Sequence record: OL362275.1
Length of the DNA stretch: 39,342 nucleotides
Strand: one strand, 5' to 3'
Origin: Escherichia phage HC12
Shown: piece by piece, positions 1 through 39,342 of the stretch
How the letters are laid out: each line of letters begins with the position of its first letter
Position numbering within the stretch: position 1 is the stretch's first letter
Made by a program: the position numbers and the translations under genes
Notes under the pieces: model-generated
Database searches by the model: none
Seen by the model: only the letters and a program-made list of their open reading frames with translations
Told to the model about the DNA's origin: nothing

Positions 1-208
1 TCTCACAGTTCAAGAACCTCAAGTCTCCCCATAGGCCCTCTTTCAGTCAGACTCAAGGCCCTACCCGTTACTGCTCCTTGCAGTCACAGCCAGTCTATCA
101 TAAGGTTGGACCGATGGTCAAGACGTCAGGTCAACGATAGGTCTAGGCTATGGCTTAGGGAAGGACGATAGGTAGGGACTATTGGTCTTCTTTGAGTCTC
201 TATCTGTA
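1..208. repeat. Left genome terminus; probable copy of the direct terminal repeat
   Basis: Window starts with TCTCACAGT, the left-end sequence of T7-group genomes. No ORFs. Segment ends near TTTGAGTCTCTATCTGT, resembling the T7 terminal-repeat boundary. The second copy is not at the right end of the window, so the length is unverified. Confidence 0.35.
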
Positions 209-345
209 TAACCATAAGTCACAACCATAGGTCACAGCCTACCTCTCACAACCATAAGTCATAACCTACAGTCTCACTAACCTACAGTCTCAACCATAAG
301 ACACCAACACCTACAGTCATAGACCTACAGTTAATAGACACAAGG
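209..345. repeat. Array of about 9 imperfect 13-bp direct repeats (ACCATAAGTCAC / ACCTACAGTC units)
   Basis: Tandem near-repeats visible directly. Position matches the short repeat array next to the T7 terminal repeat (concatemer junction/packaging region). Confidence 0.6.
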
Positions 346-583
346 CTATAGACTTAAGGTCTAAGACATGTTAGTCAAAGACTATATCCTCTTACACCAT
401 GGGGCCGACGATAGCTTAATCAATATTATTTCAAATTACCTATTGACTATAGGTCCAGACTATGGCCTAATAGCTTCCGTCAACACGACACGGCAACAAC
501 CGGATAGTGAAGACGCCGGGTCATCCCGGTTAAGTAGACAGCCTGATAAGTCATACGAACAACAGGCAGATGACAGAAAGTAG

Positions 584-613
584 TTGACAAGATGTACCGA
601 CTTAAAGTAGTAT
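584..613 (+). promoter_or_regulatory. Host sigma70-type early promoter, T7 A3-like
   Basis: TTGACA at 584-589, 18-bp spacer, TAGTAT at 608-613. Flanking sequence (GTACCACAT...CTCTTTAACAATCTGG) parallels the T7 A3 promoter / R0.3 region. Confidence 0.55.
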
Positions 614-738
614 GTACCACATCAACACGAAACAACGGTGACGACCAACACTGAAACGGTCTACCTGAAGTCCTCTGACTGAAGGGAATGCTCTTTAACA
701 ATCTGGATAAACTCTTAATGTGCGCCGATAGCGACTAA

Positions 739-789
739 CTACAGGGCCTTTGAGTCTACATCTGAAGGCCCTGACTGATAGTCACTAAC
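739..789 (+). promoter_or_regulatory. Early intergenic hairpin element, RNase III-type processing site candidate
   Basis: CTACAGGGCCTTT...AAGGCCCTGACTGATAGTCACTAAC: 7-bp inverted repeat GGGCCTT/AAGGCCC followed by the recurrent CTGACTGATAG motif. Lies just upstream of the first early gene. Confidence 0.4.
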
Positions 790-805
790 TTAAAGGATGG
801 ACACT

Positions 806-1051
806 ATGAAACACTTAAGCACAATCACTAATCGCAATGAAGTATTCGTGAACACTAAAGGTTATGCGTGGATTCAGCTTAAAGAGATGACAGGAGCGCG
901 TCACCGTGTGGTAGTGCGCAAGGTATCAAGCAAGCAGTTCAGCAACTACAGCGTCGATACTGTGCGTATAGACAACGAGACATACCTGATAGACTCGCAG
1001 ATAACCGTGAGTCCTACAGTGGGCGTCTCAGCTCCTTATTTCGCTAACTGA
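806..1051 (+). CDS. Hypothetical early protein (first early gene)
   Basis: ORF 797..1051 in the track; AAAGGA Shine-Dalgarno favours the second ATG at 806. No motif recognised. Confidence 0.6.
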   Translation: MKHLSTITNRNEVFVNTKGYAWIQLKEMTGARHRVVVRKVSSKQFSNYSVDTVRIDNETYLIDSQITVSPTVGVSAPYFAN

Positions 1052-1061
1052 GAGTGATTAA

Positions 1062-1106
1062 CTACAGGTCGTTAGACTGATAGCGGCCTGACTGATAGTC
1101 ACTAAC
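1062..1106 (+). promoter_or_regulatory. Early intergenic hairpin element, RNase III-type processing site candidate
   Basis: CTACAGGTCGTTAGACTGATAGCGGCCTGACTGATAGTCACTAAC, second copy of the CTACAGG...GGCCTGACTGATAG...TAAC element, immediately upstream of the ocr-like gene. Confidence 0.4.
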
Positions 1107-1134
1107 ACATAATTAACTTTGAGAGGATATAACT

Positions 1135-1641
1135 ATGGAACGTAATGCTAACGCATACTATGAGCTGCTGGCTGCAACCGTTGAGGCATTTATCGAGCGT
1201 ATTCAGTACGACCACCTGACTCAAGATGACGACTACAGCACTGCGCTGCATGAGGTCGTAGACGGTCAGGTTCCACACTATTACCACGAGATTTTTACGG
1301 TGATGGCTGCTGATGGTATAGACAACGAGTTCGAAGACTCTTGGATGATACCTGAAACCAAGGACGTAACGCGTATCCTACAAGCTCGCATCTATGAGGC
1401 GCTTTATAACGATGTGTCTAATAGCTTGGATGTAGTCTGGTTTGAGGATGAAGAGGCAGACGAAGAGGATGAATATTGGGTAGTTGACGCTAAAACAGGC
1501 GCAATAATCATGCAAGCTGTAGCTCTTGAGGTCGCTACTGCATGTGCCAAGGTTAACTATGCGGCAGGTCGCCACCTGAAGGTGGAAGACATCAATGATA
1601 ACGTAGTGTTCGACCCTGCGGCTGAGGACTGCGAGCGATGA
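1135..1641 (+). CDS. ocr: Ocr-like DNA-mimic anti-restriction protein (gene 0.3 homolog) with C-terminal extension
   Basis: Strongly acidic. Core [45 protein letters not shown] aligns closely with T7 Ocr ([45 protein letters not shown]). Good RBS GAGAGGA. 168 aa versus 117 aa in T7. Confidence 0.85.
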   Translation: [168 protein letters not shown]

Positions 1642-1787
1642 TAACTTACGGTTTATGCCAGCACCACGTCACTAACGCCCGGCTTATGGTCAAGACCGGG
1701 CAGTTAAACCACGATGCGACTATGCGTCACCTGAAAGCGGTCTACGAGGGCCGCAAGCGTATACACGACAGTTTACACGCTAAGTGA
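1638..1787 (+). CDS. Hypothetical small protein (49 aa), start coupled to the ocr stop (ATGA overlap)
   Basis: Hand-translated ORF MITYGLCQHHVTNARLMVKTGQLNHDATMRHLKAVYEGRKRIHDSLHAK. Absent from the track (under 60 aa). No independent RBS. Confidence 0.3.
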   Translation: MITYGLCQHHVTNARLMVKTGQLNHDATMRHLKAVYEGRKRIHDSLHAK

Positions 1788-1791
1788 CAGA

Positions 1792-1835
1792 CTACAGGTC
1801 ATCAATGCTGGTGGCCTGACTGATAGGCATTAACA
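1792..1835 (+). promoter_or_regulatory. Early intergenic hairpin element, RNase III-type processing site candidate
   Basis: CTACAGGTCATCAATGCTGGTGGCCTGACTGATAGGCATTAAC, third copy of the element; AGGTCAT...TGGCCT imperfect stem. Confidence 0.4.
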
Positions 1836-1850
1836 ACTGAGAGGGAAGAT

Positions 1851-2078
1851 ATGAACACAATCACTGGTGCCATAACCAAAGGTTTTCGAGCAATTTTCGG
1901 TGAAACGCAAGAAGTATGCACCAATCATAAATTCGTACTTTCTTGCGTAGCAGGTGACGAGTTTGACGGGTTCGATAAACTGGTGGTTTGCGACCATTGC
2001 GGACAAGAGGCTATCCAACACTCAAACGGTAAATTTGAATTAATAGACGATAGCCTTACAGAAGGAGACGGCGAGTAA
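1851..2078 (+). CDS. Hypothetical early protein with four cysteines (possible zinc ribbon)
   Basis: RBS GAGAGGGAAG then ATG. 75 aa with C23, C32, C47, C50 (VVCDHCGQ). Confidence 0.65.
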   Translation: MNTITGAITKGFRAIFGETQEVCTNHKFVLSCVAGDEFDGFDKLVVCDHCGQEAIQHSNGKFELIDDSLTEGDGE

Positions 2079-2210
2079 CCTACATAAACAGGAGAGAACC
2101 AAATCATAGCTTGACCATAACACTGACGTGATGGTACTGAGTGATAGACGAGAGGTCATCGACTGATAGGTGGCCTCAAAGATTACCACTTACATTGATA
2201 GGAGTTAACT

Positions 2211-2315
2211 ATGAGCACTGCAATCATCTGGACTATCTCAGGCTTCGTAGCGTGGGGAATGTTTACTCTAGTCTGCAAACTACCGGTCCTTACTCAACTG
2301 TTATGGGGCTTATGA
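2211..2315 (+). CDS. Hypothetical small hydrophobic peptide (34 aa)
   Basis: GGAG RBS 7 nt upstream of ATG. Hand translation MSTAIIWTISGFVAWGMFTLVCKLPVLTQLLWGL. Its stop overlaps the next start as ATGA. Confidence 0.4.
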   Translation: MSTAIIWTISGFVAWGMFTLVCKLPVLTQLLWGL

Positions 2316-2515
2316 CTGTGAGTATCGCACTATTGATAGCCATAGGCTATGGACTTATCGCCTACGTGCTGGTGAGAGACATCAACAAAGCGCGTAAAGT
2401 CTACAAATTCAACTATGTACGTCTGGGTAGCTGGACTGTACGTCAACCTAACGGACGATTCATGCGTAACTTAGCGAACGTCTGGGATATAGCAACACTT
2501 GGGAGCAAACTGTAA
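2312..2515 (+). CDS. Hypothetical early membrane protein (one predicted TM helix)
   Basis: In-frame part of track ORF 2141..2515, which begins with GTG inside the upstream element. ATG at 2312 overlaps the preceding stop. Hydrophobic N-terminus MTVSIALLIAIGYGLIAYVLV. Confidence 0.5.
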   Translation: MTVSIALLIAIGYGLIAYVLVRDINKARKVYKFNYVRLGSWTVRQPNGRFMRNLANVWDIATLGSKL

Positions 2516-2841
2516 TGAACAAGTCATACGGGATTAATCTGGTACACTCTATGGACGCAGACATGCAAATGTTAAGCCTACTGGCTACCGGGTATCGTCA
2601 CGGAACGTCAAGTCACTCCGCACGTCAACAGCAGGAGCGGGACCGGGTACTGCAAGCAAGACTCCGGGCTGAGGGCCATATATACGAACTGATGAGTCTG
2701 GCGTATGGTGGACGACCAATCACTGACGATGGTAAACTTTTAGTCTCAGGCTGGAAGGCGATAGACCAACGGTCAACCATCAAGCACACGACTCATGGTG
2801 ACTTCAGTCATCTTCACGCTAACCCACTGATATGCAAGTGA
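2515..2841 (+). CDS. Hypothetical early protein (108 aa), sits where the gene 0.7 kinase lies in T7
   Basis: ATG overlaps the previous stop (TAATG). No kinase motifs seen. Last ORF before the RNA polymerase gene. Confidence 0.6.
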   Translation: MNKSYGINLVHSMDADMQMLSLLATGYRHGTSSHSARQQQERDRVLQARLRAEGHIYELMSLAYGGRPITDDGKLLVSGWKAIDQRSTIKHTTHGDFSHLHANPLICK

Positions 2842-2846
2842 TTCTG

Positions 2847-2869
2847 ACTTAACTATCACTATAGGACTC
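2847..2869 (+). promoter_or_regulatory. Phage RNA polymerase promoter (ACTTAACTATCACTATAGGACTC) upstream of gene 1
   Basis: Matches the 11-copy phage promoter family (CACTATAGG core, +1 G at 2864). Confidence 0.65.
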
Positions 2870-2938
2870 AAGGTCTAAGACTCCAAGTGAAAGACCAAAG
2901 AGACTCTAAGTGAAAGACTAATAACAAGGACTTTAAGT

Positions 2939-5620
2939 ATGAGCGTCATCTCTATTGACAAGCACGACTTCTCTGATGTGTCGAACGCCATTGAGCCGTT
3001 TAACCTACTGGCTGACCACTACGGGCAAGACCTTGCAGTCAAACAGCTTCAGCTTGAGCACGAGGCATACACTGAAGGCGAGCGACGTTTCATCAAGAAC
3101 CTTGAGAGACAGACTGAGCGAGGGGAACTGGCAGACAATCAGGTCGCCAAGCCTTTGATGCAGACTCTGGTCCCTAAGATTGCGCAAGCCGTCATGGAGT
3201 GGCACGAAGGCCTAGACGGGAAGCTGTCAACCTCGCGTCCTAGTGTAGCGTTCACCATGTTGAGCACTGAAGAGAAGGCCGTAAAGGACCGCTCTATGCG
3301 CATCTCCTGTGAGTCCGCTGCGGTTATCATACTGAAGGTCATACTCTCCAAGCTGGTCAAGCCTGAAGGGATACCGATTACACCGATGGCCTCCGCGATA
3401 GGTCGCACACTTGAGGACGAAATCCGCTTCGGTCGCATCCGTGACAAGGAGAAAGAGCACTTCAAGAAGGCGATAGCTGATAACCTGAATAAGCGGACCG
3501 GGGCGTCATACAAGAAAGCCTACATGCAAGCGGTCGAGGCGTCCATGCTGGAGCAAGGCCAACTGGAAGATGCGTGGGGGACTTGGAGTCCTACAGAGGC
3601 TGTCCACGTTGGCATCAAGATGCTCGAGATTGTCATCCAGTCAACACAACTGGTCGAGCTTAAGCGGTACGGTGCTGGCAATGCAGCGGCTGATGTAGAG
3701 ATGGTCCACCTGTCAGACTTCTGGGTCAAGAAGATGGCACAACGAGGATTCAGCCTTGCGGGTATAGCTCCAGTCTACCAGCCTTGCGTCGTTCCACCTA
3801 AGCCGTGGACTGGTGTCGTAGGCGGTGGGTACTGGGCCAAAGGACGCAGACCATTACCACTGATTCGCTTAGGGTCTAAGTCTGCGGTAGCACGCTACGA
3901 AGACGTGTATATGCCTGAAGTCTATGACGCTGTGAACATCATTCAGAATACACCTTGGAAAGTGAACAAGAAGGTTCTGGAAGTGGTGAACATGGTCGAG
4001 AAGCTGAACAACACGCCTATTGATGACATCCCTCAGATGGAACCGCTGAAGCCTGAGGACTATGCGGGTGAGACTGAAGAAGAACTCAAGGCATGGAAGA
4101 AGGCTGCTGCTGGTATCTATCGCCGCGAGAAGGCCAGACAGTCACGAAGATTATCACTGAGCTTTATCGTTAACCAAGCAAACAAGTTCTCTCAGTTCAA
4201 GGCCATCTGGTTCCCGTACAACATGGATTGGCGAGGTCGTGTCTACGCTGTCCCGATGTTCAACCCTCAGGGTAACGACATGCAGAAGGGCCTCCTGACT
4301 CTGGCAGTCGGCAAGCCTATTGGTGCTGACGGTTTCAAATGGCTGAAGGTCCACGGTGCAAACTGTGCGGGTGTCGATAAAGTCACCTTCGATGAGCGCA
4401 TCAAGTGGGTGGAAGACAACCACGAAAACATCATGGCTGCTGCTAAGGCACCGATGGATAGTATTGAGTGGTGGGGCAAGTTAGACTCTCCGTTCTGTTT
4501 CCTTGCGTTCTGCTTCGAGTATGCTGGCGTAATGCACCACGGCCTGTCTTACTCTTGTTCGCTACCGATAGCGTTCGATGGGTCCTGCTCTGGGATTCAG
4601 CACTTCAGCGCGATGCTTCGTGACCACATCGGTGGACATGCAGTAAACCTGACGCCATCCGGTAAGGTCCAAGACATCTACCGCATCGTGTCTGACAGCA
4701 TTGAGGAGGAGCTTAAAGTCCTGCTGATTAACGGCACTAACAACGAGATGGTCACTCACGAGGATAAGAAAACTGGTGAGATTACCGAACGTATCAAGCT
4801 GGGGACACGAGAGCTGGCCCGTCAGTGGCTGACATACGGTATGTCACGCAAGGTCACTAAGCGTTCAGTCATGACTCTGGCATACGGGTCGAAAGAGTAC
4901 GGCTTCGCAGACCAAGTTTACGAGGACATCGTGATGCCAGCGATTGACTCAGGGTCTGGCGCTATGTTCACTGAACCAAGCCAAGCGTCTCGCTTCATGG
5001 CTAAGATGATTTGGGAAGCTGTGAGTGTGACCGTAGTTGCTGCGGTTGACGCGATGAAATGGCTTCAGGGTGCTGCCAAGCTGCTTGCTGCTGAAGTGAA
5101 GGACAAGAAGACTGGCGAAATCCTGAAGCCATGCCTTCCGGTACACTGGGTAACACCTGATGGTTTCCCTGTCTGGCAGGAATACCGCAAGAAGGATACC
5201 ACTCGTCTGAACCTGATGTTCTTAGGGTCATTCAACATTCAGCCTACCGTCAACAGAGGTACGAAGAAAGAGCTGGACAAGCACAAGCAGGAGTCAGGCA
5301 TTAGCCCTAACTTCGTCCACTCACAAGATGGTAGCCACCTGCGGAAGACTGTAGTCCACACTCACCGCAAGTATGGCGTGATGTCATTCGCAGTGATTCA
5401 CGATAGCTTCGGGACCATACCTGCTGACGCTGAGTATCTGTTCCGTGGTGTCCGTGAGACGATGGTCGAGACATACCGCGATAACGATGTGCTGCTTGAC
5501 TTCTACGAGCAGTTTGAATACCAGCTTCATGAAAGTCAGCGCGACAAGTTGCCTGAGCTTCCGAAGAAAGGTAAACTGAATATCGAAGACATCTTGTCTT
5601 CAGACTTTGCATTCGCTTAA
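2939..5620 (+). CDS. 1: DNA-directed RNA polymerase, single-subunit T7-type
   Basis: 893 aa, colinear with T7 RNAP. Conserved blocks WFPYNMDWRGRVYAV, FDGSCSGIQHFSAMLRD, HDSFGT and C-terminal DFAFA. Specificity-loop region reads RLNLMFLGSFNIQPT. Confidence 0.97.
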   Translation: MSVISIDKHDFSDVSNAIEPFNLLADHYGQDLAVKQLQLEHEAYTEGERRFIKNLERQTERGELADNQVAKPLMQTLVPKIAQAVMEWHEGLDGKLSTSRPSVAFTMLSTEEKAVKDRSMRISCESAAVIILKVILSKLVKPEGIPITPMASAIGRTLEDEIRFGRIRDKEKEHFKKAIADNLNKRTGASYKKAYMQAVEASMLEQGQLEDAWGTWSPTEAVHVGIKMLEIVIQSTQLVELKRYGAGNAAADVEMVHLSDFWVKKMAQRGFSLAGIAPVYQPCVVPPKPWTGVVGGGYWAKGRRPLPLIRLGSKSAVARYEDVYMPEVYDAVNIIQNTPWKVNKKVLEVVNMVEKLNNTPIDDIPQMEPLKPEDYAGETEEELKAWKKAAAGIYRREKARQSRRLSLSFIVNQANKFSQFKAIWFPYNMDWRGRVYAVPMFNPQGNDMQKGLLTLAVGKPIGADGFKWLKVHGANCAGVDKVTFDERIKWVEDNHENIMAAAKAPMDSIEWWGKLDSPFCFLAFCFEYAGVMHHGLSYSCSLPIAFDGSCSGIQHFSAMLRDHIGGHAVNLTPSGKVQDIYRIVSDSIEEELKVLLINGTNNEMVTHEDKKTGEITERIKLGTRELARQWLTYGMSRKVTKRSVMTLAYGSKEYGFADQVYEDIVMPAIDSGSGAMFTEPSQASRFMAKMIWEAVSVTVVAAVDAMKWLQGAAKLLAAEVKDKKTGEILKPCLPVHWVTPDGFPVWQEYRKKDTTRLNLMFLGSFNIQPTVNRGTKKELDKHKQESGISPNFVHSQDGSHLRKTVVHTHRKYGVMSFAVIHDSFGTIPADAEYLFRGVRETMVETYRDNDVLLDFYEQFEYQLHESQRDKLPELPKKGKLNIEDILSSDFAFA

Positions 5621-5635
5621 CAGGAGGAGAAGTAT

Positions 5636-5866
5636 ATGTCAATGAAACTTGTAGCACACAACAGGACATACAACGATGGGTCGGGACGTTGCCATGTAGA
5701 GCTGACTTATAAGGATTTAGTCATTCTCCGAGACAGATTACAAGCGGGTGTGACTGGATGGATTCAACCTAACGAGTACAACCTTATAGCTTCGATTGAT
5801 GAAGTGCTTAACGCGTGGATGGAAGACGAGCGCATTCAGTATCCGTCATTCCCTCTAATTAGATAA
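5636..5866 (+). CDS. Hypothetical protein
   Basis: RBS AGGAGGAG then ATG. 76 aa ORF between RNAP and the phi1.1-type promoter. Confidence 0.6.
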   Translation: MSMKLVAHNRTYNDGSGRCHVELTYKDLVILRDRLQAGVTGWIQPNEYNLIASIDEVLNAWMEDERIQYPSFPLIR

Positions 5867-5876
5867 GGAGAGAGTT

Positions 5877-6092
5877 ATGAAATTTGCACACAAGCATACT
5901 GGCGTTAATGGTGGGACTCAAATCGTGACCGTAACAGAACACAACGGCAAGGGTCTGGTGAAGACCACGGTCATCCCTACAGAGATGTCCAAGCAGCTTA
6001 ACATCCCGTTCAAGACTCTTGTATATCTGGTCGAGTCCAGCCACGAGAAGTACCTGAAGGACGCAGTGTCCAAGCTGGGGAAGGACAAATGA
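5877..6092 (+). CDS. Hypothetical protein
   Basis: RBS AAGGAGAGAG then ATG. 71 aa ORF. Confidence 0.6.
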   Translation: MKFAHKHTGVNGGTQIVTVTEHNGKGLVKTTVIPTEMSKQLNIPFKTLVYLVESSHEKYLKDAVSKLGKDK

Positions 6093-6166
6093 CAGACATA
6101 CAGTTACTGGCCCTGTGGCTGGGAGCACTCGCAGTATTCACTTTAATCCAACGCAGAAGAGGTTAA
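6089..6166 (+). CDS. Hypothetical small hydrophobic peptide (25 aa), ATGA-coupled to the preceding gene
   Basis: Hand translation MTDIQLLALWLGALAVFTLIQRRRG. Very short, no independent RBS. Confidence 0.25.
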   Translation: MTDIQLLALWLGALAVFTLIQRRRG

Positions 6167-6167
6167 C

Positions 6168-6190
6168 CCTAAACTATCACTATAGGATTA
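6168..6190 (+). promoter_or_regulatory. Phage RNA polymerase promoter (phi1.1-like)
   Basis: CCTAAACTATCACTATAGGATTA, promoter family member, +1 G at 6185. Confidence 0.7.
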
Positions 6191-6232
6191 GACTCAAGGT
6201 CATGACTCAAAGTCGTGGCCTTCATGATTAAC
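6188..6232 (+). promoter_or_regulatory. RNase III-type processing hairpin (R1.1-like)
   Basis: TTAGACTCAAGGTCATGACTCAAAGTCGTGGCCTTCATGATTAA. Same conserved element recurs at 13046 and 36348, at the positions of T7 sites R1.1, R4.7 and R18.5. Confidence 0.55.
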
Positions 6233-6263
6233 CCTAAATAAACACTACTGGAGATTTAACCGT

Positions 6264-6443
6264 ATGTATCAGAACACTATCAACTTCGAGCGCATCCGTG
6301 AACGTCAGCAGACTGAAGGTTACATCCCTAAGGGCCGCAAGCTAAACAAGACCAAGCGTGGCGGTGGTGTCAAGGGTGCTTTCCGTAACGCTGAAGGCAA
6401 AGACTCTATGGTCAACCAAGAGAAGTATTTCGTAGGAGCGTAA
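6264..6443 (+). CDS. 1.1: gp1.1-like small basic protein
   Basis: Hand-translated 59-aa ORF MYQNTINFERIRERQQTEGYIPKGRKLNKTKRGGGVKGAF...; contains GRKLNKTKR as in T7 gp1.1. Absent from the track (under 60 aa). Confidence 0.65.
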   Translation: MYQNTINFERIRERQQTEGYIPKGRKLNKTKRGGGVKGAFRNAEGKDSMVNQEKYFVGA

Positions 6444-6446
6444 GAC

Positions 6447-6698
6447 ATGAGCAGACGTTGGGTATTCGATGCGTCAACCAGCCAGTGGTCATCGTTAGGC
6501 CGGACACACCGCGAGCTGAGTGAGGCAGGACTTGAGGTCAGAATGGATGTCCTGCCGTGCTCCGGAAAGACTCTGGTCCTAATCATTGAAGCAGACGGTT
6601 GGAGGATTCTGGTATCCCGCGAATTTACCAAAGATGAAATCTTTAGCTGTGAGCAATGGTGCTTACAACAATTGAACGCTTATAGGAGCTGGAAATAA
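6447..6698 (+). CDS. 1.2: gp1.2-like protein (in T7 an inhibitor of host dGTP triphosphohydrolase)
   Basis: RBS AGGAG. 83 aa. Immediately precedes ligase as in T7. Sequence similarity to T7 gp1.2 is only loose; the call rests mainly on position. Confidence 0.6.
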   Translation: MSRRWVFDASTSQWSSLGRTHRELSEAGLEVRMDVLPCSGKTLVLIIEADGWRILVSREFTKDEIFSCEQWCLQQLNAYRSWK

Positions 6699-7771
6699 TG
6701 ACAACTATTAAAACTAACCCGCACCGCGCTGTAGATTACTCTGAGTCAGGAGTTACGAAAGCACTGGCAGCAGCCGGGTCGCTGGAAGCTGAAGTGAAGT
6801 ATGATGGTGTGCGGCTGAACCTCCCGGTCTTCCCTACTGGTGAGACACAATGGTTGAGCCGTGAGTCTAAACCTCTCCCAGCCCTTGAGTGGCTGTCAGT
6901 CCTTACCAACATCGACAACATCGTCAGGGACCAGCAAAAAGCTAGCGACTGGCGGTGGTTCCTGAAGCAGGCTGGCTACGAAGGCACTGGCCTGATGATT
7001 GACGGTGAGGTCATGGTAAAAGGAGTGGACTTCAATACGTCTTCAGGTCTAGTCCGTACCATGTGGTCAGACACTAAGAACTACGCTTGGAATGGCAACC
7101 CAGATGCTGACATCGACACCAAGAAGAAGCATAAGGTCCCTTTCCATCTGGCAACCGACTACATACGCGTGGTTGTCTACGGTATCGTGGACCTTAACGT
7201 CATCCTTGACCCGAAATCCGAAGGTCCTATTCATAGCGTCACACGCCTGAAGGCCGAAGCTATCGTCCCTCTCCTCCAGAAATACTTCCCGGAAATCGAC
7301 TGGGTTCTGTCTGAGTCACACACGGTCTATGACCTTGAGTCGCTCAACTCCCTGTACGAACAGAAGCGTCTGGAAGGACACGAGGGTCTGGTAGTCAAGG
7401 ACCCGCTTGGTAAATACAAGCGAGGCAAGAAGTCTGGCATGTGGAAAATGAAGCCTGAGGAGACCATCGACGGGACCGTGTGTGGCCTCGTGTGGGGGAC
7501 TCCGGGTAAGGCCAACGAAGGTAAGGTGATTGGCTTTGAGGTTCTGCTTGAGGATGGCATGGTGGTTAACGCCTGTGGTCTGACTGAAGAACAGAAGGAT
7601 GAGTTTACGGAAGCCTGTAACACTGATACATATATTCTCGGTGGAATCAATCCATACGAAGGCTGGCAGTGTGAAGTCCTCTTCATGGAGCGCTTCCCTG
7701 ATGGTTCCCTTCGTCACCCTAGCTTCAAGTGCTGGCGCGGGACGGAAGACAATCCAACCGTTAAGAGTTAA
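6698..7771 (+). CDS. 1.3: ATP-dependent DNA ligase
   Basis: 357 aa. Active-site KYDG (AEVKYDGVR), plus EGHEGLVVKDP and KRGKKSGMWKMKPE aligning with T7 ligase. Confidence 0.95.
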   Translation: MTTIKTNPHRAVDYSESGVTKALAAAGSLEAEVKYDGVRLNLPVFPTGETQWLSRESKPLPALEWLSVLTNIDNIVRDQQKASDWRWFLKQAGYEGTGLMIDGEVMVKGVDFNTSSGLVRTMWSDTKNYAWNGNPDADIDTKKKHKVPFHLATDYIRVVVYGIVDLNVILDPKSEGPIHSVTRLKAEAIVPLLQKYFPEIDWVLSESHTVYDLESLNSLYEQKRLEGHEGLVVKDPLGKYKRGKKSGMWKMKPEETIDGTVCGLVWGTPGKANEGKVIGFEVLLEDGMVVNACGLTEEQKDEFTEACNTDTYILGGINPYEGWQCEVLFMERFPDGSLRHPSFKCWRGTEDNPTVKS

Positions 7772-7854
7772 CTAAATGTCAACCCAGTGGTCTTCGGACT
7801 GCTGGGTTTCTTTGCTTTGTGCTAGAAAGCTATCGTCTGGGCCACCAGCATGAC

Positions 7855-7877
7855 ACTAAGCTATCACTATAGGAAAA
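7855..7877 (+). promoter_or_regulatory. Phage RNA polymerase promoter
   Basis: CACTAAGCTATCACTATAGGAAA, +1 G at 7872. Confidence 0.65.
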
Positions 7878-7903
7878 CCATAACTCGACCTAAGGAGGCC
7901 GAT

Positions 7904-8164
7904 ATGTTTAAGAACTTAATGTTCAATCGTTATACCAGTACATTCCACCTGTCTAACAACCCGTTCGCTTGCATTAAGCGCAACGAGAAGCTGGGATACT
8001 TCGGGAAGGCCGTTAAGCTGTCACCTACAGTCTATGCTCTGATTACTCACGGCAAAGCTGAAGAGGCTCGCCAGAAGCGTGATACCGACGTACCTGTGGT
8101 ATACACCAAGTGGCCTCGCGTTCGTCTGTTTATTGAGTTCGTGAAGGAGGTGATCAATGGTTAA
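7904..8164 (+). CDS. Hypothetical protein (gene 1.6 position)
   Basis: In-frame ATG with AAGGAGG RBS downstream of the promoter; the track start at 7850 lies inside the promoter. Confidence 0.6.
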   Translation: MFKNLMFNRYTSTFHLSNNPFACIKRNEKLGYFGKAVKLSPTVYALITHGKAEEARQKRDTDVPVVYTKWPRVRLFIEFVKEVING

Positions 8165-8600
8165 GGTGGGGGATACAGTTAACTATGTTGGACCAGTTGG
8201 AGCGCACGCGGGACGCTCCTGTGGCAAGGTGATATTGGTTAAGAATGAGCATGTAGCTGTTGTTAAGTGGCCCCGTTTATCTGAACCACTCACTCACTCC
8301 ATTAGTTCCTTAAGTATTACCAAGCAGGCGCAGTCCGAGCCGACAACCATAGGTCAGGAAGATAGCGTCCGTAAGCCATCTCACTATCAGGTCTTTGACG
8401 GCGTGGAGTCCATTGAGATTATCGCTCGGTCCATGACTGTCAGTGAGTTCCGTGGCTTCTGCATGGGTAACGTCCTTAAGTATCGACTCCGGGCTGGTAA
8501 GAAGTCAGAGCTGGCGACTATGGAGAAGGACCTGAACAAAGCTGCCTTTTATCAGGAGCTGTTCGACCTACATAAAGGTAAGTGCTATGCTGCCGAGTGA
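8157..8600 (+). CDS. 1.7: gp1.7-like protein (nucleotide kinase family in T7)
   Basis: C-terminal 75 aa [73 protein letters not shown] align almost residue-for-residue with the T7 gp1.7 C-terminus. N-terminal half is different and shorter than in T7. Confidence 0.8.
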   Translation: MVKVGDTVNYVGPVGAHAGRSCGKVILVKNEHVAVVKWPRLSEPLTHSISSLSITKQAQSEPTTIGQEDSVRKPSHYQVFDGVESIEIIARSMTVSEFRGFCMGNVLKYRLRAGKKSELATMEKDLNKAAFYQELFDLHKGKCYAAE

Positions 8601-8682
8601 GTGGTGCGAGCGTAAATTTGAGGAGACAGGTAACGTCGATTACCTTCAGCTCTACAACTTATGGAAGGAGCGTGGTCTATGA
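8587..8682 (+). CDS. Hypothetical small protein (31 aa; gene 1.8 position)
   Basis: Hand-translated [31 protein letters not shown]. Stop overlaps the gp2 start. Confidence 0.3.
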
Positions 8683-8837
8683 CTGACGTAGAGAAGAAAT
8701 ACATCGTTGAGCTTGAGGGTCGCGTTCAGTCCTTCGAGGTTCCGTTGTACGCAAAGTCTCTAGAAGAGGCTACCCTGAAGTCCCAAGAGTATGAGGACGC
8801 TGGTTTTGTGGTCGGACGGATTCGTCCTGAGACCTAA
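8679..8837 (+). CDS. 2: Gp2-like inhibitor of host RNA polymerase
   Basis: Hand-translated 52-aa [55 protein letters not shown]. Aligns with T7 Gp2 ([34 protein letters not shown]). Absent from the track (under 60 aa). Confidence 0.75.
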
Positions 8838-8855
8838 ACTATCACTGTAGGACAG
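8833..8855 (+). promoter_or_regulatory. Phage RNA polymerase promoter (phi2.5-like), variant CACTGTAGG core
   Basis: CTAAACTATCACTGTAGGACAGA; -3 is G instead of A. Confidence 0.6.
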
Positions 8856-8895
8856 ACGTCCAGTTAGTAACTTTTAAATTAGGAGATTTACACCG

Positions 8896-9588
8896 ATGGC
8901 TAAAGAGCAACTGAAGACTTTCACCACTCCGGTAGCTGGTATCGTTGAGCCTTACGCATGGCTGAACAAAGCAGACACCAAGTTTAATGAACGTGGTGAG
9001 CATAAGGTTAACCTGACGTTCGACCTGAGCGACCCGAAGGTCCGTAAGATGATTGATGTCTTACAGAAGATTCACGACGATGCGTATGCGAAAGCACTCG
9101 CAGACCACGAGAAGAACCCACCTCAGGTTCAGCGTGGCAAGAAGCCTATTGAACCACGTGAAGGCGACATGCCGTGGATTGAGAATGGTGACGGTACTGT
9201 TACCCTTAAGTTTAAATGCTTTGCGTCTTACCTGAAAGACGGCAAGTCCGAGCCTATCTTATTACGGTTCTACGACACCGATGCTAAACTCATCCGTGAC
9301 GTCCCGAATATTAGCGCTGGCTCCAAACTGAAGGTCAAGTTTAAAGTCCTGCCGTTCAAGTGGAACGCTGCGACCGGTGCAAGCGTTAAGCTCCAGCTTG
9401 AGTCCTGCCTTCTTGTAGAACTGAAGGAGTGGAAAGGTGCTGGTGGTGATGGTGGCTGGGGTGATGATGAAGACCTTGGTACTGGCTACAAAGCGCCAAC
9501 CGATGGTGACTTCGGGTCTGATGCCTTCGGTGACGATGGTTCCGAAGGTGGTGACGACTCCAGCTCTGGTGGCGATTACGACTTCTAA
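8896..9588 (+). CDS. 2.5: Single-stranded DNA-binding protein
   Basis: 230 aa aligning with T7 gp2.5 (AEPYA..., GKKP..P.EGDMP, KLKVK, ASVKLQLES) with acidic C-terminal tail ending in F. Confidence 0.95.
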   Translation: MAKEQLKTFTTPVAGIVEPYAWLNKADTKFNERGEHKVNLTFDLSDPKVRKMIDVLQKIHDDAYAKALADHEKNPPQVQRGKKPIEPREGDMPWIENGDGTVTLKFKCFASYLKDGKSEPILLRFYDTDAKLIRDVPNISAGSKLKVKFKVLPFKWNAATGASVKLQLESCLLVELKEWKGAGGDGGWGDDEDLGTGYKAPTDGDFGSDAFGDDGSEGGDDSSSGGDYDF

Positions 9589-10040
9589 TGGCCCAATGGT
9601 CTGCAAAACGGGGGCACTCTGTGGGTGCCTACCGCTCTGGACTTGAAGCCAAGAACCAGCAGTGGCTGGAACAGAACGGCGTCAAAGCGGAGTACGAAAG
9701 CCATTATATCAACTATGTGATTCCGGCTTCCGACCACAAGTACACACCAGATTTTATCCTTCCTAACGGTATCATCGTGGAGACCAAAGGTATCTTCGAT
9801 AGTGATGACCGTAAGAAGCACCTTCTGGTACGAGAACAGCACCCAGAGTTAGACATCCGTTTCGTGTTCTCAAGTTCACGCTCCAAGTTATACAAAGGGT
9901 CTCCAACCACGTATGGCGCATGGTGCGAAAAGAACGGCTATAAGTATGCCGATAAATTCATCCCGGTTGAGTGGCTTAGAGAGGCGACTGTACGTCTGCC
10001 TTCAGGTATACTCATCCCCAAGAAGAAAGGAGTTAAGTGA
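9588..10040 (+). CDS. 3: Endonuclease I (Holliday junction resolvase)
   Basis: 150 aa, near-colinear with T7 gp3: YTPDFILPNGIIVETKG (PD...ExK), HLLVREQHPELDIRFVFSSSRSKLYKGSPTTYG. Confidence 0.95.
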   Translation: MAQWSAKRGHSVGAYRSGLEAKNQQWLEQNGVKAEYESHYINYVIPASDHKYTPDFILPNGIIVETKGIFDSDDRKKHLLVREQHPELDIRFVFSSSRSKLYKGSPTTYGAWCEKNGYKYADKFIPVEWLREATVRLPSGILIPKKKGVK

Positions 10041-10531
10041 TGAGCAAGAAGTTTAAACTGTTAGTAGATGCGCATGGCTGGCCTAGTGGGACTATAGTTA
10101 CCAAGTGTGAGAATGACCCCGTACCAGATTCAAGAATGACCCTAGTTGAGTGCCAGATTCCAGGCGCATACAAACATGGGTCTAACGGCTGCAATACTCA
10201 GCCTGAGGGTATGTGGGGAGCATGGGTCCTTAATTGGAAACTTGAGGAAATCAAGCCGGAAGAGAAACTCACTGGTGTCCAAACCACTCAAGTCCTGCCA
10301 GCTTCGAGCGTACCGCCTGTGACTTTGAAGCGTGAAGTCCTGACCATCGACAAGATTGGTGTAGGCCAGACGTTCATCGTCCATGGAAAGCCTGAAGAAG
10401 TTTACGTGAAGATTAGCAACTCACACGTCTTCAACCATAAGCATCTCCAGATGCACACCACGGACGCACAACGCTTCACCCAGCACCTGAATCTGGTTGT
10501 CGTAGAATTGGTGGTGTACAATGGTAAGTAA
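10040..10531 (+). CDS. Hypothetical protein inserted between endonuclease I and lysozyme
   Basis: 163-aa ORF; ATG overlaps the gene 3 stop (TGATG). No counterpart at this position in T7. No motif recognised. Confidence 0.65.
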   Translation: MSKKFKLLVDAHGWPSGTIVTKCENDPVPDSRMTLVECQIPGAYKHGSNGCNTQPEGMWGAWVLNWKLEEIKPEEKLTGVQTTQVLPASSVPPVTLKREVLTIDKIGVGQTFIVHGKPEEVYVKISNSHVFNHKHLQMHTTDAQRFTQHLNLVVVELVVYNGK

Positions 10532-10979
10532 GGTACAGTTCAATCCACGGTCCCGGACCGACGCTATCTTCGTACACTGTTCGGCTACCAAGCCAGAGAT
10601 GGACATCGGGGTAGAGACCATCCGTATGTGGCACAAGCAGCAAGGCTGGCTGGACGTAGGCTACCACTTTATCATCAAGCGCGATGGCACTGTGGAAGAG
10701 GGACGCCCGGTCAATGTCGTAGGGTCACACGTTAAGGACTGGAACTCACGGTCTGTAGGCGTCTGCCTTGTAGGTGGAATTGACGCTAAGGGCAAGTTTG
10801 AAGCTAACTTCACTCCGGCCCAGATGAACTCCCTGCGCAACAAGCTGGCTGACCTGAAGGACTTGTATCCTCAGGCAGAAATCAAATCACATCATGACGT
10901 AGCACCAAAGGCGTGTCCAAGTTTCGACTTGCAACGCTGGCTGTCTACCAATGAACTGGTCACTTCCGACCGAGGCTAA
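10521..10979 (+). CDS. 3.5: N-acetylmuramoyl-L-alanine amidase (T7 lysozyme)
   Basis: 152 aa, near-colinear with T7 gp3.5: TDAIFVHCSATKP, GWLDVGYHFIIKRDGTVE, HHDVAPKACPSFDL, C-terminal ELVTSDRG. Confidence 0.95.
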   Translation: MVSKVQFNPRSRTDAIFVHCSATKPEMDIGVETIRMWHKQQGWLDVGYHFIIKRDGTVEEGRPVNVVGSHVKDWNSRSVGVCLVGGIDAKGKFEANFTPAQMNSLRNKLADLKDLYPQAEIKSHHDVAPKACPSFDLQRWLSTNELVTSDRG

Positions 10980-10997
10980 ACTATCACCGTAGGGATG
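10975..10997 (+). promoter_or_regulatory. Phage RNA polymerase promoter, variant CACCGTAGGG core
   Basis: GCTAAACTATCACCGTAGGGATG; two core substitutions relative to the consensus. Confidence 0.55.
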
Positions 10998-11042
10998 AGA
11001 CCACGAGTCTTGTCCCTTTGTTCGCATTTGAGATTAAGAAAT

Positions 11043-11121
11043 GTCTCCATAGCTCAAACGGTAGAGCGGCGGGTCGTGATGGCCTATTGCGATTAGGGTT
11101 CGAATCCCCGTGGAGACGCCA
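11043..11121 (+). tRNA. tRNA-like element (canonical acceptor, D and T arms, encoded CCA; anticodon arm non-canonical)
   Basis: GTCTCCA...TGGAGAC perfect 7-bp acceptor stem. D arm GCTC-AAACGGTA-GAGC with G18G19. T arm with GGTTCGAATCC. Discriminator G then CCA. The 26 nt between the D and T arms do not form a clean 5-bp anticodon stem; best fold gives loop GTCGTGA (anticodon CGU, Thr) with an imperfect stem. Confidence 0.45.
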
Positions 11122-11132
11122 CTAAGGAGTGA

Positions 11133-12836
<1,704 letters not shown>

Positions 12837-12878
12837 TCGGGACATCGCTGACTATAAGAATTTTACGGAGGACCGTTA

Positions 12879-13043
12879 GTGTTAAAGAAACTTAAAGCTC
12901 GCTACCATCGGTTCATGTACAAATGGTGGAGCGACGAAGCAACCTGCCTGTCGAACATTCTGGGAGACCAGCGGTTCAACTCTGAGGCATGGAAGAAAGC
13001 TAACCGGAAGTTCATGTATCACTTCTTGCGTACAGACTTCTAG
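12879..13043 (+). CDS. Hypothetical small protein (54 aa, GTG start)
   Basis: GGAGGA RBS 6 nt upstream of GTG. Hand translation (M)LKKLKARYHRFMYKWWSDEATCLSNILGDQRFNSEAWKKANRKFMYHFLRTDF. Position of T7 genes 4.3/4.5. Confidence 0.45.
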   Translation: MLKKLKARYHRFMYKWWSDEATCLSNILGDQRFNSEAWKKANRKFMYHFLRTDF

Positions 13044-13045
13044 GT

Positions 13046-13090
13046 CTAGACTCAAGGTCATTCACATAGAGTGGCCTTTATGATTAGACT
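13046..13090 (+). promoter_or_regulatory. RNase III-type processing hairpin (R4.7-like)
   Basis: CTAGACTCAAGGTCATTCACATAGAGTGGCCTTTATGATTAGAC, second copy of the conserved element, upstream of the DNA polymerase gene. Confidence 0.55.
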
Positions 13091-13106
13091 AAACGGAGGA
13101 TTAACC

Positions 13107-15278
13107 ATGTTTGACCTTAAGAGTATCTGGGGTTCTGACATCGAGACCAACGGTCTCCTTGATACAGTCTCCCAGTTTCACTGTGGGGTCCTGATTAACG
13201 CCGAGTCGAATGAGACCCTTAAGTATGGGGTAGCTCCGATGGTCGGTATCGTCGGTGGCTTCAAAGAGTATGTGCAGAAGGTGGAAGAGATTGCCGCATC
13301 ACCTGATGGTATGCTGGTATTCCACAACGGTATCAACTATGACGTCCCGGCTATTGACAAGCTGAAGCGTCTGTACTTCGGGAAACGCTTTAACTTCCCG
13401 AAACACAAGATGATTGATACCTTGGTGCTGGGTCGCTTGATGTATCCCAACATTAAGTTCTCAGACATGGGCGCGGTGAAAGCTGGTCGTCTGCCTCCTA
13501 AGATGATGGGACGCCAGTCTCTTGAGGCTTGGGGTTATCGTCTCGGTGAGATGAAGGGTGAGTACAAACACGATTACGTTGCCAAGTGCAAGGCAGAAGG
13601 TATCGAATATAAGGCTGGGGACGAATGGTTGTTCCCGTCTCAGGAGATGCTGGACTATAACGTTCAGGACGTTGTGGTCACACTGGCGTTGTTCAAGAAG
13701 TTCCTGACTGACAAGTATTACTTCCAGTCTGAACAGTTCGCTTTCGACCAGATTTATGCGTTGCGTCTGGAACATGATGCTGCGTGGACCTGTGCGAAGA
13801 TGGAACGTAACGGCTATCCGATGAACACCGAGATGGTCGAAGGTTTATATCGTGAACTCACCGTCAAACGTGCAGAGCTGTTGGACAAGCTGCGTTCGAC
13901 TTTCGGCAGCTGGTACGCACCAAAGGGAGGCAAGGAGTTCTTCAAGCACCCACGGACAGGCAAGGACCTTCCGAAGTATCCGCGAGTCGTGTATCCTAAG
14001 GTCGGGTCAGTATTCAAGAAGCCGAAGAACAAAGCTCAACGCTTAGGTCTGGAGCCTTGCGAGTTCGACTCACGAGACACGATGGAAGGAGCACCGTTCA
14101 CGCCAATCACTTACGTTGAGTTTAATCCGGGAAGCGGAGACCACTTAGCGAAAGTCTTGATGGAGCGTGGTTGGGAGCCTGTGGACTTCACTGACACTGG
14201 GAAACCTGTAGTCGATGACGAGACGTTAGAACACGTTAAGCTACCAGACGCAGAGGCTCAGGCTTGCGTAGAGCTGGTCCGTGAGTATCTGGTAGTCCAG
14301 AAGCGCATCGGTCAGGCGGCTGAAGGTAAGAACGCATGGTTGAAACTTGTAGGTCCAGACGGACGTATGCACGGCTCAATAAACCCATGCGGGGCAGTAA
14401 CCGGACGTGCGACCCATAGTTCACCAAACATGGCTCAGGTACCTGCTAACGGTGCTCCGTATGGTGAGACTTGCCGTGGTGCTTTCGGTGCAGCGTGGAA
14501 CAAGAAGGACGGCAAGCCAGACCCTTGGATTCAAGTTGGTGTGGATGCCTCAGGTCTTGAGCTTCGTTGTCTTGGGAACAGAGCGGCTCCGTTTGATGGT
14601 GGTGCCTATGCGAAGACTGTGGTCGAAGGTGACATCCACTGGGCCAACGCAGTAAACGCTGGGTTAGCACCTAACGTCCAACGCGATAAGTCTAACCACG
14701 ACCATGAGGCTTTCCGTAACAACGCTAAGACGTTCATCTACGCGTTCCTGTATGGTGCAGGGGCCGCTAAGATTGGACTGATAGTAGGCGGTGGTAAGAA
14801 GGAAGGTTCAGCGCTCATGAAGAAATTCATTGAGGGTACACCAGCTATCAAGGACCTCAGGGAAGCTGTGCAGAACACGCTCATCTCTGAGTCCAAATGG
14901 GTAGACGGTGAGAACATCGTGAAGTGGAAACGCCGCTGGCTGAAAGGTCTGGACGGTCGACGCATCCACATCCGGTCGCCACACTCAGCACTGAACGCCT
15001 TACTTCAAGGTGATGGTGCGGTAGTCTGTAAGCACTGGATTGTTGAGACTGAACGTATGCTTGAAGCCGAAGGATATGTCCACGGCTGGGATGGAGACTT
15101 TGCGTACATGGCATGGGTGCACGATGAGCTACAAATTGCCTGTAAAAACAAGGACTTAGCAGAACGCGTAGTAGAAATTGCTCAACTTGCTATGCGTAAG
15201 GTTGGTGAGTTCTATAACTTTAAATGTGTGTTAGACACGGAGGGTAAAATTGGACCAACGTGGAAAGAATGCCATTGA
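13107..15278 (+). CDS. 5: DNA polymerase (family A, T7-type)
   Basis: Colinear with T7 gp5: exo motif DIETNGL, FHNGINYDVPA, pol motifs GRATHSSPNMAQVP and VHDELQ. Start set to ATG 13107 (GGAGGA RBS); the track start at 13071 is GTG inside the hairpin. Confidence 0.97.
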   Translation: MFDLKSIWGSDIETNGLLDTVSQFHCGVLINAESNETLKYGVAPMVGIVGGFKEYVQKVEEIAASPDGMLVFHNGINYDVPAIDKLKRLYFGKRFNFPKHKMIDTLVLGRLMYPNIKFSDMGAVKAGRLPPKMMGRQSLEAWGYRLGEMKGEYKHDYVAKCKAEGIEYKAGDEWLFPSQEMLDYNVQDVVVTLALFKKFLTDKYYFQSEQFAFDQIYALRLEHDAAWTCAKMERNGYPMNTEMVEGLYRELTVKRAELLDKLRSTFGSWYAPKGGKEFFKHPRTGKDLPKYPRVVYPKVGSVFKKPKNKAQRLGLEPCEFDSRDTMEGAPFTPITYVEFNPGSGDHLAKVLMERGWEPVDFTDTGKPVVDDETLEHVKLPDAEAQACVELVREYLVVQKRIGQAAEGKNAWLKLVGPDGRMHGSINPCGAVTGRATHSSPNMAQVPANGAPYGETCRGAFGAAWNKKDGKPDPWIQVGVDASGLELRCLGNRAAPFDGGAYAKTVVEGDIHWANAVNAGLAPNVQRDKSNHDHEAFRNNAKTFIYAFLYGAGAAKIGLIVGGGKKEGSALMKKFIEGTPAIKDLREAVQNTLISESKWVDGENIVKWKRRWLKGLDGRRIHIRSPHSALNALLQGDGAVVCKHWIVETERMLEAEGYVHGWDGDFAYMAWVHDELQIACKNKDLAERVVEIAQLAMRKVGEFYNFKCVLDTEGKIGPTWKECH

Positions 15279-15666
15279 CGGAAAGTCCCTGCATTATACA
15301 GGTGCTGCGAGCGAGTTGTATGCGAGCTACCGACTGACGGCTATGGGACACCAAGTCTTCCTACCTGCGTTCACCCAGTCCAAAGCGGACTTAGTGGTGG
15401 ATATCAACGGGACCCTTATGAGGGTTCAGGTGAAAACTGGGACCAAGCTGAAGAACTGTAATAGCATTCAGGTCCGGCTTGGTGGGTGCGGTAAGCCAAC
15501 TTACAGTCCTGGAGACATCGACCTACTAGCGGTTGTCTATCAGGATTTGCTCTGGCTTATACCGTTCACTGAAGAGGTTAGAGTCAAGACCTCTATGTGT
15601 ATAAACTTAACGTCTGACAAGAAGTACGGACAATTTAAACAGGAGAAGACTAATGGCTATTACTAA
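15250..15666 (+). CDS. Hypothetical protein, possible PD-(D/E)xK-like nuclease fold
   Basis: 138-aa ORF overlapping the last 29 nt of gene 5. TTG start with GGAGGG RBS (alternative internal ATG at 15343). Segment ADLVVDINGTLMRVQVKTG resembles the D...(E/Q)xK core of Hjc-type resolvases; weak by-eye inference. Confidence 0.5.
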   Translation: MDQRGKNAIDGKSLHYTGAASELYASYRLTAMGHQVFLPAFTQSKADLVVDINGTLMRVQVKTGTKLKNCNSIQVRLGGCGKPTYSPGDIDLLAVVYQDLLWLIPFTEEVRVKTSMCINLTSDKKYGQFKQEKTNGYY

Positions 15667-15937
15667 ACGTATTCGTGTGAGTTTTGATCTGAAGATGGTT
15701 GTTAACTCAAAGGAAGAAGATACCATGTGTCGCCAACTGGCTGAGATGACTAAAGCCTACGCTGAGGGTGAGGAGCTGGATGGTCTTCAGTTGGCTATGG
15801 TAAAAACCGCAATCGAGTCAGGCCCTGAGTCTGCCCTTGAAATTGCCCTCAAGAAGACCATCAAGGAGGAGCTGGTAGACGACTTTGGTTATGGCCAGTT
15901 CGGAGTATCTAACCTGCGATTCGAGGTCAAGCAATGA
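15653..15937 (+). CDS. 5.5: gp5.5-like protein
   Basis: RBS AGGAG. N-terminus MAITKRIRVSFDL resembles T7 gp5.5; position conserved. Confidence 0.65.
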   Translation: MAITKRIRVSFDLKMVVNSKEEDTMCRQLAEMTKAYAEGEELDGLQLAMVKTAIESGPESALEIALKKTIKEELVDDFGYGQFGVSNLRFEVKQ

Positions 15938-16143
15938 GTGAATACTTACGGGTCCTAGCGGCCCTTAAGTCCTGCCCGAAGACCTTCCAGTCCAACTACG
16001 TGCGCAACAATGCGGCACTGGTGGCTGAGGCTGCGAGTCGTGGACATCTGAGCTGTCTGTCTATGGACGGGCGTAACAACGGTGCGTGGGAGATTACCGC
16101 TGCTGGCACCAAGTTCCTGAACCAACATGGAGGATGCCTGTGA
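15934..16143 (+). CDS. 5.7: gp5.7-like protein
   Basis: 69 aa, near-colinear with T7 gp5.7: LKSCPKTFQSNYVRNNAALVAEAASRGHLSCL...GAWEITAAGTKFL. Confidence 0.85.
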   Translation: MSEYLRVLAALKSCPKTFQSNYVRNNAALVAEAASRGHLSCLSMDGRNNGAWEITAAGTKFLNQHGGCL

Positions 16144-17006
16144 GCGAAAAGAAAATAGCTCTGGTTCTTGATGGTGACTATCTGGTCTTCTCTTCTATGG
16201 CTGCTTCCGAGGACGAGACTGACTGGGGCGATGACATCTGGACCCTTATCTGCGACCATGAGAAGGCTCGTCGCATCCTTGAGAACACCATCGCTGAAAT
16301 CGTTAAGAAGCGCAAGGCGTGGAAAGACGCTAAGATTGTGATGTGCTTCACTGACGATTACAACTGGCGTAAGGACGTCCTGCCTACCTATAAGGCCAAC
16401 CGTAAAGGTTCTCGCAAGCCTGTAGGTTACAAGAAGTTCGTAGCCGAAGTGATGGCTGACCCACGGTTCAACAGCTTCCTGCGTCCTACGCTTGAAGGCG
16501 ATGATTGTATGGGTATCATCGGGACCAGACCTCAGATTGTAGGCTGTGACCATGCTGTTCTGGTGTCCTGTGATAAGGACTTCAAGACCATCCCGAACTG
16601 TGAGTTCTTCTGGTTAACCACTGGTGAAATCCTGAGTCATACGACTGCTGAGGCAGACTACTGGCACATGGAGCAAACCATCAAGGGTGACACCACAGAT
16701 GGCTACGGTGGCATTCCGGGGATGGGTGAGGATACCACACGCGCGTTCCTTGACGAGCCGTACTACTTCGTACAGGAGAGCCGTGAGCTTAAGACTGGTA
16801 AGAACAAAGGCCAGATTAAGACTGAGTGGAAGAAGTATCCAAAGCGTGACGACATGACGCTGTGGGACTGCATGGTGACTCTGGCTGCTAAAGCTGGGAT
16901 GACCGAGGAGGAACTTCTTGTCCAAGCTCAGGTCGCTCGTATTTGTCGAGCCTCCGACTACGACCCTAAGTCCAAGGAGGTCATCCTATGGACACCATCC
17001 ATGTGA
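16134..17006 (+). CDS. 6: 5'-3' exonuclease
   Basis: Colinear with T7 gp6: LVLDGDYLVF, KANRKGSRKPVGY, SCDKDFKTIPNCEFFWLTTG, IKGDTTDGYGGIPG, WDCMVTLAAKAGMTEEEL. Start is ATG 16134 or GTG 16140 (GGAGG RBS favours GTG, overlapping the gp5.7 stop). Confidence 0.93.
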   Translation: MPVSEKKIALVLDGDYLVFSSMAASEDETDWGDDIWTLICDHEKARRILENTIAEIVKKRKAWKDAKIVMCFTDDYNWRKDVLPTYKANRKGSRKPVGYKKFVAEVMADPRFNSFLRPTLEGDDCMGIIGTRPQIVGCDHAVLVSCDKDFKTIPNCEFFWLTTGEILSHTTAEADYWHMEQTIKGDTTDGYGGIPGMGEDTTRAFLDEPYYFVQESRELKTGKNKGQIKTEWKKYPKRDDMTLWDCMVTLAAKAGMTEEELLVQAQVARICRASDYDPKSKEVILWTPSM

Positions 17007-17080
17007 TTTACTGGGCCGGACTTCTGGCCCTTTACTGCATGTACAAGTGGTTCGGGTCAAACAACCGTCCTAAACACTGA
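17003..17080 (+). CDS. Hypothetical small hydrophobic peptide (25 aa, GTG start overlapping the gene 6 stop)
   Basis: Hand translation (M)IYWAGLLALYCMYKWFGSNNRPKH. Speculative. Confidence 0.2.
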   Translation: MIYWAGLLALYCMYKWFGSNNRPKH

Positions 17081-17132
17081 GTCTAACCGATAGTCATATC
17101 CTATCAATCCAACAGTCATCCATAGGTGAAAC

Positions 17133-17155
17133 ACTAAACTATCACTATAGGGACT
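17133..17155 (+). promoter_or_regulatory. Phage RNA polymerase promoter (phi6.5-like)
   Basis: CACTAAACTATCACTATAGGGAC, +1 G at 17150. Confidence 0.7.
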
Positions 17156-17216
17156 TTATGACCTAAGATATGACTATAAGATATACTTTAGTCTTAACTT
17201 AAAGAGGAGATTCAAG

Positions 17217-17489
17217 ATGGCGATTAATGCTATTGAAAACGTTGTTAAGCAGTTACAGGAAGAAAGACTTGATGTCCCGAACATCTCACAGTCTGCCATC
17301 CAGTTCCTGCACGTATTGTTCAACGCAAGCTACGCTGAGAAGATGGGCGTTATCAGTCTCCTCAAGCAGCAAGGCTACAGCGATGCGTTCATTGCCGGGT
17401 TCATCAAGGGTCTCCAGTATTGCTCTGACACTCTCGACTCTGCGGTTGCTATGCGTCGTGAGCTGAAAGATACCGTTCAGTTTGATTAA
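17217..17489 (+). CDS. Hypothetical protein (gene 6.5 position)
   Basis: RBS AGAGGAG. 90-aa ORF directly after the promoter. Confidence 0.65.
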   Translation: MAINAIENVVKQLQEERLDVPNISQSAIQFLHVLFNASYAEKMGVISLLKQQGYSDAFIAGFIKGLQYCSDTLDSAVAMRRELKDTVQFD

Positions 17490-17503
17490 CTGTAGGAGGG
17501 ACT

Positions 17504-17728
17504 ATGTGTTTCAGTCCAAAGATTAGCACTCCGAAGCCTTCGGTCCAAGCACCTGAACCAGCACCCCTGAGTGAGGAAGTTGCGTCAGTTGACATCGGGG
17601 CTGAATCGGATGTGGACACCAACGAGACCAAAGGTATCAAAGACCTGAAGGTCAAGAAGGAGTCTGCACCTAAAGATAAATCGTCAGTTAGCCGCGCTAT
17701 GCGAGCCTCTGGCGTCAACATGGGGTAA
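17504..17728 (+). CDS. 6.7: gp6.7-like virion protein
   Basis: N-terminus MCFSPKISTPKP and EPAPLSEEV match T7 gp6.7 (MCFSPKIKTPK...EPAPLTQEV). RBS GGAGGG. Confidence 0.8.
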   Translation: MCFSPKISTPKPSVQAPEPAPLSEEVASVDIGAESDVDTNETKGIKDLKVKKESAPKDKSSVSRAMRASGVNMG

Positions 17729-17732
17729 GACA

Positions 17733-18155
17733 ATGCTACCATATCTCAACTCACGCGAAGGTCGCCACATGTGCGCTTGTCTCCTCTGGGAAGACGGGCA
17801 GTCTAACTTCAAGTCATTCGAGGACTTCAAGGCTCATACTTACCGTATGGCTGACGAGTTCGAGGGTGAAGAGTACACAATCTACGATGTCTCAGGCCAA
17901 CCAGTAGCGTATCTCTACATGCTGGCTACCACATCTTGGCACCGACCGACTCCCGGTCTTGACCTTTCAATAGTCGCTATTCGTCGTGACTCGCAGTCCT
18001 CCCGCAAGGTTCTTGAGACTGTCAGACACATCATAGACGAAGAGTGCAAGCGTTGGGGTCTGGGCTGGTATTCTCGTGTCAAGCATGTTTCCGGGTCGGT
18101 AGACATCGTAACAACCAAGTGCGTTAGCACGAACAAGGAGATTAATCGTGGGTAA
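17733..18155 (+). CDS. Hypothetical protein (gene 7 position)
   Basis: 140-aa ORF between 6.7 and 7.3. No motif recognised. Confidence 0.6.
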   Translation: MLPYLNSREGRHMCACLLWEDGQSNFKSFEDFKAHTYRMADEFEGEEYTIYDVSGQPVAYLYMLATTSWHRPTPGLDLSIVAIRRDSQSSRKVLETVRHIIDEECKRWGLGWYSRVKHVSGSVDIVTTKCVSTNKEINRG

Positions 18156-18396
18156 ATCAATCAGTAAGGCCTTCAGTAAAGTAGTAAAAGGTGCTTTAGG
18201 TACCGTTGGTCTTGGTTCTAACGATGCACCTAAGGTTGTTGAGGCTCAGACCCCAGCAGCACCAGTGGAAGTACCGAACGACAAAGTGGAGGATGTGGAT
18301 ACTGAAACAACCGCATCTAACGAGAAGAAAGTGAAGCGCTCCGGTAAGCGTAGCCTTCAGGTCTCTCGTACATCTGGTGGCGGTATTTCTATTTAA
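18148..18396 (+). CDS. 7.3: gp7.3-like tail/virion protein
   Basis: GTG start with AAGGAG RBS. N-terminus MGKSISKAF and C-terminus SGGGISI parallel T7 gp7.3 (MGKK...SGGGINI). Confidence 0.8.
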   Translation: MGKSISKAFSKVVKGALGTVGLGSNDAPKVVEAQTPAAPVEVPNDKVEDVDTETTASNEKKVKRSGKRSLQVSRTSGGGISI

Positions 18397-18407
18397 GGAG
18401 GTGATGA

Positions 18408-19976
18408 ATGGCTGAACGTGAAGGGTTCGCTGCTGAAGGAGCCAAAGCGGTCTATGACCGACTTAAGAACGGTAGACAGCCATATGAGACACGCGCTCAG
18501 AACTGTGCTGCTGTCACTATCCCGTCACTGTTTCCTAAGGAGTCCGACAACTCGTCTACTGAGTACACAACTCCGTGGCAAGCTGTGGGTGCTCGCTGCT
18601 TGAACAACTTGGCTGCAAAGCTGATGTTGGCATTATTCCCTCAGTCACCGTGGATGCGACTAACAGTCTCAGAATATGAGGCCAAGACCTTGAGTCAGGA
18701 CTCAGAGGCAGCTGCTCGTGTTGACGAAGGGCTGGCTATGGTCGAGCGTGTGTTGATGGCCTACATGGAGACCAACAGTTTCCGTGTGCCATTGTTCGAA
18801 GCTCTGAAGCAGCTTATCGTCTCCGGTAACTGTCTGCTTTACATTCCAGAGCCTGAACAGGGTACTTACAGTCCTATGCGAATGTACCGCTTAGTGTCCT
18901 ACGTTGTTCAACGTGATGCTTTCGGTAATATCTTGCAGATTGTAACTCTCGACAAGGTAGCGTTTAGTGCTCTACCGGAAGACGTTAAGTCACAGCTCAA
19001 CGCAGACGACTATGAGCCTGACACAGAGCTGGAAGTATATACGCACATCTACCGTCAAGACGACGAGTATCTACGTTATGAGGAAGTGGAAGGCATTGAG
19101 GTAGCAGGGACCGATGGTTCATACCCACTGACTGCATGTCCATACATCCCGGTACGAATGGTTCGACTGGATGGTGAAGACTATGGTCGTTCTTACTGCG
19201 AGGAGTATCTGGGTGACCTGAACTCGCTGGAGACGATTACAGAAGCTATCACCAAAATGGCTAAGGTAGCCTCCAAGGTGGTGGGCCTCGTTAACCCGAA
19301 CGGTATCACGCAACCTCGTCGTCTGAACAAGGCGGCTACAGGTGAGTTCGTTGCCGGTCGCGTTGAGGACATCAACTTCCTGCAACTGACTAAGGGTCAG
19401 GACTTTACGATTGCCAAGTCGGTGGCTGATGCTATCGAGCAACGTTTAGGCTGGGCCTTCCTTCTTAATAGTGCTGTTCAGCGCAACGCCGAGCGAGTCA
19501 CTGCTGAAGAGATTCGTTATGTTGCTGGCGAACTGGAGGCGACCTTAGGTGGCGTGTACTCAGTACAATCCCAAGAGCTTCAGTTACCTATCGTCCGTGT
19601 GCTGATGAACCAACTTCAGTCTGCTGGCATGATTCCTGACCTTCCGAAAGAAGCGGTAGAGCCTACTGTCTCAACTGGTCTGGAAGCTCTGGGCCGTGGT
19701 CAGGACTTGGAGAAGCTGACTCAGGCGGTTAACATGATGACTGGTCTTCAGCCGCTATCTCAGGACCCGGACATCAATTTGCCGACCCTTAAGCTGCGAC
19801 TCCTGAACGCTCTGGGTATCGACACCGCTGGCCTACTCCTGACGCAAGACGAGAAGATTCAGCGCATGGCTGAGCAGTCGTCACAACAGGCAGTTGTCCA
19901 AGGTGCTAGTGCTGCTGGTGCTAACATGGGTGCTGCTGTAGGTCAGGGAGCTGGTGAGGACATGGCTCAGGCTTAA
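18408..19976 (+). CDS. 8: Head-to-tail connector (portal) protein
   Basis: 522 aa, colinear with T7 gp8: YETRAQNCA, TPWQAVGAR, YRLVSYVVQRDAFGN, RMVRLDGEDYGRSY, VTAEEIRYVAGELE. Confidence 0.97.
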   Translation: MAEREGFAAEGAKAVYDRLKNGRQPYETRAQNCAAVTIPSLFPKESDNSSTEYTTPWQAVGARCLNNLAAKLMLALFPQSPWMRLTVSEYEAKTLSQDSEAAARVDEGLAMVERVLMAYMETNSFRVPLFEALKQLIVSGNCLLYIPEPEQGTYSPMRMYRLVSYVVQRDAFGNILQIVTLDKVAFSALPEDVKSQLNADDYEPDTELEVYTHIYRQDDEYLRYEEVEGIEVAGTDGSYPLTACPYIPVRMVRLDGEDYGRSYCEEYLGDLNSLETITEAITKMAKVASKVVGLVNPNGITQPRRLNKAATGEFVAGRVEDINFLQLTKGQDFTIAKSVADAIEQRLGWAFLLNSAVQRNAERVTAEEIRYVAGELEATLGGVYSVQSQELQLPIVRVLMNQLQSAGMIPDLPKEAVEPTVSTGLEALGRGQDLEKLTQAVNMMTGLQPLSQDPDINLPTLKLRLLNALGIDTAGLLLTQDEKIQRMAEQSSQQAVVQGASAAGANMGAAVGQGAGEDMAQA

Positions 19977-19993
19977 CTATCACTATAGGAACA
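19971..19993 (+). promoter_or_regulatory. Phage RNA polymerase promoter (phi9-like)
   Basis: GCTTAACTATCACTATAGGAACA, overlapping the portal stop. Confidence 0.7.
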
Positions 19994-19995
19994 AC

Positions 19996-20089
19996 TAGAG
20001 CCACTCAAAGTGGGACTTACTGTAGCGCAAACAATGACAGTTGGCATTGATCCTAAGTCATCCTACAGGTCCTACTTTGAGTGGCTCTA
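19996..20089 (+). promoter_or_regulatory. Long inverted repeat forming a roughly 22-bp stem in the gene 9 leader
   Basis: AGAGCCACTCAAAGT at 19997-20011 is the exact reverse complement of ACTTTGAGTGGCTCT at 20074-20088; pairing extends with G-U pairs to about 22 bp around a loop of about 48 nt. Confidence 0.6.
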
Positions 20090-20119
20090 CCTATTAACGA
20101 CTTAAAGGAGAATGACTTA

Positions 20120-21004
20120 ATGTCTCAATCAGTTTATGCCGAGTTCGGCGTTAGCTCTAATGCAATCACTGGTTCCGTTGAGGACCTGAACGAACACCAG
20201 AAGTCTATGCTTGAACAGGACGTAGCTGTTCGTGATGGCGATGACGCTATTACCTTCAAGCAACTGGAAGCCGAAAACGAAGAGGCGACAGAAGAAGACG
20301 AGAACGTCGAAGAGACTGAGGGTGATGAAGACAACGAGTCCGATGACGAAGAGTCTGAGACCGATGGTGAACAACCTGAGTTCGTCGAACTTGGTGATGC
20401 ACCTAAAGAGCTGACCGAAAGTGTCACAGCTCTGGATGAAAACGAAGCTGCATTTGACGACATGGTGTCTTCTGCTGTAGAAGCTGGCAAGGTCACTGCT
20501 GATGAAATTACCGCTATCAAGGCTGAATACGCCAAGGACGGTAAGCTGTCTGACGCATCCTACGCTAAGTTGCAGGAAGCAGGTTACACCAAGCGCTTCG
20601 TAGATTCGTTTGTCCGTGGTCAGGAAGCTCTGGCTGAACAGTATGCCGCTGGTGTGGTTCGCTACGCTGGTGGTGCTGAACAGTTTAATCGCATCCTGTC
20701 ACACCTTGAGTCCAACGACCCGTCAACTCGTGAAGCACTGGAAGCTGCTATCGTTCGTAAGGACATTGCTACTACCAAAGCTCTGCTGAATCTGGCTGGC
20801 AAGACTCTGGGTAAAGCTGTGGGTGTTAAACCTCAGCGTACCATCACCACTCAGGCTAAACCTGTGGTCGCACCTAAGGCTCCTCAGACCGAAGCATTCA
20901 GCTCCAAGGCTGACATGATTAAGGCTATGAGTGACCCGCGATACCTGCGTGACGCTAAATACACGATGGAAGTTCGCGCTAAGGTAGCTGCCTCAAGCCT
21001 GTAG
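20120..21004 (+). CDS. 9: Capsid assembly (scaffolding) protein
   Basis: Acidic protein. N-terminus MSQSVYAEFGVSS...SMLEQDVAVRDGDDAI aligns with T7 gp9. AAGGAG RBS; the track start at 20081 is GTG inside the hairpin. Confidence 0.93.
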   Translation: MSQSVYAEFGVSSNAITGSVEDLNEHQKSMLEQDVAVRDGDDAITFKQLEAENEEATEEDENVEETEGDEDNESDDEESETDGEQPEFVELGDAPKELTESVTALDENEAAFDDMVSSAVEAGKVTADEITAIKAEYAKDGKLSDASYAKLQEAGYTKRFVDSFVRGQEALAEQYAAGVVRYAGGAEQFNRILSHLESNDPSTREALEAAIVRKDIATTKALLNLAGKTLGKAVGVKPQRTITTQAKPVVAPKAPQTEAFSSKADMIKAMSDPRYLRDAKYTMEVRAKVAASSL

Positions 21005-21005
21005 G

Positions 21006-21028
21006 ACTAAACTATCACTATAGGGAGA
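21006..21028 (+). promoter_or_regulatory. Phage RNA polymerase promoter (phi10-like), full consensus ending GGGAGA
   Basis: ACTAAACTATCACTATAGGGAGA, best copy of the family, upstream of the major capsid gene. Confidence 0.8.
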
Positions 21029-21130
21029 CCAAGAGAAAGACTCAAGGTTTCCCTATTACTTCAGTCCATACGGATTGGGCGTACAGCAAGTAATAAACTT
21101 TATCTTTCAATTGAATAGGAGAATTATCAT

Positions 21131-22180
21131 ATGGCAAACGTTCCGGGTCAGAAAGTTGGTACAGACCAAGGTAAAGGCAAATCTGGTTCCGACGCTCTGG
21201 CGTTGTTCCTGAAGGTCTTTGCTGGCGAAGTCCTGACAGCATTCACTCGCCGCTCTGTAACTGCTGACAAGCATATTGTCCGTACCATTCAGAACGGTAA
21301 GTCTGCTCAGTTCCCGGTCATGGGTCGCACCTCTGGTGTGTATCTGGCTCCGGGTGAGCGACTGTCCGATAAGCGTAAAGGTATCAAACATACCGAGAAA
21401 GTGATTACCATTGATGGTCTGCTGACTGCCGATGTGATGATTTTCGACATTGAAGACGCGATGAACCACTATGACGTGGCTGGCGAGTACTCCAACCAGT
21501 TGGGCGAAGCTCTGGCTATCGCTGCCGATGGTGCGGTACTGGCTGAGATGGCTATTCTGTGTAACCTACCGGCTGCATCTGATGAAAACATCGCTGGTCT
21601 TGGCAAAGCGTCTGTGCTGGAAGTTGGTACTAAAGCAGACCTGAACACTCCGGCTAAGCTGGGTGAAGCAATCATCGGTCAACTGACCATTGCTCGTGCG
21701 AAGCTGACATCCAACTACGTTCCTGCTGGCGACCGTTACTTCTACACCACGCCGGACAACTACTCTGCAATCCTCGCGGCTCTGATGCCGAACGCTGCTA
21801 ACTATGCTGCGCTGATTGACCCAGAGACTGGTAACATCCGTAACGTAATGGGCTTCGTGGTTGTTGAAGTCCCACACTTGACTCAGGGTGGTGCTGGGGA
21901 AACTCGTGGTGCCGATGGTATCACTATTGCGACTGGTCAGAAGCACGCCTTCCCAGCTACTGCTACTGGTGATGTTAAAGTTGCTCTGGACAACGTTGTG
22001 GGCCTGTTCTCTCACCGTTCTGCTGTAGGTACTGTTAAGCTGCGTGACTTGGCGCTGGAACGTGACCGTGACGTCGATGCTCAGGGCGACCTGATTGTTG
22101 GTAAGTACGCTATGGGTCACGGTGGTCTGCGTCCAGAAGCAGCAGGCGCACTGGTTTTCAGCCCAGCAGCAGCGGGTTAA
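21131..22180 (+). CDS. 10A: Major capsid protein
   Basis: 349 aa, colinear with T7 gp10A: LALFLKVFAGEVLTAF, HTEKVITIDGLLTADV, MPNAANYAALIDPE, KLRDLALER, AMGHGGLRPEAAG. Confidence 0.97.
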   Translation: MANVPGQKVGTDQGKGKSGSDALALFLKVFAGEVLTAFTRRSVTADKHIVRTIQNGKSAQFPVMGRTSGVYLAPGERLSDKRKGIKHTEKVITIDGLLTADVMIFDIEDAMNHYDVAGEYSNQLGEALAIAADGAVLAEMAILCNLPAASDENIAGLGKASVLEVGTKADLNTPAKLGEAIIGQLTIARAKLTSNYVPAGDRYFYTTPDNYSAILAALMPNAANYAALIDPETGNIRNVMGFVVVEVPHLTQGGAGETRGADGITIATGQKHAFPATATGDVKVALDNVVGLFSHRSAVGTVKLRDLALERDRDVDAQGDLIVGKYAMGHGGLRPEAAGALVFSPAAAG

Positions 22181-22443
22181 TGACCTTCAGGACTCTCTCT
22201 ACTGAGGGTCCTACCTTTGAAACCTTGGAGTCCTCAGTTGGTGTCAGTCTTAAGGTTGACTTCCCTGAGCTGGCAGATGTGACCGACTGGTCTCTGCTGG
22301 ATGTAACCATGCCGGATGGTGTGAGCTACTCTCGTAGAACTTCAAGTCTCTACTTCAAGGCCACCGATGCTGTGACAGGTCTTGTAACTGTTGGATATGA
22401 CGGGTCTACCGTTGGGTCATTCAACGTTTCGTTCACAAACTAA
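21131..22443 (+). CDS. 10B: Minor capsid protein 10B, predicted product of a -1 programmed frameshift near the end of 10A
   Basis: The -1 frame is open from 22105 to 22443 and overlaps the 10A terminus. G GTT TTC at 22153-22159 is the same heptamer as at the T7 10A/10B frameshift site. Confidence 0.5.
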
Positions 22444-22446
22444 TTG

Positions 22447-22487
22447 AAACCCCTTGGGTGCCTTCGGGTGCTTGAGGGGTTTTTTGC
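22447..22487 (+). terminator. Tphi-like intrinsic terminator
   Basis: AACCCCTTGGGTGCC-TTCG-GGTGCTTGAGGGGTT followed by TTTTTTG; close to the T7 Tphi terminator sequence. Confidence 0.85.
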
Positions 22488-22504
22488 TTAAAGTGAGGAT
22501 GATT

Positions 22505-22594
22505 ATGTTTTACTTACTTACAGCCTTGGGACTATTTGTTAGTTTCTGGGCGATTATATTATTAACCGGACCATGCAGTCCTTACGACAGATAG
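22505..22594 (+). CDS. Hypothetical small hydrophobic peptide (29 aa) downstream of Tphi
   Basis: GTGAGGA RBS 6 nt before ATG. Hand translation MFYLLTALGLFVSFWAIILLTGPCSPYDR. Under 60 aa, so absent from the track. Confidence 0.4.
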   Translation: MFYLLTALGLFVSFWAIILLTGPCSPYDR

Positions 22595-22602
22595 GAGGGA
22601 GT

Positions 22603-23169
22603 ATGGCTCAATACATTCCACTGAATGCTAACGATGACTTAGACGCTATCAACGATATGTTGGCTGCTATCGGTGAACCAGCAGTCCTACAACTTGACGA
22701 GGGGAACGCTGACGTCTCGAACGCTCAACGCATCCTGCATCGTGTCAATCGTCAGGTCCAAGCTAAAGGCTGGAACTTTAACATCAACGAAGCTGCTGTC
22801 CTGACACCTGATGTCCAAGACAATAGGATTCGATTCTTGCCGTCATACCTTCGCGTAATGACCGCTGGGGCCACCAGCTACTACAGTAACATGGGCGGAT
22901 ACCTGTACGACCTATCCACTCAGTCAACCACTTTCACCGACCCTATCACGGTAGAGCTTGTGGAGATGAAGCCATTCTCCGAGATGCCTGTGGTCTTCAG
23001 GGACTACATCGTTACCAAGGCTAGCCGTGAGTTCAACGCTAAGTTCTTCGGTAGCCCAGAGTCTGAACTGTACCTTCGTGAGCAGGAAGCAGAACTCTAC
23101 CAGCAGGTCATGGAATACGAGATGGATACTGGTCGCTACAACATGATGTCTGACATCGGGAGGGACTAA
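22603..23169 (+). CDS. 11: Tail tubular protein A
   Basis: Colinear with T7 gp11: DDLDAINDMLAAIGEP, RGWNFNI, YIVTKASREFNAKFFGSPE, MEYEMD. Start at ATG 22603 with GGAGGG RBS. Confidence 0.95.
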   Translation: MAQYIPLNANDDLDAINDMLAAIGEPAVLQLDEGNADVSNAQRILHRVNRQVQAKGWNFNINEAAVLTPDVQDNRIRFLPSYLRVMTAGATSYYSNMGGYLYDLSTQSTTFTDPITVELVEMKPFSEMPVVFRDYIVTKASREFNAKFFGSPESELYLREQEAELYQQVMEYEMDTGRYNMMSDIGRD

Positions 23170-23396
23170 TGGCTAGTCACAACCTGAAGATTCACCGCCA
23201 GCACTTTGGTCCGGTACAACTAGGTCTAAAGACAGCAGAGCTGAGACTTAACGACCGGGACTTTAAGGTTGGCGACTGGCTTATCCTGAATGAGTGGGAC
23301 AACGGGTATACTGGACAACAGGTAGCACGTAAGGTTGTCCACATTGCTGACGTTGGTGACATCGCTGAGGGATACGTCCTAATGAGTATGATTTAA
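23169..23396 (+). CDS. Small PUA/ASCH-like protein inserted between genes 11 and 12
   Basis: 75 aa MASHNLKIHRQHFGPVQLGLKTAELRLNDRDFKVGDWLILNEW...; the K.H...F......K..E.R.NDRDF.VGD.L.L.E pattern matches, from memory, small phage PUA-like domain proteins. TAATG coupling to gene 11. Confidence 0.65.
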   Translation: MASHNLKIHRQHFGPVQLGLKTAELRLNDRDFKVGDWLILNEWDNGYTGQQVARKVVHIADVGDIAEGYVLMSMI

Positions 23397-23405
23397 GGAG
23401 GGCAT

Positions 23406-25763
23406 ATGCCGCTTATTACGCAAAGCATAAAAAATCTTAAGGGTGGCATTAGCCAACAGCCTGACATCCTGAGGTTCTCAGACCAAGGCGAGGCCCAAGT
23501 TAACTGCTGGTCATCCGAGAGTGATGGCCTCCAGAAGCGTCCACCTACAGTCTTCAAGAGACGTATTAACATCGACGTTGGGAGCAACCCTAAGTTCCAC
23601 CTGATTAACCGTGACGAGCATGAGCAGTATTACATCGTGTTCAACGGGTCAAACATTCAGGTAGTTGACTTGAGTGGTAATCAATACTCAGTTTCCGGTG
23701 CGGTAGATTACGTTAAGTCGTCCAACCCGCGAGATGACATCCGTGTCGTTACTGTTGCAGACTATACGTTCATCGTGAACCGTAAGGTTGTCGTTAAAGG
23801 TGGAAGCGAGAAGTCACACTCTGGTTATAACCGCAAAGCACGAGCTTTAATTAACCTGCGTGGCGGACAGTATGGTCGAACCCTTAAGGTGGGAATCAAC
23901 GGTGGCGTTAAGGTCTCGCATAAGCTACCAGCAGGTAATGATGCCGAGAATGACCCACCTAAGGTGGACGCTCAAGCCATCGGTTCAGCTCTGAGAGACC
24001 TTCTTGTTGCTGCTTACCCTACCTTCACGTTCGACCTTGGGTCTGGATTCCTGTTAATCACTGCCCCTTCAGGGACTGACATTAACTCAGTGGAGACGGA
24101 GGATGGCTATGCTAACCAGCTAATCAGCCCAGTACTCGACACGGTGCAAACAATCTCTAAGTTGCCTCTTGCAGCTCCAAATGGGTACATCATTAAGATT
24201 CAAGGTGAGACCAACAGTAGCGCCGATGAATATTACGTGATGTATGACTCCAACACTAAGACGTGGAAGGAGACAGTAGAGCCGGGAGTGGTCACTGGGT
24301 TCGATAACACCACAATGCCTCATGCTCTGGTGAGACAATCTGACGGCTCCTTTGAGTTCAAGACTCTGGACTGGTCTAATCGTGGTGCTGGTAATGATGA
24401 CACAAACCCTATGCCTAGCTTCGTGGATGCTACGATTAACGATGTGTTCTTCTACAGGAATAGGCTGGGGTTCTTGTCAGGCGAGAACGTAATCATGAGC
24501 CGTTCAGCCAGCTACTTTGCGTTCTTCCCTAAGAGTGTGGCTACACTGAGTGATGATGATCCTATTGACGTAGCTGTAAGTCATCCTAGAATCTCAATCC
24601 TTAAGTATGCCGTTCCGTTTAGCGAGCAGCTACTACTTTGGTCGGATGAGGTGCAGTTCGTGATGACAAGCTCTGGGGTCCTTACCTCGAAGTCTATCCA
24701 GCTTGATGTAGGCTCAGAGTTTGCCCTAGGTGACAATGCCAGACCGTTCGCTGTAGGACGCTCAGTCTTCTTCTCAGCACCTCGTGGGTCATTCACCAGC
24801 ATTAAGAGATACTTCGCTGTAGCAGATGTGTCTGACGTGAAGGATGCCGATGATACCACTGGACACGTACTGTCCTATATCCCTAACGGGGTGTTTGACA
24901 TTCAAGGTACAGGGACTGAGAACTACATCTGCGTCAACTCTACAGGTGCATACAACCGAATCTACATCTACAAGTTCTTGTTTAAGGACGGCGTACAGCT
25001 TCAAGCCTCTTGGTCACACTGGGAGTTCCCTAAAGATGATAAGATTCTGGCGTCTGCTTCTATTGGCTCTACCATGTTCATCGTTCGTCAGCACCAAGGC
25101 GGAGTGGACCTTGAGCACCTTAAGTTCATCAAAGAGGCGACTGACTTTCCGTCAGAGCCGTATAGACTCCACGTTGACTCCAAGGTGTCTATGGTCATCC
25201 CAATTGGCTCGTTTAATGCTGACACATATAAGACTACGGTTGACATTGGTGCTGCTTATGGTGGTAATGCCCCGTCTCCCGGTCGGTACTATCTGATTGA
25301 CAGTCAGGGTGCTTATTTGGACCTTGGGGACTTGACCAGTATCTCTACTGTGATTACCCTCAACGGCGATTGGTCAGGACGTACAGTGTTCATCGGGCGG
25401 TCCTATCTGATGTCCTACAAGTTCTCACGGTTCCTGATTAAGATTGAAGATGATAGTGGCACCCAGTCTGAAGACACTGGTCGTCTACAGCTTCGTCGGG
25501 CTTGGGTCAACTACAAGGACACTGGAGCTCTGAGACTCATTGTCAGAAACGGTGAGCGAGAGTTCGTTAACACCTTTAATGGGTACACCCTTGGTCAGCA
25601 GACCATAGGGACTACTAACATTGGTGACGGGCAGTATCGCTTCGCTATGAATGGTAACGCATTGACCACGAGTCTAACCTTAGAGTCCGACTATCCTACC
25701 CCGGTGTCCATCGTTGGGTGTGGCTGGGAGGCGTCATACGCTAAGAAAGCTCGTTCCGTCTAA
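23406..25763 (+). CDS. 12: Tail tubular protein B
   Basis: 785 aa, colinear with T7 gp12: SQSIKNLKGGISQQPDILR, INRDEHEQYY, FFYRNRLGFLSGENVI, DDDPIDVAVS, GRLQLRRAWVNY, GCGWE. Confidence 0.97.
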   Translation: MPLITQSIKNLKGGISQQPDILRFSDQGEAQVNCWSSESDGLQKRPPTVFKRRINIDVGSNPKFHLINRDEHEQYYIVFNGSNIQVVDLSGNQYSVSGAVDYVKSSNPRDDIRVVTVADYTFIVNRKVVVKGGSEKSHSGYNRKARALINLRGGQYGRTLKVGINGGVKVSHKLPAGNDAENDPPKVDAQAIGSALRDLLVAAYPTFTFDLGSGFLLITAPSGTDINSVETEDGYANQLISPVLDTVQTISKLPLAAPNGYIIKIQGETNSSADEYYVMYDSNTKTWKETVEPGVVTGFDNTTMPHALVRQSDGSFEFKTLDWSNRGAGNDDTNPMPSFVDATINDVFFYRNRLGFLSGENVIMSRSASYFAFFPKSVATLSDDDPIDVAVSHPRISILKYAVPFSEQLLLWSDEVQFVMTSSGVLTSKSIQLDVGSEFALGDNARPFAVGRSVFFSAPRGSFTSIKRYFAVADVSDVKDADDTTGHVLSYIPNGVFDIQGTGTENYICVNSTGAYNRIYIYKFLFKDGVQLQASWSHWEFPKDDKILASASIGSTMFIVRQHQGGVDLEHLKFIKEATDFPSEPYRLHVDSKVSMVIPIGSFNADTYKTTVDIGAAYGGNAPSPGRYYLIDSQGAYLDLGDLTSISTVITLNGDWSGRTVFIGRSYLMSYKFSRFLIKIEDDSGTQSEDTGRLQLRRAWVNYKDTGALRLIVRNGEREFVNTFNGYTLGQQTIGTTNIGDGQYRFAMNGNALTTSLTLESDYPTPVSIVGCGWEASYAKKARSV

Positions 25764-25787
25764 CTTATTGAAGGGCCTATAGATTTA

Positions 25788-25810
25788 CCTTAACTATCAC
25801 TATAGGGACT
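25788..25810 (+). promoter_or_regulatory. Phage RNA polymerase promoter (phi13-like) flanked by a 12-bp inverted repeat
   Basis: CCTTAACTATCACTATAGGGACT. AAGGGCCTATAG at 25771-25782 is the exact reverse complement of CTATAGGCCCTT at 25809-25820. Confidence 0.7.
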
Positions 25811-25839
25811 ATAGGCCCTTAAGGTTATAAGGAGACTTT

Positions 25840-26310
25840 ATGTATATTCGCAAGGCTACGGAACAGGATGTCCGCTACTTTCTGTGGCATCTTTCAGCAG
25901 ATGATGTTAATGAGTGCAAAGCAAACTATGGGTCAACCGTTGGTCTCTCTGAAAGACTGCTTAAGCATCTATCTCCGTCATCTGTGGTTTTAACGAATGG
26001 TGTAGGCGAAGTGTTTGCCTATGGTGGAAACCAAGGGGATAACGTATGGTTCTTGACTTCCGGTATTGTCCATAAGCTGAGACCTAAAGAGAAGCGGGAG
26101 TTTATAAAGCGTATCTCTGAGTACAGGGACTTAATGTTAGACCAATACGGGACCATCTGGAACTACGTGTGGTCAGGCAATAAGTCTCACATTAAATTCT
26201 TGAAGTTGCTTGGGGCTAAATTCCATGATGATTGGACTATAAGCCCAGTAACTGGTGATCGTTTTCAACTATTCACTATCTCTAAGGAGGACGTATGTGC
26301 GAGCCAGTAA
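25840..26310 (+). CDS. 13: Gene 13-position protein (internal virion/assembly protein by synteny)
   Basis: 156-aa ORF with AAGGAG RBS directly after the promoter and before gp14. Assignment by position only. Confidence 0.6.
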   Translation: MYIRKATEQDVRYFLWHLSADDVNECKANYGSTVGLSERLLKHLSPSSVVLTNGVGEVFAYGGNQGDNVWFLTSGIVHKLRPKEKREFIKRISEYRDLMLDQYGTIWNYVWSGNKSHIKFLKLLGAKFHDDWTISPVTGDRFQLFTISKEDVCASQ

Positions 26311-26882
26311 GTATCGGCATGGGTATCATGGCTGTAGCCGGGGCCACTATGTCCGCATCTCAACAGGCAAAGGCTGAGGGTGCTGCTATCGACGCTCAGA
26401 ACCGGCAGGCTCAGGAGATGATTAAACAGATGAACTACTCTGACGCCAACCTGAGGATGCAGGAGAGGGACCTGAAGGAGCAGCAGATGGCTGAACTGAC
26501 AGAGACCACGTTAAACGGTATCCGCAATCAGGGTATGGTCAGAGCTGCGGTAGCTGAGTCCGGTCTGGAAGGTAACTCTATGGACAGGATTGAACGTCAG
26601 GTCGAGGGAGACACAGTAAAGGAGAGAGCAGGGATTACCGAAAGCTACAACCGTGACTATGCGGCTATCTTCGGGAACCGTATCGCCAACATTGAGAACA
26701 CCAAGTCTGCTATCCGTGGTCAGGGTAAAATCATCAAGACCAGCCCACTGGCTCATGCACTTAATGTTGCTACCGCCGGGATGCAAGGTTACGCCGCTGG
26801 TAAGTCAATCTCTGGAGCGTCCAGCTCTGGCGGTGCTGCACCAATTAGTGCTGCTAAAGGTACACCTACAGGTCATAGCTAA
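26295..26882 (+). CDS. 14: Internal virion protein B
   Basis: 195 aa; starts MC..., Gln/Ala-rich, EGNSMDRIER aligns with T7 gp14 (EGSSMDRIKR), C-terminal AAKGT.TG. Confidence 0.85.
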   Translation: MCEPVSIGMGIMAVAGATMSASQQAKAEGAAIDAQNRQAQEMIKQMNYSDANLRMQERDLKEQQMAELTETTLNGIRNQGMVRAAVAESGLEGNSMDRIERQVEGDTVKERAGITESYNRDYAAIFGNRIANIENTKSAIRGQGKIIKTSPLAHALNVATAGMQGYAAGKSISGASSSGGAAPISAAKGTPTGHS

Positions 26883-26893
26883 GAGGAGGACTA

Positions 26894-29176
26894 ATGGCTA
26901 GTAATATTGAATCAGCTCTGGCTAATCGGACTATGGGTCGTGGCAGAGCGCCTGGTAAAACTATCGCCGTCAACTATCAAGCAGCCAGCGTTCAGGCTCC
27001 AACTGGCGACTCCGGTCTGGCTCGTGCGTTAACCAACTTCGTTGAGTCTGGGACAGGATTGTACAAGCAGTTCAAGGACGATGAGAAGACCAGAGCTGAC
27101 GAGCGGTCTAACGAGATTATCCGTAAGCTGACACCCCAGCAAAGACGTGAGGCTATCCAGAACGGCACATTGCTGTATCAGGATGACCCTTACGCTATGG
27201 AAGCACTTCGAGTCAAGACTGGTCGTAATGCTGCCTTTGCTGTAGACGACGAGATTAACGTTAAGATTCAGAACGGTGAGTTCCGTACACGTCAGGACAT
27301 GGAAGAGTATCGTCACCAGCGACTTCAGGACGCCGCTAAGTCATATGCTGAAGAGGCGGGTATTAACCCTACAGACGAGTTCTTCCAGCGTGGGTTCAAC
27401 GATAACATCACAGACCGCAACATCGCTATCTATGGGTCTTTCAATAAGTATTTCAGCAAGCAGTCTGAAGAGACAGCAATGTTGAACACCCGTATTGAGA
27501 TGAACTCATTCCTGAACGATGGCGACCTGATGCGTTCACCTGAGTCTGGCAAGACCTTCATGGCCTACCTTCGGGATGGACTAACGACTGCTGCTATCCC
27601 CTCGGACCAGCGAGCGCGGGAGGTCATTGCCCAGACGGTCCGTGACGCAATCCAGAAGTCAGGCGGCTCAAACTTCCTACAGCAAGTACGAGGCGAGCGA
27701 ATCACCCTTAACGGCGTGGATGCTACAGTCGAAGAGATTGTAGGACCTGATGTCTTCAACGCTGCTATTGTTGAGGCACAAGGAACTGAGTACAAGCTGG
27801 TGGCTAAGTATCAGGAAGACTTAGCGTTAGGCGTGCAGTCTGCGATTCTTCAGGACGACCCAACCATCGGTCTGGCCCAGATTCAAAAACTCAAGGAGCA
27901 GAACAACCTGCTTCAACCGGGTGAAGAACTCACACCTCAGCGTCAGATGCTTATTAATGCCGAAGCCAGCTTACTGGAAGCGGTAAAGCGTAAGTCTGCT
28001 GAACAGGCGAAGGAGAACACGAAGTTAATCCAGACCCAGAACAAGCAACTGGTCATTGACCAAGTGTATCAGCGACGTCTGGCTGGAGACAACGTGTCCA
28101 CCAACTATGAGGACCTTCCGGTCTCTGAAGCCACAGGAGAGTTCAAGCGTTCAGACATGAACAACTATGCGTCTTCTAAGCTACAGCAGATTGACCAGAT
28201 GGACATCCCTGAGGCTGCTAAGGACGCACAGAAGGTTGCATTATTAAGAGCTGACACTAACAACGGTCCGTTCCGTAATGCCTTTCAAACGCTTACTCAG
28301 GACGCTGCTGGTGAGTGGCAAGCTGCGGTCATCCGTGGGCAGTACGACCCAGACAAGCTGCAACGCTTCGAATCTCTTCGTCGTGCCTACACTCAGGACC
28401 CTTCAAGTTTCGCTGCTCTGTATCCTGACCAAGCTCAGTTGTTCTCTACGTTCGACCAGATGGACAAGATGGGTCTGGACCCTCAGACGATGATTGAAGC
28501 TGATAAGCAAGCTGCAAGTCAAAGCCGTGAGATGCGCATGGAGTCAGACAAGGCGTGGCAGGAGTTGAAGAACGACTCTCGGAATAAGGACCTTTCGCGT
28601 CTTCCTACGTCTCTAGACTCAAGTGCTCGTAAGGTCTGGGACTCATGGTACTATCGTACAGGTAACGCTGACGCTGCAACGCAGCAGACTCAACGCTGGC
28701 TGAATGAGAACACCGTAACGTTCCAGTCTGAAGGTTCTGACGGTAAGTCCATCGGCATGGTGTCCAAACACCAGCTTATGGTCGGGGATAACCCAGAGTC
28801 GTGGCAGGTGGGTCGAGACATTATCGACACCGCTCGTAAGCAGCTCATTAAGGCCAACCCTTGGGTAGTGAACTCTCAGTTGTCCGTTGTTGAACAGAAC
28901 GGCTCTATCTTCCTCCAAGACGCTACGGGGACTATTCGTATTCGATACGATAAAGAACTTGTAGGTAAACTCTACCGCGAACAACAGCAGAAGGTACAAG
29001 ATGCCGCATATGCTCAGGCAGAACGTGACGCTAACAAGCGAGCGCGTATCGTCGGGACTAAAGCTGCTGGTGACAAACGTCGAGCTGACCGAGAGGCCAA
29101 CATCGAGAAGCGCGGTGGGATGTACAATGATGTCTCACTGGAGGGTATCGCAAACACCTTAATCGGTAAGGAGTAA
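26894..29176 (+). CDS. 15: Internal virion protein C
   Basis: 760-aa ORF between gp14 and gp16, size and position as T7 gp15. RBS GAGGAGG. Confidence 0.85.
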   Translation: MASNIESALANRTMGRGRAPGKTIAVNYQAASVQAPTGDSGLARALTNFVESGTGLYKQFKDDEKTRADERSNEIIRKLTPQQRREAIQNGTLLYQDDPYAMEALRVKTGRNAAFAVDDEINVKIQNGEFRTRQDMEEYRHQRLQDAAKSYAEEAGINPTDEFFQRGFNDNITDRNIAIYGSFNKYFSKQSEETAMLNTRIEMNSFLNDGDLMRSPESGKTFMAYLRDGLTTAAIPSDQRAREVIAQTVRDAIQKSGGSNFLQQVRGERITLNGVDATVEEIVGPDVFNAAIVEAQGTEYKLVAKYQEDLALGVQSAILQDDPTIGLAQIQKLKEQNNLLQPGEELTPQRQMLINAEASLLEAVKRKSAEQAKENTKLIQTQNKQLVIDQVYQRRLAGDNVSTNYEDLPVSEATGEFKRSDMNNYASSKLQQIDQMDIPEAAKDAQKVALLRADTNNGPFRNAFQTLTQDAAGEWQAAVIRGQYDPDKLQRFESLRRAYTQDPSSFAALYPDQAQLFSTFDQMDKMGLDPQTMIEADKQAASQSREMRMESDKAWQELKNDSRNKDLSRLPTSLDSSARKVWDSWYYRTGNADAATQQTQRWLNENTVTFQSEGSDGKSIGMVSKHQLMVGDNPESWQVGRDIIDTARKQLIKANPWVVNSQLSVVEQNGSIFLQDATGTIRIRYDKELVGKLYREQQQKVQDAAYAQAERDANKRARIVGTKAAGDKRRADREANIEKRGGMYNDVSLEGIANTLIGKE

Positions 29177-29181
29177 TAATA

Positions 29182-29631
29182 ATGAAGAACGGGACAGCCA
29201 GTGAGAGACTGGCAGAACTGTCAGTAGCTGAAGAGTCTGGCTGTATCCGATTCACAGGCCACTTAGACGGAGAAGGATACGGAAGGATAATGGTCAACAG
29301 GGTCAAATACAGAGCGCATAGACTTGCTTACGAGCTTGCTAACGGTCCTATACCCGATGGCTACGTTGTTCGCCATAAGTGCGACAACCCGTCCTGTATA
29401 AACCCAAGCCACCTTGAAGTCGGCACCCAAGCTGATAACATAAAGGATAAGGTGACTAGAGGTCGCCAAGCGTTAGGACGCTTCGTAGGATCGTCTAAGC
29501 TCACTGAGGAAAGTGTGCGTGATATAAGGTCCAGCGACCTAAAGGTTTCACTCTTGGCTGAACGCTATGGAGTGAGTACGGTTTCTATTAGAAATATCTT
29601 GAGGAGAAAGACATGGCGACACGTGGAGTAA
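29182..29631 (+). CDS. HNH homing endonuclease (free-standing), inserted between genes 15 and 16
   Basis: GYGRIMVNRVKYRAHRLAYELANGPIPDGYVVRHKCDNPSCINPSHLEVGTQADN is a classic HNH motif; C-terminal helix-turn-helix-like LAERYGVSTVSIRNILRRK. Overlaps the gene 16 start by 19 nt. Confidence 0.85.
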   Translation: MKNGTASERLAELSVAEESGCIRFTGHLDGEGYGRIMVNRVKYRAHRLAYELANGPIPDGYVVRHKCDNPSCINPSHLEVGTQADNIKDKVTRGRQALGRFVGSSKLTEESVRDIRSSDLKVSLLAERYGVSTVSIRNILRRKTWRHVE

Positions 29632-32600
29632 GGAACTCAAACCCCGGGAACCTCCGTAAGTCCAAAGACCAATGGGAAGGTGCTATAGGTGATGATGGCG
29701 AATTCGTTATCTTCGACAGTCCTGAATCTGGCGTCCGAGCCTTAGCGAAAAACCTTCAAAGCTACGGTCGCCAAGGTTATGACTCCATCGAGAAGATTAT
29801 CAACCGATGGGCACCTCCGAGCGAGAACGACACTAAGTCCTACATCGACTCAGTGGTGGCTGCGACTGGTATCCCTGCCACCCAGAGTCTCGACCTATCG
29901 GACCCTGACACCCTGTCTTCTCTGGCTCAAGCTATCAGCTTCCATGAGACAGGCTCCCGGTACGACCCTGAAGTCTATCAGAAGGGAGTCGCACGAGCAC
30001 TCAATGGCATTAGCCCAAAGACTCCACCAGTAAGCGCTAACGTATTTGACGCACTCACGGAAGGACTCAAGGCTAAACCTAAAGTAGCTCTGGGTGAGAA
30101 CCTTCCGACCGCTGCTGGTCTAAACATTGAGGGTCAAGCACCTGAATCTCCCAACGAATCGTTCGGTGAGATGTTCTATAAGTCTACTGGCGAGACCATG
30201 AAGGAACGAGAGGACCGCTCTACGTGGTTCGGTTTCGGTGAGGCTACAAAAGCTGAAGTGAAGAACTCTATGATCGGCGTGGCTATCCGCGCTGGTCAGA
30301 CCGAGGACTCACTGGATGTCATTGGCGATGTGTTCAACCCAACCCGATGGAACAACCATAAGTGGTCTCGTGAGGAGCTGGACCAGATTCGTAACGCTGG
30401 GGTTCTTCCTCAGTATTACGGAGTCATTACTGGTGGTTCTCCTCAGAACCTGACCGAGCTTATTAACTTGGCGCTTGAGAACCAGAAGTTGGATCAAGAG
30501 AAGGCCAAGGCTGGGACTGGTGCTCAGTTAGCCGCTGGTGTGATTGGCGCTGGTGTGGACCCTCTGACCTACGTCCCTATTGCTGGACAGGTTGGTAAGG
30601 GCGGTAAGCTGGTCAATAAGATGTTCACCGTGGCTGCTCAATCTGGAGCACTGGCTGGTGTGTCTGAGATGGCCCGTACCTCAGTGGCTGGTGGTGATGC
30701 TCATGTGGCTGAAGCTATCCTTGGTGGCGCTCTCTTCGGTGGTGGTATGACTGCTATCGCTGATGGACTAGGCAGAGCCTTAGGCCGAAACACTAATGAG
30801 TTTGCTGGTCCAGCTACCCGTCTGGAAGCTCGTGAGACAGCTCGCAACACTGATGGTCAGGACCTGTCTCGTCTACCTATTCAGGATGGTGAGCAGACAT
30901 TTAGTCATCAAGGAGTTAAGTTCGCTAACGTTCCAAACGAGCCGGGTAGTGTACGATTAGAAGATGGTTCAATCCTGATTGGTGAGAACCCTCTGAACCC
31001 TAAGACACGTAAGGTCTTTGACGAAGTGATTGAGCCTGAACGTGCCGCTGCGGGTGTGAACCTTGGTGGCCTGACTGAGATTGGCCTGAAGCTGCTTCGG
31101 TCTGAGAACCCTGAGATTCGTGGAGTAGCTGCTGACTTAGTGCGTTCACCGACTGGTATGCAGTCTGGGGCCTCAGGTAAAATCGGGACCACTGCGTCAG
31201 ACGTATTCGAGAGACTTCGTGCTGTGGACCATCGGTTCTACAACGACATCGACGAAGCGGTTACTGAGGCGCTCAAGGACCCATACTTCCAGACAGCATT
31301 CTGGCGAGACTCTGGCGCATTCCGTCAGGACATCTACCAGCGTGTGTCTATGGCTATTGAAGACGGAAGTGGGAACCTGAAGGCTGAACTGACTCCGGGA
31401 GAACTGAAAGTCTATGACCTGCTGAAGAACCAGTTTGACGCCAAGCGTGAGATGATGGAGAACCCGGCGATGTTTGGTCGTCCAGACGCTCAGTCTATCT
31501 TTCCGGGCAGCCGCTTCAAGGGAACCTACGTCCCGCATGTGTATAGCAACCAGATGAAGAAGCTGTACATCAAGGAGCTTGGGAGTCCAGAGGCGTTGCA
31601 GGAGGCCATCAAGAAGTCATGGTTGACCAGCTATGCGTCTCGACCTGAAGTCAAGAAACGCGTGGACGAGGCACTCTTAGAGGCTGACCCTACGTTGACT
31701 CCAGAAGGACTTGCGGCTGCGGTCGATAAGTACGCCAACGATAAGGCTTATGGTATCTCTCACACCGAGCAGTTCGAGCGTTCATCCGTAATGGAAGAGA
31801 ACATCAATGGTCTGGTAGGTCTGGAGAACAACAGCTTCCTTGAGGCTCGTAACCTGTTCGATAGCGATATGTCAATCGTCCTACCTAACGGTCAGACCTT
31901 CAGTGTCAACAACCTGCGTGAGTGGGACATGGACAAGATTGTCCCGGCCTACAACCGTCGAGTTAATGGCGATATTGCTATCATGGCTGGTACAGGCAAG
32001 ACCACGAAGGACATGAAGGACTTGGTTGAGACCCTGATGAACAAGGCTGGGGATGACGGTAAGTTGAAAGGTGAAGTATCTACCTTACGTGACACTTTGA
32101 AGATTCTAACTGGTCGTGCTCGACGTGATGGTGCTGATGATGCGGCCTTCGCTACCGTGATGCGCACAATGACAGACCTATCGTTCTTCGCTAAGAATGC
32201 CTACATGGGTGTTCAGAACTTAACGGAGATTGGTGGTATGCTGGCTCGTGGTAACGTTCGTGCAATGCTTCATGGAGTCCCAATTTTCCGTGACCTAGCC
32301 TTCCGTAACAAGAAGGTTGGGGCCTCAGAGATTAAGGACCTGCACAATGTTATCTTCGGTAAGGAACTGGATGACTCAATCCGTCCGTCTAAACAGGATG
32401 TCATTGACCGTCTGCGATCTTACAGTGACCTAGGTCGTGGTACAGCTACAGCTCTGGGGACTGCCAAGTATTACACTGGCGAACTTGCAGTACGCTCTCC
32501 GTTCACTAAAGTCCTCAACGGTACGACCAACTACCTGTTAGATGCTGGACGTCAGGGCTTCCTGTCTGACATCGTGGAGCATAGCCTGACTGGTAGTAAG

Positions 32601-33500
32601 CGTAAGTTCGATGACCGCTGGCTGAAGACCGCTGGTATCTCTGACGAGCAGTGGAAGGGCATTAAGTCCCTAATCCGTGAGTCAGTGACTCGTGGTCCAG
32701 ACGGGAAGTACACCATCAAGGATAAGAAGGCGTTCAGTCAGGACCCAAGGGCTATGGACCTCTGGCGTATGGGTGACACCATCGCTGATGAGACCCTGCT
32801 CCGTCCCCACAAGCTGAGCAACATGGACGCCAAGGCTTATGGTCCGATAGCGAAGACTGTCTTGCAGTTTAAGAACTTCGTTATCAAGTCTATCAACGGT
32901 CGAACCATGCGTACCTTCTACAATGCCACCAAGAACAACCGAGCTATGGACGCTGCGCTGTCAACGGTTATGTCTATGGGTCTGGCTGGAATGTACTACA
33001 TGGCTCAGGCGCACATAAAGGCTTACGCTATGCAGGACGGGCGTGACCAAGAGTATCTGAAGCAAGCCCTTAACCCAACAATGATTGGCTATGCGGCGCT
33101 GTCCCGTAGCTCCCACTTAGGTGGTCCTCTTGGGGTCGCCAACATTCTGGGTGGAATCGCTGGGTATGAGGACACTAAGATGCTCCGCTCGTCAATCCTT
33201 CCGCGCTCACCTACCGAGAAGACGGAGAAGCCAATCGCCTTTGGTGCTGCTTCCAGTGGTCCGGTAATGAATGTGGTCGGCAACTTCCTTGAGCAGGTCC
33301 CGGCTTTCGGCTATGCTGCTAACGTTGGTGCTACGGCTTACAACTTGGCGGGATACCTCAAGGCTGATACCCGTGTCAACGAGCGAGACTACATGACCGG
33401 GATGTATAACACGTTCCGTGAACTTGTACCGAATGACCCGATTACCCAGAAGTTGCTGCTTGGAACGTTTGAGGAGCAGGGCATCCACATCAAGGACTAA
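29613..33500 (+). CDS. 16: Internal virion protein D (ejection protein), N-terminal domain unlike the T7 transglycosylase domain
   Basis: 1295 aa. From about residue 230 colinear with T7 gp16 (TRWN..W..EEL..IRN, SPTGMQSGASGK, YGISHTEQFE, NSFLEARNLFDSD, FFAKNAYMG, DPTMIGYAALSRSS, KELVPNDP). N-terminal 130 aa (NSNPGNLRK...RWAPPSENDT) is different. Confidence 0.93.
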   Translation: MATRGVRNSNPGNLRKSKDQWEGAIGDDGEFVIFDSPESGVRALAKNLQSYGRQGYDSIEKIINRWAPPSENDTKSYIDSVVAATGIPATQSLDLSDPDTLSSLAQAISFHETGSRYDPEVYQKGVARALNGISPKTPPVSANVFDALTEGLKAKPKVALGENLPTAAGLNIEGQAPESPNESFGEMFYKSTGETMKEREDRSTWFGFGEATKAEVKNSMIGVAIRAGQTEDSLDVIGDVFNPTRWNNHKWSREELDQIRNAGVLPQYYGVITGGSPQNLTELINLALENQKLDQEKAKAGTGAQLAAGVIGAGVDPLTYVPIAGQVGKGGKLVNKMFTVAAQSGALAGVSEMARTSVAGGDAHVAEAILGGALFGGGMTAIADGLGRALGRNTNEFAGPATRLEARETARNTDGQDLSRLPIQDGEQTFSHQGVKFANVPNEPGSVRLEDGSILIGENPLNPKTRKVFDEVIEPERAAAGVNLGGLTEIGLKLLRSENPEIRGVAADLVRSPTGMQSGASGKIGTTASDVFERLRAVDHRFYNDIDEAVTEALKDPYFQTAFWRDSGAFRQDIYQRVSMAIEDGSGNLKAELTPGELKVYDLLKNQFDAKREMMENPAMFGRPDAQSIFPGSRFKGTYVPHVYSNQMKKLYIKELGSPEALQEAIKKSWLTSYASRPEVKKRVDEALLEADPTLTPEGLAAAVDKYANDKAYGISHTEQFERSSVMEENINGLVGLENNSFLEARNLFDSDMSIVLPNGQTFSVNNLREWDMDKIVPAYNRRVNGDIAIMAGTGKTTKDMKDLVETLMNKAGDDGKLKGEVSTLRDTLKILTGRARRDGADDAAFATVMRTMTDLSFFAKNAYMGVQNLTEIGGMLARGNVRAMLHGVPIFRDLAFRNKKVGASEIKDLHNVIFGKELDDSIRPSKQDVIDRLRSYSDLGRGTATALGTAKYYTGELAVRSPFTKVLNGTTNYLLDAGRQGFLSDIVEHSLTGSKRKFDDRWLKTAGISDEQWKGIKSLIRESVTRGPDGKYTIKDKKAFSQDPRAMDLWRMGDTIADETLLRPHKLSNMDAKAYGPIAKTVLQFKNFVIKSINGRTMRTFYNATKNNRAMDAALSTVMSMGLAGMYYMAQAHIKAYAMQDGRDQEYLKQALNPTMIGYAALSRSSHLGGPLGVANILGGIAGYEDTKMLRSSILPRSPTEKTEKPIAFGAASSGPVMNVVGNFLEQVPAFGYAANVGATAYNLAGYLKADTRVNERDYMTGMYNTFRELVPNDPITQKLLLGTFEEQGIHIKD

Positions 33501-33518
33501 ACTATCACTATAGGAAAC
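33496..33518 (+). promoter_or_regulatory. Phage RNA polymerase promoter (phi17-like)
   Basis: ACTAAACTATCACTATAGGAAAC, overlapping the gene 16 stop. Confidence 0.7.
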
Positions 33519-33564
33519 TGGAGGCGCTACCATAGGTCTCCGTTTAAATCACAAAGGAGGCATA

Positions 33565-35745
33565 ATGTCCACGATTACACAATTCCCTTCAGGAAACACT
33601 CAGTACAGGATAGAGTTCGACTACCTAGCCAGAACGTTTGTTGTTGTTACGCTGGTGAATAGCTCTAACCCTACCCTGAACCGTGTACTGGAAGTTGGTA
33701 GAGATTACCGATTCCTTAATCCAACGATGATTGAGATGTTGGCTGACCAATCAGGTTTCGACATCGTTCGTATTCACCGTCAGACTGGAACTGACTTAGT
33801 GGTAGACTTCAGGAATGGCTCAGTGTTGACGGCTAGTGACCTGACCAATTCAGAGCTTCAGGCTATCCATATTGCAGAAGAAGGTCGAGACCAAACGGTT
33901 GACTTAGCGAAGGAATATGCCGATGCTGCTGGTAGCTCTGCTGGCAACGCTAAGGATAGCGAGGACGAAGCACGACGAATGGCGGCGAGTATCAAGGAAT
34001 TTGGTAAAATTGGCTATATTACCCGTCGCTCCTTCGAGAAAGGCTTCAACGTTACAACATGGAACGAGGTCCTGCTATGGGAAGAGGATGGTGCTTATTA
34101 CCGCTGGGATGGTACGCTTCCAAAGAACGTTCCCGCTGGTTCAACTCCTGAATCATCTGGTGGTATTGGGCTGAGTGCGTGGGTTAGTGTTGGTGATGCG
34201 TCACTTAGAGCAAACCTGTCTGATAGTGATGGCGCTAAATACATAGGCAGTGGAGAAAGGACATTACTTGAGCACAACAATGATGTTTTGCACTCAAAAG
34301 ACTTCCCAACACTGCAGGCAGCTATAGATGCATCTTTGCAAAAAAATGATCTACTGGTGTCTCCTGGAAATTATACTGAAAAAGTTACTATTGGAAACGC
34401 GCAGTTAAAAGGTGTTGGCGGGGCCACGGTACTAAAAACTCCGGCAGACTTTACAAACACTGTTCAGGTTAATTTAGCTACACCTAATTGGCAATTCCGC
34501 CATAGTGGTGGTTTTGCTATAGATGGTTCCGGGACAACCGGGGCCGTAGGTATTAGTTTTGACCCGTCAGACCAATATTCCGGACGTCATAATTTTAGTG
34601 ATGTATACATCCACAACATCAACAAGGCCATTCAGAAGCCTTCCGGGAACATCGGCAATACTTGGAGAAATATTGGGATATCTACGTGTGATTGGGGGTA
34701 TTACGCGATTAGTGGCTCAGAGATGCATTGCGGGGCCGATACCCTCTACAATATCCACTTCGATGGCATCTCCACCTATGCAGTCTATCTAGACGGCACT
34801 GTCGATAATGGCGGGGTGGGCGCATGGTGGCTTAAAGACTCCATTATTGAGGCTTCCGGAGGTGGCGGGATATACTTAAAAAGTAAATCGGGCGACTGTC
34901 CTACATCTCCATGCGGGGTATCCAATATATGGATGGAAGCGATCGCAACATCACCGGCTGTTCAGGTAGACGGCGTGGCGCAAAAACCGCGAGTTCTCAA
35001 GTTGGTAGACACAGCGATATTCTTTGCTGAGTATTCTTATCTCAACAACATCGAGCTATCCAACTCCAACTTAGTAACTTATGGTTGCCGTTTTGACAAC
35101 GCTGATGGTAATCAGGATATTGTCGTGGATGCACAAAGTACCATTGTAGCCCATGACGTGTATTTAAACGGCAGTTCTGGAAAGGACGTTATTGTGGAGT
35201 CCGTCGCATCGCAATCTGCAACTATAGCTACCACAAACTTATCTCTGAGGGGCAACTTAACAAGAGGGAGAGTATTTAATACGCCGACAGGGAATAAATT
35301 AATGGCTATCACATTTGACTCAGGTAGCCATAAGTTTTCTGGCAGCGGCACCGTTAACGGTTCGACTGTATCTGACGGACTTCACGCCGCTACATGTACC
35401 GAATTTTCATTCCCCGGAGCCGGTTTATATGAAATGGTAGCGACAAGAACAACCATTACATCCGGTAGATGGTACGTGTGGGGAGTTAACTCACGCCTAC
35501 AATCTGGCTCGGCGGATATTAGTATAACGTCAGGTATTACCATGGGTAGTGTTTACACAAAGCCGGGGGAGTGGATTAGCACTTTCGGTGTAGGAAAGGC
35601 ATCTACCACTGGCACTGTAGCGCTATACGTTTCCACAGGAGGAGGTTCGGGAGCTACGGTCAGATTCAGTGACTTTTTCATCGCTGAGTTTACGACGCAA
35701 GCTCAGGCTTTAGCTTTCGCCAATTCAAGGATGTCGTTATCATAA
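33565..35745 (+). CDS. 17: Tail fibre / tailspike: conserved T7-type N-terminal adapter, divergent C-terminal receptor-binding domain
   Basis: N-terminal 150 aa (FDYLARTFVVVTL, DYRF, LVVDFRNGSVLTASDL, IHIAEEGRD) align with T7 gp17. Remainder unrelated to T7, Gly/Ser/Thr/Asn-rich with repetitive beta-strand-like segments. DNA becomes AT-rich from about 34200. Confidence 0.9.
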   Translation: MSTITQFPSGNTQYRIEFDYLARTFVVVTLVNSSNPTLNRVLEVGRDYRFLNPTMIEMLADQSGFDIVRIHRQTGTDLVVDFRNGSVLTASDLTNSELQAIHIAEEGRDQTVDLAKEYADAAGSSAGNAKDSEDEARRMAASIKEFGKIGYITRRSFEKGFNVTTWNEVLLWEEDGAYYRWDGTLPKNVPAGSTPESSGGIGLSAWVSVGDASLRANLSDSDGAKYIGSGERTLLEHNNDVLHSKDFPTLQAAIDASLQKNDLLVSPGNYTEKVTIGNAQLKGVGGATVLKTPADFTNTVQVNLATPNWQFRHSGGFAIDGSGTTGAVGISFDPSDQYSGRHNFSDVYIHNINKAIQKPSGNIGNTWRNIGISTCDWGYYAISGSEMHCGADTLYNIHFDGISTYAVYLDGTVDNGGVGAWWLKDSIIEASGGGGIYLKSKSGDCPTSPCGVSNIWMEAIATSPAVQVDGVAQKPRVLKLVDTAIFFAEYSYLNNIELSNSNLVTYGCRFDNADGNQDIVVDAQSTIVAHDVYLNGSSGKDVIVESVASQSATIATTNLSLRGNLTRGRVFNTPTGNKLMAITFDSGSHKFSGSGTVNGSTVSDGLHAATCTEFSFPGAGLYEMVATRTTITSGRWYVWGVNSRLQSGSADISITSGITMGSVYTKPGEWISTFGVGKASTTGTVALYVSTGGGSGATVRFSDFFIAEFTTQAQALAFANSRMSLS

Positions 35746-35889
35746 AAACAACCTCAGCCGAATCGGGTTATTTATCATCAGAACGGTATTGAATAATCGA
35801 AGGTTGTGGAGGTAGAGGATAACTACACGTTGACCAACGTATGATAACAACTTTGGGTCACGGACGACCCGCTTTAAACTGGAGGTTTT

Positions 35890-36084
35890 ATGATTGAGTT
35901 AGACTTCAAGAATGAGGTCCTCAAAGCCTCGCCTATCGTCGGGACCGCTGCGGCTGATGGTGCCAGTCGGTTCTTCTTTGGGCTAACGCTCAACGAATGG
36001 TTCTACGTCGCTGCTATCGCGTACACCGTGGTGCAGATTGGCGTCCTAATTTACAAGACGATTAAGAGCGGAGGTAAGACATGA
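35890..36084 (+). CDS. 17.5: Holin (class II)
   Basis: 64 aa, near-colinear with T7 gp17.5: LDFKNEVLKASPIVGTAAADGASRFFFGLTLNEWFYVAAIAYTVVQIG. Confidence 0.9.
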   Translation: MIELDFKNEVLKASPIVGTAAADGASRFFFGLTLNEWFYVAAIAYTVVQIGVLIYKTIKSGGKT

Positions 36085-36344
36085 CGCAGATGGACTTAGA
36101 GAAGTTCCTGTTAATGCTGGACACAGAACGTGCTAGACTAATGCTGCAAGACCTGCGGGATGACTCTAAGCGTTCGCCCCAGCTCTACAACGCCATTGAG
36201 AAACTGCTTGCTCGACACAACTTTGTGTTAAGCAAGGTGTCTGTGGACGAGAAGACGCTGGCGGATATGGAGGCCTTGAACGCAGAGTACGATAAGGTGC
36301 TTTCAGCTACTGAGGATAATGACACCGGGTATGGTGTTCAATAA
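36081..36344 (+). CDS. 18: Terminase small subunit
   Basis: 87 aa; FLLMLDTERARLMLQDLRDDSKRSPQLYNAIEKLLARH aligns with T7 gp18. Confidence 0.9.
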   Translation: MTQMDLEKFLLMLDTERARLMLQDLRDDSKRSPQLYNAIEKLLARHNFVLSKVSVDEKTLADMEALNAEYDKVLSATEDNDTGYGVQ

Positions 36345-36347
36345 GTG

Positions 36348-36390
36348 TTAGACTCAAGGTCATCGTCAGGTGGCCTTTATGGTTAACACT
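36348..36390 (+). promoter_or_regulatory. RNase III-type processing hairpin (R18.5-like)
   Basis: GTTAGACTCAAGGTCATCGTCAGGTGGCCTTTATGGTTAAC, third copy of the conserved element, at the position of T7 R18.5. Confidence 0.55.
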
Positions 36391-36440
36391 GACTAGTGGA
36401 GGCGACTCTACGTTAAATCTGATAAACCGGGAGGGCAACT

Positions 36441-36890
36441 ATGCTCGAATTTTTAAAGAGAGCGGCTCCGTGGTTACTTGCAGCAGTGATGTTTGCTGGT
36501 GGCTACCACACCGCTAACAATAAGTGGGAGGCTAAGGTCAATGCAGAATACACCTCGAATCTTAAGGCATCGGAAGATACAAGGCTTGCTGTCCAAGCTG
36601 AAGTCAACAAAGTGTCCAAACGGTTTCAGGACGAAATGTCCTCGCTGGAAGGCAGCACTGATAGGATTATTGCTGACCTTCAGTCTGACAATAAGCGGTT
36701 GCGCATCCGAGTCAAACCAACGAGTGGAACCACGCAAAGTGACGGTCGATGCTTCATTGATGGTTACGCCGAACTTGACGAACGAGATGCTAAACGTCTT
36801 ATCGCCATCGGAGTGAAAGGAGACAAGTGGATTAAGGCCCTTCAAGACACTGTGAGAGCCTTACAGCAAGAGAAGGAGGTGACGCATTGA
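36441..36890 (+). CDS. 18.5: Rz-like i-spanin
   Basis: 149 aa, N-terminal TM segment; MLEFL..., [53 protein letters not shown] align with T7 gp18.5. Confidence 0.9.
36541..36816 (+). CDS. 18.7: Rz1-like o-spanin lipoprotein embedded in the +1 frame of Rz
   Basis: Embedded +1-frame ORF with hydrophobic stretch [13 protein letters not shown] followed by lipobox ISGC. ATG 36541 has a GGAGG RBS but gives a 53-residue pre-Cys leader; true start uncertain. Confidence 0.5.
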   Translation: MQNTPRILRHRKIQGLLSKLKSTKCPNGFRTKCPRWKAALIGLLLTFSLTISGCASESNQRVEPRKVTVDASLMVTPNLTNEMLNVLSPSE

Positions 36891-38650
36891 GTAAAGACTT
36901 AGTGGCGCGTCAGGCGCTAATGACTGCACGTATGAAGTCAGACTTCGTGTTCTTCCTGTTCGTCCTGTGGAAAGCTCTGTCGCTCCCAGTCCCGACTCGC
37001 TGTCAGATTGACATGGCGAAGAAACTATCGGCTGGGGACAACAGGCGCTTCATCCTACAGGCGTTCCGTGGTATAGGGAAGTCCTTCATTACGTGTGCCT
37101 TCGTTGTCTGGAAGCTATGGAACAACCCAGACTTGAAGTTCATGATTGTGTCGGCCTCAAAGGAGCGAGCCGATGCTAACTCCATCTTCATCAAGCGAAT
37201 CATCGACCTCATGCCTCAGCTTCAGGAACTCAAACCTAAGCAGGGACAGCGAGATGCGGTTATTAGCTTCGACGTGGGACCTGCCAAGCCAGACCACTCA
37301 CCTTCGGTTAAGTCCGTTGGTATCACTGGTCAGTTGACTGGTAGTCGTGCTGACATCCTGATTGCCGATGACGTGGAGGTTCCGAACAACTCAGCGACTC
37401 AGGCTGCACGAGACCGTCTATCAGAGCTTGTGAAAGAGTTCGACGCTATCCTGAAGCCGGGAGGTACGATCATCTATCTGGGTACTCCTCAGAACGAGAT
37501 GACCCTGTACCGTGAGCTGGAAGGTCGTGGGTACACCACTACTATCTGGCCCGCTCGTTATCCACGCGACAGGAAGGACTGGCAGTCTTACGGCGACCGT
37601 CTGGCTCCTATGCTTCAGGAAGAGCTGGAAGAGGACCCTGAGTCCTTCTACTGGCGTCCGACTGATGAAGTACGCTTCGATGATACGGACCTGAAGGAAC
37701 GTGAGCTGTCCTACGGTAAAGCTGGCTTCGCTCTACAGTTCATGCTTAACCCGAACCTGAGTGATGCCGAGAAGTACCCTCTTAAGCTCCGTGACCTTAT
37801 CGTAGCCGACTTGGACCCAGCGTCCAGCCCAATGGTCTACCAATGGTTGCCGAACCCTCAGAACAAGCGTGAGGACGTTCCTAACGTTGGACTCATGGGT
37901 GACTCGTACCACACGTATCAGACTGTAGGTTCTGCCTTCAGCTCATACACCCAGAAGATTCTGGTCATTGACCCTAGTGGTCGTGGTAAGGATGAGACTG
38001 GTTATGCGGTACTGTACCAGCTCAACGGCTACATCTTCGCTATGGAAGTTGGTGGTATGCGTGGTGGGTATGAAGACTCTACGCTGGAAGCACTGGCTAA
38101 GATTGGCCGTAAGTGGAAGGTCAACGAATACGTCATTGAGGGTAACTTCGGTGATGGTATGTACCTTGAGCTATTCAAGCCTGTAGCGGCCCGTATACAT
38201 CCTGCTGCTGTAACTGAAGTGAAGAGTAAGGGTCAGAAAGAACTCCGCATCTGTGACGTTCTGGAGCCTATCATGGGGTCTCACCGACTTATCATCAACG
38301 CTGCTGCTATCGTCCAAGACTACCAGTCGGCCTCTGATAAGGATGGTGTTCGTAACCCTATCTACTCTCTCTTCTACCAGATGACACGTATCTCTCGTGA
38401 ACGTGGAGCCTTGGCACACGATGACCGACTTGATGCGCTGGCTATCGGTGTACAGTTCTTCGTTGAGTCTATGGCTAAGGATGCCAACAAAGGCGAACGT
38501 GAAGTCACTGAGGAGTGGCTGGAGGAACAGATGGAGAACCCACGAAAAGGCTTCGAGTCCATCCACACTGAGTTCTGGGACAATGGGGTCCGGGTAACTC
38601 ACGATACGGACGACGAGCTGGGACTAGGGTCATACGTTACGTTCCACTAG
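36887..38650 (+). CDS. 19: Terminase large subunit
   Basis: 587 aa, colinear with T7 gp19: [109 protein letters not shown] start with AAGGAGGT RBS. Confidence 0.97.
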
Positions 38651-38744
38651 CTGAATGAATAACTATAGGCGAAAACTGAGTTAATAAGCAGTTAGTAACC
38701 TATAGTTACTACCAGTCTAACCTACTGTTTTACAAGGAGTTTGG

Positions 38745-38767
38745 ACTTAACTATCACTATAGGGAAG
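38745..38767 (+). promoter_or_regulatory. Phage RNA polymerase promoter near the right end (phiOR-like)
   Basis: ACTTAACTATCACTATAGGGAAG, +1 G at 38762. Followed by AT-rich sequence with CTATAG-containing repeats. Confidence 0.7.
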
Positions 38768-38946
38768 ACCCCCGGTTACTTATAGTATTACTATAGTGAA
38801 TATACATATGCAGACTTTATGCAAGACCTTAGGAGGCAGACTCCGAGTTCTTACCTAAGGCTTGCACCGATGGGAGGAGGTGATATTAATCATAATACCT
38901 CCAATACAGATAGTCACAGACCATAGATACAGGAGGTATGTAGCAT

Positions 38947-39105
38947 ATGGCAAAGACCAAAGCTGTACTTAAAGCTCTGGCGACCAATCGAGCTACATAC
39001 AGGTTTCTTGCTGCTGTTCTACTTGCTGCTGGCTCTACTGCTGGAAGTCAGTGGGTTGGGTGGGTCGAGACTCTCGTATGTTCTCTGGTGTCTGAGTGTC
39101 GTTAA
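38947..39105 (+). CDS. Hypothetical small membrane protein (gene 19.5 position)
   Basis: AGGAGG RBS. Hand-translated 52-aa ORF MAKTKAVLKALATNRATYRFLAAVLLAAGSTAGSQWVGWVETLVCSLVSECR with a hydrophobic core. Confidence 0.5.
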   Translation: MAKTKAVLKALATNRATYRFLAAVLLAAGSTAGSQWVGWVETLVCSLVSECR

Positions 39106-39136
39106 CGCCGTAATGGTAACAATCAACGAAAGTAAG

Positions 39137-39180
39137 ACCTAAGGTCAGTTCATAGCTGACGCTACTCTACTGACCTTAGC
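39137..39180. repeat. Inverted repeat CTAAGGTCAGT / ACTGACCTTAG (11 bp arms, 19-nt spacer) near the right end
   Basis: Exact reverse-complement arms in the sequence; non-coding right-end region. Confidence 0.5.
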
Positions 39181-39265
39181 TACTGTAGTCAAGGACTTTA
39201 GGTAACACCTTAATAGAAGCTCACTTAGGGTCATCCTACTTATTGGTCTATCCTAGTGTCGCCTG

Positions 39266-39310
39266 ACCTACGGTCCTTGACCTACAGTGGCTGTGGCCTA
39301 CAGTAGTGAC
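39266..39310. repeat. Short direct repeats of CCTACAGT-type units at the right end
   Basis: CCTACGGTCC, GACCTACAGTGG, GGCCTACAGTAGTGAC; same unit family as the left-end array at 209-345. Confidence 0.5.
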
Positions 39311-39342
39311 GATGAGTTTTGGACCAAAAGTTTGAGACCACA

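Follow-up and report, generated by a model that had tools for sequence, protein, structure and literature searches.

The T7 sites compared here are R0.3, R0.5, R1, R1.1, R1.3, R4.7 and R18.5 and the non-canonical R3.8, R6.5 and R13, among which R1.1 and R0.5, which read ACTCAAGGTC..GTGGCCTTTATGATT, are proven substrates of RNase III. This enzyme is encoded by Escherichia coli and other enterobacterial hosts, and its turnover is stimulated by the T7 gp0.7 kinase. Stem-loops of the same kind are annotated in T3 (NC_003298) as RNase III recognition sites and in phiYeO3-12 (NC_001271) as putative RNase III sites. Internal loops restrict cleavage to one strand, which leaves a protective 3' hairpin (PMC1540722).

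The window analyzed here (the whole stretch of 39,342 nt) is the genome of Escherichia phage HC12, a complete Kayfunavirus (K1F-like, T7-group) whose closest relatives have E. coli and other enterobacteria as hosts. It contains seven hairpins (E1–E4 and L1–L3), listed below with a promoter and a terminator that bear on their transcription; cuts are predicted from alignment to the T7 sites.

729..794, + strand: hairpin E1, in an R0.3-like position ahead of the first early ORF (797-1051); predicted cut 776^777 (CCCUGACU^GAUAG)
1052..1111, + strand: hairpin E2, which starts where the stop codon of ORF 797-1051 ends and precedes the ocr-like gene 0.3 (1135-1641); predicted cut 1093^1094
1782..1839, + strand: hairpin E3, between ORF 1638-1787 and ORF 1851-2078; predicted cut 1821^1822
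2139..2198, + strand: hairpin E4 (TAGACGAGAGGTCATCGACTGATAGGTGGCCTCAAAGATTA), after ORF 1851-2078 and before two small ORFs, 2211-2315 and 2312-2515; predicted cut 2180^2181 (GGCCUCAAA^GAUUA)
6172..6187, + strand: phage RNA polymerase promoter adjoining L1 (AACTATCACTATAGGA)
6183..6243, + strand: hairpin L1, R1.1 equivalent, after ORF 5877-6092 and ahead of the gene 1.1/1.2 homologs (6264-6443, 6447-6698); predicted cut 6225^6226 (GGCCUUCAU^GAUUA)
7781..7808, + strand: TE-equivalent intrinsic terminator after the ligase gene, a 12-bp GC-rich stem followed by a T-run
13041..13099, + strand: hairpin L2, R4.7 equivalent, preceded by ORF 12879-13043 (gp4.3 homolog in EcoDS1) and followed by the DNA polymerase gene (13107-15278); predicted cut 13081^13082 (GGCCUUUAU^GAUUA)
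36343..36398, + strand: hairpin L3, R18.5 equivalent, with gene 18 (small terminase, 36081-36344) on its upstream side and gene 18.5 (Rz-like spanin, 36441-36890) on its downstream side; predicted cut 36380^36381 (GGCCUUUAU^GGUUA)

Homology, structure, covariation and synteny make it highly probable that these seven hairpins are host RNase III processing signals and homologs of the T7/T3 R-sites, and the R3.8-type element described further below probably is one too; the RNase III reading proposed in the first-pass annotation is thus supported in silico. We infer RNase III cleavage, the exact cut positions and an effect on message stability for the HC12 hairpins, the searchable literature having yielded no cleavage experiment for HC12 or any Kayfunavirus. 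The hairpins are real but ordinary for T7-like phages, belonging to a textbook class of signals that cut long transcripts into stabilized messages.

A covariance model trained independently on 14 T7/T3 RNase III sites only gives exactly seven matches in the 39-kb genome (E 6e-13 to 4e-5), and on both strands nothing beyond them falls below E 1 (next match E>1). All seven are intergenic and on the coding strand, confined to non-coding DNA, which makes up ~9% of the genome (chance P~6e-8), and four adjoin or overlap the upstream stop codon. L3 is the top match (54.8 bits, E 6.1e-13), followed by L2 (48.5 bits, E 4.1e-11), L1 (40.0 bits, E 1.3e-8), E2 (39.2 bits, E 2.2e-8), E3 (33.8 bits, E 8.8e-7), E1 (28.2 bits, E 3.9e-5) and E4 (28.0 bits, E 4.2e-5). 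Another covariance model, in which E1 reaches 45.9 bits, recovers 8/10 of the phiYeO3-12 stem-loops, which were absent from its training, with no extra matches.

The first-pass annotation had listed six of these hairpins, all of which are present, and overlooked the seventh, the fourth early copy at 2139-2198. It had treated early and late copies as two sets; they form one family, and in a joint alignment the columns of the seven correspond to those of the T7 sites and the annotated T3 stem-loops. The arms that it described for the late copies occur exactly at three places only (TAGACTCAAGGTCAT at 6189, 13047 and 36349; GTGGCCTTYATGRTTA at 6215, 13071 and 36370), separated by 11, 9 and 6 nt and not by a uniform spacer of about 10 nt. 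With up to 3 mismatches, TAGACTCAAGGTCAT has 13 matches against 1.45 expected, a number reached in 0/100 shuffles, and E4 differs from each of the two late-arm motifs at 3 positions. Among the early copies, CTGACTGATAG is exact at 771, 1088 and 1816, and the proposed early pattern GGCC(C/T)TGACTGATAG holds for copy 1 only, copies 2 and 3 reading (C/T)GGCCTGACTGATAG, one base shorter.

In the core ACUCAAGGUCAU...GUGGCCUUUAUGAUU, identity to T7 R1.1/R0.5 is complete or almost complete, and L1–L3 have the same 12+15 nt as these two sites (over ACUCAAGGUCAU and GUGGCCUU(U/C)AUG(A/G)UU), the T/C and A/G variants excepted. The early form is similar to T7/T3 R1; E1–E3 have its CAGG/CCTG helix base (CAGG/CCUG in the RNA) and E4 has GAGG/CCTC instead; the early HC12 copies differ from T7 in a distinct 3'-loop sequence, CUGACUGAUAG.

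HC12 and T7 have in common a bipartite hairpin with an asymmetric internal loop, its intergenic placement on the sense strand, and syntenic R1.1, R18.5 and R3.8 sites. L1 comes after a phage promoter and before the gene 1.1/1.2 homologs (gene 1.2 being identified by a dGTPase-inhibitor homolog), as claimed for an R1.1 position, in a promoter-abutting layout also found in T3, where R1.1 (6003-6053) overlaps the 3' end of promoter phi1.1 (5984-6006). The HC12 promoter is one of 11 consensus matches (0.3 expected), and its transcript would start at ~6185, within the lower stem of L1. Since L1 lies upstream of the terminator at 7781-7808, for which the EcoDS1 record annotates TE at the equivalent place and at which the early (host-polymerase) transcription unit containing E1–E4 and L1 ends, it is present in both early and phage-polymerase transcripts, and the "late" label given to 6188-6232 is loose. 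L2 was said to lie exactly where T7 has R4.7; it stands directly before the DNA polymerase gene, as do the annotated R4.7 of T3 (12970-13018, gene 5 at 13043) and the putative R4.7 of phiYeO3-12, and the claim is slightly loose for T7 itself because gene 4.7 intervenes there. The assignment of L3 to the interval between genes 18 and 18.5 holds, as in T3 and phiYeO3-12, and the early copies do separate early cistrons.

HC12 departs from T7 in having four sites among its small early genes (R0.3 and R0.5 in T7), a phage promoter in place of an R1-type site directly upstream of gene 1, and no R1.3 equivalent, because gene 1.2 abuts the ligase gene. Likewise, T3 and phiYeO3-12—whose R1.1, R4.7 and R18.5 are all cross-detected by the covariance models—have R1, R1.3 and an R6.5 detectable by covariance model that are absent from HC12, which in turn has E3 and E4 as extra early sites. 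Within the genus, hairpins near-identical to E1, E2, E4, L1, L2 and L3 occur in K1F (at 708, 1031, 1767, 5567, 12854 and 36447) and, except for E2, in EcoDS1 (at 902, 1491, 6049, 13042 and 35937), although neither record annotates RNase III hairpins. E1 is identical in K1F and near-identical in EcoDS1, E4 corresponds to K1F 1767-1826 and EcoDS1 1491-1550, and neither genome has an orthologue of E3 detectable by covariance model.

The imperfect stem with an internal bubble foreseen from the sequence is generally borne out by RNA folding, which gives two stems, lower and upper, separated by an asymmetric internal loop; the upper stem is 9–12 bp long and present in all copies. Folding z-scores range from -3.2 to -5.1 for five copies: E1 (-25.6 kcal/mol, z -4.3), E2 (-23.3 kcal/mol, z -5.1), L1 (-20.2 kcal/mol, z -3.9), L2 (z -4.1) and L3 (z -3.2). 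They are weaker for E3 and E4 with flanks: 1780-1845 (z -0.9, indistinguishable from shuffles) lacks the internal loop and the lower stem, which are irregular in 2125-2205 (z -1.4). The minimum free energy (MFE) fold of E3 is its upper stem only, which is strong; in the covariance-model alignment its lower stem has 5/7 pairs, with two non-pairs flagged. Compensatory changes affect 9/15 pairs in a 21-sequence alignment, and compensatory double changes 13/15 pairs among 113 distinct copies from T7-like viral contigs, where 96.6% of cells are paired (79% when shuffled, 27–50% with a slid partner), a figure inflated in the upper stem by fitting to the model structure and by a seed pattern that fixes part of that stem; the lower stem, site of most of the covariation, is not fixed by this pattern. 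The L3 orthologues in K1F and EcoDS1 differ in apical stem and loop and keep the pairing, and in the K1F orthologue of E4 the upper stem has changes of U·G to C-G and of A-U to G·U. At 6/7 sites, 3–4 G·U pairs let the + strand fold 3–11 kcal/mol better than the - strand, which makes the fold specific to the sense strand and places the signal at the RNA level.

This strand asymmetry weighs against reading the hairpins mainly as DNA-level palindromes, namely junctions for recombination or the exchange of modules, hairpins related to replication, or sequences that host defense systems sense. Some 30 nt recurring at gene boundaries of many T7-like genomes could favor homologous exchange, and DdmABC (Lamassu) defense is triggered by T7 RNase III-site palindromes and similar T7-like vibriophage sequences, in either orientation and depending on stem integrity (PMC11707656). 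However, the complementary strand folds much worse, all copies share the orientation of transcription, several pairs are dominated by G·U/G-C/A-U interchange, a signature of RNA rather than DNA pairing, and triggering DdmABC is a liability to the phage, not a function it would select; this explanation is very improbable. Even less credit can be given to transcription terminators or attenuators, which the GC-rich upper stem and the following U-rich stretch GGCCUUUAUGAUU might evoke: a terminator scan that detects the genuine TE at 7781-7808 picks up 0/7 hairpins, the U-tract is interrupted and paired within the lower stem and internal loop, and the genes immediately downstream (DNA polymerase, spanin, terminase) are essential, with no phage promoter match between L2 or L3 and them.

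Somewhat less remote, yet still unlikely, is that certain copies, E3 and E4 in particular, are bound by RNase III but left uncut, or are no RNase III targets, and serve only as structural insulators or stabilizers between cistrons or as translational regulators. Both combine modest scores in the independent model with weak z-scores, the 3' loop of E4 reads UCAAAGA and not UUUAUGA, and variants of R1.1 in which binding is uncoupled from cleavage are documented, but a minimal substrate without the lower stem is still cleaved (PMC1540722), both copies retain the conserved AGGUCAU/GUGGCCU upper stem, and E4 is kept in K1F and EcoDS1 with changes that preserve its structure. A possible case of translational regulation is L2, where in the MFE fold with flanks the gene 5 Shine–Dalgarno sequence (GGAGG, 13095-13099) pairs with CUUCU 13037-13041, but this pairing is infrequent in the ensemble and its register is not conserved in EcoDS1 or K1F.

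If the hairpins are RNase III processing signals, host RNA polymerase in the early region and phage RNA polymerase in the rest would produce long polycistronic RNAs in which each sense-RNA element forms some two turns of helix, with 7 bp in the lower stem, 4/5 nt in the asymmetric internal loop and at least 8 bp in the upper stem. RNase III would bind this quasi-continuous helix and cut it at a single phosphodiester in the 3' strand of the internal loop, because the loop removes the second target. The T7 cut coordinates behind these predictions, reportedly from Dunn & Studier (1983), are checked only by all seven falling in one alignment column. The upstream message would be left with a terminal hairpin directly after its stop codon, as protection from 3'-exonucleases, and the downstream message would start with a 5'-monophosphate 20–60 nt before its start codon. 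The predicted early messages would be ORF797; ocr+ORF1638; ORF1851; ORF2211 through gene 1 to ORF5877; and 1.1+1.2+ligase. HC12 has no equivalent of the T7 gp0.7 kinase in its genome, so that processing efficiency may differ from that in T7.

Three further elements resemble the non-canonical T7 sites:

10992..11034, + strand: R3.8-type site (R3.8 homolog), a hairpin at the 5' end of the transcript that starts from promoter 10979-10994; predicted cut 11019^11020
17089..17178, + strand: weak R6.5-like candidate, an 11-bp long-range stem (AUAGUCAUAUC / GAUAUGACUAU) enclosing the phi6.5 promoter (17137-17152)
25771..25820, + strand: R13-like candidate, a perfect 12-bp stem (AAGGGCCUAUAG / CUAUAGGCCCUU) enclosing the phi13 promoter (25792-25807)

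The R3.8-type hairpin, GGGAUGAGAC-CACGA-GUCUUGUCCC (10992-11016) followed by UUUGUUCGCAUU, can be aligned with R3.8 of T7 and with the R3.8 stem-loops annotated in T3 and phiYeO3-12, and TCCCTTTGTTCGCATT is common to it (GTCCC...) and T7 R3.8 (TTCCC...). It folds at -14.6 kcal/mol (z -3.0), with a compensatory A-U to G-C change in its stem in K1F and EcoDS1. It was missing from the list of the first-pass annotation.

Both covariance models missed the R6.5-like and R13-like candidates in the genome search. The former has a z of only -1.5 and, as its region is nearly invariant in K1F and EcoDS1, offers no covariation to judge it by; R6.5 of T7 and T3 likewise has a promoter in its loop. The R13-like candidate lies between genes 12 and 13, folds at -23.2 kcal/mol (z -3.1), is 100% identical in K1F and EcoDS1, and corresponds in position to the R13 stem-loop annotated in T3 (25443-25480), where it overlaps the phi13 promoter.

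By sequence, the hairpins of the window form a single family with the seven canonical RNase III sites of T7 and the seven of T3. A covariance model built from those 14 T7 and T3 sites alone was run on the window, both strands, without filters, and picked out precisely seven sites (28-55 bits, E-values 6e-13 to 4e-5), the next match having E>1. The six elements reported by the first-pass annotation were all found where it had placed them, and relaxed motif searches yielded an extra one at 2145-2185, in which both "late" arms are matched with three mismatches each.

RNase III-type hairpins of the window, with cuts predicted from alignment to T7
729-794, + strand: E1, early hairpin before the first early ORF; predicted cut 776^777
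1052-1111, + strand: E2, early hairpin between that ORF and the ocr-like gene; predicted cut 1093^1094
1782-1839, + strand: E3, early hairpin between further small early genes; predicted cut 1821^1822
2139-2198, + strand: E4, early hairpin between further small early genes; predicted cut 2180^2181
6183-6243, + strand: L1, equivalent of R1.1; predicted cut 6225^6226
13041-13099, + strand: L2, equivalent of R4.7; predicted cut 13081^13082
36343-36398, + strand: L3, equivalent of R18.5; predicted cut 36380^36381

The core …ACUCAAGGUC…GUGGCCUUUAUGAUU… of the window sites is that of the experimentally mapped T7 sites when aligned with the seven T7 and seven T3 sequences. In the same alignment the upper stem and loop of L1-L3 are essentially identical to those of T7 R1.1 and R0.5, with all eight upper-stem pairs and the loop nucleotides the same as in R1.1, and the CAGG/CCUG helix base of T7 and T3 R1 is found also in E1-E3. 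A second covariance model, with the window copies included in its training, found eight of the ten annotated phiYeO3-12 sites as well as R6.5 of T7 and T3, none of which had been used for training, and gave no extra matches. In K1F and EcoDS1, two phages of the same genus (Kayfunavirus), it also matched six and five orthologues, respectively; the records of both leave these hairpins unannotated. The T3 record carries ten annotated RNase III recognition stem-loops and that of phiYeO3-12 ten putative ones. The T7 cut coordinates attributed to Dunn & Studier (1983) fall in the same column of every canonical site (…CCUUUAU^GAUU…), within the shared core, which serves as an internal check of these numbers; the cuts in the window were predicted solely from alignment to them. 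A scan of the window against Rfam at gathering thresholds gave no curated family matching the hairpins, its sole match being a tRNA at 11043-11118, and in the papers searched there was no substantive link between RNase III and K1F or Kayfunavirus. The hairpins belong to a textbook class of phage RNA-processing signals, as new members that had not been annotated before, and the initial reading of them as RNase III sites is supported by homology, structure, covariation and synteny.

Folding of each element, which had been proposed as a check, gives an upper stem of 9-12 bp in all seven. The minimum free energy (MFE) folds of E1, E2, E4 and L1-L3 show a two-turn anatomy of lower stem, asymmetric internal loop and upper stem; in all except E3 the internal loop and lower stem fold as well, the lower stem of E3 being seen in the covariance model alignment only (five of seven pairs). 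The consensus structure has 7+8 pairs and a loop of 4/5 nt. Folding energy is 3-5 SD better than that of shuffled sequences at five of the seven sites, and folding is weaker for E3 and E4 when flanks are included. The late copies hold a 15-mer, TAGACTCAAGGTCAT, and a 16-mer, GTGGCCTTYATGRTTA; the window has precisely three of each, many more than expected from shuffled sequence, and they come in pairs at 6189/6215, 13047/13071 and 36349/36370; the arms are thus as first described, while their spacers measure 11, 9 and 6 nt as against the claimed 10 or so. Of the early motif, CTGACTGATAG has perfect matches at 771, 1088 and 1816, the consensus originally drawn for it being one base too long for the second and third copies. 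The early-copy loop CUGACUGAUAG puts stop codons in all three frames, as does the 3' arm CTGACTGATAGTCACTAAC common to E1 (771-789) and E2 (1088-1106), with TGA, TGA/TAG and TAA; judging from the sequence, the stops in this arm could halt a ribosome before it unwinds the hairpin.

The first 8 kb of the window are 94-98% identical to E. coli Kayfunavirus phages, among them LNA5, 6925 and LM33_P1, and the ORF map follows the T7 gene order (ocr, RNA polymerase, ligase, DNA polymerase, structural genes, terminase); the window is therefore a complete K1F-like genome of the T7 group. From the relatives that are 95-98% identical over this stretch we infer that the host is E. coli or another enterobacterium; rnc, the RNase III gene, is present in E. 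coli. Eleven phage-polymerase promoters, with the consensus AACTATCACTATAGG(A/G), are found in the window, and a terminator scan places the early terminator at 7781-7808, 3' of the ligase gene.

Against this map, the early copies do separate cistrons as had been suggested, and the late copies occupy the positions of R1.1, R4.7 and R18.5 as annotated in T3 and phiYeO3-12. L1 begins inside a phage promoter, at its 3' end, and is followed by the homologues of genes 1.1 and 1.2, the layout of R1.1 in T3; since it is upstream of the early terminator, it is transcribed by both polymerases. L3 lies between genes 18 and 18.5. L2 is directly 5' of the DNA polymerase gene, as is R4.7 in T3 and phiYeO3-12, whereas T7 has gene 4.7 in between, so that the match of position first claimed with T7 is slightly inexact for this site. 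In the MFE fold of 13025-13100 a helix across the base of L2 joins the Shine-Dalgarno sequence GGAGG of the DNA polymerase gene (13095-13099) to CUUCU (13037-13041), so that cleavage could unmask the former; this pairing has a low ensemble probability and a shifted register in K1F and EcoDS1, and the idea that it sequesters the gene 5 Shine-Dalgarno sequence was not adopted.

Compensatory (double) changes affect nine of the 15 pairs in an alignment of 21 sequences. A motif pattern scan of viral contigs returned at least 120 stretches, widespread in T7-like contigs of ~38-45 kb, and among the matches listed there were 144 model copies in those contigs, 113 of them distinct. In the 113 distinct copies listed, standard pairs fill 96.6% of pair cells, as opposed to 79% with partners shuffled and 27-50% with the arms slid; double changes occur in 13 of the 15 pairs, including all seven of the lower stem, where the seeding pattern set no constraint. 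A caveat to these figures is the fitting of the alignment to the model. One pair is G-C in 113 of 113 and another A-U in 110 of 113 (U-A in the rest) of these matches listed, which, under our presumed mapping of the proximal and distal boxes to alignment columns, would fit the base-pair preferences of E. coli RNase III reported for pb1 and pb2 (PMC1540722).

All seven elements fall in non-ORF sequence, which makes up ~9% of the genome, four of them starting at or overlapping the stop codon of the upstream gene, and all are oriented in the direction of transcription. Six contain 3-4 G·U pairs, and in these the sense strand folds 3-11 kcal/mol better than its complement. Pairing that is so rich in G·U and so unequal between the strands points to selection on the RNA, and it speaks against the DNA-level role that is suggested for such palindromes by the report that those of T7 RNase III sites trigger DdmABC (PMC11707656). 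Termination of transcription is excluded by their anatomy: none of the seven has a GC-rich stem followed by an uninterrupted U-tract, and none was called in the terminator scan, whereas the early terminator was. The weakest copies, E3 and E4, might conceivably be bound without being cut, or serve as structure alone; this is not favoured, both having kept the conserved core and E4 being conserved with structure-preserving changes. We consider it improbable that the Kayfunavirus set is a rewired T7 system, with an early subclass bearing the CUGACUGAUAG loop, different cleavage, no gp0.7 kinase and no site before gene 1, or that the palindromes act also at the DNA level, by triggering Lamassu/DdmABC-type defence or by providing junctions where T7-like phages exchange modules.

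T7 R1.1 receives a single phosphodiester cut (PMC4858673), and internal loops confine cleavage to one strand, so that a hairpin stays at the 3' end and gives protection from 3'-5' exonucleases (PMC1540722). By analogy, host RNase III would cut each element once, at the predicted position on the 3' side of its internal loop. Discrete messages with hairpin-capped 3' ends would be released. In contrast to T7, the genome has no homologue of the gp0.7 kinase/host shut-off protein by tblastn (best E=1.1), so that the stimulation of RNase III turnover by phosphorylation, as described for T7 (PMC4858673), would not apply. A full set of RNase III-type sites is kept despite the missing gp0.7.

Beyond the seven sites, three further elements, one a probable site and two candidates, are analogues of other processing signals of T7.

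Further elements of the window
10992-11034: R3.8-type site at the transcript start of the promoter at 10979; 10-bp hairpin followed by UUUGUUCGCAUU; predicted cut 11019^11020
25771-25782/25809-25820: R13-like candidate, perfect 12-bp stem around the phi13 promoter, from folding and inspection by eye
around the phi6.5 promoter: R6.5-like candidate, 11-bp long-range stem, from folding and inspection by eye

The R3.8-type element can be aligned to R3.8 of T7 and to the stem-loops annotated as R3.8 in T3 and phiYeO3-12, its stem shows a compensatory A-U to G-C change in K1F and EcoDS1, and it is probably an eighth site. The stems at phi13 and phi6.5 are positional analogues of R13 and R6.5 and remain candidates because their regions are invariant in K1F and EcoDS1. 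The window, K1F and EcoDS1 share one sequence (100% identity) over the non-coding stretch 25764-25842, with the phi13 promoter, whereas over non-coding 17060-17220, with the phi6.5 promoter, there are differences at four positions only; both stretches are thus more conserved than the first 8 kb across relatives (91-98%).

Equivalents of R1 and R1.3, which T7 and T3 possess, are both missing from the window, which has extra early sites relative to T7. No R1.3 equivalent is present, as gene 1.2 abuts the ligase gene and leaves no intergenic room. An R1-type site was considered in 2840-2940, where the 5'-arm-like ACTCAAGGTC follows a promoter, and rejected, for there is no matching 3' arm; this stretch, conserved among Kayfunaviruses, folds no better than shuffled sequences (z +0.3, -0.6), has no covariance model match and does not align with T7 R1. 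Within 2851-2938 (+) a phage-polymerase promoter, annotated in EcoDS1 as well, stands directly 5' of the RNA polymerase gene (gene 1), which would allow positive autoregulation. The gene 1 leader that comes after it, conserved across Kayfunaviruses and with no significant fold, holds an 18-nt direct repeat, AGACTC(C/T)AAGTGAAAGAC (2878-2895 and 2901-2918).

These data agree with a textbook mechanism and reveal no new one, and their main value is annotation, in the form of a Kayfunavirus processing map with seven canonical sites, one of R3.8 type and predicted cuts. It is of modest interest that R1, R1.3 and the gp0.7 kinase are lost and that there are additional early sites. A small covariance model built from T7 and T3 picks out such signals cleanly in other T7-like genomes, and in the engineering or therapeutic use of K1F-like phages the elements would mark boundaries between cistrons that are safe to use, and 3' ends that naturally stabilise mRNA.

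Two other structured stretches were observed. A tRNA-Thr(CGU)-like gene (11043-11121, +; Rfam 36.7 bits; ARAGORN) separates the R3.8-type hairpin from the start of gene 4, an insertion of ~85 nt absent from K1F and EcoDS1; an identical stretch of 111 nt is present in 34 phage records, from Escherichia, Enterobacter, Salmonella and other phages, a few of which label it tRNA-Thr or pseudo-tRNA. RNA initiated at the promoter that precedes the capsid gene opens with a GGGAGACC…GGUUUCCC hairpin (21023-21053, +), which is probably similar to the stabilising stem-loop at the 5' end of the T7 phi10 leader.

Follow-up and report, generated by a model that had tools for sequence, protein, structure and literature searches.

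The left end of the genome of Escherichia phage HC12 raises the question of which genes a T7-like phage without the gene 0.7 kinase carries in its early region, and whether any of them takes the place of the kinase. The window (the whole stretch of DNA that was analysed, 39,342 nucleotides) is a complete Kayfunavirus genome. A sequence-only reading had proposed that the block at 797–2841 is transcribed by host RNA polymerase, lacks gp0.7 and encodes, besides ocr, small proteins that are candidates for uncharacterised counter-defence or host-inhibition functions.

The early operon of HC12

The ORF listing recovers all the ORFs that this reading had described (806–1051, 1135–1641, 1638–1787, 1851–2078, 2211–2315, 2312–2515 and 2515–2841; all features given here lie on the plus strand), as well as their overlaps (ATGA at 1638–1641 and at 2312–2315, TAATG at 2513–2517). 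The pN/pS values of the early ORFs range from 0.07 to 0.47, which indicates that they are conserved and under purifying selection. Their implied novelty does not hold: they are all annotated in GenBank already, and the record of phage K1F (AM084414) gives the names gp0.2, gp0.35, gp0.37 and gp0.38 to the homologues of four of them. The small ORFs carry the label "hypothetical" in the annotations of relatives.

The region ends with gene 1 (2939–5620 in the ORF list), which encodes a T7-type RNA polymerase of 893 aa; Pfam RPOL_N and RNA_pol match the identical gene 1 in L091 and L092. The strongest match to a sigma-70-type host promoter in positions 1–6500 (TTGACA-18-TAGTAT, 10 matches out of 12) is at 584–613; it is only a consensus match, and the number of such matches in the region is not above that in shuffled sequences. 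The first promoter of the phage RNA polymerase type, a match to TAACTATCACTATAGGA, lies directly upstream of gene 1 (2850–2866); there are 10 such matches genome-wide, compared to 0.05 expected by chance. By analogy with T7, E. coli RNA polymerase would transcribe the operon from the promoter near 584–613 during genome entry. The proposal of an early block transcribed by the host enzyme and devoid of gp0.7 is supported, and the region as a whole is best explained, with a probability of about three in four, as a class I (early) operon, that of a phage of the K1F type. It is an ordinary mosaic, as a specialist would expect in such a phage, with one useful reassignment, that of the 49-aa ORF described below.

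The HC12 region resembles the early region of T7 (genes 0.3–1, R0.3–R1) in its left-end position, its host promoter, its ocr gene followed by an overlapping gene of the gp0.4 family, its small hydrophobic peptide genes, its intercistronic hairpins and the terminal position of gene 1. It differs from that of T7 in that gp0.7 is missing and in the additional presence of gp0.2, of a 75-aa Cys/His gene and of a three-gene cassette directly before gene 1. One strong host promoter is found in HC12, whereas T7 has A1–A3, and HC12 has a phage promoter before gene 1. There are no detectable homologues of T7 gp0.5 and gp0.6: a blastp comparison of T7 gp0.5, gp0.6 and gp0.7 with the ORFs of the window gave no match, and only gp0.3 and gp0.4 have counterparts.

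K1F belongs to the same genus and has the same gene order (gp0.2, gp0.35, gp0.36, gp0.37, gp0.38). The identities between the two phages are 96% for gp0.2, 76% for gp0.35, 92% for gp0.37 and about 85% over the core of gp0.38. K1F has neither the 75-aa gene nor its hairpin slot, nor the remnant of a 41-aa gene which is found in HC12 (see below). Its gp0.36 is a different hydrophobic peptide, of 55 aa, where HC12 has one of 34 aa, and its gp0.38 is a short form of 86 aa.

The leading ORF (806–1051) is identified from the ORF list and its homologues as K1F gp0.2, a small basic all-beta protein. It has 81 aa plus a stop codon, not 82 aa as first counted; the ATG at 797, the other possible start, leaves no spacing to the Shine-Dalgarno sequence, and the homologues begin at MKH. 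These are found in N4-like phages, in 150-kb phages and in one 141-kb contig. The structure model of gp0.2 has a low to moderate pLDDT (69.5) and gave no informative fold match.

The ocr gene (gp0.3, 1135–1641; phrog_2568) encodes a protein that is extended by about 55 aa at its C-terminus and whose residues 8–94 match the Pfam ocr family (PF08684) with an E value of 8.5e-27 and 94 bits, for a cut-off of 25. HC12 Ocr is 46% identical to T7 Ocr and, by family membership, would block type I restriction-modification.

RNase III-type hairpins

Four intercistronic hairpins show the architecture of T7-type RNase III sites, in which an internal loop separates the lower stem from an upper stem of about 10 bp. 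Hairpin 1 (728–790, −25.6 kcal/mol, z −5.3) precedes the leading ORF and has the exact 19-nt 3′ arm CTGACTGATAGTCACTAAC; the others are hairpin 2 (1052–1105, −23.3 kcal/mol, z −5.7), hairpin 3 (1786–1835, −15 kcal/mol, z −2.2) and hairpin 4 (2139–2190, z −1.7). These sites are structure and consensus matches, and the z-scores of hairpins 3 and 4 are weak. The 19-nt motif is present in three exact copies, compared to 0.02 expected, and the pattern GAGTGAyhrAC-nnAGG...stem...GGCCT is common to all four. R0.5 and R1 of T7 fold like the HC12 hairpins. An Rfam scan of positions 1–6500 returned nothing; Rfam has no family for RNase III sites of this kind.

By analogy with T7, cleavage at the hairpins would yield separate mRNAs for gp0.2, for ocr with the gp0.4-like gene, for the 75-aa gene, for the cassette of 34, 67 and 108 aa, and for gene 1; these mRNAs would be monocistronic or short polycistronic. 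Judging from sequence comparison, the hairpins double as module boundaries. Hairpin 3 is 80% identical to the hairpin which precedes the kinase gene in phage SAKp10309, and hairpin 4 has a 5′ context like that of the pre-kinase hairpin and a 3′ half like that of the post-kinase hairpin.

The kinase slot

The lack of a gene 0.7 kinase extends to the entire genome. Indeed, when T7 gp0.7, the 244-aa Kayfunavirus kinase and the CR8 kinase were compared with the whole 39.3-kb window by tblastn, the best E value was about 1, and no ORF in 797–2841 has a kinase match in Pfam. This lack is not special to HC12: K1F has no kinase either, and the presence of the gene varies within the genus.

In SAKp10309, SFP21B and Enterobacter phage B1, a 244-aa kinase is encoded in the hairpin-bounded slot which holds the 75-aa gene in HC12. 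These phages and CR8 have an HC12-like layout: Ocr or SAMase, a gp0.4-like gene (which SFP21B does not have), a hairpin, the slot, a second hairpin, a hydrophobic peptide, a 64-aa membrane protein, a 108-aa protein and gene 1. The gp0.7 of the slot, in the kinase-bearing Kayfunaviruses and in CR8, consists of the kinase domain only (244 aa), and HC12 has the 75-aa gene instead. A 41-aa gene precedes the kinase in the kinase-bearing relatives, except CR8, whereas HC12 has only a remnant of its 3′ end, a putative deletion scar at 2103–2140 which translates to NHSLTITLT*, compared to the SAKp10309 C-terminus NHHSLTITLTGGY*. The last nine codons of the 41-aa gene are thus kept in HC12, and they are followed by the hybrid pre-/post-kinase hairpin. 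This remnant and the hybrid hairpin suggest that recombination from one hairpin to another removed the kinase; the vacated slot would have been refilled with a gene which is also found in Kagunavirus siphophages. From this one scar and from parsimony, we infer a loss in the HC12 lineage rather than a gain elsewhere. Within one genus, the gp0.7 kinase appears as a dispensable cassette between RNase III hairpins, which is useful for the engineering of K1F-type therapeutic phages.

It could be argued that the small ORFs, that of 49 aa among them, encode new counter-defence or host-inhibition proteins which offset the missing kinase. They are early and lie beside ocr, four of the families have no match in Pfam, NCBIfam or PDB, gp0.2 and the 75-aa gene have spread horizontally among unrelated phage families, and the 75-aa gene occupies the slot of the kinase itself. 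However, the membrane trio is not a kinase substitute, since the same cassette stands next to the kinase in the relatives, and the 49-aa ORF belongs to a known family. This reading as a whole is rather unlikely. Of the idea that the early ORFs are candidates for uncharacterised counter-defence or host-inhibition proteins, what stands is that four mobile families have no known function; what does not is the inclusion of the 49-aa ORF. Sequence searches of all early ORFs in Pfam, NCBIfam and PDB returned nothing besides ocr, no direct evidence of counter-defence activity was found for any of them, and the literature on K1F gene-product names and on Kayfunavirus early or anti-defence genes yielded no functional work.

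In the preferred reading, that of a mosaic class I operon, gp0.2, the 75-aa gene and the three genes of the membrane cassette are genuine accessory genes, conserved and expressed-looking. Their mobile-accessory behaviour fits roles in host takeover or anti-defence, and the best guess is that gp0.2, the acidic 75-aa Cys/His protein and the cassette would bind host factors to that end. Three or four conserved early families can be shortlisted in this way for defence-system screens.

A gp0.4 homologue, predicted FtsZ inhibitor

The 49-aa ORF at 1638–1787, coupled to ocr, had been called unknown. It is a gp0.4 homologue, corresponds to K1F gp0.35 and is a predicted FtsZ inhibitor. The Pfam family PF26807 (Phage_T7_GP04) matches the exact 49-aa protein (from L091–L093) and all 75 homologue clusters listed; these are precomputed Pfam matches, with E values of 1e-5 or better. 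Alignments of the Kayfunavirus-type and T7-type gp0.4 groups match each other in hhalign with a probability of 94.2% and an E value of 1.1e-7 over 40 columns. Similarly, the two groups are joined by reciprocal PHROG cross-matches and by a continuum of intermediate sequences, in which Y8 and G9 are invariant and M32, L35, K36, Y39 and K43 are at least 90% conserved. The sequence-only reading had named matches of all the ORFs to characterised T7-group early proteins as the outcome that would speak against its proposal; because the 49-aa ORF belongs to the gp0.4 family, this outcome is found for part of the set.

The gene context is also the same: the end of gene 0.3 and the start of gene 0.4 meet at 1278 in T7, with the same ATGA overlap as at 1638–1641 in HC12. 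The two proteins share a size of about 50 aa, the YGL motif and the residues at T7 positions V15, V22, M32, L35, K36, Y39 and K43, and they are 37% identical.

Kiro et al. are said to have identified T7 Gp0.4 as an FtsZ inhibitor in 2013. Mutagenesis showed that V15, V22, W28, M32, L35 and Y39 of T7 Gp0.4 are needed for FtsZ inhibition; W28 is essential for FtsZ binding, and the W28L and W28A variants are inactive (PMC13423816). Five of these six FtsZ-contact residues are kept in HC12 (V11, V18, M29, L32 and Y36), and W28 is replaced by H25, which is invariant in the lineage. T7 Gp0.4 is also the trigger of CapRel(Ebc) (PMC13423816). None of the five residues in contact with CapRel(Ebc) is kept: A12, T14, L16, S19 and R23 of T7 correspond to Q8, H10, T12, R15 and K19 of HC12.

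Infection by K1F mislocalises FtsZ and leads to filaments with multiple rings; the authors of this 2022 study stated that the responsible factor is unknown and that gene 0.4 is absent from K1F (PMC9372555). However, K1F encodes a homologue of the 49-aa ORF, with 75.5% identity, so that this last statement can be corrected: K1F gp0.35, like HC12 1638–1787, is the obvious candidate, on homology grounds, for the FtsZ inhibitor of K1F, which is sought as an antimicrobial lead. Most likely, the 49-aa protein would bind the FtsZ monomer via V11, V18, M29, L32 and Y36, and this binding would block the assembly of the Z-ring; here homology is established and activity is deduced from it. Such a block would account for the filaments described in K1F-infected cells. 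The replacement of W28 by an invariant histidine means that FtsZ binding is not guaranteed.

This replacement also underlies a different proposal, according to which the homologue has diverged, no longer inhibits FtsZ, and another protein of the K1F group causes filamentation. The low identity to T7 Gp0.4 and the variability of the gene are in its favour: between near-identical genomes it is the most variable segment, with 92% nucleotide identity compared to 98–100% in the flanks. On the contrary, the five identical contact residues, of which those equivalent to M32, L35 and Y39 are kept family-wide, and a pN/pS of 0.30 argue for a retained function; the FtsZ phenotype does occur with K1F, and E. 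coli FtsZ is the host target for both phages. Loss of FtsZ inhibition is judged improbable, and the 49-aa protein is retained as the candidate inhibitor.

A more speculative reading joins several of these elements. The 49-aa homologue would serve the K1F group as its FtsZ inhibitor and would also be a natural immune-escape variant, in which the FtsZ face is kept and the face read by CapRel(Ebc) is completely resurfaced; its alleles would be shuffled among genomes that are otherwise nearly identical. Moreover, gp0.2, the 75-aa protein and the cassette of 34, 67 and 108 aa would be new takeover or anti-defence families, exchanged among unrelated phage families at module borders formed by RNase III hairpins. 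Whatever the fate of this tentative proposal, the homologue is a ready natural variant for probing how far, in Gp0.4, the surface that binds FtsZ can be separated from the one involved in CapRel sensing.

The 75-aa Cys/His protein

The gene in the slot of the sister phages' kinase (1851–2078, phrog_32657) encodes an acidic Cys/His protein with a pN/pS of 0.07. Its four cysteines had been described as arranged like a zinc ribbon. All four (C23, C32, C47, C50) are indeed invariant in the family, which is itself very narrow, as are H26 and H57, but there is a single CxxC knuckle (C47-x2-C50), the other pair being C23-x8-C32 or C23-x2-H26. Since a zinc ribbon has two CxxC or CxxH knuckles, about 15–25 residues apart, the description holds only in part. 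Kagunavirus siphophages share the protein at 90–93% amino acid identity. An exhaustive HMMER search gave one representative cluster among 1.84 billion and no remote relatives, and HMMER comparisons with Pfam and PDB gave no match.

The amino-group carrier proteins LysW/ArgW (PDB 3WWL), which are zinc-ribbon proteins, are likewise small and acidic, and they match the 75-aa protein locally over the LVVC-x2-CG knuckle; the acidic tail of the HC12 protein also ends in G-E. Unlike them, it has a single CxxC, no EDWGE motif, a phage early context and no partner ATP-grasp gene. A LysW-type identity was rejected: the local match is weak (hhalign probability 57%, E 1e-4, 17 columns) and the tail is EGDGE, not EDWGE. 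One TPA record calls a member of the 75-aa cluster "LysW".

The membrane cassette

The cassette upstream of gene 1 had been read as a hydrophobic peptide, a single-pass membrane protein and a soluble protein, and hydropathy agrees. The first gene (2211–2315), preceded by the Shine-Dalgarno sequence TAGGAG, encodes a 34-aa peptide with a GRAVY of 1.39. The second (2312–2515) encodes a 67-aa protein, K1F gp0.37 (called "0.6" in NC_007456; phrog_2385, E 1e-31), which has one N-terminal hydrophobic span (residues 3–21, KD 2.47) and, after it, a basic tail, and whose C-terminal 45 aa are near-invariant across genera. The third (2515–2841) encodes a 108-aa soluble protein of the K1F gp0.38 family (phrog_7066) with a 22-aa N-terminal extension. 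None of the 143 clusters of this family has a Pfam family, and an 84-aa core is conserved. The AF2 model has a low to moderate pLDDT (61.8), and the fold search was uninformative.

That some small ORFs, chiefly the 34-aa peptide, are chance frames in leader or intergenic RNA is very improbable. No PHROG family covers the 34-aa ORF, its pN/pS comes from one diverged full-length comparator only, and a gene caller reports in its place an ORF of 87 aa that continues the 67-aa frame upstream; yet this upstream extension is not kept in K1F. The peptide occurs in 41 phage records, at identities as low as 47%, and keeps its length and motif, as in CR44b 0.41 and in CR8 0.705, which is 47% identical to it, of equal length and has the same KLPV-TQ motif. 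Its Shine-Dalgarno is strong, and other phages have hydrophobic peptides of 29 aa or 53–55 aa at this place, coupled to the 67-aa gene. All the other ORFs have pN/pS values of 0.07–0.42, and their homologue clusters number from dozens to hundreds.

Two equivalences with T7 proteins were rejected. The 67-aa protein does not correspond to gp0.6, the MreB inhibitor (hhalign probability 0.4%, E 0.15): the likeness is limited to 11 residues, TVxxP(D/N)G, and the PHROG families differ (2385 compared to 8393/29241 for T7 gp0.6A/B), so the name "0.6" used for the K1F homologue is positional. Nor does the 108-aa family correspond to gp0.7, including its C-terminal shut-off domain (hhalign probability 0.4%).

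In each of the 25 loci that were examined, the cassette is conserved and precedes gene 1. The constant co-occurrence of the 67-aa and 108-aa proteins, together with translational coupling, suggests that the former, a membrane anchor, may work jointly with the latter.

Early reading frames

Phage HC12 has a complete T7-like genome of 39,342 bp and belongs to the genus Kayfunavirus (K1F-like); its segment 700-2950 is 98.9% identical to that of Escherichia phage 6925 and 98% identical to that of LM33_P1. The small ORFs which the sequence-only reading had listed ahead of the RNA polymerase gene (gene 1, 2939-5620) are all present where it placed them, with plausible Shine-Dalgarno sequences and with the stop/start overlaps that it described (ATGA at 1638 and 2312, TAATG at 2515). 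They are labelled "hypothetical protein" in close relatives. Pooled pairwise comparisons of distinct full-length homologues give pN/pS values of 0.07-0.47 across all of them (with small samples for the 34-aa and 75-aa genes), and they thus behave as coding sequence. The observation of a kinase-less early block with several small ORFs was correct, but its interpretation holds only partly: one ORF belongs to a characterised family, the kinase is polymorphic and the trio that precedes gene 1 is independent of it.

The leading ORF (806-1051, K1F gp0.2) does start at 806, but encodes 81 residues instead of 82 (its homologues begin MKH). In K1F itself, gp0.2 is left unannotated in the RefSeq record NC_007456. 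A homologue that is 76% identical is found at 4001-4240 of a large, phage-like ENA contig of 141 kb, within a long one-directional array of ORFs of 47-123 aa, one of which is T7 gp1.1-like; small early genes of the T7 type thus circulate among large phages as well. Another ORF of 71 aa (368-583, K1F gp0.1) lies wholly ahead of the one strong host promoter (584-613), and its expression and its reality as a gene are doubtful. The ocr gene (1135-1641) encodes 168 aa, compared to 117 aa in T7; the match to the Pfam ocr domain is confined to residues 8-94. The C-terminal extra 55 aa or so (ending in AAEDCER) are common to K1F Ocr and have no domain assigned.

A gp0.4 homologue coupled to ocr

The 49-aa ORF coupled to ocr (1638-1787), which had been listed as unknown, is by sequence a homologue of the characterised T7 gp0.4. 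The two proteins are 37% identical over 41 aa (blastp) and find the same PHROGs (phrog_5058, 25044 and 7202 for the 49-aa ORF; 7202, 25044 and 5058 for T7 gp0.4). The Pfam family PF26807 (Phage_T7_GP04) is present on the exact 49-aa protein and is a precomputed match on 75/75 of the homologue clusters listed for it. Independently of Pfam, an hhalign comparison of 35 Kayfunavirus-type with 11 T7-type gp0.4 sequences gives a probability of 94.2% (E 1.1e-7, 40 columns). A continuum of intermediates links the two types (CR8, MP2, PP81, Ninurta, SRT7, cp31 and a Klebsiella phage), in which Y8 and G9 never vary and conservation is 90% or higher at M32, L35, K36, Y39 and K43; that of PP81 is annotated "putative cell division FtsZ inhibitor".

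A 2026 study (PMC13423816) showed that FtsZ inhibition by T7 Gp0.4 requires V15, V22, W28, M32, L35 and Y39, while the contacts of Gp0.4 with the defence protein CapRel(Ebc) are made by A12, T14, L16, S19 and R23. In the hhalign register, the first set corresponds to V11, V18, H25, M29, L32 and Y36 of the 49-aa protein (5/6 identical), and the second to Q8, H10, T12, R15 and K19 (0/5 identical). A real caveat is that W28 is replaced by histidine: T7 Gp0.4 is inactive with either W28L or W28A (PMC13423816). The ocr-coupled ORF is reassigned as the probable FtsZ inhibitor of the K1F group, with a diverged CapRel-sensed surface, as predicted from these alignments, and this is the most useful outcome of the analysis.

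Infection by K1F mislocalises FtsZ and filaments the cells (PMC9372555, 2022). That paper stated that K1F is without "the 0.4 genes" and gave the filamentation factor as unknown. However, K1F does encode a gp0.4 homologue, gp0.35 (1623-1772), which is 75.5% identical to the 49-aa protein and is therefore the obvious candidate for this factor.

The 49-aa gene is the segment most divergent from the nearest relative (92% nucleotide identity, compared to 98-100% in the flanks); another phage has this allele at 99%, an indication that alleles have been shuffled. MT350293 ("Enterococcus phage EFA-2") and PV615262 ("Acinetobacter phage vB_Aba_01KA"), which both have ocr and gp0.4-like genes, are Studiervirinae/Kayfunavirus genomes, and their host labels (Gram-positive, Acinetobacter) look doubtful.

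The missing kinase and the 75-aa gene

As had been noticed for the early region, there is no gp0.7 kinase, and this holds for the whole genome: in tblastn searches with T7 gp0.7, the CR8 kinase and the 244-aa kinase of the Kayfunavirus type, no E was better than about 1. K1F is also kinase-less. The absence is not genus-wide, but a common cassette-level polymorphism. A kinase-domain-only gp0.7 of 242-244 aa occurs in 8/22 related viral contigs that a search with the 67-aa protein returned, and 44 GenBank phage records have a kinase of this type that is at least 80% identical; bearers of the type include Kayfunavirus SFP21B, Klebsiella phage SAKp10309 and Enterobacter phage B1, with CR8 at 54% identity.

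In SAKp10309, the order is Ocr, a gp0.4-like gene, a 41-aa gene, a hairpin, the kinase, a second hairpin, a 29-aa hydrophobic peptide, a 64-aa membrane protein, a 108-aa protein and gene 1. The hairpins that flank its kinase are homologous to those around the 75-aa gene of the window. Positions 2103-2140 of the window still hold the final codons of this 41-aa gene (NHSLTITLT and stop, compared to NHHSLTITLTGGY and stop), and are followed by a hairpin with a 3' half of the post-kinase type. From these alignments, we infer that the kinase module was probably deleted hairpin-to-hairpin in this lineage.

The 75-aa protein (1851-2078) forms a single representative cluster among 1.84 billion, and is common to Kayfunavirus podophages and Kagunavirus siphophages of 42-45 kb (90-93% aa identity). 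Its gene is the first after a divergently transcribed regulator gene in 2/2 annotated Kagunavirus loci examined (Bas70 and fEg-Eco06). Residues C23, H26, C32, C47, C50 and H57 are invariant, so that the four cysteines proposed to resemble a zinc ribbon are indeed conserved, but they form one CxxC only; metal binding is plausible. The "LysW" label of a cluster member in one TPA record is not supported, the hhalign match being weak and local (probability 57%, 17 columns around CxxC).

The membrane cassette

The three genes that precede gene 1 form a conserved module, which does not depend on the kinase. For the 34-aa peptide (2211-2315), there are 41 phage records, the identity falling to 47% in CR8 gene 0.705, and both its length and a KLPV-TQ motif are conserved. 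In other phages, different small hydrophobic peptides are coupled to the 67-aa gene at the same position. The 67-aa protein (2312-2515) is K1F gp0.37, whose last 45 residues hardly vary between genera; a relationship with T7 gp0.6 is not detectable. The 108-aa protein (2515-2841) belongs to the K1F gp0.38 family (143 clusters, no Pfam family), in which variable N-terminal extensions of a conserved 84-aa core give forms of 83, 86, 108, 130 and 139 aa. It is unrelated to gp0.7, and neither its structure model nor a fold search was informative. Small indels distinguish the two K1F records at 2208-2271 of NC_007456, and gp0.38 is broken in this RefSeq record, while AM084414 has an intact 86-aa ORF.

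The 67-aa and 108-aa genes occur together in 25/25 loci examined, sometimes with an HNH endonuclease gene between them. In two relatives' records (L062, 1386-1808; L069, 1404-1838), this HNH-type gene of 140-144 aa lies exactly at the junction, which suggests a homing site there.

The gp0.2, 75-aa and cassette families are real early accessory genes whose function is not assignable, and it is reasonable to consider them as candidates for anti-defence or host-takeover roles.

Transcript architecture and flanking regions

The strongest sigma-70-type promoter match of the region (584-613) consists of TTGACA, an 18 nt spacer and TAGTAT. Four intercistronic hairpins follow, at about 728-790, 1052-1105, 1786-1835 and 2139-2190 (fold z of -5.3, -5.7, -2.2 and -1.7, respectively), and an exact 19-nt arm, CTGACTGATAGKCAYTAAC, is present in 3/4 of them (chance expectation, 0.02 matches). 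All four have the lower-stem, internal-loop and upper-stem design of T7 R0.5 and R1, and by this resemblance we read them as putative RNase III processing sites. The first phage-type promoter (2850-2866, TAACTATCACTATAGGA, one of ten in the genome) lies directly upstream of gene 1 and would let the polymerase raise its own expression. In contrast, the T7 annotation has no phage promoter just before gene 1, but only the E. coli C promoter at 3113.

At the left end, a series of short imperfect direct repeats (200-360, ccataagtca and cctacagtc motifs) recalls the repeat arrays which adjoin the terminal repeat in T7-like genomes. Downstream of gene 1 are a 76-aa ORF (5636-5866, phrog_28104) and a 71-aa ORF (5877-6092, phrog_8082, K1F gp1.1 in AM084414), both of no known function, and, further downstream, a T7 gp1.1-like gene (6264-6443).

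Follow-up and report, generated by a model that had tools for sequence, protein, structure and literature searches.

A small second domain on the Ocr protein of Escherichia phage HC12 belongs to the K1F-type gp0.3 and is repeatedly lost among related phages

Ocr is the textbook example of a DNA mimic and a key reagent in research on phage defence: it blocks type I restriction-modification (R-M) systems and BREX, triggers PARIS and binds RNA polymerase. In Escherichia phage HC12 (sequence record OL362275.1; the whole stretch of 39,342 nucleotides that was analysed is referred to as the window), an open reading frame that begins like ocr continues beyond the point at which the T7 protein ends. 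A preliminary description of this locus, made from the nucleotide sequence alone, had suggested that the product is an Ocr homolog with about 50 additional C-terminal residues, and that these could represent a fused second anti-defence module or something that alters the dimer of the mimic. The question that this locus raises is what the additional segment is and what it may contribute to the protein that carries it. The coordinates of the relevant features are collected in Table 1.

Table 1. Features of the ocr locus in the HC12 window (positions refer to the window).
Feature	Position	Strand	Basis
Stable RNA hairpin upstream of ocr, at the position of a T7-type RNase III processing site	1053..1103	+	RNA fold
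Shine-Dalgarno sequence GAGAGGA of ocr	1121..1127	+	7 nt 5' of ATG; sequence reading
Two-domain Ocr CDS (gp0.3, K1F type)	1135..1641	+	Single ATG-initiated ORF, 168 aa plus stop
Ocr DNA-mimic body, residues 1-104	1135..1446	+	PF08684, 1s7z alignment, AF2 secondary structure
Trp70 codon TGG	1342..1344	+	Column counts, DNA alignment, T7 alignment
Acidic flexible linker DEEADEEDE, residues 105-113	1447..1473	+	AF2 confidence, family alignment
C-terminal mini-domain, residues 114-161 (48 aa)	1474..1617	+	AF2, conservation tables, dN/dS
GGG run at the linker/domain junction	1478..1480	+	+1 G in metagenomic relatives
AAAA run inside the mini-domain	1492..1495	+	-1 A in other metagenomic relatives
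Acidic tail AAEDCER plus stop	1618..1641	+	Sequence reading
gp0.4 (T7 homolog, 49 aa), translationally coupled to ocr	1638..1787	+	ORF list; PHROG 5058 E=6e-28

The left end of the window carries the T7-type TCTCACAG, the gene order is T7-like, and a single-subunit RNA polymerase gene is located downstream of ocr at 2939-5620. In essence, the window is the complete genome of a K1F-like phage of the T7 family, in the genus Kayfunavirus. As is characteristic of the T7 family, ocr is an early gene near the left end and lies 5' of the phage RNA polymerase gene. This setting is shared with T7 Ocr, which is likewise encoded in the early region between the left genome end and the RNA polymerase gene and is followed by gp0.4, whose homolog also follows ocr in HC12. 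Orthologs of this small downstream gene from two metagenomic loci (L004 and L021) match the Pfam family PF26807 Phage_T7_GP04. The two genes are interlocked, whereby the tail codons of ocr double as the Shine-Dalgarno sequence of gp0.4 (GAGGA, 1624-1628) and its start codon (ATG, 1638-1640) overlaps the ocr stop codon within an ATGA. The hairpin upstream of ocr has a predicted folding energy of -23.3 kcal/mol (z = -4.7), and an equally good fold was obtained in 0 of 200 shuffles. A motif related to this hairpin recurs at about 1795-1818, 3' of gp0.4, where the fold is not significant (z = -0.98). The closest annotated Ocr is that of Escherichia phage 6925, which shares 98.8% identity with the HC12 protein.

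The N-terminal assignment of the preliminary description was borne out by three comparisons. Pfam PF08684 'ocr' covers residues 8-94 (E=8.5e-27; 94 bits at a cut-off of 25), PHROG 2568 'ocr-like anti-restriction' matches the protein with E=3e-49, and T7 Ocr (PDB 1s7z, 117 aa) aligns with residues 11-113 (E=1.2e-22), whereby the T7 protein stops at the end of the acidic run. In the full-length AF2 model, which was calculated from a 67-sequence alignment and reached a mean pLDDT of 74, the body consists of helices at residues 2-25, 35-59, 63-67 and 75-96, followed by the conserved VVWFE. It shares with T7 Ocr the four-helix body, the strong negative charge and the residues of the dimer interface. 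The all-helical fold goes along with an acidic excess, as in Ocr, with a net charge of -15 for residues 1-96 and of -10 for residues 97-113. F54, A58 and V78 (precursor numbering), which we take to be dimer-interface residues of T7 Ocr, are kept in HC12 Ocr according to the 1s7z alignment. The body evolves slowly, with a median dN/dS of 0.19 in pairwise comparisons of nine genes that carry the additional segment (long-form genes). Judged by its sequence, the region from residue 1 to 104 is a genuine Ocr DNA-mimic body. One residue of this body, Trp70, is peculiar to HC12: the position is occupied by glycine in 120 of 121 family members and also in T7 Ocr, and in the DNA alignment the HC12 codon TGG stands opposite GGG in phage 6925.

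T7 Ocr is a protein of 117 aa with a disordered acidic tail end, whereas HC12 Ocr adds a folded domain of 48 residues. The acidic stretch that separates the two parts has the lowest confidence of the full-length model, with pLDDT values that fall under 50 at residues 107-110. Its length between the conserved WFE and EYW, most often 8 residues, varies from 1 to 19 in the family; the stretch is nearly absent in CLB_P1, and in Mt1B1_P3 the sequence EEEDEKA is duplicated. Its median dN/dS amounts to 0.31 in the same nine-gene comparison. Since the linker length ranges so widely, the following domain appears not to depend on a fixed position with respect to the Ocr body. The protein does not end with the acidic stretch, which is a linker, and the reading frame runs about 50 residues past it without a T7 counterpart, as had been stated at the outset; the segment beyond T7 Ocr comprises residues 115-168 (54 aa, WVVDAKTG...EDCER).

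For this segment, AF2 predicts the elements beta1 (114-118), beta2 (124-129), a helix (131-143), beta3 (148-151) and beta4 (157-159). When the mini-domain was modelled alone from a 39-sequence alignment, the pLDDT rose to 90.4 with a pTM of 0.73. According to these models, it is an autonomously folding beta-beta-alpha-beta-beta unit of about 6 kDa, and the predicted fold is a simple two-layer strand/helix sandwich of a type that is used by many small phage inhibitors. The idea of a fused second module fits well with the confident model of the isolated domain, with the low-confidence linker and with the gain and loss of the segment as a unit. The invariant or near-invariant positions are W115, T121, G122, L131, A134, Y142, G145, H147, V150, E151, D152, D155, V157, V158, D160 and P161. 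They include L131, A134, Y142 and G145 on the buried helix face as well as residues of both hairpins, whereby the near-invariant polar set of the hairpins is made up of D118, T121, G122, H147, E151, D152, D155 and D160, together with P161. The exposed face of the helix comes in several versions (EV..T..KDH, ND..I..KDL, YE..I..KEL). In the family conservation tables the extension is conserved to a degree comparable to the Ocr body; its median dN/dS of about 0.43 shows that it evolves faster than the body. This value, the median over pairs of nine long-form genes, shows that the extension is translated and that purifying selection acts on it. The idea that C137, H147 and C166 form a metal site was rejected, because C137 is not invariant and because the ribosome-binding site of gp0.4, embedded in this part of ocr, is a confounding factor for the conservation of C166.

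The position of the segment directly behind an acidic stretch, and the acidic tail in which it ends, would be compatible with a mere elongation of the mimic, in which the extra residues lengthen the acidic rod and thus imitate a longer DNA. The composition of the segment speaks strongly against this, and we regard such an elongation as very improbable: the net charge of the mini-domain is only -2 over 48 residues, compared to -15 for the body and -10 for the linker, the domain is beta-rich and globular instead of a helical rod, and its most conserved positions belong mainly to the hydrophobic core and the turn, with few acidic residues among them. The mini-domain is probably not part of the DNA-mimic surface.

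A tblastn search of phage records yielded 572 records with an Ocr match, 71 of which cover at least 80% of the 168-aa protein. The C-terminal segment alone matches 70 phage records, K1F among them (64-66% identity), and every record whose taxonomy was checked belongs to Kayfunavirus. In a large protein collection, the extension is present in at least 120 clusters formed at 90% identity, with proteins of 162-179 aa, and IMG/VR contains three loci with the segment, all of them on contigs of 39-40 kb, which is a T7-like size. K1F gp0.3 itself, taken from the RefSeq-annotated phage record, has 169 aa and the same two-domain architecture, and nothing structural separates HC12 Ocr from it. The two-domain Ocr is the gp0.3 form of K1F and of the genus Kayfunavirus, and this architecture has long been public as K1F gp0.3 and in dozens of phage genomes, so that the sequence itself is not new. 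Long-form genes are annotated plainly as Ocr, with some records reading 'protein kinase' or 'N4-like RNA polymerase', and genome papers name the Kayfunavirus long-form protein "Ocr", citing T7. Full-text literature searches, which did not reach the 2005 K1F genome paper, returned neither a mention of the extra domain nor experiments on any K1F-type Ocr. Of the possibility that the extension is a common and already characterised Ocr-family tail, which had been named beforehand as a refuting outcome, the first half applies, since it is the K1F gp0.3 form; for the second half, the literature searches retrieved no paper.

In order to find relatives of the domain, either the C-terminal segment alone or a 39-sequence profile was used as a query. 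Pfam returned only sub-threshold noise (HTH_64, PepSY, LEA_3b, Kelch), PHROGs and PADLOC gave no match to the C-terminal segment, and among PDB sequences nothing significant was found for the domain, the top match being a stretch of botulinum toxin C with E 0.024. A search of residues 115-168 on their own had been proposed in the preliminary description, and Pfam, PHROGs and PDB gave no significant relative outside the long-form Ocr family. A tblastn search of plasmids with the domain produced no match, and Foldseek of the domain against PDB and BFVD nothing with E <0.02. A word-index search of 5.8 billion proteins retrieved two fragments only (P0001 and P0002), both of which stem from frameshifted long-form genes. 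HMMER against 1.84 billion representatives gave two spurious matches to repeat proteins and also missed the long-form family itself, presumably because the long forms are represented there by short Ocr proteins, so that this negative carries less weight. In P0123 (2313 aa) and P0124 (600 aa) from this library the matches fall in several short repeated stretches, and the same applies to a cadherin match in PDB. A cadherin-type calcium-binding motif (DxNDN) was considered in this context and discarded, as divergent members read ENYNDV or ENYHDE. Throughout the databases searched, the domain was found only on Ocr and never alone or on another protein, with the exception of frameshift alleles and of a deletion fusion with gp0.4. 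By these searches, the mini-domain is a sequence orphan restricted to K1F-like phages, and no family membership can be claimed for it.

Comparison with individual small proteins led to likenesses of limited extent. Sequence identity of the domain to the antitoxin Dmd of T4 and the anti-CRISPR AcrIF9, two small inhibitors encoded by phages, is 8-15%, with scores in the twilight zone. Dmd targets the RnlA/LsoA toxins and AcrIF9 targets the type I-F Cascade; to our knowledge, these targets have no link to Ocr. Both proteins are free-standing, whereas the K1F-type domain is tethered to a DNA mimic. About 42 of the 80-97 residues of ClpS superpose on the domain, and there is no sequence match. ClpS and the C-terminal domain of L7/L12 (L12-CTD) each consist of three helices and three strands; unlike them, the K1F-type domain has one core helix and four strands within 48 residues. 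Assignment to the ClpS adaptors was rejected, the likeness being a partial shared sub-structure only.

Variants of the gene show how the segment is inserted into Ocr. The short-form Ocr of phiHAO1-1 (111 aa) ends with ...VVWFEAEEDCER, whereby its final residues are EDCER as in the long form. At the nucleotide level this gene corresponds to the long form from which 171 nt (57 codons, about 1457-1627) are missing; the deletion is in-frame, is joined at a GAGGA microhomology and keeps the last codons together with the ATGA stop/start overlap. Since short-form relatives keep the same terminal EDCE(R), the extra segment is more aptly regarded as a cassette of 57 codons, set in frame within the acidic tail, than as an addition to the end of the protein. 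The last codons are kept in every variant, probably because they hold the Shine-Dalgarno sequence and the ATG of gp0.4. In the lineage of Salmonella phage PRF-SP5 (20 records), Ocr has 127 aa and the domain is reduced to ...VVFDHAAAEDCE; the protein ends with ...SVVFDHAAAEDCE, which is a remnant of the last strand. The 3' part of this ocr gene shows about 86% identity to long-form phages and the 5' part 92.5% to an SP6-like phage, and thus the gene is a recombinant. The Ocr proteins of Przondovirus and Vectrevirus are about 80% identical over residues 1-97, but the domain is missing from them and a plain acidic tail forms their end. In a further variant (P0101; 9 contigs), ocr and gp0.4 are fused by a deletion that extends from the RHLK codons of the domain to those of gp0.4.

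Two further kinds of alleles arise at homopolymer runs. One additional G at the GGG run breaks the gene up into an Ocr of 117 aa and an ORF of 59 aa that is called separately (loci L003-L005, three sequencing runs), and loss of one A at the AAAA run truncates the protein at 123 aa (loci L023 and L024, two runs). Programmed frameshifting or slippage at these runs was rejected, as the runs are too short and a slippery heptamer is absent. The existence of the two allele kinds in metagenome assemblies, one of which gives an Ocr of exactly 117 aa, lends some colour to the view that the true protein stops near residue 117 and that the remainder is a sequencing error or a recently fused junk ORF; a true stop near residue 117 had been named as a finding that would overturn the description of the segment. 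The HC12 gene has neither a stop codon nor a frameshift there. The frame is open in the 71 independent phage records and in the at least 120 clusters, down to about 64-66% identity, the dN/dS of the segment lies well below 1, the AF2 fold is confident, and the frameshift alleles occur rarely and fall inside the long-form family. An artefact or a non-functional read-through is in our view hardly credible.

The cassette has been removed or disrupted at least five separate times. As the Ocr body stays intact in all domain-less or domain-disrupted variants, the mini-domain is an accessory and conditionally dispensable part of the protein. An ORF of 61 aa that follows the short ocr of phiHAO1-1 was considered as a free-standing homolog of the domain and rejected, with a hhalign probability of 1.4%. 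The end of this ORF (...DVYMEEIQVV) resembles that of a divergent long form, P0117 (...EVYMEEIAIV), which more likely reflects another deletion or recombination event.

The position of the domain on the Ocr dimer can be approximated from the body. V78 is found where helix 75-96 begins, and the domain comes after the point where this helix finishes; each distal tip of the banana-shaped dimer would therefore carry one domain, at a distance from the interface. An influence of the extension on the dimer, which had been offered as the second possibility for its role, appears unlikely, because the interface residues are conserved and the domain extends from the far end of the monomer. T7 Ocr that lacks residues 99-116 is still active (PMC3439906), so that the C-terminus of Ocr can be seen as a permissive attachment point. 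By analogy, the classical anti-R-M and anti-BREX function of HC12 Ocr should not need the domain.

The reading that we favour, to which we give about an even chance, is that the domain is a tethered protein-binding module through which Ocr reaches one more target or contact in the host and which is of use in a subset of hosts only. It would act as an accessory module at the distal tips of the Ocr dimer, and Ocr, besides blocking type I R-M and BREX by DNA mimicry, could thereby counter a second defence or assist in taking over the host. If its usefulness were confined to some hosts, repeated loss would follow. We arrive at a tethered binder because the domain is not acidic, the polar hairpin is invariant, one sheet face is uncovered and the linker lengths are very different. 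The likeliest binding surface would be formed by the polar residues of beta3-turn-beta4 (H147, E151, D152, D155, D160) together with the helix-free face of the sheet. The lack of stand-alone copies in the databases searched, some of which would be expected of a fully independent inhibitor, counts against this reading and favours a role that depends on Ocr.

The strict linkage of the domain to Ocr and its place behind the last helix, from which a location at the distal tips is deduced with the help of the alignment, the AF2 model and the T7 structure, would also suit a modulator that acts in cis as an 'end cap', whereby the tip domains change what the DNA mimic can enter, without a target of their own. 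Side-on binding in open DNA grooves, such as those of the type I methyltransferase and the BREX protein PglX, would be kept, and end-on entry into closed channels would be hindered. In this way the phage might avoid Ocr-sensing abortive-infection systems such as PARIS, or unproductive binding to RNA polymerase. Two published observations are in line with such a cap: in the RNA polymerase complex one Ocr monomer 'fits snugly into the channel' (PMC7064336), and the PARIS protein AriA has been proposed to bind Ocr in positively charged pores (PMC11464382). Recurrent loss would be expected here as well, if the cap matters only where sensors exist. On the other hand, a domain on a flexible linker of such variable length would be ill suited to act as a steric cap, the strong conservation of the polar hairpin residues points to a specific contact more than to mere bulk, and PARIS is triggered by structurally diverse acidic proteins (PMC11464382), so that blocked tips may not prevent sensing. 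Altogether, we consider an end cap rather unlikely, although it is the strongest competitor of the favoured reading. Its most far-reaching version, a counter-counter-defence device in which the tip caps maintain the blocking of type I R-M and BREX while escaping PARIS-type or other decoy sensors, is given a slim chance; if it were true, the tip cap would be the first known 'anti-sensor' module within an anti-restriction protein.

It is also conceivable that the domain has a structural role only and no host target, in that it stabilises Ocr, shields it from proteolysis or pairs with itself and thereby joins dimers into larger assemblies. The secondary structure points to a four-stranded sheet under a single helix, which would leave one face open, and such faces often pair. 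TFIIH p8/Tfb5 is a small dimerisation module, and the domain gives weak profile matches to it (E about 0.5), which do not suffice for membership in that family. The dispensability of the domain for the Ocr body in several lineages would likewise suit a structural role. Yet the Ocr proteins of T7, SP6, Przondovirus and Vectrevirus all lack the mini-domain and are stable and active without it, and the combination of a fast-evolving helix face with an invariant polar hairpin looks more like a surface for a ligand or partner. We therefore judge a purely structural role to be distinctly unlikely.

For the favoured tethered binder, the conceptually closest precedent is AcrIE4-F7, a natural anti-CRISPR fusion in which one polypeptide combines two separable anti-defence modules. 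Both halves of AcrIE4-F7 also exist as separate proteins whose targets are defined; for the second module of Ocr, by contrast, the searches gave no free-standing relatives and the literature no target.

In a therapeutically used genus of coliphages (K1F, LM33_P1, CLB_P1 and others), Ocr has two domains, the second of which is an orphan that is under selection. Several long-form Ocr records that are mislabelled as a kinase or a polymerase call for a correction of their annotation. The natural alleles, which include a precise in-frame deletion, frameshifts and a fusion, represent matched controls. If the domain binds a host protein, it would stand either for an anti-defence activity not described before or for a novel means by which a DNA mimic is tuned.

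The 3' end of the long-form ocr gene, whose product carries the C-terminal mini-domain, is read in two ways, as its final codons, GAG GAC TGC GAG CGA TGA, include the Shine-Dalgarno sequence and the ATG of the next gene, the homolog of T7 gp0.4. Terminal EDCE(R) is also kept in Ocr genes without the mini-domain, probably because these start signals of the gp0.4 homolog are embedded in it, and the apparent conservation of Cys166 is confounded by them. The coordinates of this and the other features are collected in the table.

Features in and around ocr (window coordinates)
Feature	Position	Location	Details
Sigma-70 promoter-like site	584-613	upstream of ocr	TTGACA, 18 nt, TAGTAT; 10/12 matches
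RNA hairpin	1053-1103	directly upstream of ocr	dG -23.3 kcal/mol, z -4.7
Codon 70	1342-1344	ocr	TGG
P0101 deletion ends, window equivalents	about 1570-1585 and 1718-1733
Residues 150-161	1582-1617	mini-domain
Final codons of ocr	1618-1641	3' end of ocr
T7 gp0.4 homolog	1638-1787		ATGA overlap with ocr
Hairpin-related sequence motif	about 1795-1818	directly 3' of gp0.4	ctacaggtc...ggcctgactgatag
+G allele		GGG run of long-form ocr
-A allele		AAAA run of long-form ocr

The junction with gp0.4 is rearranged in P0101, a 167-aa fusion of Ocr, most of the mini-domain and the gp0.4 tail, which represents a lineage read on nine contigs (L025-L027). Here, a deletion runs from the RHLK codons in the mini-domain sequence (GRHLKVED) to those in gp0.4 (MRHLKAVYEG), whereby the last hairpin of the mini-domain and gp0.4 are both destroyed. 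P0117, a divergent long-form Ocr (locus L020), has the C-terminus ...VVVYDPANQNEVYMEEIAIV. A similar tail (...SGVYDVYMEEIQVV) ends an unrelated 61-aa ORF located 3' of the short-form Ocr of phiHAO1-1 (L002 1003-1188), and profile comparison detected no overall homology between the mini-domain and this ORF. Judged from the sequences, the P0117 tail suggests a further recombination between the mini-domain and a downstream gene.

In metagenome assemblies, the long-form gene occurs with two distinct homopolymer frameshifts, +G (L003-L005) and -A (L023-L024), and at least two sequencing runs show each of them. With +G, the product is a 117-aa Ocr, which is the length of T7 Ocr, and the mini-domain comes into the reading frame of an ATG that lies five codons upstream. 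Both the +G and the -A variants could be either real alleles or assembly errors. Differences in the acidic linker arise as repeat expansion and contraction: the linker of Mt1B1_P3 contains the tandem duplication EEEDEKA-EEEDEKA, and CLB_P1 has just a few residues from the conserved WFE to EYW.

Within the Ocr body, codon 70 encodes Trp, whereas Gly (GGG) is found in 120 of the 121 long-form family members; Gly is also present in phage 6925, the nearest relative, and at the matching position of T7 Ocr. The residue is located in the loop preceding the last helix of Ocr, and it could stem from an error in sequencing, from adaptation in the laboratory, or from a mutation with a functional or escape effect. 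Residues 150-161, where conservation within the mini-domain is highest, are similar to the cadherin calcium-binding linker motif V.D.NDN.P.F. They gave the sole hits in a search of 1.84 billion proteins, and, in addition, weak matches to TFIIH p8, cadherin-17, and part of botulinum toxin C. This cadherin-type likeness is probably due to chance, since divergent family members carry ENYNDV or ENYHDE instead.

In several GenBank records, e.g., ZH4, CY1, IME177, and LM33_P1, long-form ocr is labelled "protein kinase", and in SHAK9454 and SHAK7854 it is labelled "similar to N4-like RNA polymerase". From ocr to the RNA polymerase gene, the window contains no gene 0.7 kinase, unlike Klebsiella phage 5OI88, which has one at this place.

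By its sequence match, the top-scoring sigma-70 promoter-like site of the early region is a candidate promoter for early transcription by the host polymerase, but sites of this kind are no more numerous there than in shuffled sequence. The strong hairpin upstream of ocr and the related motif 3' of gp0.4, whose fold alone does not reach significance, resemble RNase III processing sites of the T7 type, which would bracket the ocr-gp0.4 mRNA.

Follow-up and report, generated by a model that had tools for sequence, protein, structure and literature searches.

The 23-bp element directly upstream of gene 1, at 2847-2869 (+), probably works as a promoter recognized by the T7-type RNA polymerase that the phage itself encodes, and no promoter of this kind lies further to the left in the genome; our comparative sequence data suggest that the element would drive transcription of gene 1 by the gene's own product. 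The textbook rule for T7 is that the polymerase gene is read by the host enzyme only; the site at 2847 suggests that this rule is not universal among close relatives of T7. The most useful new piece is evolutionary evidence, namely, that the site followed two switches of promoter specificity.

Results

The window, i.e., the whole stretch of DNA analyzed here (39,342 bp), has an ORF map spanning ocr to terminase and is thus essentially a whole (near-complete) Kayfunavirus genome. Its first 6 kb share up to 97.9% identity with K1F-like coliphages (Kayfunavirus, Studiervirinae), the best match being Escherichia phage 6925, and its gene 1 protein shows 63.8% identity to T7 RNA polymerase and 98.2% to K1F gp1. 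The following features were identified around gene 1:

2847-2869 (+): predicted promoter for the phage's own single-subunit RNA polymerase, with predicted start G2864 and the class-II-like initiation sequence GGACTC
2864-2938 (+): 75-nt leader of the predicted phage-promoter transcript, A/purine-rich, with AAGTGAAAGAC-type direct repeats and the Shine-Dalgarno sequence AAGGA at 2927-2931
2939-5620 (+): gene 1, T7-type single-subunit RNA polymerase (893 aa) with the specificity loop RLNLMFLGSFNIQ
6168-6190 (+): next phage promoter downstream of gene 1 (phi1.1 analogue), found by the 21-mer scan and the weight matrix

The sequence at 2847-2869 (+), ACTTAACTATCACTATAGGACTC, spans -17 to +6 when aligned in the T7 register, with G2864 as +1. 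It contains the T7-group core CACTATAG, the +1 G, and a TATA melting region at -4 to -1, and the string formed by TCACTATA and GGA at 2856-2866 is in register with the T7 promoters of NC_001604. The site lies within the 97 nt that separate gene 1 from the preceding ORF, which has its stop codon at 2839-2841, and the gene 1 ATG at 2939 is 75 nt past the predicted start; the distance of 70 nt given in the earlier note holds when counted from the end of the 23-mer. The same note had reported a copy of the phage promoter here, and both the string and its place were confirmed, as was its membership in a family. A 21-mer scan allowing up to 3 mismatches found 10 copies in the window, all on the + strand, against 0.00 expected from 100 shuffles. 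Scored with a weight matrix derived from the nine remaining sites, the site at 2847 reached 32.4 bits (leave-one-out), within the range of 27-37 bits spanned by the other copies, while the best non-family position genome-wide scored 12.7 bits. The matrix added one weaker copy at 10975, bringing the total to 11 promoter sites, with nothing else above 13 bits. In its motif length (about 23 bp, -17 to +6), copy number, and confinement to the coding strand, this family agrees with the T7-group pattern of roughly 10-17 copies per genome.

Ten of these 11 sites match the T7 positions phi1.1, 1.5/1.6, 2.5, 3.8/4c, 6.5, 9, 10, 13, 17, and OR, and the site at 2847 is the only one without a T7 counterpart. 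All promoters at class II positions in the window share a GGA start, and GGG is found in four of the six at class III positions. The GGA start and the non-consensus bases at +4 to +6 would mark the site at 2847 as a class-II-type promoter, which may be weak because its initial sequence, GGACTC, differs from the strong consensus GGGAGA. Elsewhere in the promoter set, a second, overlapping partial core (CACTATAGGGACTATAGG) directly follows the phi13-position promoter (25788-25815, +), and a near-perfect long inverted repeat, CTAAGGTCAGT...ACTGACCTTAG (39129-39189, both strands; -21 to -25 kcal/mol), is found close to the right end, 3′ of the phiOR-position promoter. Flanked by the lysozyme and primase genes and just 3′ of the weaker promoter copy at 10975, a tRNA-Thr (anticodon CGT) was detected at 11043-11121 (+) by both Rfam and ARAGORN. 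This stretch occurs in only 36 phage records, a Kayfunavirus subset of which some annotate the tRNA-Thr; it is absent from GW1, Ro45lw, and CR8, and Kc166A has a tRNA-Ser at the same place.

Conservation of the site was traced in GenBank genomes and in IMG/VR. Alignment of upstream regions placed the promoter 75-81 nt upstream of the gene 1 ATG in 12 of 12 diverse Kayfunavirus GenBank genomes, across which the flanking gene 1 leader has split into several divergent forms. Scanning IMG/VR with gp1 recovered 80 loci, and every one of the 21 K1F-like contigs (polymerase at least 87% identical) carried the promoter site at this same distance before gene 1. A motif-free test, in which an exact string of at least 14 nt had to be present both in the 160 nt ahead of gene 1 and in the 1.5 kb after it, was positive in all K1F-like IMG/VR contigs with downstream sequence (20/20) and in CR8, and in none of the 58 other loci, which are mostly T7/T3/K11-like.

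The site also changes with the specificity of the polymerase. Three promoter types were found before gene 1: AACTATCAC in K1F, AACCCTCAC in Cronobacter phage GW1, which has a T3-like loop, and GGTACAC in Citrobacter phage CR8. In GW1, AACCCTCACTATAGG is present at 12 of 12 promoters, including the one before gene 1, and the specificity loop reads RLDLMFLGTFRLQ where the window has RLNLMFLGSFNIQ, with T3-like replacements of N by D and of N by R at T7 positions 748 and 756, respectively. The GW1-type promoter set also occurs in Eclo_IJM01 and two IMG/VR contigs; all promoters of this Kayfunavirus sub-lineage have switched from AACTATCAC to the T3-like AACCCTCAC with matching loop changes, and the AT-rich recognition loop of the GW1 polymerase differs too. 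CR8, from the sister genus Caroctavirus, has a polymerase that is 79% identical, yet another specificity loop, and AAGGAAGGTACACTATAGG at all 11 annotated promoters, including that at 3356-3378 before gene 1. Smaller variants were also seen: the gene 1 site of Kc166A has the CACTGTAGG flavor of the Kc166A class II promoters, and the Ro45lw group carries a T-to-A variant at -2 that is also found in T7 phi1.5 and phi1.6. Within the K1F, GW1, and CR8 types, positions -12 to -8 at the gene 1 site are the same as at the other promoters, and the loops differ correspondingly, so that by comparison the site and the specificity of its polymerase match. As separate observations on CR8, the promoter before gene 1 (region 3331-3400) is flanked by an 8-bp inverted repeat (AGGGCTTA ... 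TAAGCCCT), and its leader contains, after the promoter, a 9-bp perfect hairpin (CTTAAGGTC...GACCTTAAG) that the covariance model described below did not call.

A site rewritten in step with polymerase specificity is under selection as a promoter, and this co-variation with the specificity loop is a strong argument for a working cognate promoter. It also bears on the idea that the site at 2847 is an inactive relic or a chance copy without function. Such an idea could appeal to the non-consensus bases at +4 to +6 and to the Ro45lw annotators, who left the gene 1 site uncalled as a promoter; however, zero chance matches are expected, and the site outlived two changes of promoter specificity, changing along with all other promoters while the adjoining leader diverged into several forms. 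A relic is already strongly disfavored, and we give this idea almost no credence. What conservation proves is selection for the promoter, not selection for gene 1 dosage, because the same transcripts run on into the class II genes.

The earlier note had contrasted this arrangement with that of T7. This contrast stood insofar as no phage promoter lies right before gene 1 in T7, but it was overstated because T7, T3, and K11 carry phiOL on the same strand further upstream, ahead of the early region, and their polymerases can in principle also reach gene 1 from afar through it. The T7 and K1F-like designs differ in promoter position and strength, not in presence or absence. A phiOL-like site was sought in EcoDS1, K1F, CR44b, Ro45lw, Kc166A, GW1, CR8, and the window, and none was found; all of them have a promoter before gene 1. 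In the window, the weight matrix gave no promoter-family member above 8 bits in 1-2846, and the site at 2847 lies about 2.3 kb downstream of the early promoters, unlike a phiOL-type site, which precedes the host early promoters and is close to the terminal repeat. The sequence TTGACTATAGG at 435-457 (+) was considered as a phiOL relic and rejected, as its score was below 8 bits and it bears a closer likeness to a host-promoter -35 element. The string ATTACCTATTGACTATAGGTCCA at 435-457 partly resembles the phage promoter GACTATAGG, sits at the place of T7 phiOL, and is kept in K1F, CR44b, and PRF-SP2; the TTGACT within it may instead be a host-promoter -35 element.

Since phiOL far upstream and a promoter at gene 1 look like complementary designs, there is a second, less probable account of the selection on the site: the promoter is real and was selected as the leftmost entry point of the phage polymerase in place of phiOL, with extra gene 1 mRNA as a by-product. 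Its role would then lie in transcription-primed DNA replication (as a secondary origin), in genome entry driven by the phage polymerase, or in class II transcription. The distribution described above fits this account, in that the three phages with phiOL lack a promoter before gene 1 and the eight genomes without a phiOL-like site have one; in addition, the annotated primary origin of T3 lies just past a phage promoter adjoining gene 1. On the other hand, the leader is 61% A+T and lies outside the most A+T-rich stretches of the genome (a replication origin in the leader was rejected for its unremarkable A+T content), gene 1 and probably the next promoter would already be in the cell once polymerase exists, if T7 biology is a guide, and the spacing to the start of gene 1, fixed at 75-81 nt in every lineage, is consistent with a gene-proximal promoter. 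We consider selection as an entry point unlikely and continue to favor a promoter that serves gene 1.

The region just downstream of the promoter was analyzed for RNA structure, for which the following features are relevant:

2865-2875 (+): GACTCAAGGTC, a motif common to the 5′ arm of RNase III-type hairpins, without the matching GGCCTT 3′ arm
2141-2189 (+): canonical RNase III-type hairpin, the last one before gene 1 (35.2 bits, E = 1.9e-7; outside the training set)
6185-6234 (+): R1.1 analogue, an RNase III-type hairpin at which processed gene 1 mRNA probably has its 3′ boundary

The sequence GACTCAAGGTCTAAGAC at 2865-2881 had been likened to the recurring hairpin elements of this genome. 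The likeness was borne out at the level of the motif: GACTCAAGGTC is over-represented (16 matches with up to 1 mismatch versus 0.93 expected) and forms the 5′ arm of TTAGACTCAAGGTCA...TGGCCTTTATGATTAA hairpins, which match the RNase III sites annotated in T3. It did not extend to structure, since neither the covariance model nor folding revealed a canonical hairpin in the leader. The model, built from 11 hairpins (annotated T3 sites and window hairpins), identified seven sites in the window (731-785, 1054-1102, 1784-1830, 2141-2189, 6185-6234, 13043-13090, and 36345-36389, all +). These seven hairpins are homologous to the T3 R sites, with positions matching R0.3, R0.5, R1.1, R4.7, and R18.5 of T7/T3, and equivalents are also present in CR8, GW1, Ro45lw, and Kc166A. 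At 2850-2940, the model gave no match even at E = 10 with filters off, nor did it match the gene 1 leaders of CR8, Ro45lw, Kc166A, and GW1 (E up to 1, default filters); an R1 analogue in the gene 1 leader was on this basis rejected for the window and these four relatives. The hairpin of an R site measures about 45-55 nt; its 5′ arm is ACTCAAGGTC or CTACAGGTC and its 3′ arm GGCCTT(T)ATGATT or GGCCTGA, and at 2865-2875 only the 5′-arm motif is present.

Folding gave a similar picture. The first 82 nt of the transcript showed no significant structure relative to shuffled sequences (z = -0.05), the folding energy of a 201-nt region was ordinary (z = -0.45), and so was that of the relatives' gene 1 leaders (z from -0.1 to -2.3). 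The consensus fold of 14 distinct leaders contained only an invariant weak pairing (-4.2 kcal/mol) of GACTCAAGGTC with the ribosome-binding region, with no compensatory changes. An Rfam scan returned tRNA only, and the class II stop signal ATCTGTT occurs at chance-level frequency and is absent from the leader. With respect to primary sequence, the leader region (2863-2943, +) contains direct repeats, AGACTCCAAGTGAAAGACCAA and AGACTCTAAGTGAAAGACTAA, that are 90% alike, together with AAGAC/AGGAC units, the last of which is the Shine-Dalgarno sequence; the GACTCAAGGTC at the leader's 5′ end and the ribosome-binding region GGACTTTAAGT are complementary to each other, and neither varies among the 14 distinct leaders.

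These data make it very improbable that the conserved element is mainly an RNA processing signal, a counterpart of the RNase III site R1, with only a secondary likeness to a promoter. R1 does lie before gene 1 in T7 and T3, GACTCAAGGTC at 2865 is the 5′-arm motif of the hairpin family, and in read-through RNA the promoter core could pair with a downstream AGTGA to give a 20-bp interrupted hairpin. However, the covariance model, the ordinary folding energies, and the lack of compensatory changes in the consensus fold all argue against processing as the main role, and the bases that co-vary are the promoter specificity positions.

Discussion

How self-transcription of gene 1 would fit into the infection program depends on the surrounding early region, in which the following features were identified:

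584-613 (+): best sigma-70-like early promoter candidate, TTGACA-18-TAGTAT, by consensus match only
7781-7808 (+): strong intrinsic terminator past the ligase gene (T7 TE analogue), predicted to end the host-transcribed early unit that includes gene 1
8661-8837 (+): gp2-like inhibitor of host RNA polymerase (PHROG 1307, E = 1.2e-23)
10521-10979 (+): gp3.5-like amidase/lysozyme (PHROG 822, E = 6.9e-80)

Host promoters are annotated in the left-end region of EcoDS1 that is equivalent to 584-613. The terminator at 7781-7808 is the only strong intrinsic one in the first 9 kb, and a search for terminator-like hairpins from 1 to about 7290, which includes the stretch from the site at 2847 to gene 1, found none. 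With no terminator between the left end and gene 1, host polymerase should make the first gene 1 mRNA, as in T7; with none between the promoter and gene 1, self-transcription is the natural reading. As in the self-transcription proposed for phi1 of LUZ100, the polymerase gene follows closely on a cognate promoter of the same orientation; in the window, 75 nt separate the predicted start from the ATG, and no terminator intervenes.

In the sequence of events that we propose, host RNA polymerase would start at the left-end early promoters and read the early genes and gene 1 up to the terminator at about 7.8 kb, yielding the first phage polymerase. These first molecules would initiate at G2864, re-transcribe gene 1, and go on into the class II genes, so that the supply of polymerase mRNA may become partly self-driven, to an extent that we can only infer. 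By analogy with T7, transcription of gene 1 could persist after gp2 shuts off the host enzyme, through the phage promoter alone. The T7 gp3.5 protein inhibits the phage polymerase, and the gp3.5-like protein of the window is for this reason a likely brake on the loop, which would probably be damped later by this lysozyme in the manner of T7 class II promoters.

A more far-reaching version of this model holds that Kayfunavirus and Caroctavirus rewired the T7 program, dropping phiOL and placing the leftmost phage promoter on gene 1 as a true autocatalytic switch, with host- and phage-made gene 1 mRNAs whose different 5′ ends could be processed or translated differently. The 5′ ends would differ because the promoter core is the 5′ arm of a weak leader hairpin. 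We regard this version as quite doubtful, and the simpler proposal of self-transcription from the promoter at 2847 remains our preferred reading. Our search of the literature for Kayfunavirus transcript maps or a transcriptome paper found none. The K1F polymerase and a cognate PK1F promoter do act as a specific orthogonal pair in vivo in heterologous systems (PMC12218169).

If the proposal holds, a whole clade of coliphages, several of which are used for therapy and orthogonal expression, has a predicted self-amplifying polymerase gene, which would be useful to know for models of infection timing and for the engineering of K1F-based circuits.

The layout with a phage promoter before gene 1 is already known: it is annotated in EcoDS1, CR44b, CR8, and gh-1, and the feedback idea has been published for LUZ100 (PMC10134795). 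Because both the element and the concept were available, the site in the window adds confirmation, not discovery. The present analysis contributes three things: conservation of the site throughout the clade, the lack of phiOL, and co-variation that spans three promoter specificities.

Among these systems, EcoDS1 (NC_011042, 2244-2266; annotated as promoter "phi") and CR44b (HG818823, 1814-1836; "predicted promoter") belong to the same genus as the window and have an identical 23-mer before gene 1 at the same 75-nt spacing. CR8 (HG818824, 3356-3378; "predicted promoter") has its own promoter sequence at the position seen in the window. We found no substantive difference between these three and the window, and their annotations are likewise sequence-based. 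A Kayfunavirus genome paper of 2026 described a repeat, CTWAACTATCACTATAGG, of which one copy lies at the 3′ end of the gene just ahead of that for the polymerase (PMC13298934). In gh-1 (NC_004665), also of the Studiervirinae, the first phage promoter, the putative phi1 (939-961), comes just before the polymerase gene at 1058, as in the window; unlike the window, gh-1 has almost no early genes, and its phi1, which is a prediction only, overlaps both a host promoter and a minor early terminator that is itself predicted.

T7, T3, and K11 resemble the window in gene order, in the host promoters at the left end, and in the TE terminator past the ligase gene. They carry phiOL upstream of the host promoters and R1 before gene 1, with no phage promoter there, whereas the window shows the reverse; T7 and T3 also have the minor host promoter C before gene 1. 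A mapped precedent is the Pseudomonas phage LUZ100: ONT-cappable-seq placed the start of phi1 immediately ahead of its polymerase gene, and a positive-feedback model with ignition through host-polymerase read-through was proposed (PMC10134795). LUZ100 shares with the window a cognate promoter immediately before the polymerase gene, but LUZ100 has, upstream of it, a terminator as well as a repressor/integrase module of the MarR type, linked to a possible switch to lysogeny, whereas the window has neither terminator nor repressor there and is a strictly lytic-type genome. The same autocatalytic logic is found in the T7 "autogene" reportedly engineered by Dubendorff and Studier in 1991, in which the T7 polymerase gene was placed under a T7 promoter and is said to need lac repression and lysozyme to be tolerated. 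The autogene is artificial, whereas the arrangement in the window is a natural one within a lytic program.

Follow-up and report, generated by a model that had tools for sequence, protein, structure and literature searches.

The closest described relatives of the system treated here are the RNA polymerases and promoters of the Kayfunaviruses K1F and EcoDS1. Promoters of this type have been available in GenBank since 2008, and the K1F specificity loop has served as an orthogonal transcription part in synthetic biology since 2012. Introduction of the K1F hairpin (swap of Q744-I761) into T7 RNA polymerase resulted in a 17-fold induction on a K1F-type promoter, and the modified enzyme was orthogonal to the T7, T3 and N4 promoters (Temme et al., 2012; PMC3458549). 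The exact composition of this graft, taken here from Table 2 of PMC11880802, is 754S, 756N and 761V with the cognate sequence ACTAT. A split “sigma fragment” version of T7(K1F) RNA polymerase required the additional mutation M750R (PMC4299498). In a covariation study from 2025, K1F represents one of nine specificity clusters. Direct-coupling analysis connected residue 756 to promoter positions -10/-9, residue 748 to -11/-10 and residues 757/758 to -8. Residues 748, 756 and 758 were described as the dominant determinants, and altering these three alone yielded active pairs in seven of the nine clusters (PMC11880802). R756 of T7 RNA polymerase is known to contact the -9 base pair (PMC5937735).

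The DNA analyzed here (the window) is a stretch of 39,342 nucleotides from Escherichia phage HC12 (OL362275.1). Its left end is identical to EcoDS1 and K1F, and a 6-kb query was 91-97% identical to many Kayfunavirus records. Judged by sequence, the window represents the complete genome of a Kayfunavirus (T7-like, Autographiviridae, K1F/EcoDS1 group). An earlier sequence-only reading had described eleven copies of a phage promoter motif, and a copy was found at each of its positions. A search with ACTAAACTATCACTATAGGGA allowing up to three mismatches recovered ten of them (expected number 0.00, 100 shuffles); the eleventh, at 8833, reads CCTAAACTATCACTGTAGGAC, differs at four positions and was identified by direct reading. 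The proposed position-weight-matrix scan, applied to both strands, assigned scores of 30.7-41.0 to the eleven sites and at most 15.1 to everything else. A twelfth site was sought in the same scan and not found. The next best position, 17162 (score 13.5-15.1), is the sole sub-threshold site and lies far below the true sites, so that the idea of an incomplete list was rejected.

All eleven sites are located on the plus strand and point in the direction of the genes; they lie between genes or at gene ends, with an open reading frame following. In every case, the next open reading frame preceded by a Shine-Dalgarno sequence follows 32-185 nt downstream of +1. The sites correspond one-to-one to the 11 “phi” promoters annotated in EcoDS1 (GenBank record EU734172, 2008) without extras, which supports their designation as phage promoters, and the same eleven are present in K1F. 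Because of the T7-type core, the uniform polarity, the placement before genes, the cognate polymerase and the EcoDS1 annotation, we consider the eleven repeats to be the K1F-type promoters of this phage for its own single-subunit RNA polymerase (gene 1), with a probability of about 95%.

Coordinates of the promoters, terminator candidates and polymerase features in the window
Feature	Position	Strand	Remarks
Phage promoter 5' of gene 1	2847..2869	+	-17 to +6; +1 at 2864; 75 nt 5' of the RNA polymerase gene; identical to the annotated EcoDS1 promoter 2244-2266 and to K1F 2474
Gene 1, single-subunit RNA polymerase	2939..5620	+	893 aa
AT-rich recognition loop equivalent	3215..3247	+	T7 93-101 KAKRGKRPT replaced by DGKLSTSRPSV, 2 residues longer
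Specificity loop (T7 739-770 equivalent)	5183..5278	+	YRKKDTTRLNLMFLGSFNIQPTVNRGTKKELD
Asn at T7-756 position	codon 5234-5236	+	
phi1.1-type promoter	6168..6190	+	+1 at 6185; homologue annotated in EcoDS1 at 6034-6056
Early terminator TE-like hairpin and T-run	7781..7818	+	between ligase gene 1.3 and phi1.6; map position of the annotated EcoDS1 TE
phi1.6 promoter	7855..7877	+	+1 at 7872; G at -12, kept in K1F and EcoDS1
phi2.5 promoter	8833..8855	+	+1 at 8850; core variant CACTGTAGG (G at -3); 23-mer identical in EcoDS1 (annotated phi2.5) and K1F
phi4 promoter, 5' of gene 4	10975..10997	+	+1 at 10992; core CACCGTAGG (C at -4, G at -3); CACCTTAGG in the EcoDS1 and K1F homologues
phi6.5 promoter	17133..17155	+	+1 at 17150; exact consensus
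phi9 promoter	19971..19993	+	+1 at 19988
phi10 promoter (major capsid gene)	21006..21028	+	+1 at 21023; exact consensus, GGGAGA start
Candidate Tphi terminator	22461..22488	+	3' of the capsid gene; map position of EcoDS1 terminator 22122-22157
phi13 promoter	25788..25810	+	+1 at 25805
phi17 promoter	33496..33518	+	+1 at 33513
phiOR promoter	38745..38767	+	+1 at 38762

The promoters comprise about 23 bp from -17 to +6, with the first G of GG numbered as +1. The -7 to +2 core CACTATAGG is exact in nine of the eleven sites and carries one or two substitutions in the remaining two, in agreement with its description as T7-like. An information content of about 2 bits was obtained at -16, -15, -13, -11 to -5 and -2 to +2. 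At -12 to -8, ten sites read ACTAT, versus CGACT in T7, and both readings hold after a check of the numbering. The site at 7855 has GCTAT instead, as do its homologues in K1F and EcoDS1; this substitution within the specificity region had been missed before. A further difference concerns -17 to -13, which is ACT(A/T)A here and TAATA in T7, with differences at -16/-15. The consensus start GGGA stands as the form of the late promoters but not as a clear majority, since +3 is A in six sites and G in five.

The gene 1 product matches the T7 RNA polymerase structures 1ARO/1CEZ over its full length (E = 0). It shows about 63-64% identity to T7 RNA polymerase and 98% to gp1 of K1F and EcoDS1, and contains the loop peptide RLNLMFLGSFNIQPT. 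HMMER and MAFFT alignments agree that R746, N748 and Q758 of T7 are kept and that Q754 is replaced by S, R756 by N, L757 by I and I761 by V, as had been claimed for the equivalents of 748, 756 and 758. All residues of the K1F-class loop are present (N748/N756/Q758 together with S754 and V761, T7 numbering), with L757I in addition. Within the recognition system, only the Ile at the T7-757 equivalent is a sequence feature unseen elsewhere: a search of 50,697 deposited phage genomes detected no exact match to the 59-residue loop stretch, and Leu occupies this position in the nearest relatives. The loop tested experimentally also has L757, in contrast to I757 in the window; the experiments used a T7 backbone fitted with the K1F loop, and this construct was weak in some contexts. 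The AT-rich recognition loop is changed as well, a second determinant that the sequence-only reading had overlooked.

For a comparison of specificity loops across relatives, as also proposed earlier, the residues at T7 positions 748/756/758 were paired with the promoter bases at -12 to -8 in a small panel. The combination N/N/Q occurs with ACTAT in the window, K1F, EcoDS1 and BHUENT8, and D/R/Q with ACCCT in EcpYZU01 (Kayfunavirus) and phiPsa17. N/R/Q is found with CGACT (T7) and AGACT (Erwinia L1), D/R/A with ACCCA (Vibrio ICP3) and K/N/F with GGTAG (IL33). Every Arg756 polymerase of this small panel has promoters with C at -9, and T-10/A-9 accompanies Asn756 in two lineages that are distinct from each other (Kayfunavirus and Przondovirus IL33). 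The suggestion that the exchange of R756 for Asn is consistent with altered recognition near -9/-10 thus agrees with the coupling analysis (PMC11880802), the K1F graft and our own panel. The evidence supports this interpretation as right, already known and incomplete. It is incomplete because N748 is retained in spite of the altered -11/-10, and because the AT-rich loop and -16/-15 differ too. As -11/-10 change from GA to CT with N748 retained, R756N alone is insufficient for the four-base difference and leaves the changes at -12, -11 and -10 unexplained.

These same observations, together with the fact that the working graft has three substitutions and not one, could be taken to mean that the Asn is only a passenger, and that the switch is due to S754, V761 or I757, to remodelling of the AT-rich loop or to residues beyond the specificity loop. 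However, the direct-coupling analysis picks out 748, 756 and 758, which were sufficient for active pairs in most clusters, and R756 itself touches the -9 base pair in T7. In our panel, Arg756 tracks C-9 throughout and Asn756 tracks T-10/A-9 in both lineages. We therefore regard a passenger role as unlikely and retain R756N as part of the altered recognition near -9/-10.

The core substitutions reported for 8833 (G at -3) and 10975 (C at -4, G at -3) were both confirmed. They fall in the melting segment, as would be expected if the two sites were decayed, non-functional copies. This seems very improbable, however, as K1F and EcoDS1 share the phi2.5 variant in all 23 bases, the C at -4 of the gene-4 site is kept in the window, K1F and EcoDS1, and the variants CACTGTAGG and CACTTTAGG recur in EcpYZU01 and BHUENT8. 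The positions are those of T7 phi2.5 and phi3.8, before the essential genes 2.5 and 4. In addition, functional class II promoters of T7 show variation in this segment, too (CACTAAA, CACTATT). By likeness to these class II promoters, 8833 and 10975 are plausibly weaker promoters. That the eleven repeats represent another signal, such as an RNA processing site or a replication or packaging element, has nothing specific in its favor apart from a different repeated motif, ACTCAAGGTC, near some sites, and can practically be dismissed in view of the T7 core, the strict orientation on one strand, the location in intergenic DNA in front of genes, the cognate T7-family polymerase encoded in the genome, the annotation of the homologous EcoDS1 sites as promoters by specialists and the promoter activity demonstrated for the K1F-type sequence (PMC3458549).

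The phage promoter directly 5' of gene 1 is conserved in K1F and EcoDS1; T7 has none at this place. The gene-1 leader (2864-2938) was also searched for an RNase III-type hairpin, but the fold of this segment alone was no better than that of shuffled sequences (z = 0.28).

Taken as K1F-type promoters, the sites suggest the following mechanism. The polymerase would bind the promoter duplex from -17 to -5. Its specificity loop, a beta-hairpin, would read positions -12 to -7 in the major groove and its AT-rich recognition loop positions -17 to -13 in the minor groove, before the enzyme melts the TATA segment and initiates at G +1. The exchanges Q754S, R756N and I761V of the K1F loop, plus the private L757I, would shift recognition at -12 to -8 from CGACT to ACTAT and so keep phage transcription separate from promoters of the T7 and T3 types. 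The near-consensus promoters phi6.5, phi10, phi13 and phiOR probably serve the late genes, following the usual T7-like programme, and the deviant, presumably weaker promoters phi1.1, phi1.6, phi2.5 and phi4 would serve the genes of DNA metabolism. What we infer for this phage are the contacts of Asn766 at the atomic level, how strong the promoters are relative to each other and initiation at each +1. In view of the reported coupling between residue 757 and the -8 base, Ile757 could tune promoter affinity or strength; separately, the conserved promoter of gene 1 could provide Kayfunaviruses with a positive-feedback loop on their polymerase that is absent from T7, T3 and K11. Both ideas are speculative and rather improbable.

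The promoter family and the matching polymerase loop are already known and constitute an ordinary K1F-type pair. As such pairs are already catalogued, the significance beyond correct annotation is small, and the genome adds one further K1F-type member with a conservative L757I exchange. Within the same genus, EcpYZU01 encodes an RNA polymerase of 85% identity that has a T3-type D748/R756 loop together with ACCCT promoters. Owing to this contrast, Kayfunavirus can be seen as a compact natural series for polymerase-promoter co-evolution.

Compared with known systems, the Przondoviruses K11 and IL33 share the Asn at the T7-756 equivalent with the window, and the IL33 promoters also have T-10/A-9. 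They differ by K748 and K/F758, by GGTAG at -12 to -8 of the IL33 promoters and by a large insertion that follows the AT-rich loop in the polymerases. T7 (Teseptimavirus) possesses an enzyme of the same family and the same core CACTATAGG, and R746, N748 and Q758 are common to both. The promoter maps are similar as well (phi1.6, 2.5, 6.5, 9, 10, 13, 17 and OR). T7 differs in R756, Q754 and I761, in CGACT at -12 to -8 and in TAATA at -17 to -13. With phiOL counted, T7 has 17 promoters, and none directly 5' of gene 1. The T3 type (T3, phiPsa17 and the Kayfunavirus EcpYZU01) belongs to the same family with the same core and shares A-12 and C-11 with the K1F type, but combines D748/R756 with ACCCT, in contrast to N748/N756 with ACTAT; the T3 pairing of residues and promoter is described in PMC11880802. 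The engineered T7(K1F) RNA polymerase with its promoter PK1F (Temme et al., 2012; Segall-Shapiro et al., 2014) has the same hairpin class (754S/756N/761V) and ACTAT. It consists of the T7 backbone and T7 promoter with only the hairpin and -12 to -7 swapped, whereas in the window the whole enzyme, the AT-rich loop and -17 to -13 are all native K1F-type. The greatest similarity is found to K1F and EcoDS1. Their polymerases have the same AT-rich loop and the same specificity loop save one residue, Ile in the window for Leu at the T7-757 equivalent, and four residues past the hairpin the window has Arg for Lys. At phi4, CACCGTAGG in the window contrasts with CACCTTAGG in K1F and EcoDS1, and a tRNA-like insert in the phi4 leader of the window is absent from both. 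The eleven promoters lie at the same map positions and are mostly base-identical; the variants at phi2.5 and phi4, presumably weak, are conserved as well.

The sequence-only observation, that eleven phage promoters with their own specificity region are matched by a change in the specificity loop of the phage RNA polymerase (RNAP), was confirmed, and its interpretation is supported. A 6-kb stretch of the window shares 91-97% identity with many Kayfunavirus genomes, among them EcoDS1, ST31, YZ1 and LM33_P1 relatives, and the left end has the same sequence as in EcoDS1 and K1F. The window is therefore a K1F-like member of the Studiervirinae (T7-like phages), present as a complete genome.

For the promoters, we applied the proposed 21-mer consensus with up to three mismatches. 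The search revealed ten + strand matches, namely all promoters in the table except 8833, against 0.00 expected from 100 dinucleotide-preserving shuffles. Site 8833 (CCTAAACTATCACTGTAGGAC) has four mismatches and was confirmed by direct reading and a core search. A weight matrix from the eleven sites, run over both strands as had been suggested, recovered them at 30.7-41.0; position 17162, which ranks next, reaches only 15.1, and the list is therefore complete. The downstream ORF, preceded by a Shine-Dalgarno sequence, follows each site at a distance of 32-185 nt. C at -16 and T at -15 are invariant. The consensus needs one minor amendment: its 'GGGA' fits the late promoters and not a majority, since six sites have A at +3 and the other five have G.

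Features of the window, with the corresponding 'phi' features of EcoDS1
Feature	Position	Strand	EcoDS1 feature or remark
Promoter	2847-2869	+	upstream of gene 1
Promoter	6168	+	before 1.1
Promoter	7855	+	phi1.6
Promoter	8833		phi2.5
Promoter	10975	+	before gene 4 (+1 at 10992)
Promoter	17133	+	phi6.5
Promoter	19971	+	phi9
Promoter	21006	+	before gene 10
Promoter	25788	+	phi13
Promoter	33496	+	phi17
Promoter	38745	+	phiOR
Gene 1 (RNAP)	2939-5620		893 aa
Ile767 codon	5237-5239		T7-757 equivalent
tRNA-like element	11043-11121	+	Rfam tRNA and ARAGORN; gene 4 at 11136
ACTCAAGGTC copies	2866, 6192, 13050, 36352	+
Degenerate promoter-like CCTAAGATATGACTATAAGATATAC	17162-17186	+	29 nt downstream of phi6.5
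Partial tandem duplication of phi13 core, CACTATAGGGACTATAGG	25798-25815	+

The EcoDS1 record (EU734172) annotates eleven 'phi' promoter features, which correspond one-for-one to the window sites and are mostly base-identical when extracted and compared side by side. The same eleven promoters were found in K1F (NC_007456) by the window-derived matrix. The core substitutions noted earlier are present: both 8833 and 10975 carry G at -3, and 10975 also has C at -4. The window, K1F and EcoDS1 share the phi2.5 23-mer without a single difference, and all three keep the C at -4 of the gene-4 promoter, whereas its -3 base is G in the window and T in K1F and EcoDS1. Within the specificity region, all three genomes carry G at -12 of phi1.6, an exception which had gone unmentioned. 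Weaker activity of 8833 and 10975 is plausible by analogy with T7, where class III promoters are invariant but class II promoters (phi1.5, 1.6, 2.5, 3.8, 4c, 4.3) show variation in this same stretch, from -3 to -1. That relatives share the variant bases speaks for weak promoters that are maintained, and against relics.

The degenerate site after phi6.5 is conserved in K1F (17206) and EcoDS1 (17021). As EcpYZU01, an Enterobacter phage, has a similar ATATATGACTATAGG after its phi6.5 equivalent though its promoters are of the ACCCT type, the site is probably not a phage-polymerase promoter. The phi13 start, GGGACTAT, is identical in K1F and EcoDS1.

The promoter 75 nt upstream of gene 1 would allow positive autoregulation of the polymerase gene. 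This promoter is conserved in the genus, with counterparts in K1F, EcoDS1 (annotated), EcpYZU01 (locus L004:19906) and Milel (locus L012:~110). No phage promoter is annotated directly upstream of gene 1 in the T7, T3 and K11 records, in contrast to a putative one in that of phiPsa17. The motif ACTCAAGGTC is enriched (23 matches at ≤1 mismatch, 3.3 expected). Its exact + strand copies lie between genes and coincide in map position with the T7/T3 RNase III sites R1, R1.1, R4.7 and R18.5, and it also recurs in repeats of Erwinia L1 and Vibrio ICP3. Folded by itself, 2864-2938 did no better than shuffles.

A tRNA-like element, scoring 36.7 bits against Rfam tRNA (gathering score 29), occupies part of the leader that separates gene 4 from its probably weak promoter. 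ARAGORN predicts a tRNA-Thr(cgt) of 79 nt whose anticodon lies at position 33; the acceptor, D and T arms have the canonical form, while the anticodon-arm region has 21 nt instead of 17. Because the element lies at the position of the T3 RNase III site R3.8, its role may be that of a processing signal, not of a tRNA used in decoding. The element is absent from K1F, EcoDS1, EcpYZU01, T7, T3 and K11 but present in BHUENT8. In 34 deposited phage records a match spans 80% or more of this 151-nt leader, and a few of them annotate a 'tRNA-Thr', 'tRNA-OTHER' or 'tRNA-Pseudo' there.

The gene-1 product aligns with T7 RNAP structures along its entire length (E=0), with 64% identity to T7 RNAP and 98% to K1F and EcoDS1 gp1. 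The alignment to T7 bears out the loop claim: R746, N748 and Q758 are kept, and Q754 is changed to S, R756 to N, L757 to I and I761 to V. Leu stands at 757 in K1F and EcoDS1, as it does in Milel, LNA3 and BHUENT8, the closest relatives. Since the 59-residue loop stretch has no exact match among 50,697 phage genomes, Ile767 looks private to phage HC12. Erwinia L1 and phiPsa17 likewise have Ile at this position and keep T at -8 in their promoters, so unchanged specificity would be expected.

In a small panel of phages, residues 748/756/758 (T7 numbering) were paired with promoter bases -12 to -8: N/N/Q with ACTAT (window, K1F, EcoDS1, BHUENT8), D/R/Q with ACCCT (EcpYZU01, RNAP 85% identical to that of the window, and phiPsa17), N/R/Q with CGACT (T7) or AGACT (Erwinia L1), D/R/A with ACCCA (Vibrio ICP3) and K/N/F with GGTAG (IL33). 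C at -9 accompanies Arg756 in every case, and T-10/A-9 accompanies Asn756 in two unrelated lineages, which supports the assignment of R756N to bases around -9/-10. EcpYZU01 belongs to Kayfunavirus and shows a T3-type loop (D748, R756, T754) and promoters reading AACCCTCACTATAGG; judged from these sequences, the genus contains both K1F-type and T3-type specificities.

The R756N assignment is, however, incomplete. Four of the five bases from -12 to -8 differ from T7, yet only one of four contact residues is changed. N748 is retained although G-11/A-10 became C-11/T-10, and we infer that its contacts must be rearranged. Positions -16/-15 are C and T instead of A and A, and the AT-rich recognition loop reads DGKLSTSRPSV instead of KAKRGKRPT, which makes it longer by two residues, and an 11-residue insertion comes after it. 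Specificity thus very likely depends on more than R756N, and these features had been left out.

In T7, N748 contacts -10/-11, R756 contacts -9 and Q758 contacts -8 (summary in PMC5937735). Direct-coupling analysis of natural RNAP-promoter pairs links 748 with -11/-10, 756 with -10/-9 and 757/758 with -8, and K1F forms one of nine specificity clusters (PMC11880802). Temme et al. exchanged Q744-I761 of T7 RNAP for the K1F hairpin and promoter positions -12 to -7 for the K1F consensus. Induction by this chimera was 17-fold, and it proved orthogonal to the T7, T3 and N4 pairs (PMC3458549). This graft comprises 754S, 756N and 761V, with ACTAT as cognate (PMC11880802, Table 2). K1F-type promoters and loop were already known: the GenBank annotation dates from 2008, experiments followed in 2012 and 2014, and a systematic study appeared in 2025.

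What the first reader, a model, noticed from the sequence alone, without database searches (positions are those of the whole stretch)
10040..10531. Unknown 163-aa gene between endonuclease I and lysozyme
In T7 gene 3.5 follows gene 3 directly. Here a translationally coupled ORF with no motif I can recognise occupies the junction. Such insertions between conserved class II genes are typical sites for accessory or host-interaction genes.
Basis: partly seen in the sequence, partly recalled or inferred. Interest (0 to 1): 0.55.

Follow-up and report, generated by a model that had tools for sequence, protein, structure and literature searches.

The report
Kayfunavirus gene 3.2, uncharacterised two-domain protein
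The ORF is real and is gene 3.2 of K1F-like (Kayfunavirus) phages, a catalogued protein of unknown function. It has a constant C-terminal domain found in essentially every phage of the genus and a fast-evolving, swappable N-terminal domain, which makes it a reasonable but untested candidate for a host-interaction factor.

Summary
Window 10040-10531 (+) encodes a 163-aa protein. Its ATG overlaps the endonuclease I stop (TGATG), and its last 11 nt overlap the amidase/lysozyme start.

The window is a Kayfunavirus, 99.7% identical to Escherichia phage LM33_P1 over 9000-12000. The ORF is the named gene 3.2 of K1F and EcoDS1 (PHROG 16385 and 15211) and is 100% identical to database entries. It is already catalogued, but I found no described function.

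New descriptive points:
- The C-terminal ~70 aa is a genus-wide core. It occurs in 219 phage records, against 220 records with Kayfunavirus-type gp3. dN/dS is about 0.1.
- That C-terminal domain is fused to at least 7 unrelated N-terminal modules, or to none (74-aa form).
- The N module here is a confident SH3-like barrel. Its loops are hypervariable: nucleotide diversity is 0.32 against about 0.05 in the flanks.
- No Pfam, NCBIfam, PADLOC or PDB sequence match was found. The fold matches are generic small barrels.

Best guess (about 0.4): a cytoplasmic class II adaptor. The constant domain would bind a conserved partner, and the variable head would engage, or evade, fast-evolving host factors.

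Interest is modest. The gene is ordinary for phage genomes and its mechanism is unproven.

The parts
10040..10531 (+). Gene 3.2 CDS (163 aa plus stop)
   Evidence: ORF. Full-length match to PHROG 16385, E=5.4e-95. 100% identical to the LM33_P1 protein, and annotated gp3.2 in K1F and EcoDS1. dN/dS 0.24.
10027..10032 (+). Shine-Dalgarno sequence AAGGAG, 7 nt upstream of the ATG, inside the end of gene 3
   Evidence: Read directly from the sequence.
10038..10042 (+). TGATG stop/start overlap between gene 3 and gene 3.2 (translational coupling)
   Evidence: The same junction is seen in K1F, EcoDS1, Bas105 and PSTCR2.
10040..10255 (+). N-terminal module 'N1' (aa 1-72): SH3-like beta-barrel with a conserved scaffold (GWP, GTIVT.C, DP.P, LVE, KHG, TQP.GMWGAW) and hypervariable loops (aa 9-12, 28-33, 43, 51, 64-67)
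10256..10318 (+). Flexible Pro/Glu/Thr/Gln-rich linker (aa 73-93), including the conserved stretch QVLPASSVPP
   Evidence: pLDDT <50 for aa 75-92. Length-variable, with PEVGEQTP-type repeats and a ~60-aa extra domain inserted here in some homologues.
10319..10528 (+). Constant C-terminal module (aa 94-163): small six-stranded barrel with the invariant motif SNSHxFN-x4-QMHTT-x3-RF. It equals the whole 74-aa short form of gp3.2.
10521..10531 (+). 11-nt overlap of the gene 3.2 end with the gene 3.5 (amidase/lysozyme) start
   Evidence: The same overlap is annotated in K1F, EcoDS1, SH3, Bas105 and others.
8833..8855 (+). Phage-RNAP promoter of phi2.5 type. It most likely drives the 2.5-3-3.2-3.5 class II transcription unit.
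   Evidence: Identical to the annotated EcoDS1 phi2.5 promoter (CCTAAACTATCACTGTAGGACAG), 3 mismatches to the 23-nt consensus of the EcoDS1 promoters. The consensus scan (<=5 mismatches) found no other match before 17133; a more degenerate phi4-type match at 10974-10996, read by eye, overlaps the gp3.5 stop. No convincing terminator in between.
9588..10040 (+). Gene 3, endonuclease I (upstream neighbour, coupled)
   Evidence: PF05367, E=2.8e-81.
10521..10979 (+). Gene 3.5, N-acetylmuramoyl-L-alanine amidase / T7-type lysozyme (downstream neighbour, coupled)
   Evidence: PF01510, E=8e-17; PHROG 822, E=6.9e-80.

Best explanation
Gene 3.2 encodes a soluble cytoplasmic middle (class II) protein built as 'constant anchor plus exchangeable head'.

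Shown:
- It consists of two small SH3-like beta-barrels joined by a disordered linker.
- The C-terminal barrel is a genus-wide, strongly constrained core that can exist alone as a 74-aa protein.
- The N-terminal barrel is one of at least 7 unrelated modules found at that position. Within the type present here, its loops evolve at or above the neutral rate while its scaffold is conserved.

Inferred:
- The C-terminal barrel binds a partner that is conserved across all Kayfunavirus hosts or phages. This could be a conserved host machine or a core phage protein.
- The N-terminal barrel adds a second, lineage-specific protein-protein contact with a rapidly diversifying host factor. Examples would be a strain-variable defence or stress protein that it inhibits, recruits, or must avoid being sensed by.
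- Functionally this would make it a host-takeover or counter-defence adaptor that tunes fitness on particular strains, not a replication or structural component.
For: Real, expressed-looking gene:
- Strong RBS, coupling to gp3 and gp3.5, and position in the phi2.5 class II unit.
- Purifying selection.

Constant/variable architecture:
- The C domain is in 219 records, against 220 with Kayfunavirus-type gp3.
- An exhaustive HMM search of 1.84 billion representatives finds only 16 clusters. All share the C domain, or are fragments, and they carry unrelated N-terminal sequences. The locus translations agree.
- Short 74-75-aa forms exist in SH3, Dev2 and many Salmonella phages.

Structure:
- The N domain is a confident SH3-like fold. 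The linker is disordered. The C domain is a small barrel.

Divergence:
- Nucleotide diversity peaks at 0.32 over 10066-10245, against about 0.05 in gp2.5, gp3 and gp3.5.
- N-domain nucleotide identity is 63-90% where the flanks are 94-98%.
- In a six-genome alignment this is one of about 17 regions with pi>0.2. Among the top-ranked windows listed it is the one with no gaps, i.e. fully alignable; the listed windows of the early genes, the 1.x genes, the 15.2-16 kb region and the tailspike all carry some gaps.
- Loop sites 11, 28, 30, 31, 43 and 64 have dN / mean dS of 2.2-2.9. Sites 66 and 67 have p about 0.04-0.05. Scaffold sites are strongly negative.

Other:
- The N1 type is enriched in E. 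coli phages: 45 of 104 Escherichia/Kayfunavirus-named records, against 1 of 59 Salmonella-named records.
- No transmembrane segment or signal peptide; pI 7.8.
- In the CR44b record, whose notes mark the gene products that matched in mass spectrometry, the gene 3.01 homologue carries no such note.
Against: - No partner, phenotype or biochemical activity is known or shown here. The adaptor mechanism is inferred from architecture and evolutionary pattern only.
- The per-site positive-selection signals are weak. They are uncorrected, parsimony-based, from 24 sequences, and ignore recombination. Pooled dN/dS of about 1.5 at loop sites (my arithmetic) comes from sites picked post hoc, so relaxed constraint on surface loops explains the data equally well.
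- The genus-wide presence and T7-core-like conservation of the C domain fit a housekeeping role in the phage cycle as well as an accessory one.
- The host association of N1 is confounded by phylogeny and by many near-identical isolates.
Confidence: 0.4

Rival explanations
1. gp3.2 is a core partner or regulator of the flanking enzymes. The candidates are endonuclease I (junction resolution, host DNA breakdown) and gp3.5 (amidase and RNAP regulator). The constant C domain would bind or modulate one of them. The N-domain variability would then reflect escape from bacterial immune sensors that recognise this abundant middle protein, not an offensive function.
For: - The gene is always directly coupled to gp3 (TGATG or ATGA overlap), even in the distant Studiervirinae phage PSTCR2, where two further ORFs separate it from the endolysin.
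- It has an 11-nt overlap with gp3.5 throughout Kayfunavirus.
- The C domain is present in 219 records, against 220 with Kayfunavirus-type gp3, and is as constrained as gp3 and gp3.5: dN/dS 0.09, against 0.15 and 0.11.
Against: - About 1230 other Autographiviridae records with endonuclease I lack any gp3.2 homologue. T7 gp3 and gp3.5 work without one.
- Kayfunavirus gp3 and gp3.5 have ordinary lengths and domains.
- Synteny and coupling are common in T7-like genomes and do not imply physical interaction.
Confidence: 0.2
2. gp3.2 is a nucleic-acid-binding small-barrel protein (KOW, Tudor or Sm-like) that acts on phage DNA or RNA during class II DNA metabolism. An alternative version is that it docks on host RNA polymerase in the way CarD, Mfd or UvrD Tudor-like domains do.
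For: - The C-domain model's best solved-structure matches are translation and RNA-associated barrels: EF-P domain I, ribosomal L2 and eIF5A. Weaker matches include CarD and the UvrD C-terminal domain bound to the RNAP lobe.
- The C-domain pI is 9.2.
- The gene lies among DNA-metabolism genes.
Against: - No known nucleic-acid-binding motif or Pfam hit was found.
- The invariant motif SNSH..FN..QMHTT..RF is polar and aromatic, not basic.
- A hypervariable partner domain is not expected for a nucleic-acid ligand.
Confidence: 0.15
3. gp3.2 is an SH3b-like cell-wall-binding accessory supplied in trans to the adjacent amidase. This would be analogous to the cell-wall-binding domains of modular endolysins.
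For: - Immediate coupling to the amidase gene.
- SH3-like folds in both domains.
Against: - No Pfam SH3_3, SH3_5 or SH3b hit at E<=1.
- No signal peptide or transmembrane segment.
- The matches are weak and mixed with hundreds of unrelated barrels.
- Peptidoglycan is conserved across Enterobacterales, so a hypervariable, cassette-swapped domain is unexpected.
- Endolysins of Gram-negative T7-like phages function without binding domains (established knowledge of T7 gp3.5).
Confidence: 0.06
4. The ORF is spurious or a decaying remnant with no function.
For: It has no recognisable family or motif.
Against: - 255 homologues, with the reading frame intact.
- dN/dS 0.09-0.31 by domain.
- Strong RBS and coupled start.
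- Confident predicted folds.
- Genus-wide retention.
Confidence: 0.01

Closest known systems
gp3.2 of Escherichia phages K1F and EcoDS1 (also gene 3.01 of Citrobacter phage CR44b, gp3.2 of Cronobacter phage Dev2, and the LM33_P1 'Phage protein'); PHROG 16385 (long form) and PHROG 15211 (C domain / short form)
   Same: - Same gene. It is 100% identical to LM33_P1, 86.5% to EcoDS1 gp3.2 and 79% to K1F gp3.2.
- Same position between genes 3 and 3.5, with the same overlaps.
   Different: Nothing material. The family itself has no assigned function in any record or paper I could find.
SH3-like small beta-barrel superfold (eukaryotic SH3, KOW/EF-P domain I, FeoA, Tudor, ribosomal L2 barrels)
   Same: - Predicted topology of both domains.
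   Different: - No sequence-profile membership in any SH3, KOW or Tudor Pfam family.
- Sequence identity in the structural alignments is 4-17%.
- The characteristic SH3 ligand-binding motifs were not demonstrated.
- The fold alone predicts protein or nucleic-acid binding only in the loosest sense.
Non-essential host-interaction proteins of T7 (Ocr/gp0.3, gp1.2, gp2, gp4.5, gp5.5, gp5.7, gp5.9)
   Same: - Small, soluble, early or middle proteins wedged between conserved genes.
- Several of their loci are also divergence hot spots in the Kayfunavirus comparison: the early region, the 1.x genes and the region after gene 5.
- The K1F gene list lacks genes numbered 0.7, 4.5 and 5.9, so unfilled host-takeover roles plausibly exist. 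This last point is inference from the T7 gene map, which I know from the literature, not from a test here.
   Different: - No sequence or specific structural similarity to any of them was detected.
- Those proteins are single-domain. gp3.2 has a two-module architecture with a genus-wide constant domain.
Modular phage receptor-binding proteins (conserved anchor plus exchangeable specificity domain)
   Same: The evolutionary logic is the same: a conserved module, a cassette-like exchangeable module, and a recombination boundary in a linker.
   Different: - gp3.2 is a cytoplasmic class II protein, not a virion component. It carries no virion mass-spectrometry flag in the CR44b record, has no signal peptide or transmembrane segment, and lies far from the structural genes.
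- The polarity is reversed: the constant part is C-terminal.

Membership tests
Kayfunavirus gp3.2 family (PHROG 16385 / 15211) | Full-length sequence match to the family profile | tested here: met
   PHROG 16385 E=5.4e-95 over aa 1-163; PHROG 15211 E=4.3e-39 over aa 94-163. 79-100% identity to the annotated gp3.2 proteins.
Kayfunavirus gp3.2 family (PHROG 16385 / 15211) | Position directly after endonuclease I and before the amidase, with overlapping stop/start codons | tested here: met
   Window junctions TGATG at 10038-10042 and an 11-nt overlap at 10521-10531. Same layout in K1F, EcoDS1, SH3, Bas105, SP7, EPr2 and LET1.
Kayfunavirus gp3.2 family (PHROG 16385 / 15211) | Invariant C-domain motif VYVKISNSHVFN...QMHTT...RF | tested here: met
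   Present at aa 121-146. These columns are invariant even in the most divergent members.
SH3 / SH3-like small-barrel domains | Match to a curated SH3, SH3b, KOW or Tudor sequence profile | tested here: not met
   No Pfam family at E<=1 for the protein or for nine architectural variants. No NCBIfam hit.
SH3 / SH3-like small-barrel domains | Five- or six-stranded small barrel topology superposable on SH3 structures | tested here: met
SH3 / SH3-like small-barrel domains | Binding of proline-rich or other defined ligands through the RT and n-Src loop groove | not testable with these tools
   No complex prediction or binding assay was available. The hypervariable positions fall in the inter-strand loops, which is compatible with ligand binding but not diagnostic.
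SH3b-type cell-wall-binding module of endolysins | SH3b sequence signature, export route, or fusion to the lytic enzyme | tested here: not met
   No SH3_3, SH3_5 or SH3b Pfam hit. No signal peptide or transmembrane segment. It is a separate ORF in a different frame from gp3.5 with no slippery site evident.
Conserved T7 (Teseptimavirus) gene set | An orthologue in T7 between genes 3 and 3.5 | tested here: not met
   T7 gene 3 ends at 10706, where gene 3.5 starts. None of the 220 tblastn matches listed or tallied was a T7-type phage, and only 219-220 of 1452 endonuclease I-bearing records carry the C domain.
Known anti-phage defence, counter-defence or immunity proteins | Profile match to a catalogued family | tested here: inconclusive
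   No PADLOC hit. PADLOC models defence proteins, not anti-defence proteins. No dedicated anti-defence library was available. The BFVD structural search returned only uncharacterised proteins.

The most novel reading that the evidence does not exclude
gp3.2 could represent an undescribed class of intracellular phage adaptor. It would be a genus-wide constant barrel that docks on a conserved target, coupled through a flexible linker to a cassette-exchangeable, diversifying 'specificity head'. There are at least 7 unrelated head types, plus hypervariable loops within a type. The head would recognise strain-variable host immunity or stress proteins. In effect this would be an intracellular analogue of modular receptor-binding proteins, and a new anti-defence (or immune-evasion) family specific to K1F-like phages.
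Probability: 0.25. Interest if true: 0.65.

Novelty: already known. Interest (0 to 1): 0.33.

Why it matters
K1F-like phages (K1F, LM33_P1, CLB_P1 relatives, and many Salmonella Typhi and Enterobacter phages) are used in phage-therapy work. A hypervariable, cassette-swapped intracellular protein is the kind of determinant that could explain why phages that adsorb equally well differ in productive host range.

If the constant domain has a conserved target, it would also identify a genus-specific step of host takeover. This matters because K1F's annotated gene list contains no genes numbered 0.7, 4.5 or 5.9.

As it stands, the result mainly re-labels an 'unknown insertion' as a catalogued conserved hypothetical gene. 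It adds a description of its modular architecture and evolutionary pattern, and provides concrete constructs for experiments: the C domain alone, the N domain alone, and allele swaps.

Tried and rejected
1. Sequence families. Pfam, NCBIfam and PADLOC gave no hit for the protein or its variants. PHROGs returned only the two function-unknown families.
2. PDB sequence search with the family profile. Only chance-level hits, E 0.58 and 1.6.
3. Exhaustive profile search of 1.84 billion representatives. Only 16 clusters, all within the family. There are no bacterial homologues and none in other phage groups, apart from a divergent branch that includes Providencia phage PSTCR2.
5. Internal duplication. 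In hhalign, N1 shows nothing against C or against N2. The N2-type module shows only a weak 16-column match to the first hairpin of the C domain (P=1e-3). This is suggestive but not established.
6. A frameshift fusion of gp3.2 to the amidase. Rejected: the frames differ by +1 and there is no slippery sequence. The overlap looks like ordinary coupling with the gp3.5 RBS inside the gene 3.2 end (and the RBS table in PMC4925675).
7. RNA element or hidden overlapping gene as the cause of conservation. Rejected: synonymous divergence in gene 3.2 (dS 0.44-0.82) is higher than in the flanks (0.24). Rfam finds nothing in the gene.
8. Literature. 'gp3.2' appears only in an annotation table (PMC4925675). 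The K1F genome paper is not held. The BASEL, HIDEN-SEQ and accessory-gene screen papers do not mention this gene.
9. Site-wise positive selection. My SLAC-like count gives only marginal uncorrected signals. I do not claim demonstrated positive selection.

Full report
**What is there.** Window 10040-10531 (+) is an intact ORF of 163 codons.
- Its ATG shares the A of the endonuclease I stop codon (TGATG, 10038-10042).
- It is preceded by AAGGAG at 10027-10032.
- Its last 11 nt overlap the start of the amidase/lysozyme gene at 10521.
- The GTG one codon upstream is not conserved in relatives, so ATG 10040 is the start.
- The flanking genes are Phage_endo_I (E=2.8e-81) and Amidase_2 (E=8e-17).
- In T7 these two genes abut directly.

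**What it is called.** The window is a Kayfunavirus, a K1F-like member of the Studiervirinae. Positions 9000-12000 are 99.7% identical to Escherichia phage LM33_P1.
- The ORF product is 100% identical to the LM33_P1 'Phage protein', 86.5% to EcoDS1 gp3.2 and 79% to K1F gp3.2.
- In those records it is gene 3.2, at the same position and with the same overlaps. CR44b calls it 3.01.
- It matches PHROG 16385 end to end (E=5.4e-95). Its C-terminal 70 aa match PHROG 15211 (E=4.3e-39). Both families are 'unknown function'.
- Pfam, NCBIfam, PADLOC and a PDB sequence search gave nothing.
- The only literature mention I found is a line in an annotation table (PMC4925675). Other searches were empty.

The gene is therefore already catalogued but uncharacterised.

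**Distribution.**
- tblastn finds the protein in 219 phage records at E<=1e-5. Relaxing the threshold to E<=1e-2 adds one divergent copy in Providencia phage PSTCR2.
- Endonuclease I at >=80% identity, which marks the Kayfunavirus cluster and is separated by a clear gap from other genera, is found in 220 records out of 1452 with any endonuclease I.
- Essentially every Kayfunavirus therefore has the gene, and almost nothing else does.
- An exhaustive HMMER profile search of 1.84 billion cluster representatives returned only 16 clusters. None is bacterial.
- In PSTCR2 the divergent homologue also follows endonuclease I with an overlap. Two more small ORFs then precede the endolysin.

**Architecture.** Only 54 of the 219 records cover >=80% of the query. 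The rest match only the C-terminal part. Translating related loci and representatives gives the following picture.
- A constant C-terminal module of about 70 aa carries the invariant motif SNSHxFN-x4-QMHTT-x3-RF.
- That module stands alone in some phages as a 74-75-aa protein (SH3, Dev2, many Salmonella phages).
- Otherwise it is preceded by one of at least seven unrelated N-terminal modules.
- The window's type, N1, has the scaffold GWP...GTIVT.C..DP.P...LVE...KHG...TQP.GMWGAW. It occurs in 55 records, mostly E. coli phages.
- A second type (DLEVG.RYRF...) occurs in 27 records.
- Some proteins carry both modules, giving 221-227 aa.
- The modules are joined by a Pro/Glu/Thr/Gln-rich linker of variable length.

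**Structure.**
- AF2 models aa 1-72 confidently (pLDDT about 85-90) as five strands. The linker (aa 75-92) is disordered.
- The C domain needed a more diverse alignment. With it, the model has pLDDT 79.9 and six strands.
- BFVD returns only family members and other uncharacterised proteins.
- The protein has no transmembrane segment or signal peptide. Its pI is 7.8, and the C-domain pI is 9.2.

**Evolution.**
- Across 15 N1-type genes, dN/dS is 0.31 for the N domain, 0.23 for the linker and 0.087 for the C domain. The values for gp3 and gp3.5 are 0.15 and 0.11.
- Synonymous divergence in the N domain (0.82) is more than three times that of the flanks (0.24).
- Nucleotide diversity rises from about 0.05 in the flanking genes to 0.32 at 10066-10245, and falls back within the C domain.
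- Pairwise, the N domain is 63-90% identical at the nucleotide level where the flanks are 94-98% identical.
- In a six-genome alignment this is one of about 17 regions with pi>0.2. Among the top-ranked windows listed it is the one without gaps. The others are the early genes, the 1.x genes, a region after the DNA polymerase, and the tailspike.
- Variable positions cluster in the inter-strand loops: aa 9-12, 28-33, 43, 51 and 64-67.
- A SLAC-like count on 24 unique genes gives dN/dS of 0.58 for the N domain and 0.11 for the C domain. Several loop sites have dN 2-3 times the mean dS. Two sites reach p of about 0.04-0.05 uncorrected. Scaffold sites are strongly negative.
- I regard this as 'at or above neutral in the loops'. 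It is not proven positive selection.

**Expression context.**
- Using the annotated EcoDS1 promoters as a consensus, a phi2.5-type promoter lies at 8833-8855, upstream of gene 2.5.
- The consensus scan found no other phage promoter, and the terminator scan no convincing terminator, between there and the end of gp3.5.
- A degenerate phi4-type match at 10974-10996, found by eye, overlaps the gp3.5 stop.
- Gene 3.2 is therefore part of the class II unit 2.5-3-3.2-3.5.
- In the CR44b record, whose notes mark the gene products that matched in mass spectrometry, the homologue carries no such note.

**Interpretation.**
- Shown: this is a real, constrained, cytoplasmic middle gene. It encodes two small barrels on a flexible tether, with a genus-wide constant C module and an exchangeable, fast-evolving N module.
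- Inferred (confidence about 0.4): the constant module docks on a conserved partner, and the N module provides a lineage-specific contact with a diversifying host factor. That is a host-takeover or counter-defence adaptor.
- Main rival (0.2): a core partner of endonuclease I or gp3.5, whose exposed N module diversifies to escape immune sensing.
- Lesser rivals: a nucleic-acid- or RNAP-binding barrel (0.15), and an SH3b-like wall-binding helper for the amidase (0.06).
- A spurious ORF is excluded (0.01).
- None of these can be decided in silico with the tools available. The decisive experiments are listed separately.

**Verdict.** As a gene it is already known (K1F gp3.2, PHROG 16385/15211, identical sequence in GenBank), and its function is unknown. 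The modular constant/variable architecture and the sharply bounded divergence island are useful descriptive additions, but they are typical of phage accessory loci. Interest is 0.33.

Noticed in passing
window 11043-11121 (+): A tRNA-like gene lies between the amidase gene and the primase/helicase gene, ending in the gp4 ribosome-binding region.
- ARAGORN calls it tRNA-Thr(CGT), 79 nt. Rfam tRNA scores 36.7 bits against a gathering score of 29.
- The anticodon arm region is 4 nt longer than the model. The anticodon and T stems contain mismatches, so it may be a degenerate or unconventional tRNA.
- tRNAs are unusual in T7-like phages.
- The 166-nt region is fully conserved in about 34 Kayfunavirus records. 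A few annotate it as tRNA-Thr, tRNA-OTHER or a pseudo-tRNA.
- Its function is untested. Possibilities are decoding, a decoy for anticodon nucleases, or an RNA processing site.
   Followed up: partly
window 10979-11136: The window lacks gene 3.7, which K1F, EcoDS1, Bas105, ST31 and others carry between gp3.5 and gp4. Here the gp3.5 stop is overlapped by a degenerate phi4-type phage promoter (about 10974-10996, 6 mismatches to the EcoDS1 consensus, read by eye). The tRNA-like element follows directly.
   Followed up: partly
P0054, P0101, P0102, P0107 (221-227 aa); P0022 and P0113 (linker repeats): Three-module variants of gp3.2 exist: N1, then a ~60-aa 'DLxVGEEYRIHPDL...' barrel, then C. There are also variants with duplicated linker units (TGVQT / PEVGEQTP). 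This shows that modules are inserted and exchanged within the linker. The inserted module has a weak 16-column similarity to the first hairpin of the C domain.
   Followed up: partly
L033 (Providencia phage PSTCR2) 1746-2778: This unclassified Studiervirinae phage has a divergent gp3.2 homologue coupled to endonuclease I. Two further small ORFs (117 and 79 aa) follow before the endolysin. The gene 3 / 3.5 junction therefore acts as an accessory-gene slot outside Kayfunavirus too.
   Followed up: partly
window 1801-2400, 6376-7800, 8101-8700, 15151-15975, 33901-35850: These are the other high-divergence or replacement regions in a six-genome Kayfunavirus alignment (pi 0.34-0.60, with gaps in the top-ranked windows listed). 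They correspond to early genes, the 1.x gene block, the region upstream of gene 2, a segment after the DNA polymerase, and the tailspike. None was examined further.
   Followed up: no
phage records NC_007456.1 / DQ111067.1 versus AM084414.1 (K1F): The two independent K1F genome records differ at this gene. In NC_007456 the match to gp3.2 stops at residue 141 (87% coverage). In AM084414 it is full length. This suggests a frameshift or sequencing difference near the 3' end in one record.
   Followed up: no
phage record MT350292.1 ('Enterococcus phage EFA-1'): A record labelled as an Enterococcus faecalis phage carries a typical Kayfunavirus endonuclease I / gp3.2 / amidase block (72% identity to the query protein). 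The host assignment is probably wrong.
   Followed up: no

What the first reader, a model, noticed from the sequence alone, without database searches (positions are those of the whole stretch)
11043..11121. tRNA-like element in the leader of the primase-helicase gene
Between the promoter at 10975 and the gene 4 RBS lies a 79-nt segment with a perfect 7-bp acceptor stem (GTCTCCA/TGGAGAC), a canonical D arm (GCTC-AAACGGTA-GAGC), a canonical T arm (GGTTCGAATCC), a discriminator G and an encoded CCA. The anticodon arm does not fold canonically: the best option gives anticodon CGU with an imperfect stem and a longer-than-usual anticodon/variable region. T7 itself has no tRNA. The element could be a functional but unusual tRNA, or a tRNA-like structure that recruits RNase P/RNase Z to cut the gene 4 message 14 nt before its start codon.
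Basis: seen in the sequence. Interest (0 to 1): 0.75.

Follow-up and report, generated by a model that had tools for sequence, protein, structure and literature searches.

The report
Pseudo-tRNA cassette before phage primase gene
A 79-base tRNA-shaped element sits in the leader of the primase-helicase gene of this T7-like (Kayfunavirus) phage; it is real and its cloverleaf is kept by selection, but its anticodon loop looks non-decoding, other annotators have already flagged it as a "pseudo-tRNA", and nobody has tested what it does.

Summary
Window 11043-11121 (+) is called a tRNA by ARAGORN and passes Rfam RF00005 (36.7 bits, threshold 29).

- **Source:** the window is a Kayfunavirus, 99.4% identical to Escherichia phage LM33_P1.
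- **Insertion:** the element is a clean 88-nt insertion with a TAAG duplication. It lies between a phage-promoter leader and the ribosome-binding site of gene 4. It occurs in 34 of 217 related phage records.
- **Structure:** ten distinct variants support a full cloverleaf, with compensatory changes in the acceptor, T and anticodon stems.
- **Conservation:** the tRNA body varies about 3.6-fold less than gene 4 third codon positions. The anticodon arm varies at about the third-position rate.
- **Anticodon register:** The loop is CGUGAUG, which lacks U33 and a purine at 37. Its nominal anticodon switches between UGA and UUA among close relatives.

Decoding is therefore unlikely. My best reading is a non-decoding, tRNA-derived RNA that RNase P cuts out of the leader, giving a small stable RNA and a defined 5' end for the downstream message. 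That mechanism is inferred, not shown.

GenBank records and one paper (PMC8402661) already note the element as a tRNA or pseudo-tRNA. Interest is moderate.

The parts
10521..10979 (+). Upstream gene: N-acetylmuramoyl-L-alanine amidase (T7 gp3.5-like lysozyme)
   Evidence: ORF. Pfam Amidase_2, E = 8e-17.
10979..10995 (+). Phage RNA polymerase promoter-like site (AACTATCACCGTAGGGA). Inferred transcription start near 10992.
   Evidence: Member of an 11-copy + strand family with consensus AACTATCACTATAGGGA; 12 matches against 0.39 expected. The start position is inferred by analogy with T7 promoters.
10992..11016 (+). 10-bp hairpin at the 5' end of the transcript (GGGAUGAGAC-CACGA-GUCUUGUCCC)
   Evidence: Folded. 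Paired positions 10998 and 11010 change together (A-U to G-C) in relatives.
11017..11042 (+). Spacer before the element, ending in the A/U-rich run AUUAAGAAAU, with U at position -1. The left TAAG copy is at 11035-11038.
   Evidence: The 5' flank is A/U-only in the window, pO91 and Kc166A.
11039..11126 (+). 88-nt insertion relative to the empty site (AAAT + the 79-nt element + C + TAAG)
   Evidence: The empty site reads ...GATTAAGGAGTGACCAATG in L019 and L100-L112. The occupied site reads GATTAAG|AAAT...CTAAG|GAGTGACC.
11043..11121 (+). tRNA-like element (pseudo-tRNA), 79 nt including the encoded CCA
   Evidence: ARAGORN. Rfam RF00005 at 36.7 bits. Cloverleaf covariation. RNAalifold consensus.
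11043..11049 (+). Acceptor stem, 5' strand (pairs with 11111-11117)
   Evidence: 98.6% of cells paired, and 5 of 7 pairs show a change on both sides. Four of those five rest only on the shifted Kc166A stem. pO91 has U2-A74 changed to C-G.
11052..11067 (+). D arm (4-bp stem, 8-nt loop AAACGGUA with G18 G19)
   Evidence: Stem invariant in 10 variants.
11070..11086 (+). Anticodon-arm equivalent: stem positions 28-32 with 40-44, loop positions 33-39 (CGUGAUG, window 11075-11081)
   Evidence: Substitutions C28U, G29A, U32C and G40A all improve pairing in this register. RNAalifold adds an invariant C33-G39 pair and pairs G27-C48 and C28-G47. Segregating sites 6/17.
11087..11093 (+). Variable region, 7 nt (UUGCGAU), longer than in class I tRNAs
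   Evidence: Its sequence differs in Kc166A.
11094..11110 (+). T arm (imperfect 5-bp stem, loop UUCGAAU)
   Evidence: In Kc166A, G55-C65 becomes A-U and the A53.C67 mismatch becomes A-U.
11111..11121 (+). Acceptor stem 3' strand (11111-11117), discriminator G (11118), CCA (11119-11121)
   Evidence: The CCA is replaced by AACC-U in Kc166A.
11123..11132 (+). Shine-Dalgarno block UAAGGAGUGA for gene 4, starting 2 nt after the CCA
   Evidence: Invariant in all relatives, with or without the element.
11136..12836 (+). Gene 4: T7-type primase/helicase
   Evidence: ORF. Pfam Helic-prim_T7_N, Toprim_2 and DnaB_C.

Best explanation
The element is a tRNA-derived accessory RNA cassette. It was inserted as an 88-nt block into the leader that follows a phage-polymerase promoter, directly in front of the ribosome-binding site of the next gene (gene 4 here).

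**Transcription (inferred from position).** It is transcribed as part of the gene 4 message, both from its own weak-variant promoter and by read-through from upstream promoters. No terminator-like site lies on the + strand here.

**Fold (shown by covariation).** It folds into a tRNA cloverleaf. The acceptor stem, D/T elbow and T arm are under purifying selection. The anticodon loop is free to vary and is not built for decoding.

**Processing (inferred from substrate features, not shown).** Host RNase P recognises the acceptor/T-arm stack, the elbow and the 3' GCCA, and cuts between U11042 and G11043. This removes the upstream RNA. It leaves a 5' end buried in the acceptor stem, two nucleotides upstream of the Shine-Dalgarno block. 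The message then has a uniform, structured and protected 5' end whichever promoter made it.

If the 3' side is also cut and trimmed, a stable RNA of about 76-79 nt is released. It probably does not read codons.
For: **tRNA likeness.** ARAGORN and Rfam RF00005 above gathering score in the window and in 7 relatives.

**Cloverleaf tested on 10 distinct variants.**
- 90.4% of cells paired, against 32-56% for slid controls.
- 6 pairs with changes on both sides; 4 of them rest only on the shifted Kc166A acceptor stem.
- 0 of 500 shuffles reached the observed values.
- RNAalifold finds the same four arms independently.

**Selection.** Segregating sites among 14 close copies:
- tRNA body 5/62.
- Gene 4 third codon positions 38/130 (Fisher p = 0.0008 against the body).
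- Leader 15/51 (p = 0.005 against the body).
- Anticodon arm 6/17, close to the third-position rate.

**Age.** A copy 79.8% identical over the aligned 88 nt, with stems preserved, is present in Kosakonia phage Kc166A. That phage's genome is only 68.8% identical to ST31 (PMC8402661).

**RNase P substrate features in the window.** A 7 + 5 bp acceptor/T stack, G18 G19 with UUCGAAU, 3' GCCA, an A/U-only 5' flank and U at -1.

**Against decoding.**
- The loop is C-G-U-G-A-U-G, with G at the U33 position and U at the position-37 purine.
- C33 and G39 are invariant and able to pair.
- Loop positions 34, 36 and 38 vary, giving nominal anticodons UGA and UUA.
- Other annotators' tRNAscan-based pipelines labelled it tRNA-Pseudo(GTG) or tRNA-OTHER.

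**Position.** Always the same leader and ribosome-binding-site junction, whatever gene follows.
Against: - There is no transcript, cleavage or small-RNA evidence. The mechanism is inferred only from substrate features.
- 183 of 217 related records lack the element and carry an intact empty site. It is dispensable, and gene 4 is expressed without it.
- The leader already has a 5' hairpin that could protect promoter-proximal transcripts.
- The encoded CCA and the 1-72 pair are not kept in Kc166A. pO91 has A rather than U at -1.
- A purely cis-acting RNase P site would not need an anticodon arm, yet that stem is maintained.
- The 79 nt being 100% identical in phages whose wider 1.2-kb region is about 90% identical is partly a local effect. 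The leader and the first 400 nt of gene 4 are also only 1-4% diverged there.
- The low Rfam score alone does not exclude a working tRNA. Phage tRNAs in a T5-size contig score 30-74 bits.
Confidence: 0.45

Rival explanations
1. It is a working, if odd, elongator tRNA. It is charged by a host synthetase and used in translation: Ser (UGA) in the supported register, an ochre suppressor (UUA) in pO91 and PDP21P1, or Thr, His or Arg in other registers.
For: - Full cloverleaf with covariation in all variable stems.
- Encoded CCA and a discriminator base.
- It passes the Rfam gathering score.
- Some phage tRNAs score just as low.
- UCA is used at 15.3 per 1000 codons in the window's long ORFs.
- The identical acceptor stem, G73 and CCA occur in a bona fide tRNA-Arg(UCU) (L072).
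Against: - In the register supported by substitutions there is no U33 and no purine at 37. C33 and G39 can pair and shrink the loop to 5 nt.
- The nominal anticodon changes between near-identical copies: UGA, UUA, and variants at position 34.
- The variable region is 6-7 nt, which is neither class I nor class II.
- The D loop has U where ArgRS needs A20, and position 35 is not C (recalled identity rules).
- There is no long variable arm for SerRS.
- The anticodon arm varies at about the third-codon-position rate.
- tRNAscan-based annotations call it pseudo or undetermined.
Confidence: 0.12
2. It is a trans-acting tRNA mimic. The released RNA, made in large amounts by the phage polymerase, would bind or distract a host factor that handles tRNAs. 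Candidates are a tRNA-cleaving defence nuclease such as PARIS AriB, PrrC or a Schlafen-type enzyme, or a modification or processing enzyme.
For: - The whole L-shape, including the anticodon stem, is maintained, while loop positions 34, 36 and 38 change among otherwise identical copies. That could reflect an arms race.
- T7 is blocked by PARIS, which senses T7 Ocr and cleaves tRNA-Lys in the anticodon stem. T5 escapes with its own tRNA (PMC11464382).
- Phage tRNAs with altered anticodon loops have been proposed to evade anticodon nucleases (PMC10264068).
- Patchy, accessory distribution is typical of counter-defence genes.
Against: - The loop does not resemble any known nuclease target such as tRNA-Lys CUUUUAA.
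- Variation in the arm is no higher than at third codon positions (6/17 against 38/130, p = 0.59). Relaxed constraint explains it as well as an arms race does.
- No partner gene or defence phenotype is known.
- Release of a free RNA needs a 3' cut within 2 nt of the ribosome-binding site. That cut would cost a gene 4 message.
Confidence: 0.13
3. It is a decaying tRNA pseudogene with no function. It would be carried along because it sits between two highly conserved blocks (the leader and the 5' end of gene 4) that recombine freely among Kayfunaviruses.
For: - Absent from most relatives with no visible cost.
- The insertion site is a hotspot for unrelated cassettes.
- The surrounding DNA is also unusually conserved in the Enterobacter phages.
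- The T stem and anticodon stem carry mismatches.
- The literature calls it a pseudo-tRNA (PMC8402661).
Against: - The body varies 3.6-fold less than third codon positions and the leader.
- Compensatory or pair-improving changes occur in three stems, and none of the observed stem substitutions breaks a pair.
- It persists with stems intact in Kc166A at 79.8% identity against a 68.8% genome-wide figure.
Confidence: 0.15

Closest known systems
Phage-encoded tRNAs and 'pseudo-tRNAs' as annotated in Kayfunavirus genomes (Kc166A, DY1, ST31, LM33_P1; PMC8402661)
   Same: It is the same element. GenBank records label it tRNA-Thr, tRNA-OTHER or tRNA-Pseudo(GTG) at this position.
   Different: Earlier mentions are annotation notes only. 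I found no structural, evolutionary or functional analysis in the searchable literature.
Bacterial tRNA-mRNA co-transcripts, e.g. the E. coli thrU-tyrU-glyT-thrT-tufB operon (recalled from memory)
   Same: A tRNA lies upstream of a protein-coding gene in one transcript, and RNase P separates the two.
   Different: Those tRNAs are canonical and decode. Here the anticodon loop is non-canonical, and the spacer to the Shine-Dalgarno block is only 1-2 nt.
tRNA-like processing signals: MALAT1/mascRNA and the mitochondrial 'tRNA punctuation' model (recalled from memory)
   Same: A tRNA-shaped fold is used as an RNase P cut site that defines the ends of a neighbouring RNA. The anticodon arm is not used for decoding.
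   Different: Those systems are eukaryotic or organellar, and the mascRNA signal defines a 3' end. Cleavage is unproven here.
T7 RNase III site R3.8 between genes 3.5 and 3.8/4 (recalled from memory, Dunn and Studier map)
   Same: It occupies the same map position, just after a phage promoter between the lysozyme gene and the primase region. It plays the same presumed role of cutting polycistronic phage RNA.
   Different: It uses a different nuclease and a different fold. There is no ~20-bp RNase III-type hairpin here, only a 10-bp 5' hairpin.
Counter-defence tRNAs such as T5 tRNA-Lys against PARIS (PMC11464382) and anticodon-loop-variant phage tRNAs (PMC10264068)
   Same: It is a phage-borne accessory tRNA gene with an altered anticodon stem-loop, in a relative of T7, which PARIS blocks.
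   Different: Those tRNAs keep a functional anticodon and replace a cleaved host tRNA. This element has no conserved anticodon and no U33 or R37.
Plant-virus 3' tRNA-like structures (TYMV, BMV, TMV; cited in PMC4565877)
   Same: It is a viral RNA segment that mimics the tRNA L-shape and carries CCA.
   Different: Those lie at the 3' end of an RNA genome and use a pseudoknotted acceptor arm. This one is internal, in a 5' leader of a DNA phage, and has an ordinary acceptor stem.

Membership tests
tRNA (Rfam RF00005) | Covariance-model score at or above the gathering threshold | tested here: met
   36.7 bits against 29. Seven relatives score 35.9-38.7 bits. Kc166A stays below E = 0.01. In the window the model skips the anticodon arm.
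Canonical decoding (elongator) tRNA | 7-bp acceptor stem, discriminator base, 3' CCA | tested here: met
   Acceptor cells are 98.6% paired with compensatory changes. The CCA is not kept in Kc166A.
Canonical decoding (elongator) tRNA | D loop G18 G19 and T loop T-Psi-C-R-A for the elbow | tested here: met
   AAACGGUA and UUCGAAU. G18, G19 and the T-loop bases are invariant in 10 variants.
Canonical decoding (elongator) tRNA | 7-nt anticodon loop with U33 and a purine at 37, and positions 32 and 38 not Watson-Crick paired | tested here: not met
   In the register supported by substitutions the loop is C-G-U-G-A-U-G (G at 33, U at 37). The end bases C and G are invariant and able to pair.
Canonical decoding (elongator) tRNA | Anticodon conserved among orthologues | tested here: not met
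   ARAGORN gives Thr(cgt), Ser(tga) or Stop(tta) for copies that differ by 1-6 nt. Loop positions 34, 36 and 38 vary.
Canonical decoding (elongator) tRNA | Variable region of 4-5 nt (class I) or a long arm (class II) | tested here: not met
   6-7 nt between the anticodon stem and the T stem. Total length is 79 nt.
Canonical decoding (elongator) tRNA | Aminoacylation by a synthetase | not testable with these tools
   Needs acid-gel northern blots or a periodate assay. The recalled identity elements for Arg, Ser, Thr, His and Glu are not all present.
Bacterial RNase P substrate | Coaxial acceptor/T-stem stack of about 12 bp with an intact T-loop/D-loop elbow | tested here: met
   7 + 5 pairs, with one A.C mismatch and one U.G pair in the T stem. 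Both stems show compensatory changes.
Bacterial RNase P substrate | 3' RCCA and an unstructured 5' leader, preferably with U at -1 | tested here: inconclusive
   The window has GCCA, an A/U-only leader and U at -1. pO91 has A at -1, and Kc166A has AACC-U instead of GCCA.
Bacterial RNase P substrate | Cleavage at the +1 position in vivo or in vitro | not testable with these tools
   No transcript data are available, and I found no Kayfunavirus transcriptome paper.
T7-type RNase III processing site | Irregular hairpin of about 20 bp in an intergenic region | tested here: not met
   Only a 10-bp 5' hairpin at 10992-11016 and the cloverleaf are present. The inverted-repeat scan finds nothing here.
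Counter-defence replacement tRNA (T5 tRNA-Lys type) | A functional isoacceptor that carries the anticodon of the host tRNA being cleaved | tested here: not met
   No conserved anticodon, and the loop is unlike tRNA-Lys (PMC11464382).

The most novel reading that the evidence does not exclude
The element is a non-decoding tRNA mimic made in bulk by the phage polymerase. It would act in trans as a decoy or sponge for a host tRNA-targeting immune nuclease or another tRNA-handling factor. Under this reading the variable loop positions 34, 36 and 38 record an arms race rather than neutral drift.
Probability: 0.1. Interest if true: 0.8.

Novelty: new member of a known kind. Interest (0 to 1): 0.4.

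Why it matters
T7-like phages are usually described as tRNA-free, and their RNA processing is attributed to RNase III.

A tRNA-shaped, non-decoding element kept by selection in an mRNA leader would be a natural bacterial-virus example of tRNA punctuation. It would resemble the tRNA or ribozyme insulators that synthetic biologists place in front of genes. It could also be a tRNA decoy.

The system is easy to test. Natural isogenic pairs with and without the 88-nt cassette exist within one phage species: LM33_P1 carries it and vB_EcoP-101136BS1 does not.

On the practical side, current genome annotations label the element inconsistently as Thr, OTHER, Pseudo(GTG) or nothing. Reports built on those labels either count it as a real tRNA or miss it.

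Tried and rejected
1. **ARAGORN's Thr(CGU) register** (stem 26-30 with 38-42). Rejected because G40->A (SH5, L021, Kc166A) and U38->A break it. C28U, G29A, U32C and G40A all improve the 28-32 with 40-44 register.
2. **The minimum-free-energy 10-bp hairpin** 30-39 with 43-52 and a GCC triloop. It is not conserved in Kc166A or pO91; the pair probability falls to 0.00-0.02.
3. **Thermodynamic support for the fold.** Weak: z = -1.2 for both the element and the leader. The named cloverleaf is -19.4 kcal/mol against -28.0 for the minimum-free-energy fold. The case therefore rests on covariation, not energy.
4. **Host origin.** No match in 5,426 E. coli genomes, even at E = 10. The acceptor stem is typical of tRNA-Arg (54 of 66) and of tRNA-Lys in Bacilli (10 of 66). 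The 3' half resembles tRNA-Glu. No donor could be named.
5. **More distant homologues.** Pattern scans of viral, metagenome and genome collections returned only Kayfunavirus copies plus ordinary tRNAs.
6. **tRNAs next to related primase genes.** None of 80 IMG/VR loci encoding primase relatives (55-99% identity) carries any tRNA call.
7. **'100% conserved while the wider region is 90%' as proof of selection.** Partly rejected, because the neighbouring leader and the first 400 nt of gene 4 are also only 1-4% diverged in those phages. I replaced this with the segregating-site comparison.
8. **The mini-ORF ATG TCT CCA TAG** at 11041-11052. It is not conserved in pO91 or Kc166A.
9. **The weird 79-nt tRNAs in L006, L010 and L012.** They are unrelated and lie in a different, non-T7 context.
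10. **A scan for RNase III-type hairpins.** Uninformative.
Full report
**1. What is at the coordinates**

Window 11043-11121 (+) reads GTCTCCA-TA-GCTC-AAACGGTA-GAGC-GG-CGGGT-CGTGATG-GCCTA-TTGCGAT-TAGGG-TTCGAAT-CCCCG-TGGAGAC-G-CCA.
- ARAGORN calls exactly this span as tRNA-Thr(cgt). It is the only tRNA call in the window.
- Rfam RF00005 matches 11043-11118 at 36.7 bits (gathering score 29, E = 2.8e-4 for the whole window). The model skips the anticodon arm and marks one non-standard pair in the T stem.
- For scale, 41 tRNA matches in four unrelated loci scored 30-78 bits. Bacterial ones scored 54-78 bits, and those in a T5-size phage contig 30-74 bits. The score here is low but not outside the phage range.
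- Single-sequence folding gives no support. z = -1.2, and the minimum-free-energy fold replaces the anticodon arm with a 10-bp G.U-rich hairpin.

**2. Context**

The window is a Kayfunavirus, a K1F-like relative of T7. The 1.2 kb around the element is 99.4% identical to Escherichia phage LM33_P1.
- Upstream lies an Amidase_2 lysozyme gene (10521-10979). Downstream lies a T7-type primase/helicase gene (11136-12836).
- AACTATCACCGTAGGGA at 10979-10995 is one of 11 + strand copies of the phage promoter motif AACTATCACTATAGGGA. There were 12 matches against 0.39 expected.
- The inferred transcript starts near 10992 with a 10-bp hairpin at 10992-11016. That hairpin shows one compensatory A-U to G-C change among relatives.
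- The spacer ends in an A/U-rich run, then the element, then one C, then the Shine-Dalgarno block UAAGGAGUGA, then the ATG at 11136.
- No terminator-like site lies on the + strand here.

**3. It is an insertion**

Most relatives read ...TTCGCATTTGTGATTAAGGAGTGACCAATG at this spot (L019 and L100-L112). Carriers read GATTAAG|AAAT-[79 nt]-CTAAG|GAGTGACC. The element is therefore an 88-nt block with TAAG on both sides.
- Other cassettes use the same junction. Phage Pipis has a small transmembrane ORF there, bracketed by duplicated TAAGGAGTGACC blocks.
- In Citrobacter phage SH5 an HNH endonuclease gene follows the element, and in Kc166A a 179-aa ORF does.
- The element therefore belongs to the leader, not to gene 4 as such.

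**4. Distribution**

The flanks match 217 phage records, and the element is in 34 of them. Carriers infect Escherichia, Salmonella, Citrobacter, Enterobacter, Klebsiella and Kosakonia.
- Presence varies within one species. LM33_P1 has it, and vB_EcoP-101136BS1 does not.
- Pattern scans found one further copy in IMG/VR (L015, probably ST31) and two in metagenomes (L021, L024).
- None of 80 IMG/VR loci encoding primase relatives has any tRNA call.
- E. coli genomes hold nothing similar.

**5. Structure from comparison**

Ten distinct variants were aligned (A2). The cloverleaf tested was acceptor 1-7 with 69-75, D stem 10-13 with 22-25, anticodon stem 28-32 with 40-44, and T stem 52-56 with 64-68. 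Results:
- 90.4% of cells paired, against 32-56% when partners are slid by 1-3 columns.
- Six pairs have changes on both sides. Four of these rest only on the shifted Kc166A acceptor stem.
- 0 of 500 shuffles reached the observed values.

Individual changes:
- pO91 changes U2-A74 to C-G.
- Kc166A loses the A7-U69 pair on both sides, changes G55-C65 to A-U, and repairs the A53.C67 mismatch to A-U.
- In the anticodon stem, every observed substitution improves pairing in this register: C28->U (opposite A44), G29->A (opposite U43), U32->C (opposite G40) and G40->A (opposite U32).
- G40->A and U38->A break ARAGORN's Thr(CGU) register. The long minimum-free-energy hairpin is lost in Kc166A and pO91.

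RNAalifold, run without my structure, returns the same four arms. It adds an invariant C33-G39 pair and pairs G27-C48 and C28-G47. The arm then becomes 2 bp, a 3-nt bulge, 5 bp and a pentaloop N-U-N-A-N.

**6. Is it a decoder?**

In the supported register the loop is C33-G34-U35-G36-A37-U38-G39. Several features argue against decoding:
- The U33 position holds G (A in TM1, U in pO91). The position-37 purine is U (A in Kc166A and L021).
- The loop's end bases can form a Watson-Crick pair.
- The nominal anticodon is UGA in most copies and UUA in pO91 and PDP21P1.
- ARAGORN's label flips between Thr, Ser and Stop for copies differing by 1-6 nt.
- Other groups' tRNAscan-based annotations say tRNA-Pseudo(GTG) or tRNA-OTHER.
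- The variable region is 6-7 nt, which is neither class I nor class II.

Decoding is unlikely but not excluded.

**7. Is it under selection?**

Segregating sites per region among 14 close copies:

| Region | Segregating sites |
|---|---|
| tRNA body | 5/62 |
| Anticodon arm | 6/17 |
| Leader | 15/51 |
| Gene 4, third codon positions | 38/130 |
| Gene 4, first codon positions | 3/130 |
| Gene 4, second codon positions | 4/130 |

- Four of the five body sites are private to pO91, two of them forming a compensatory pair. The fifth is a homopolymer indel in a metagenome contig.
- Body against third positions gives p = 0.0008. Body against leader gives p = 0.005. Anticodon arm against third positions gives p = 0.59.
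- These copies share ancestry, so the p-values are indicative only.
- The 100% identity in Enterobacter phages, whose wider 1.2-kb region is about 90% identical, is partly a local effect. The adjacent leader and the first 400 nt of gene 4 are also only 1-4% diverged there.
- Kc166A keeps a copy 79.8% identical over the aligned 88 nt, with stems intact. Its genome is only 68.8% identical to ST31 (PMC8402661).

Together these results argue that the top half and the overall fold are maintained, while the loop sequence is free.

**8. Origin**

Among tRNAs that share the acceptor stem GTCTCC/GGAGAC and common D and T arms, 54 of 66 are tRNA-Arg and 10 are tRNA-Lys(UUU). One tRNA-Arg(UCU) from a Bacilli genome (L072) has the identical acceptor stem, G73 and CCA. 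The 3' half also resembles tRNA-Glu. No donor can be named.

**9. Mechanism**

- *Shown:* a tRNA cloverleaf maintained by selection; its location in a transcribed leader 2 nt upstream of a Shine-Dalgarno block; a non-canonical, unconstrained loop.
- *Inferred:* RNase P cuts at U11042/G11043. This rests on the 12-bp acceptor/T stack, an intact elbow, 3' GCCA, an A/U-only leader and U at -1. These requirements are established knowledge about bacterial RNase P, recalled rather than tested.
- The cut would give read-through and promoter-proximal transcripts the same structured 5' end next to the ribosome-binding site. This is the role RNase III site R3.8 is thought to play at the equivalent place in T7 (recalled).
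- Full 3' release would need a cut within the 1-2 nt before the Shine-Dalgarno block, or trimming back from further downstream. Either would cost a gene 4 message. A fused tRNA-mRNA species is therefore plausible.
- Confidence in this mechanism is 0.45.
- Rivals: a trans-acting mimic or decoy (0.13), a working odd tRNA (0.12) and a neutral relic (0.15).

**10. Prior knowledge**

Petrzik et al. 2021 (PMC8402661) state that a pseudo-tRNA gene is predicted in Kc166A at a position similar to that in phages DY1, ST31 and LM33_P1. Several GenBank records annotate it. I found no functional study and no Kayfunavirus transcriptome. The existence of the element is therefore already on record. What is added here:
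- the insertion anatomy;
- the corrected anticodon register;
- the covariation support;
- the contrast between a constrained body and a free loop.

**11. Verdict**

- The feature is real. It is a member of a known kind (phage tRNA-derived element), already noticed but unexplained.
The CGU anticodon is not supported, and RNase Z is an unlikely partner.
- Interest is 0.4.

Noticed in passing
L006:9943-10021, L010:175-253, L012:1647-1725: A 79-nt tRNA lies next to a tRNA-Met in ~40-kb viral contigs that are not T7-like. Its anticodon stem CAGAT/ATCTG encloses an 8-nt U-rich loop. ARAGORN calls it 'tRNA-??? (tttt)', so it may be a four-base-anticodon tRNA. It is unrelated to the Kayfunavirus element apart from the D arm.
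   Followed up: partly
window 25771-25782 and 25809-25820: A perfect 12-nt inverted repeat (AAGGGCCTATAG / CTATAGGCCCTT) brackets the phage promoter copy at 25792-25808.
   Followed up: no
window 11123-11138; L018:1066-1290: The block TAAGGAGTGACC(A/G)ATG is duplicated on both sides of accessory cassettes at this junction, for example a 59-aa transmembrane ORF in phage Pipis. The block appears to act as a recombination hotspot for small inserted genes.
   Followed up: partly
window 10992-11016: The transcript starts with a 10-bp hairpin that shows a compensatory A-U to G-C change among relatives. It resembles the 5' stem-loops of T7 late transcripts.
   Followed up: partly
window 10989: This window has G in the promoter (CACCGTAGGGA) where all 13 compared relatives have T (CACCTTAGGGA). 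The strong promoter copies in the window have CACTATAGGGA.
   Followed up: no
window 11041-11052: A three-codon mini-ORF, ATG TCT CCA TAG, overlaps the 5' end of the element. It shares AATGTC with the gene 4 start. It is not conserved in pO91 or Kc166A, so it is probably a relic of how the cassette was inserted.
   Followed up: yes
L072:5596-6075: An OLE RNA match (Rfam RF01071, 208.7 bits) lies beside the tRNA-Arg(UCU) whose acceptor stem is identical to the element's, in a Bacilli metagenome-assembled genome. It has no bearing on this finding.
   Followed up: no
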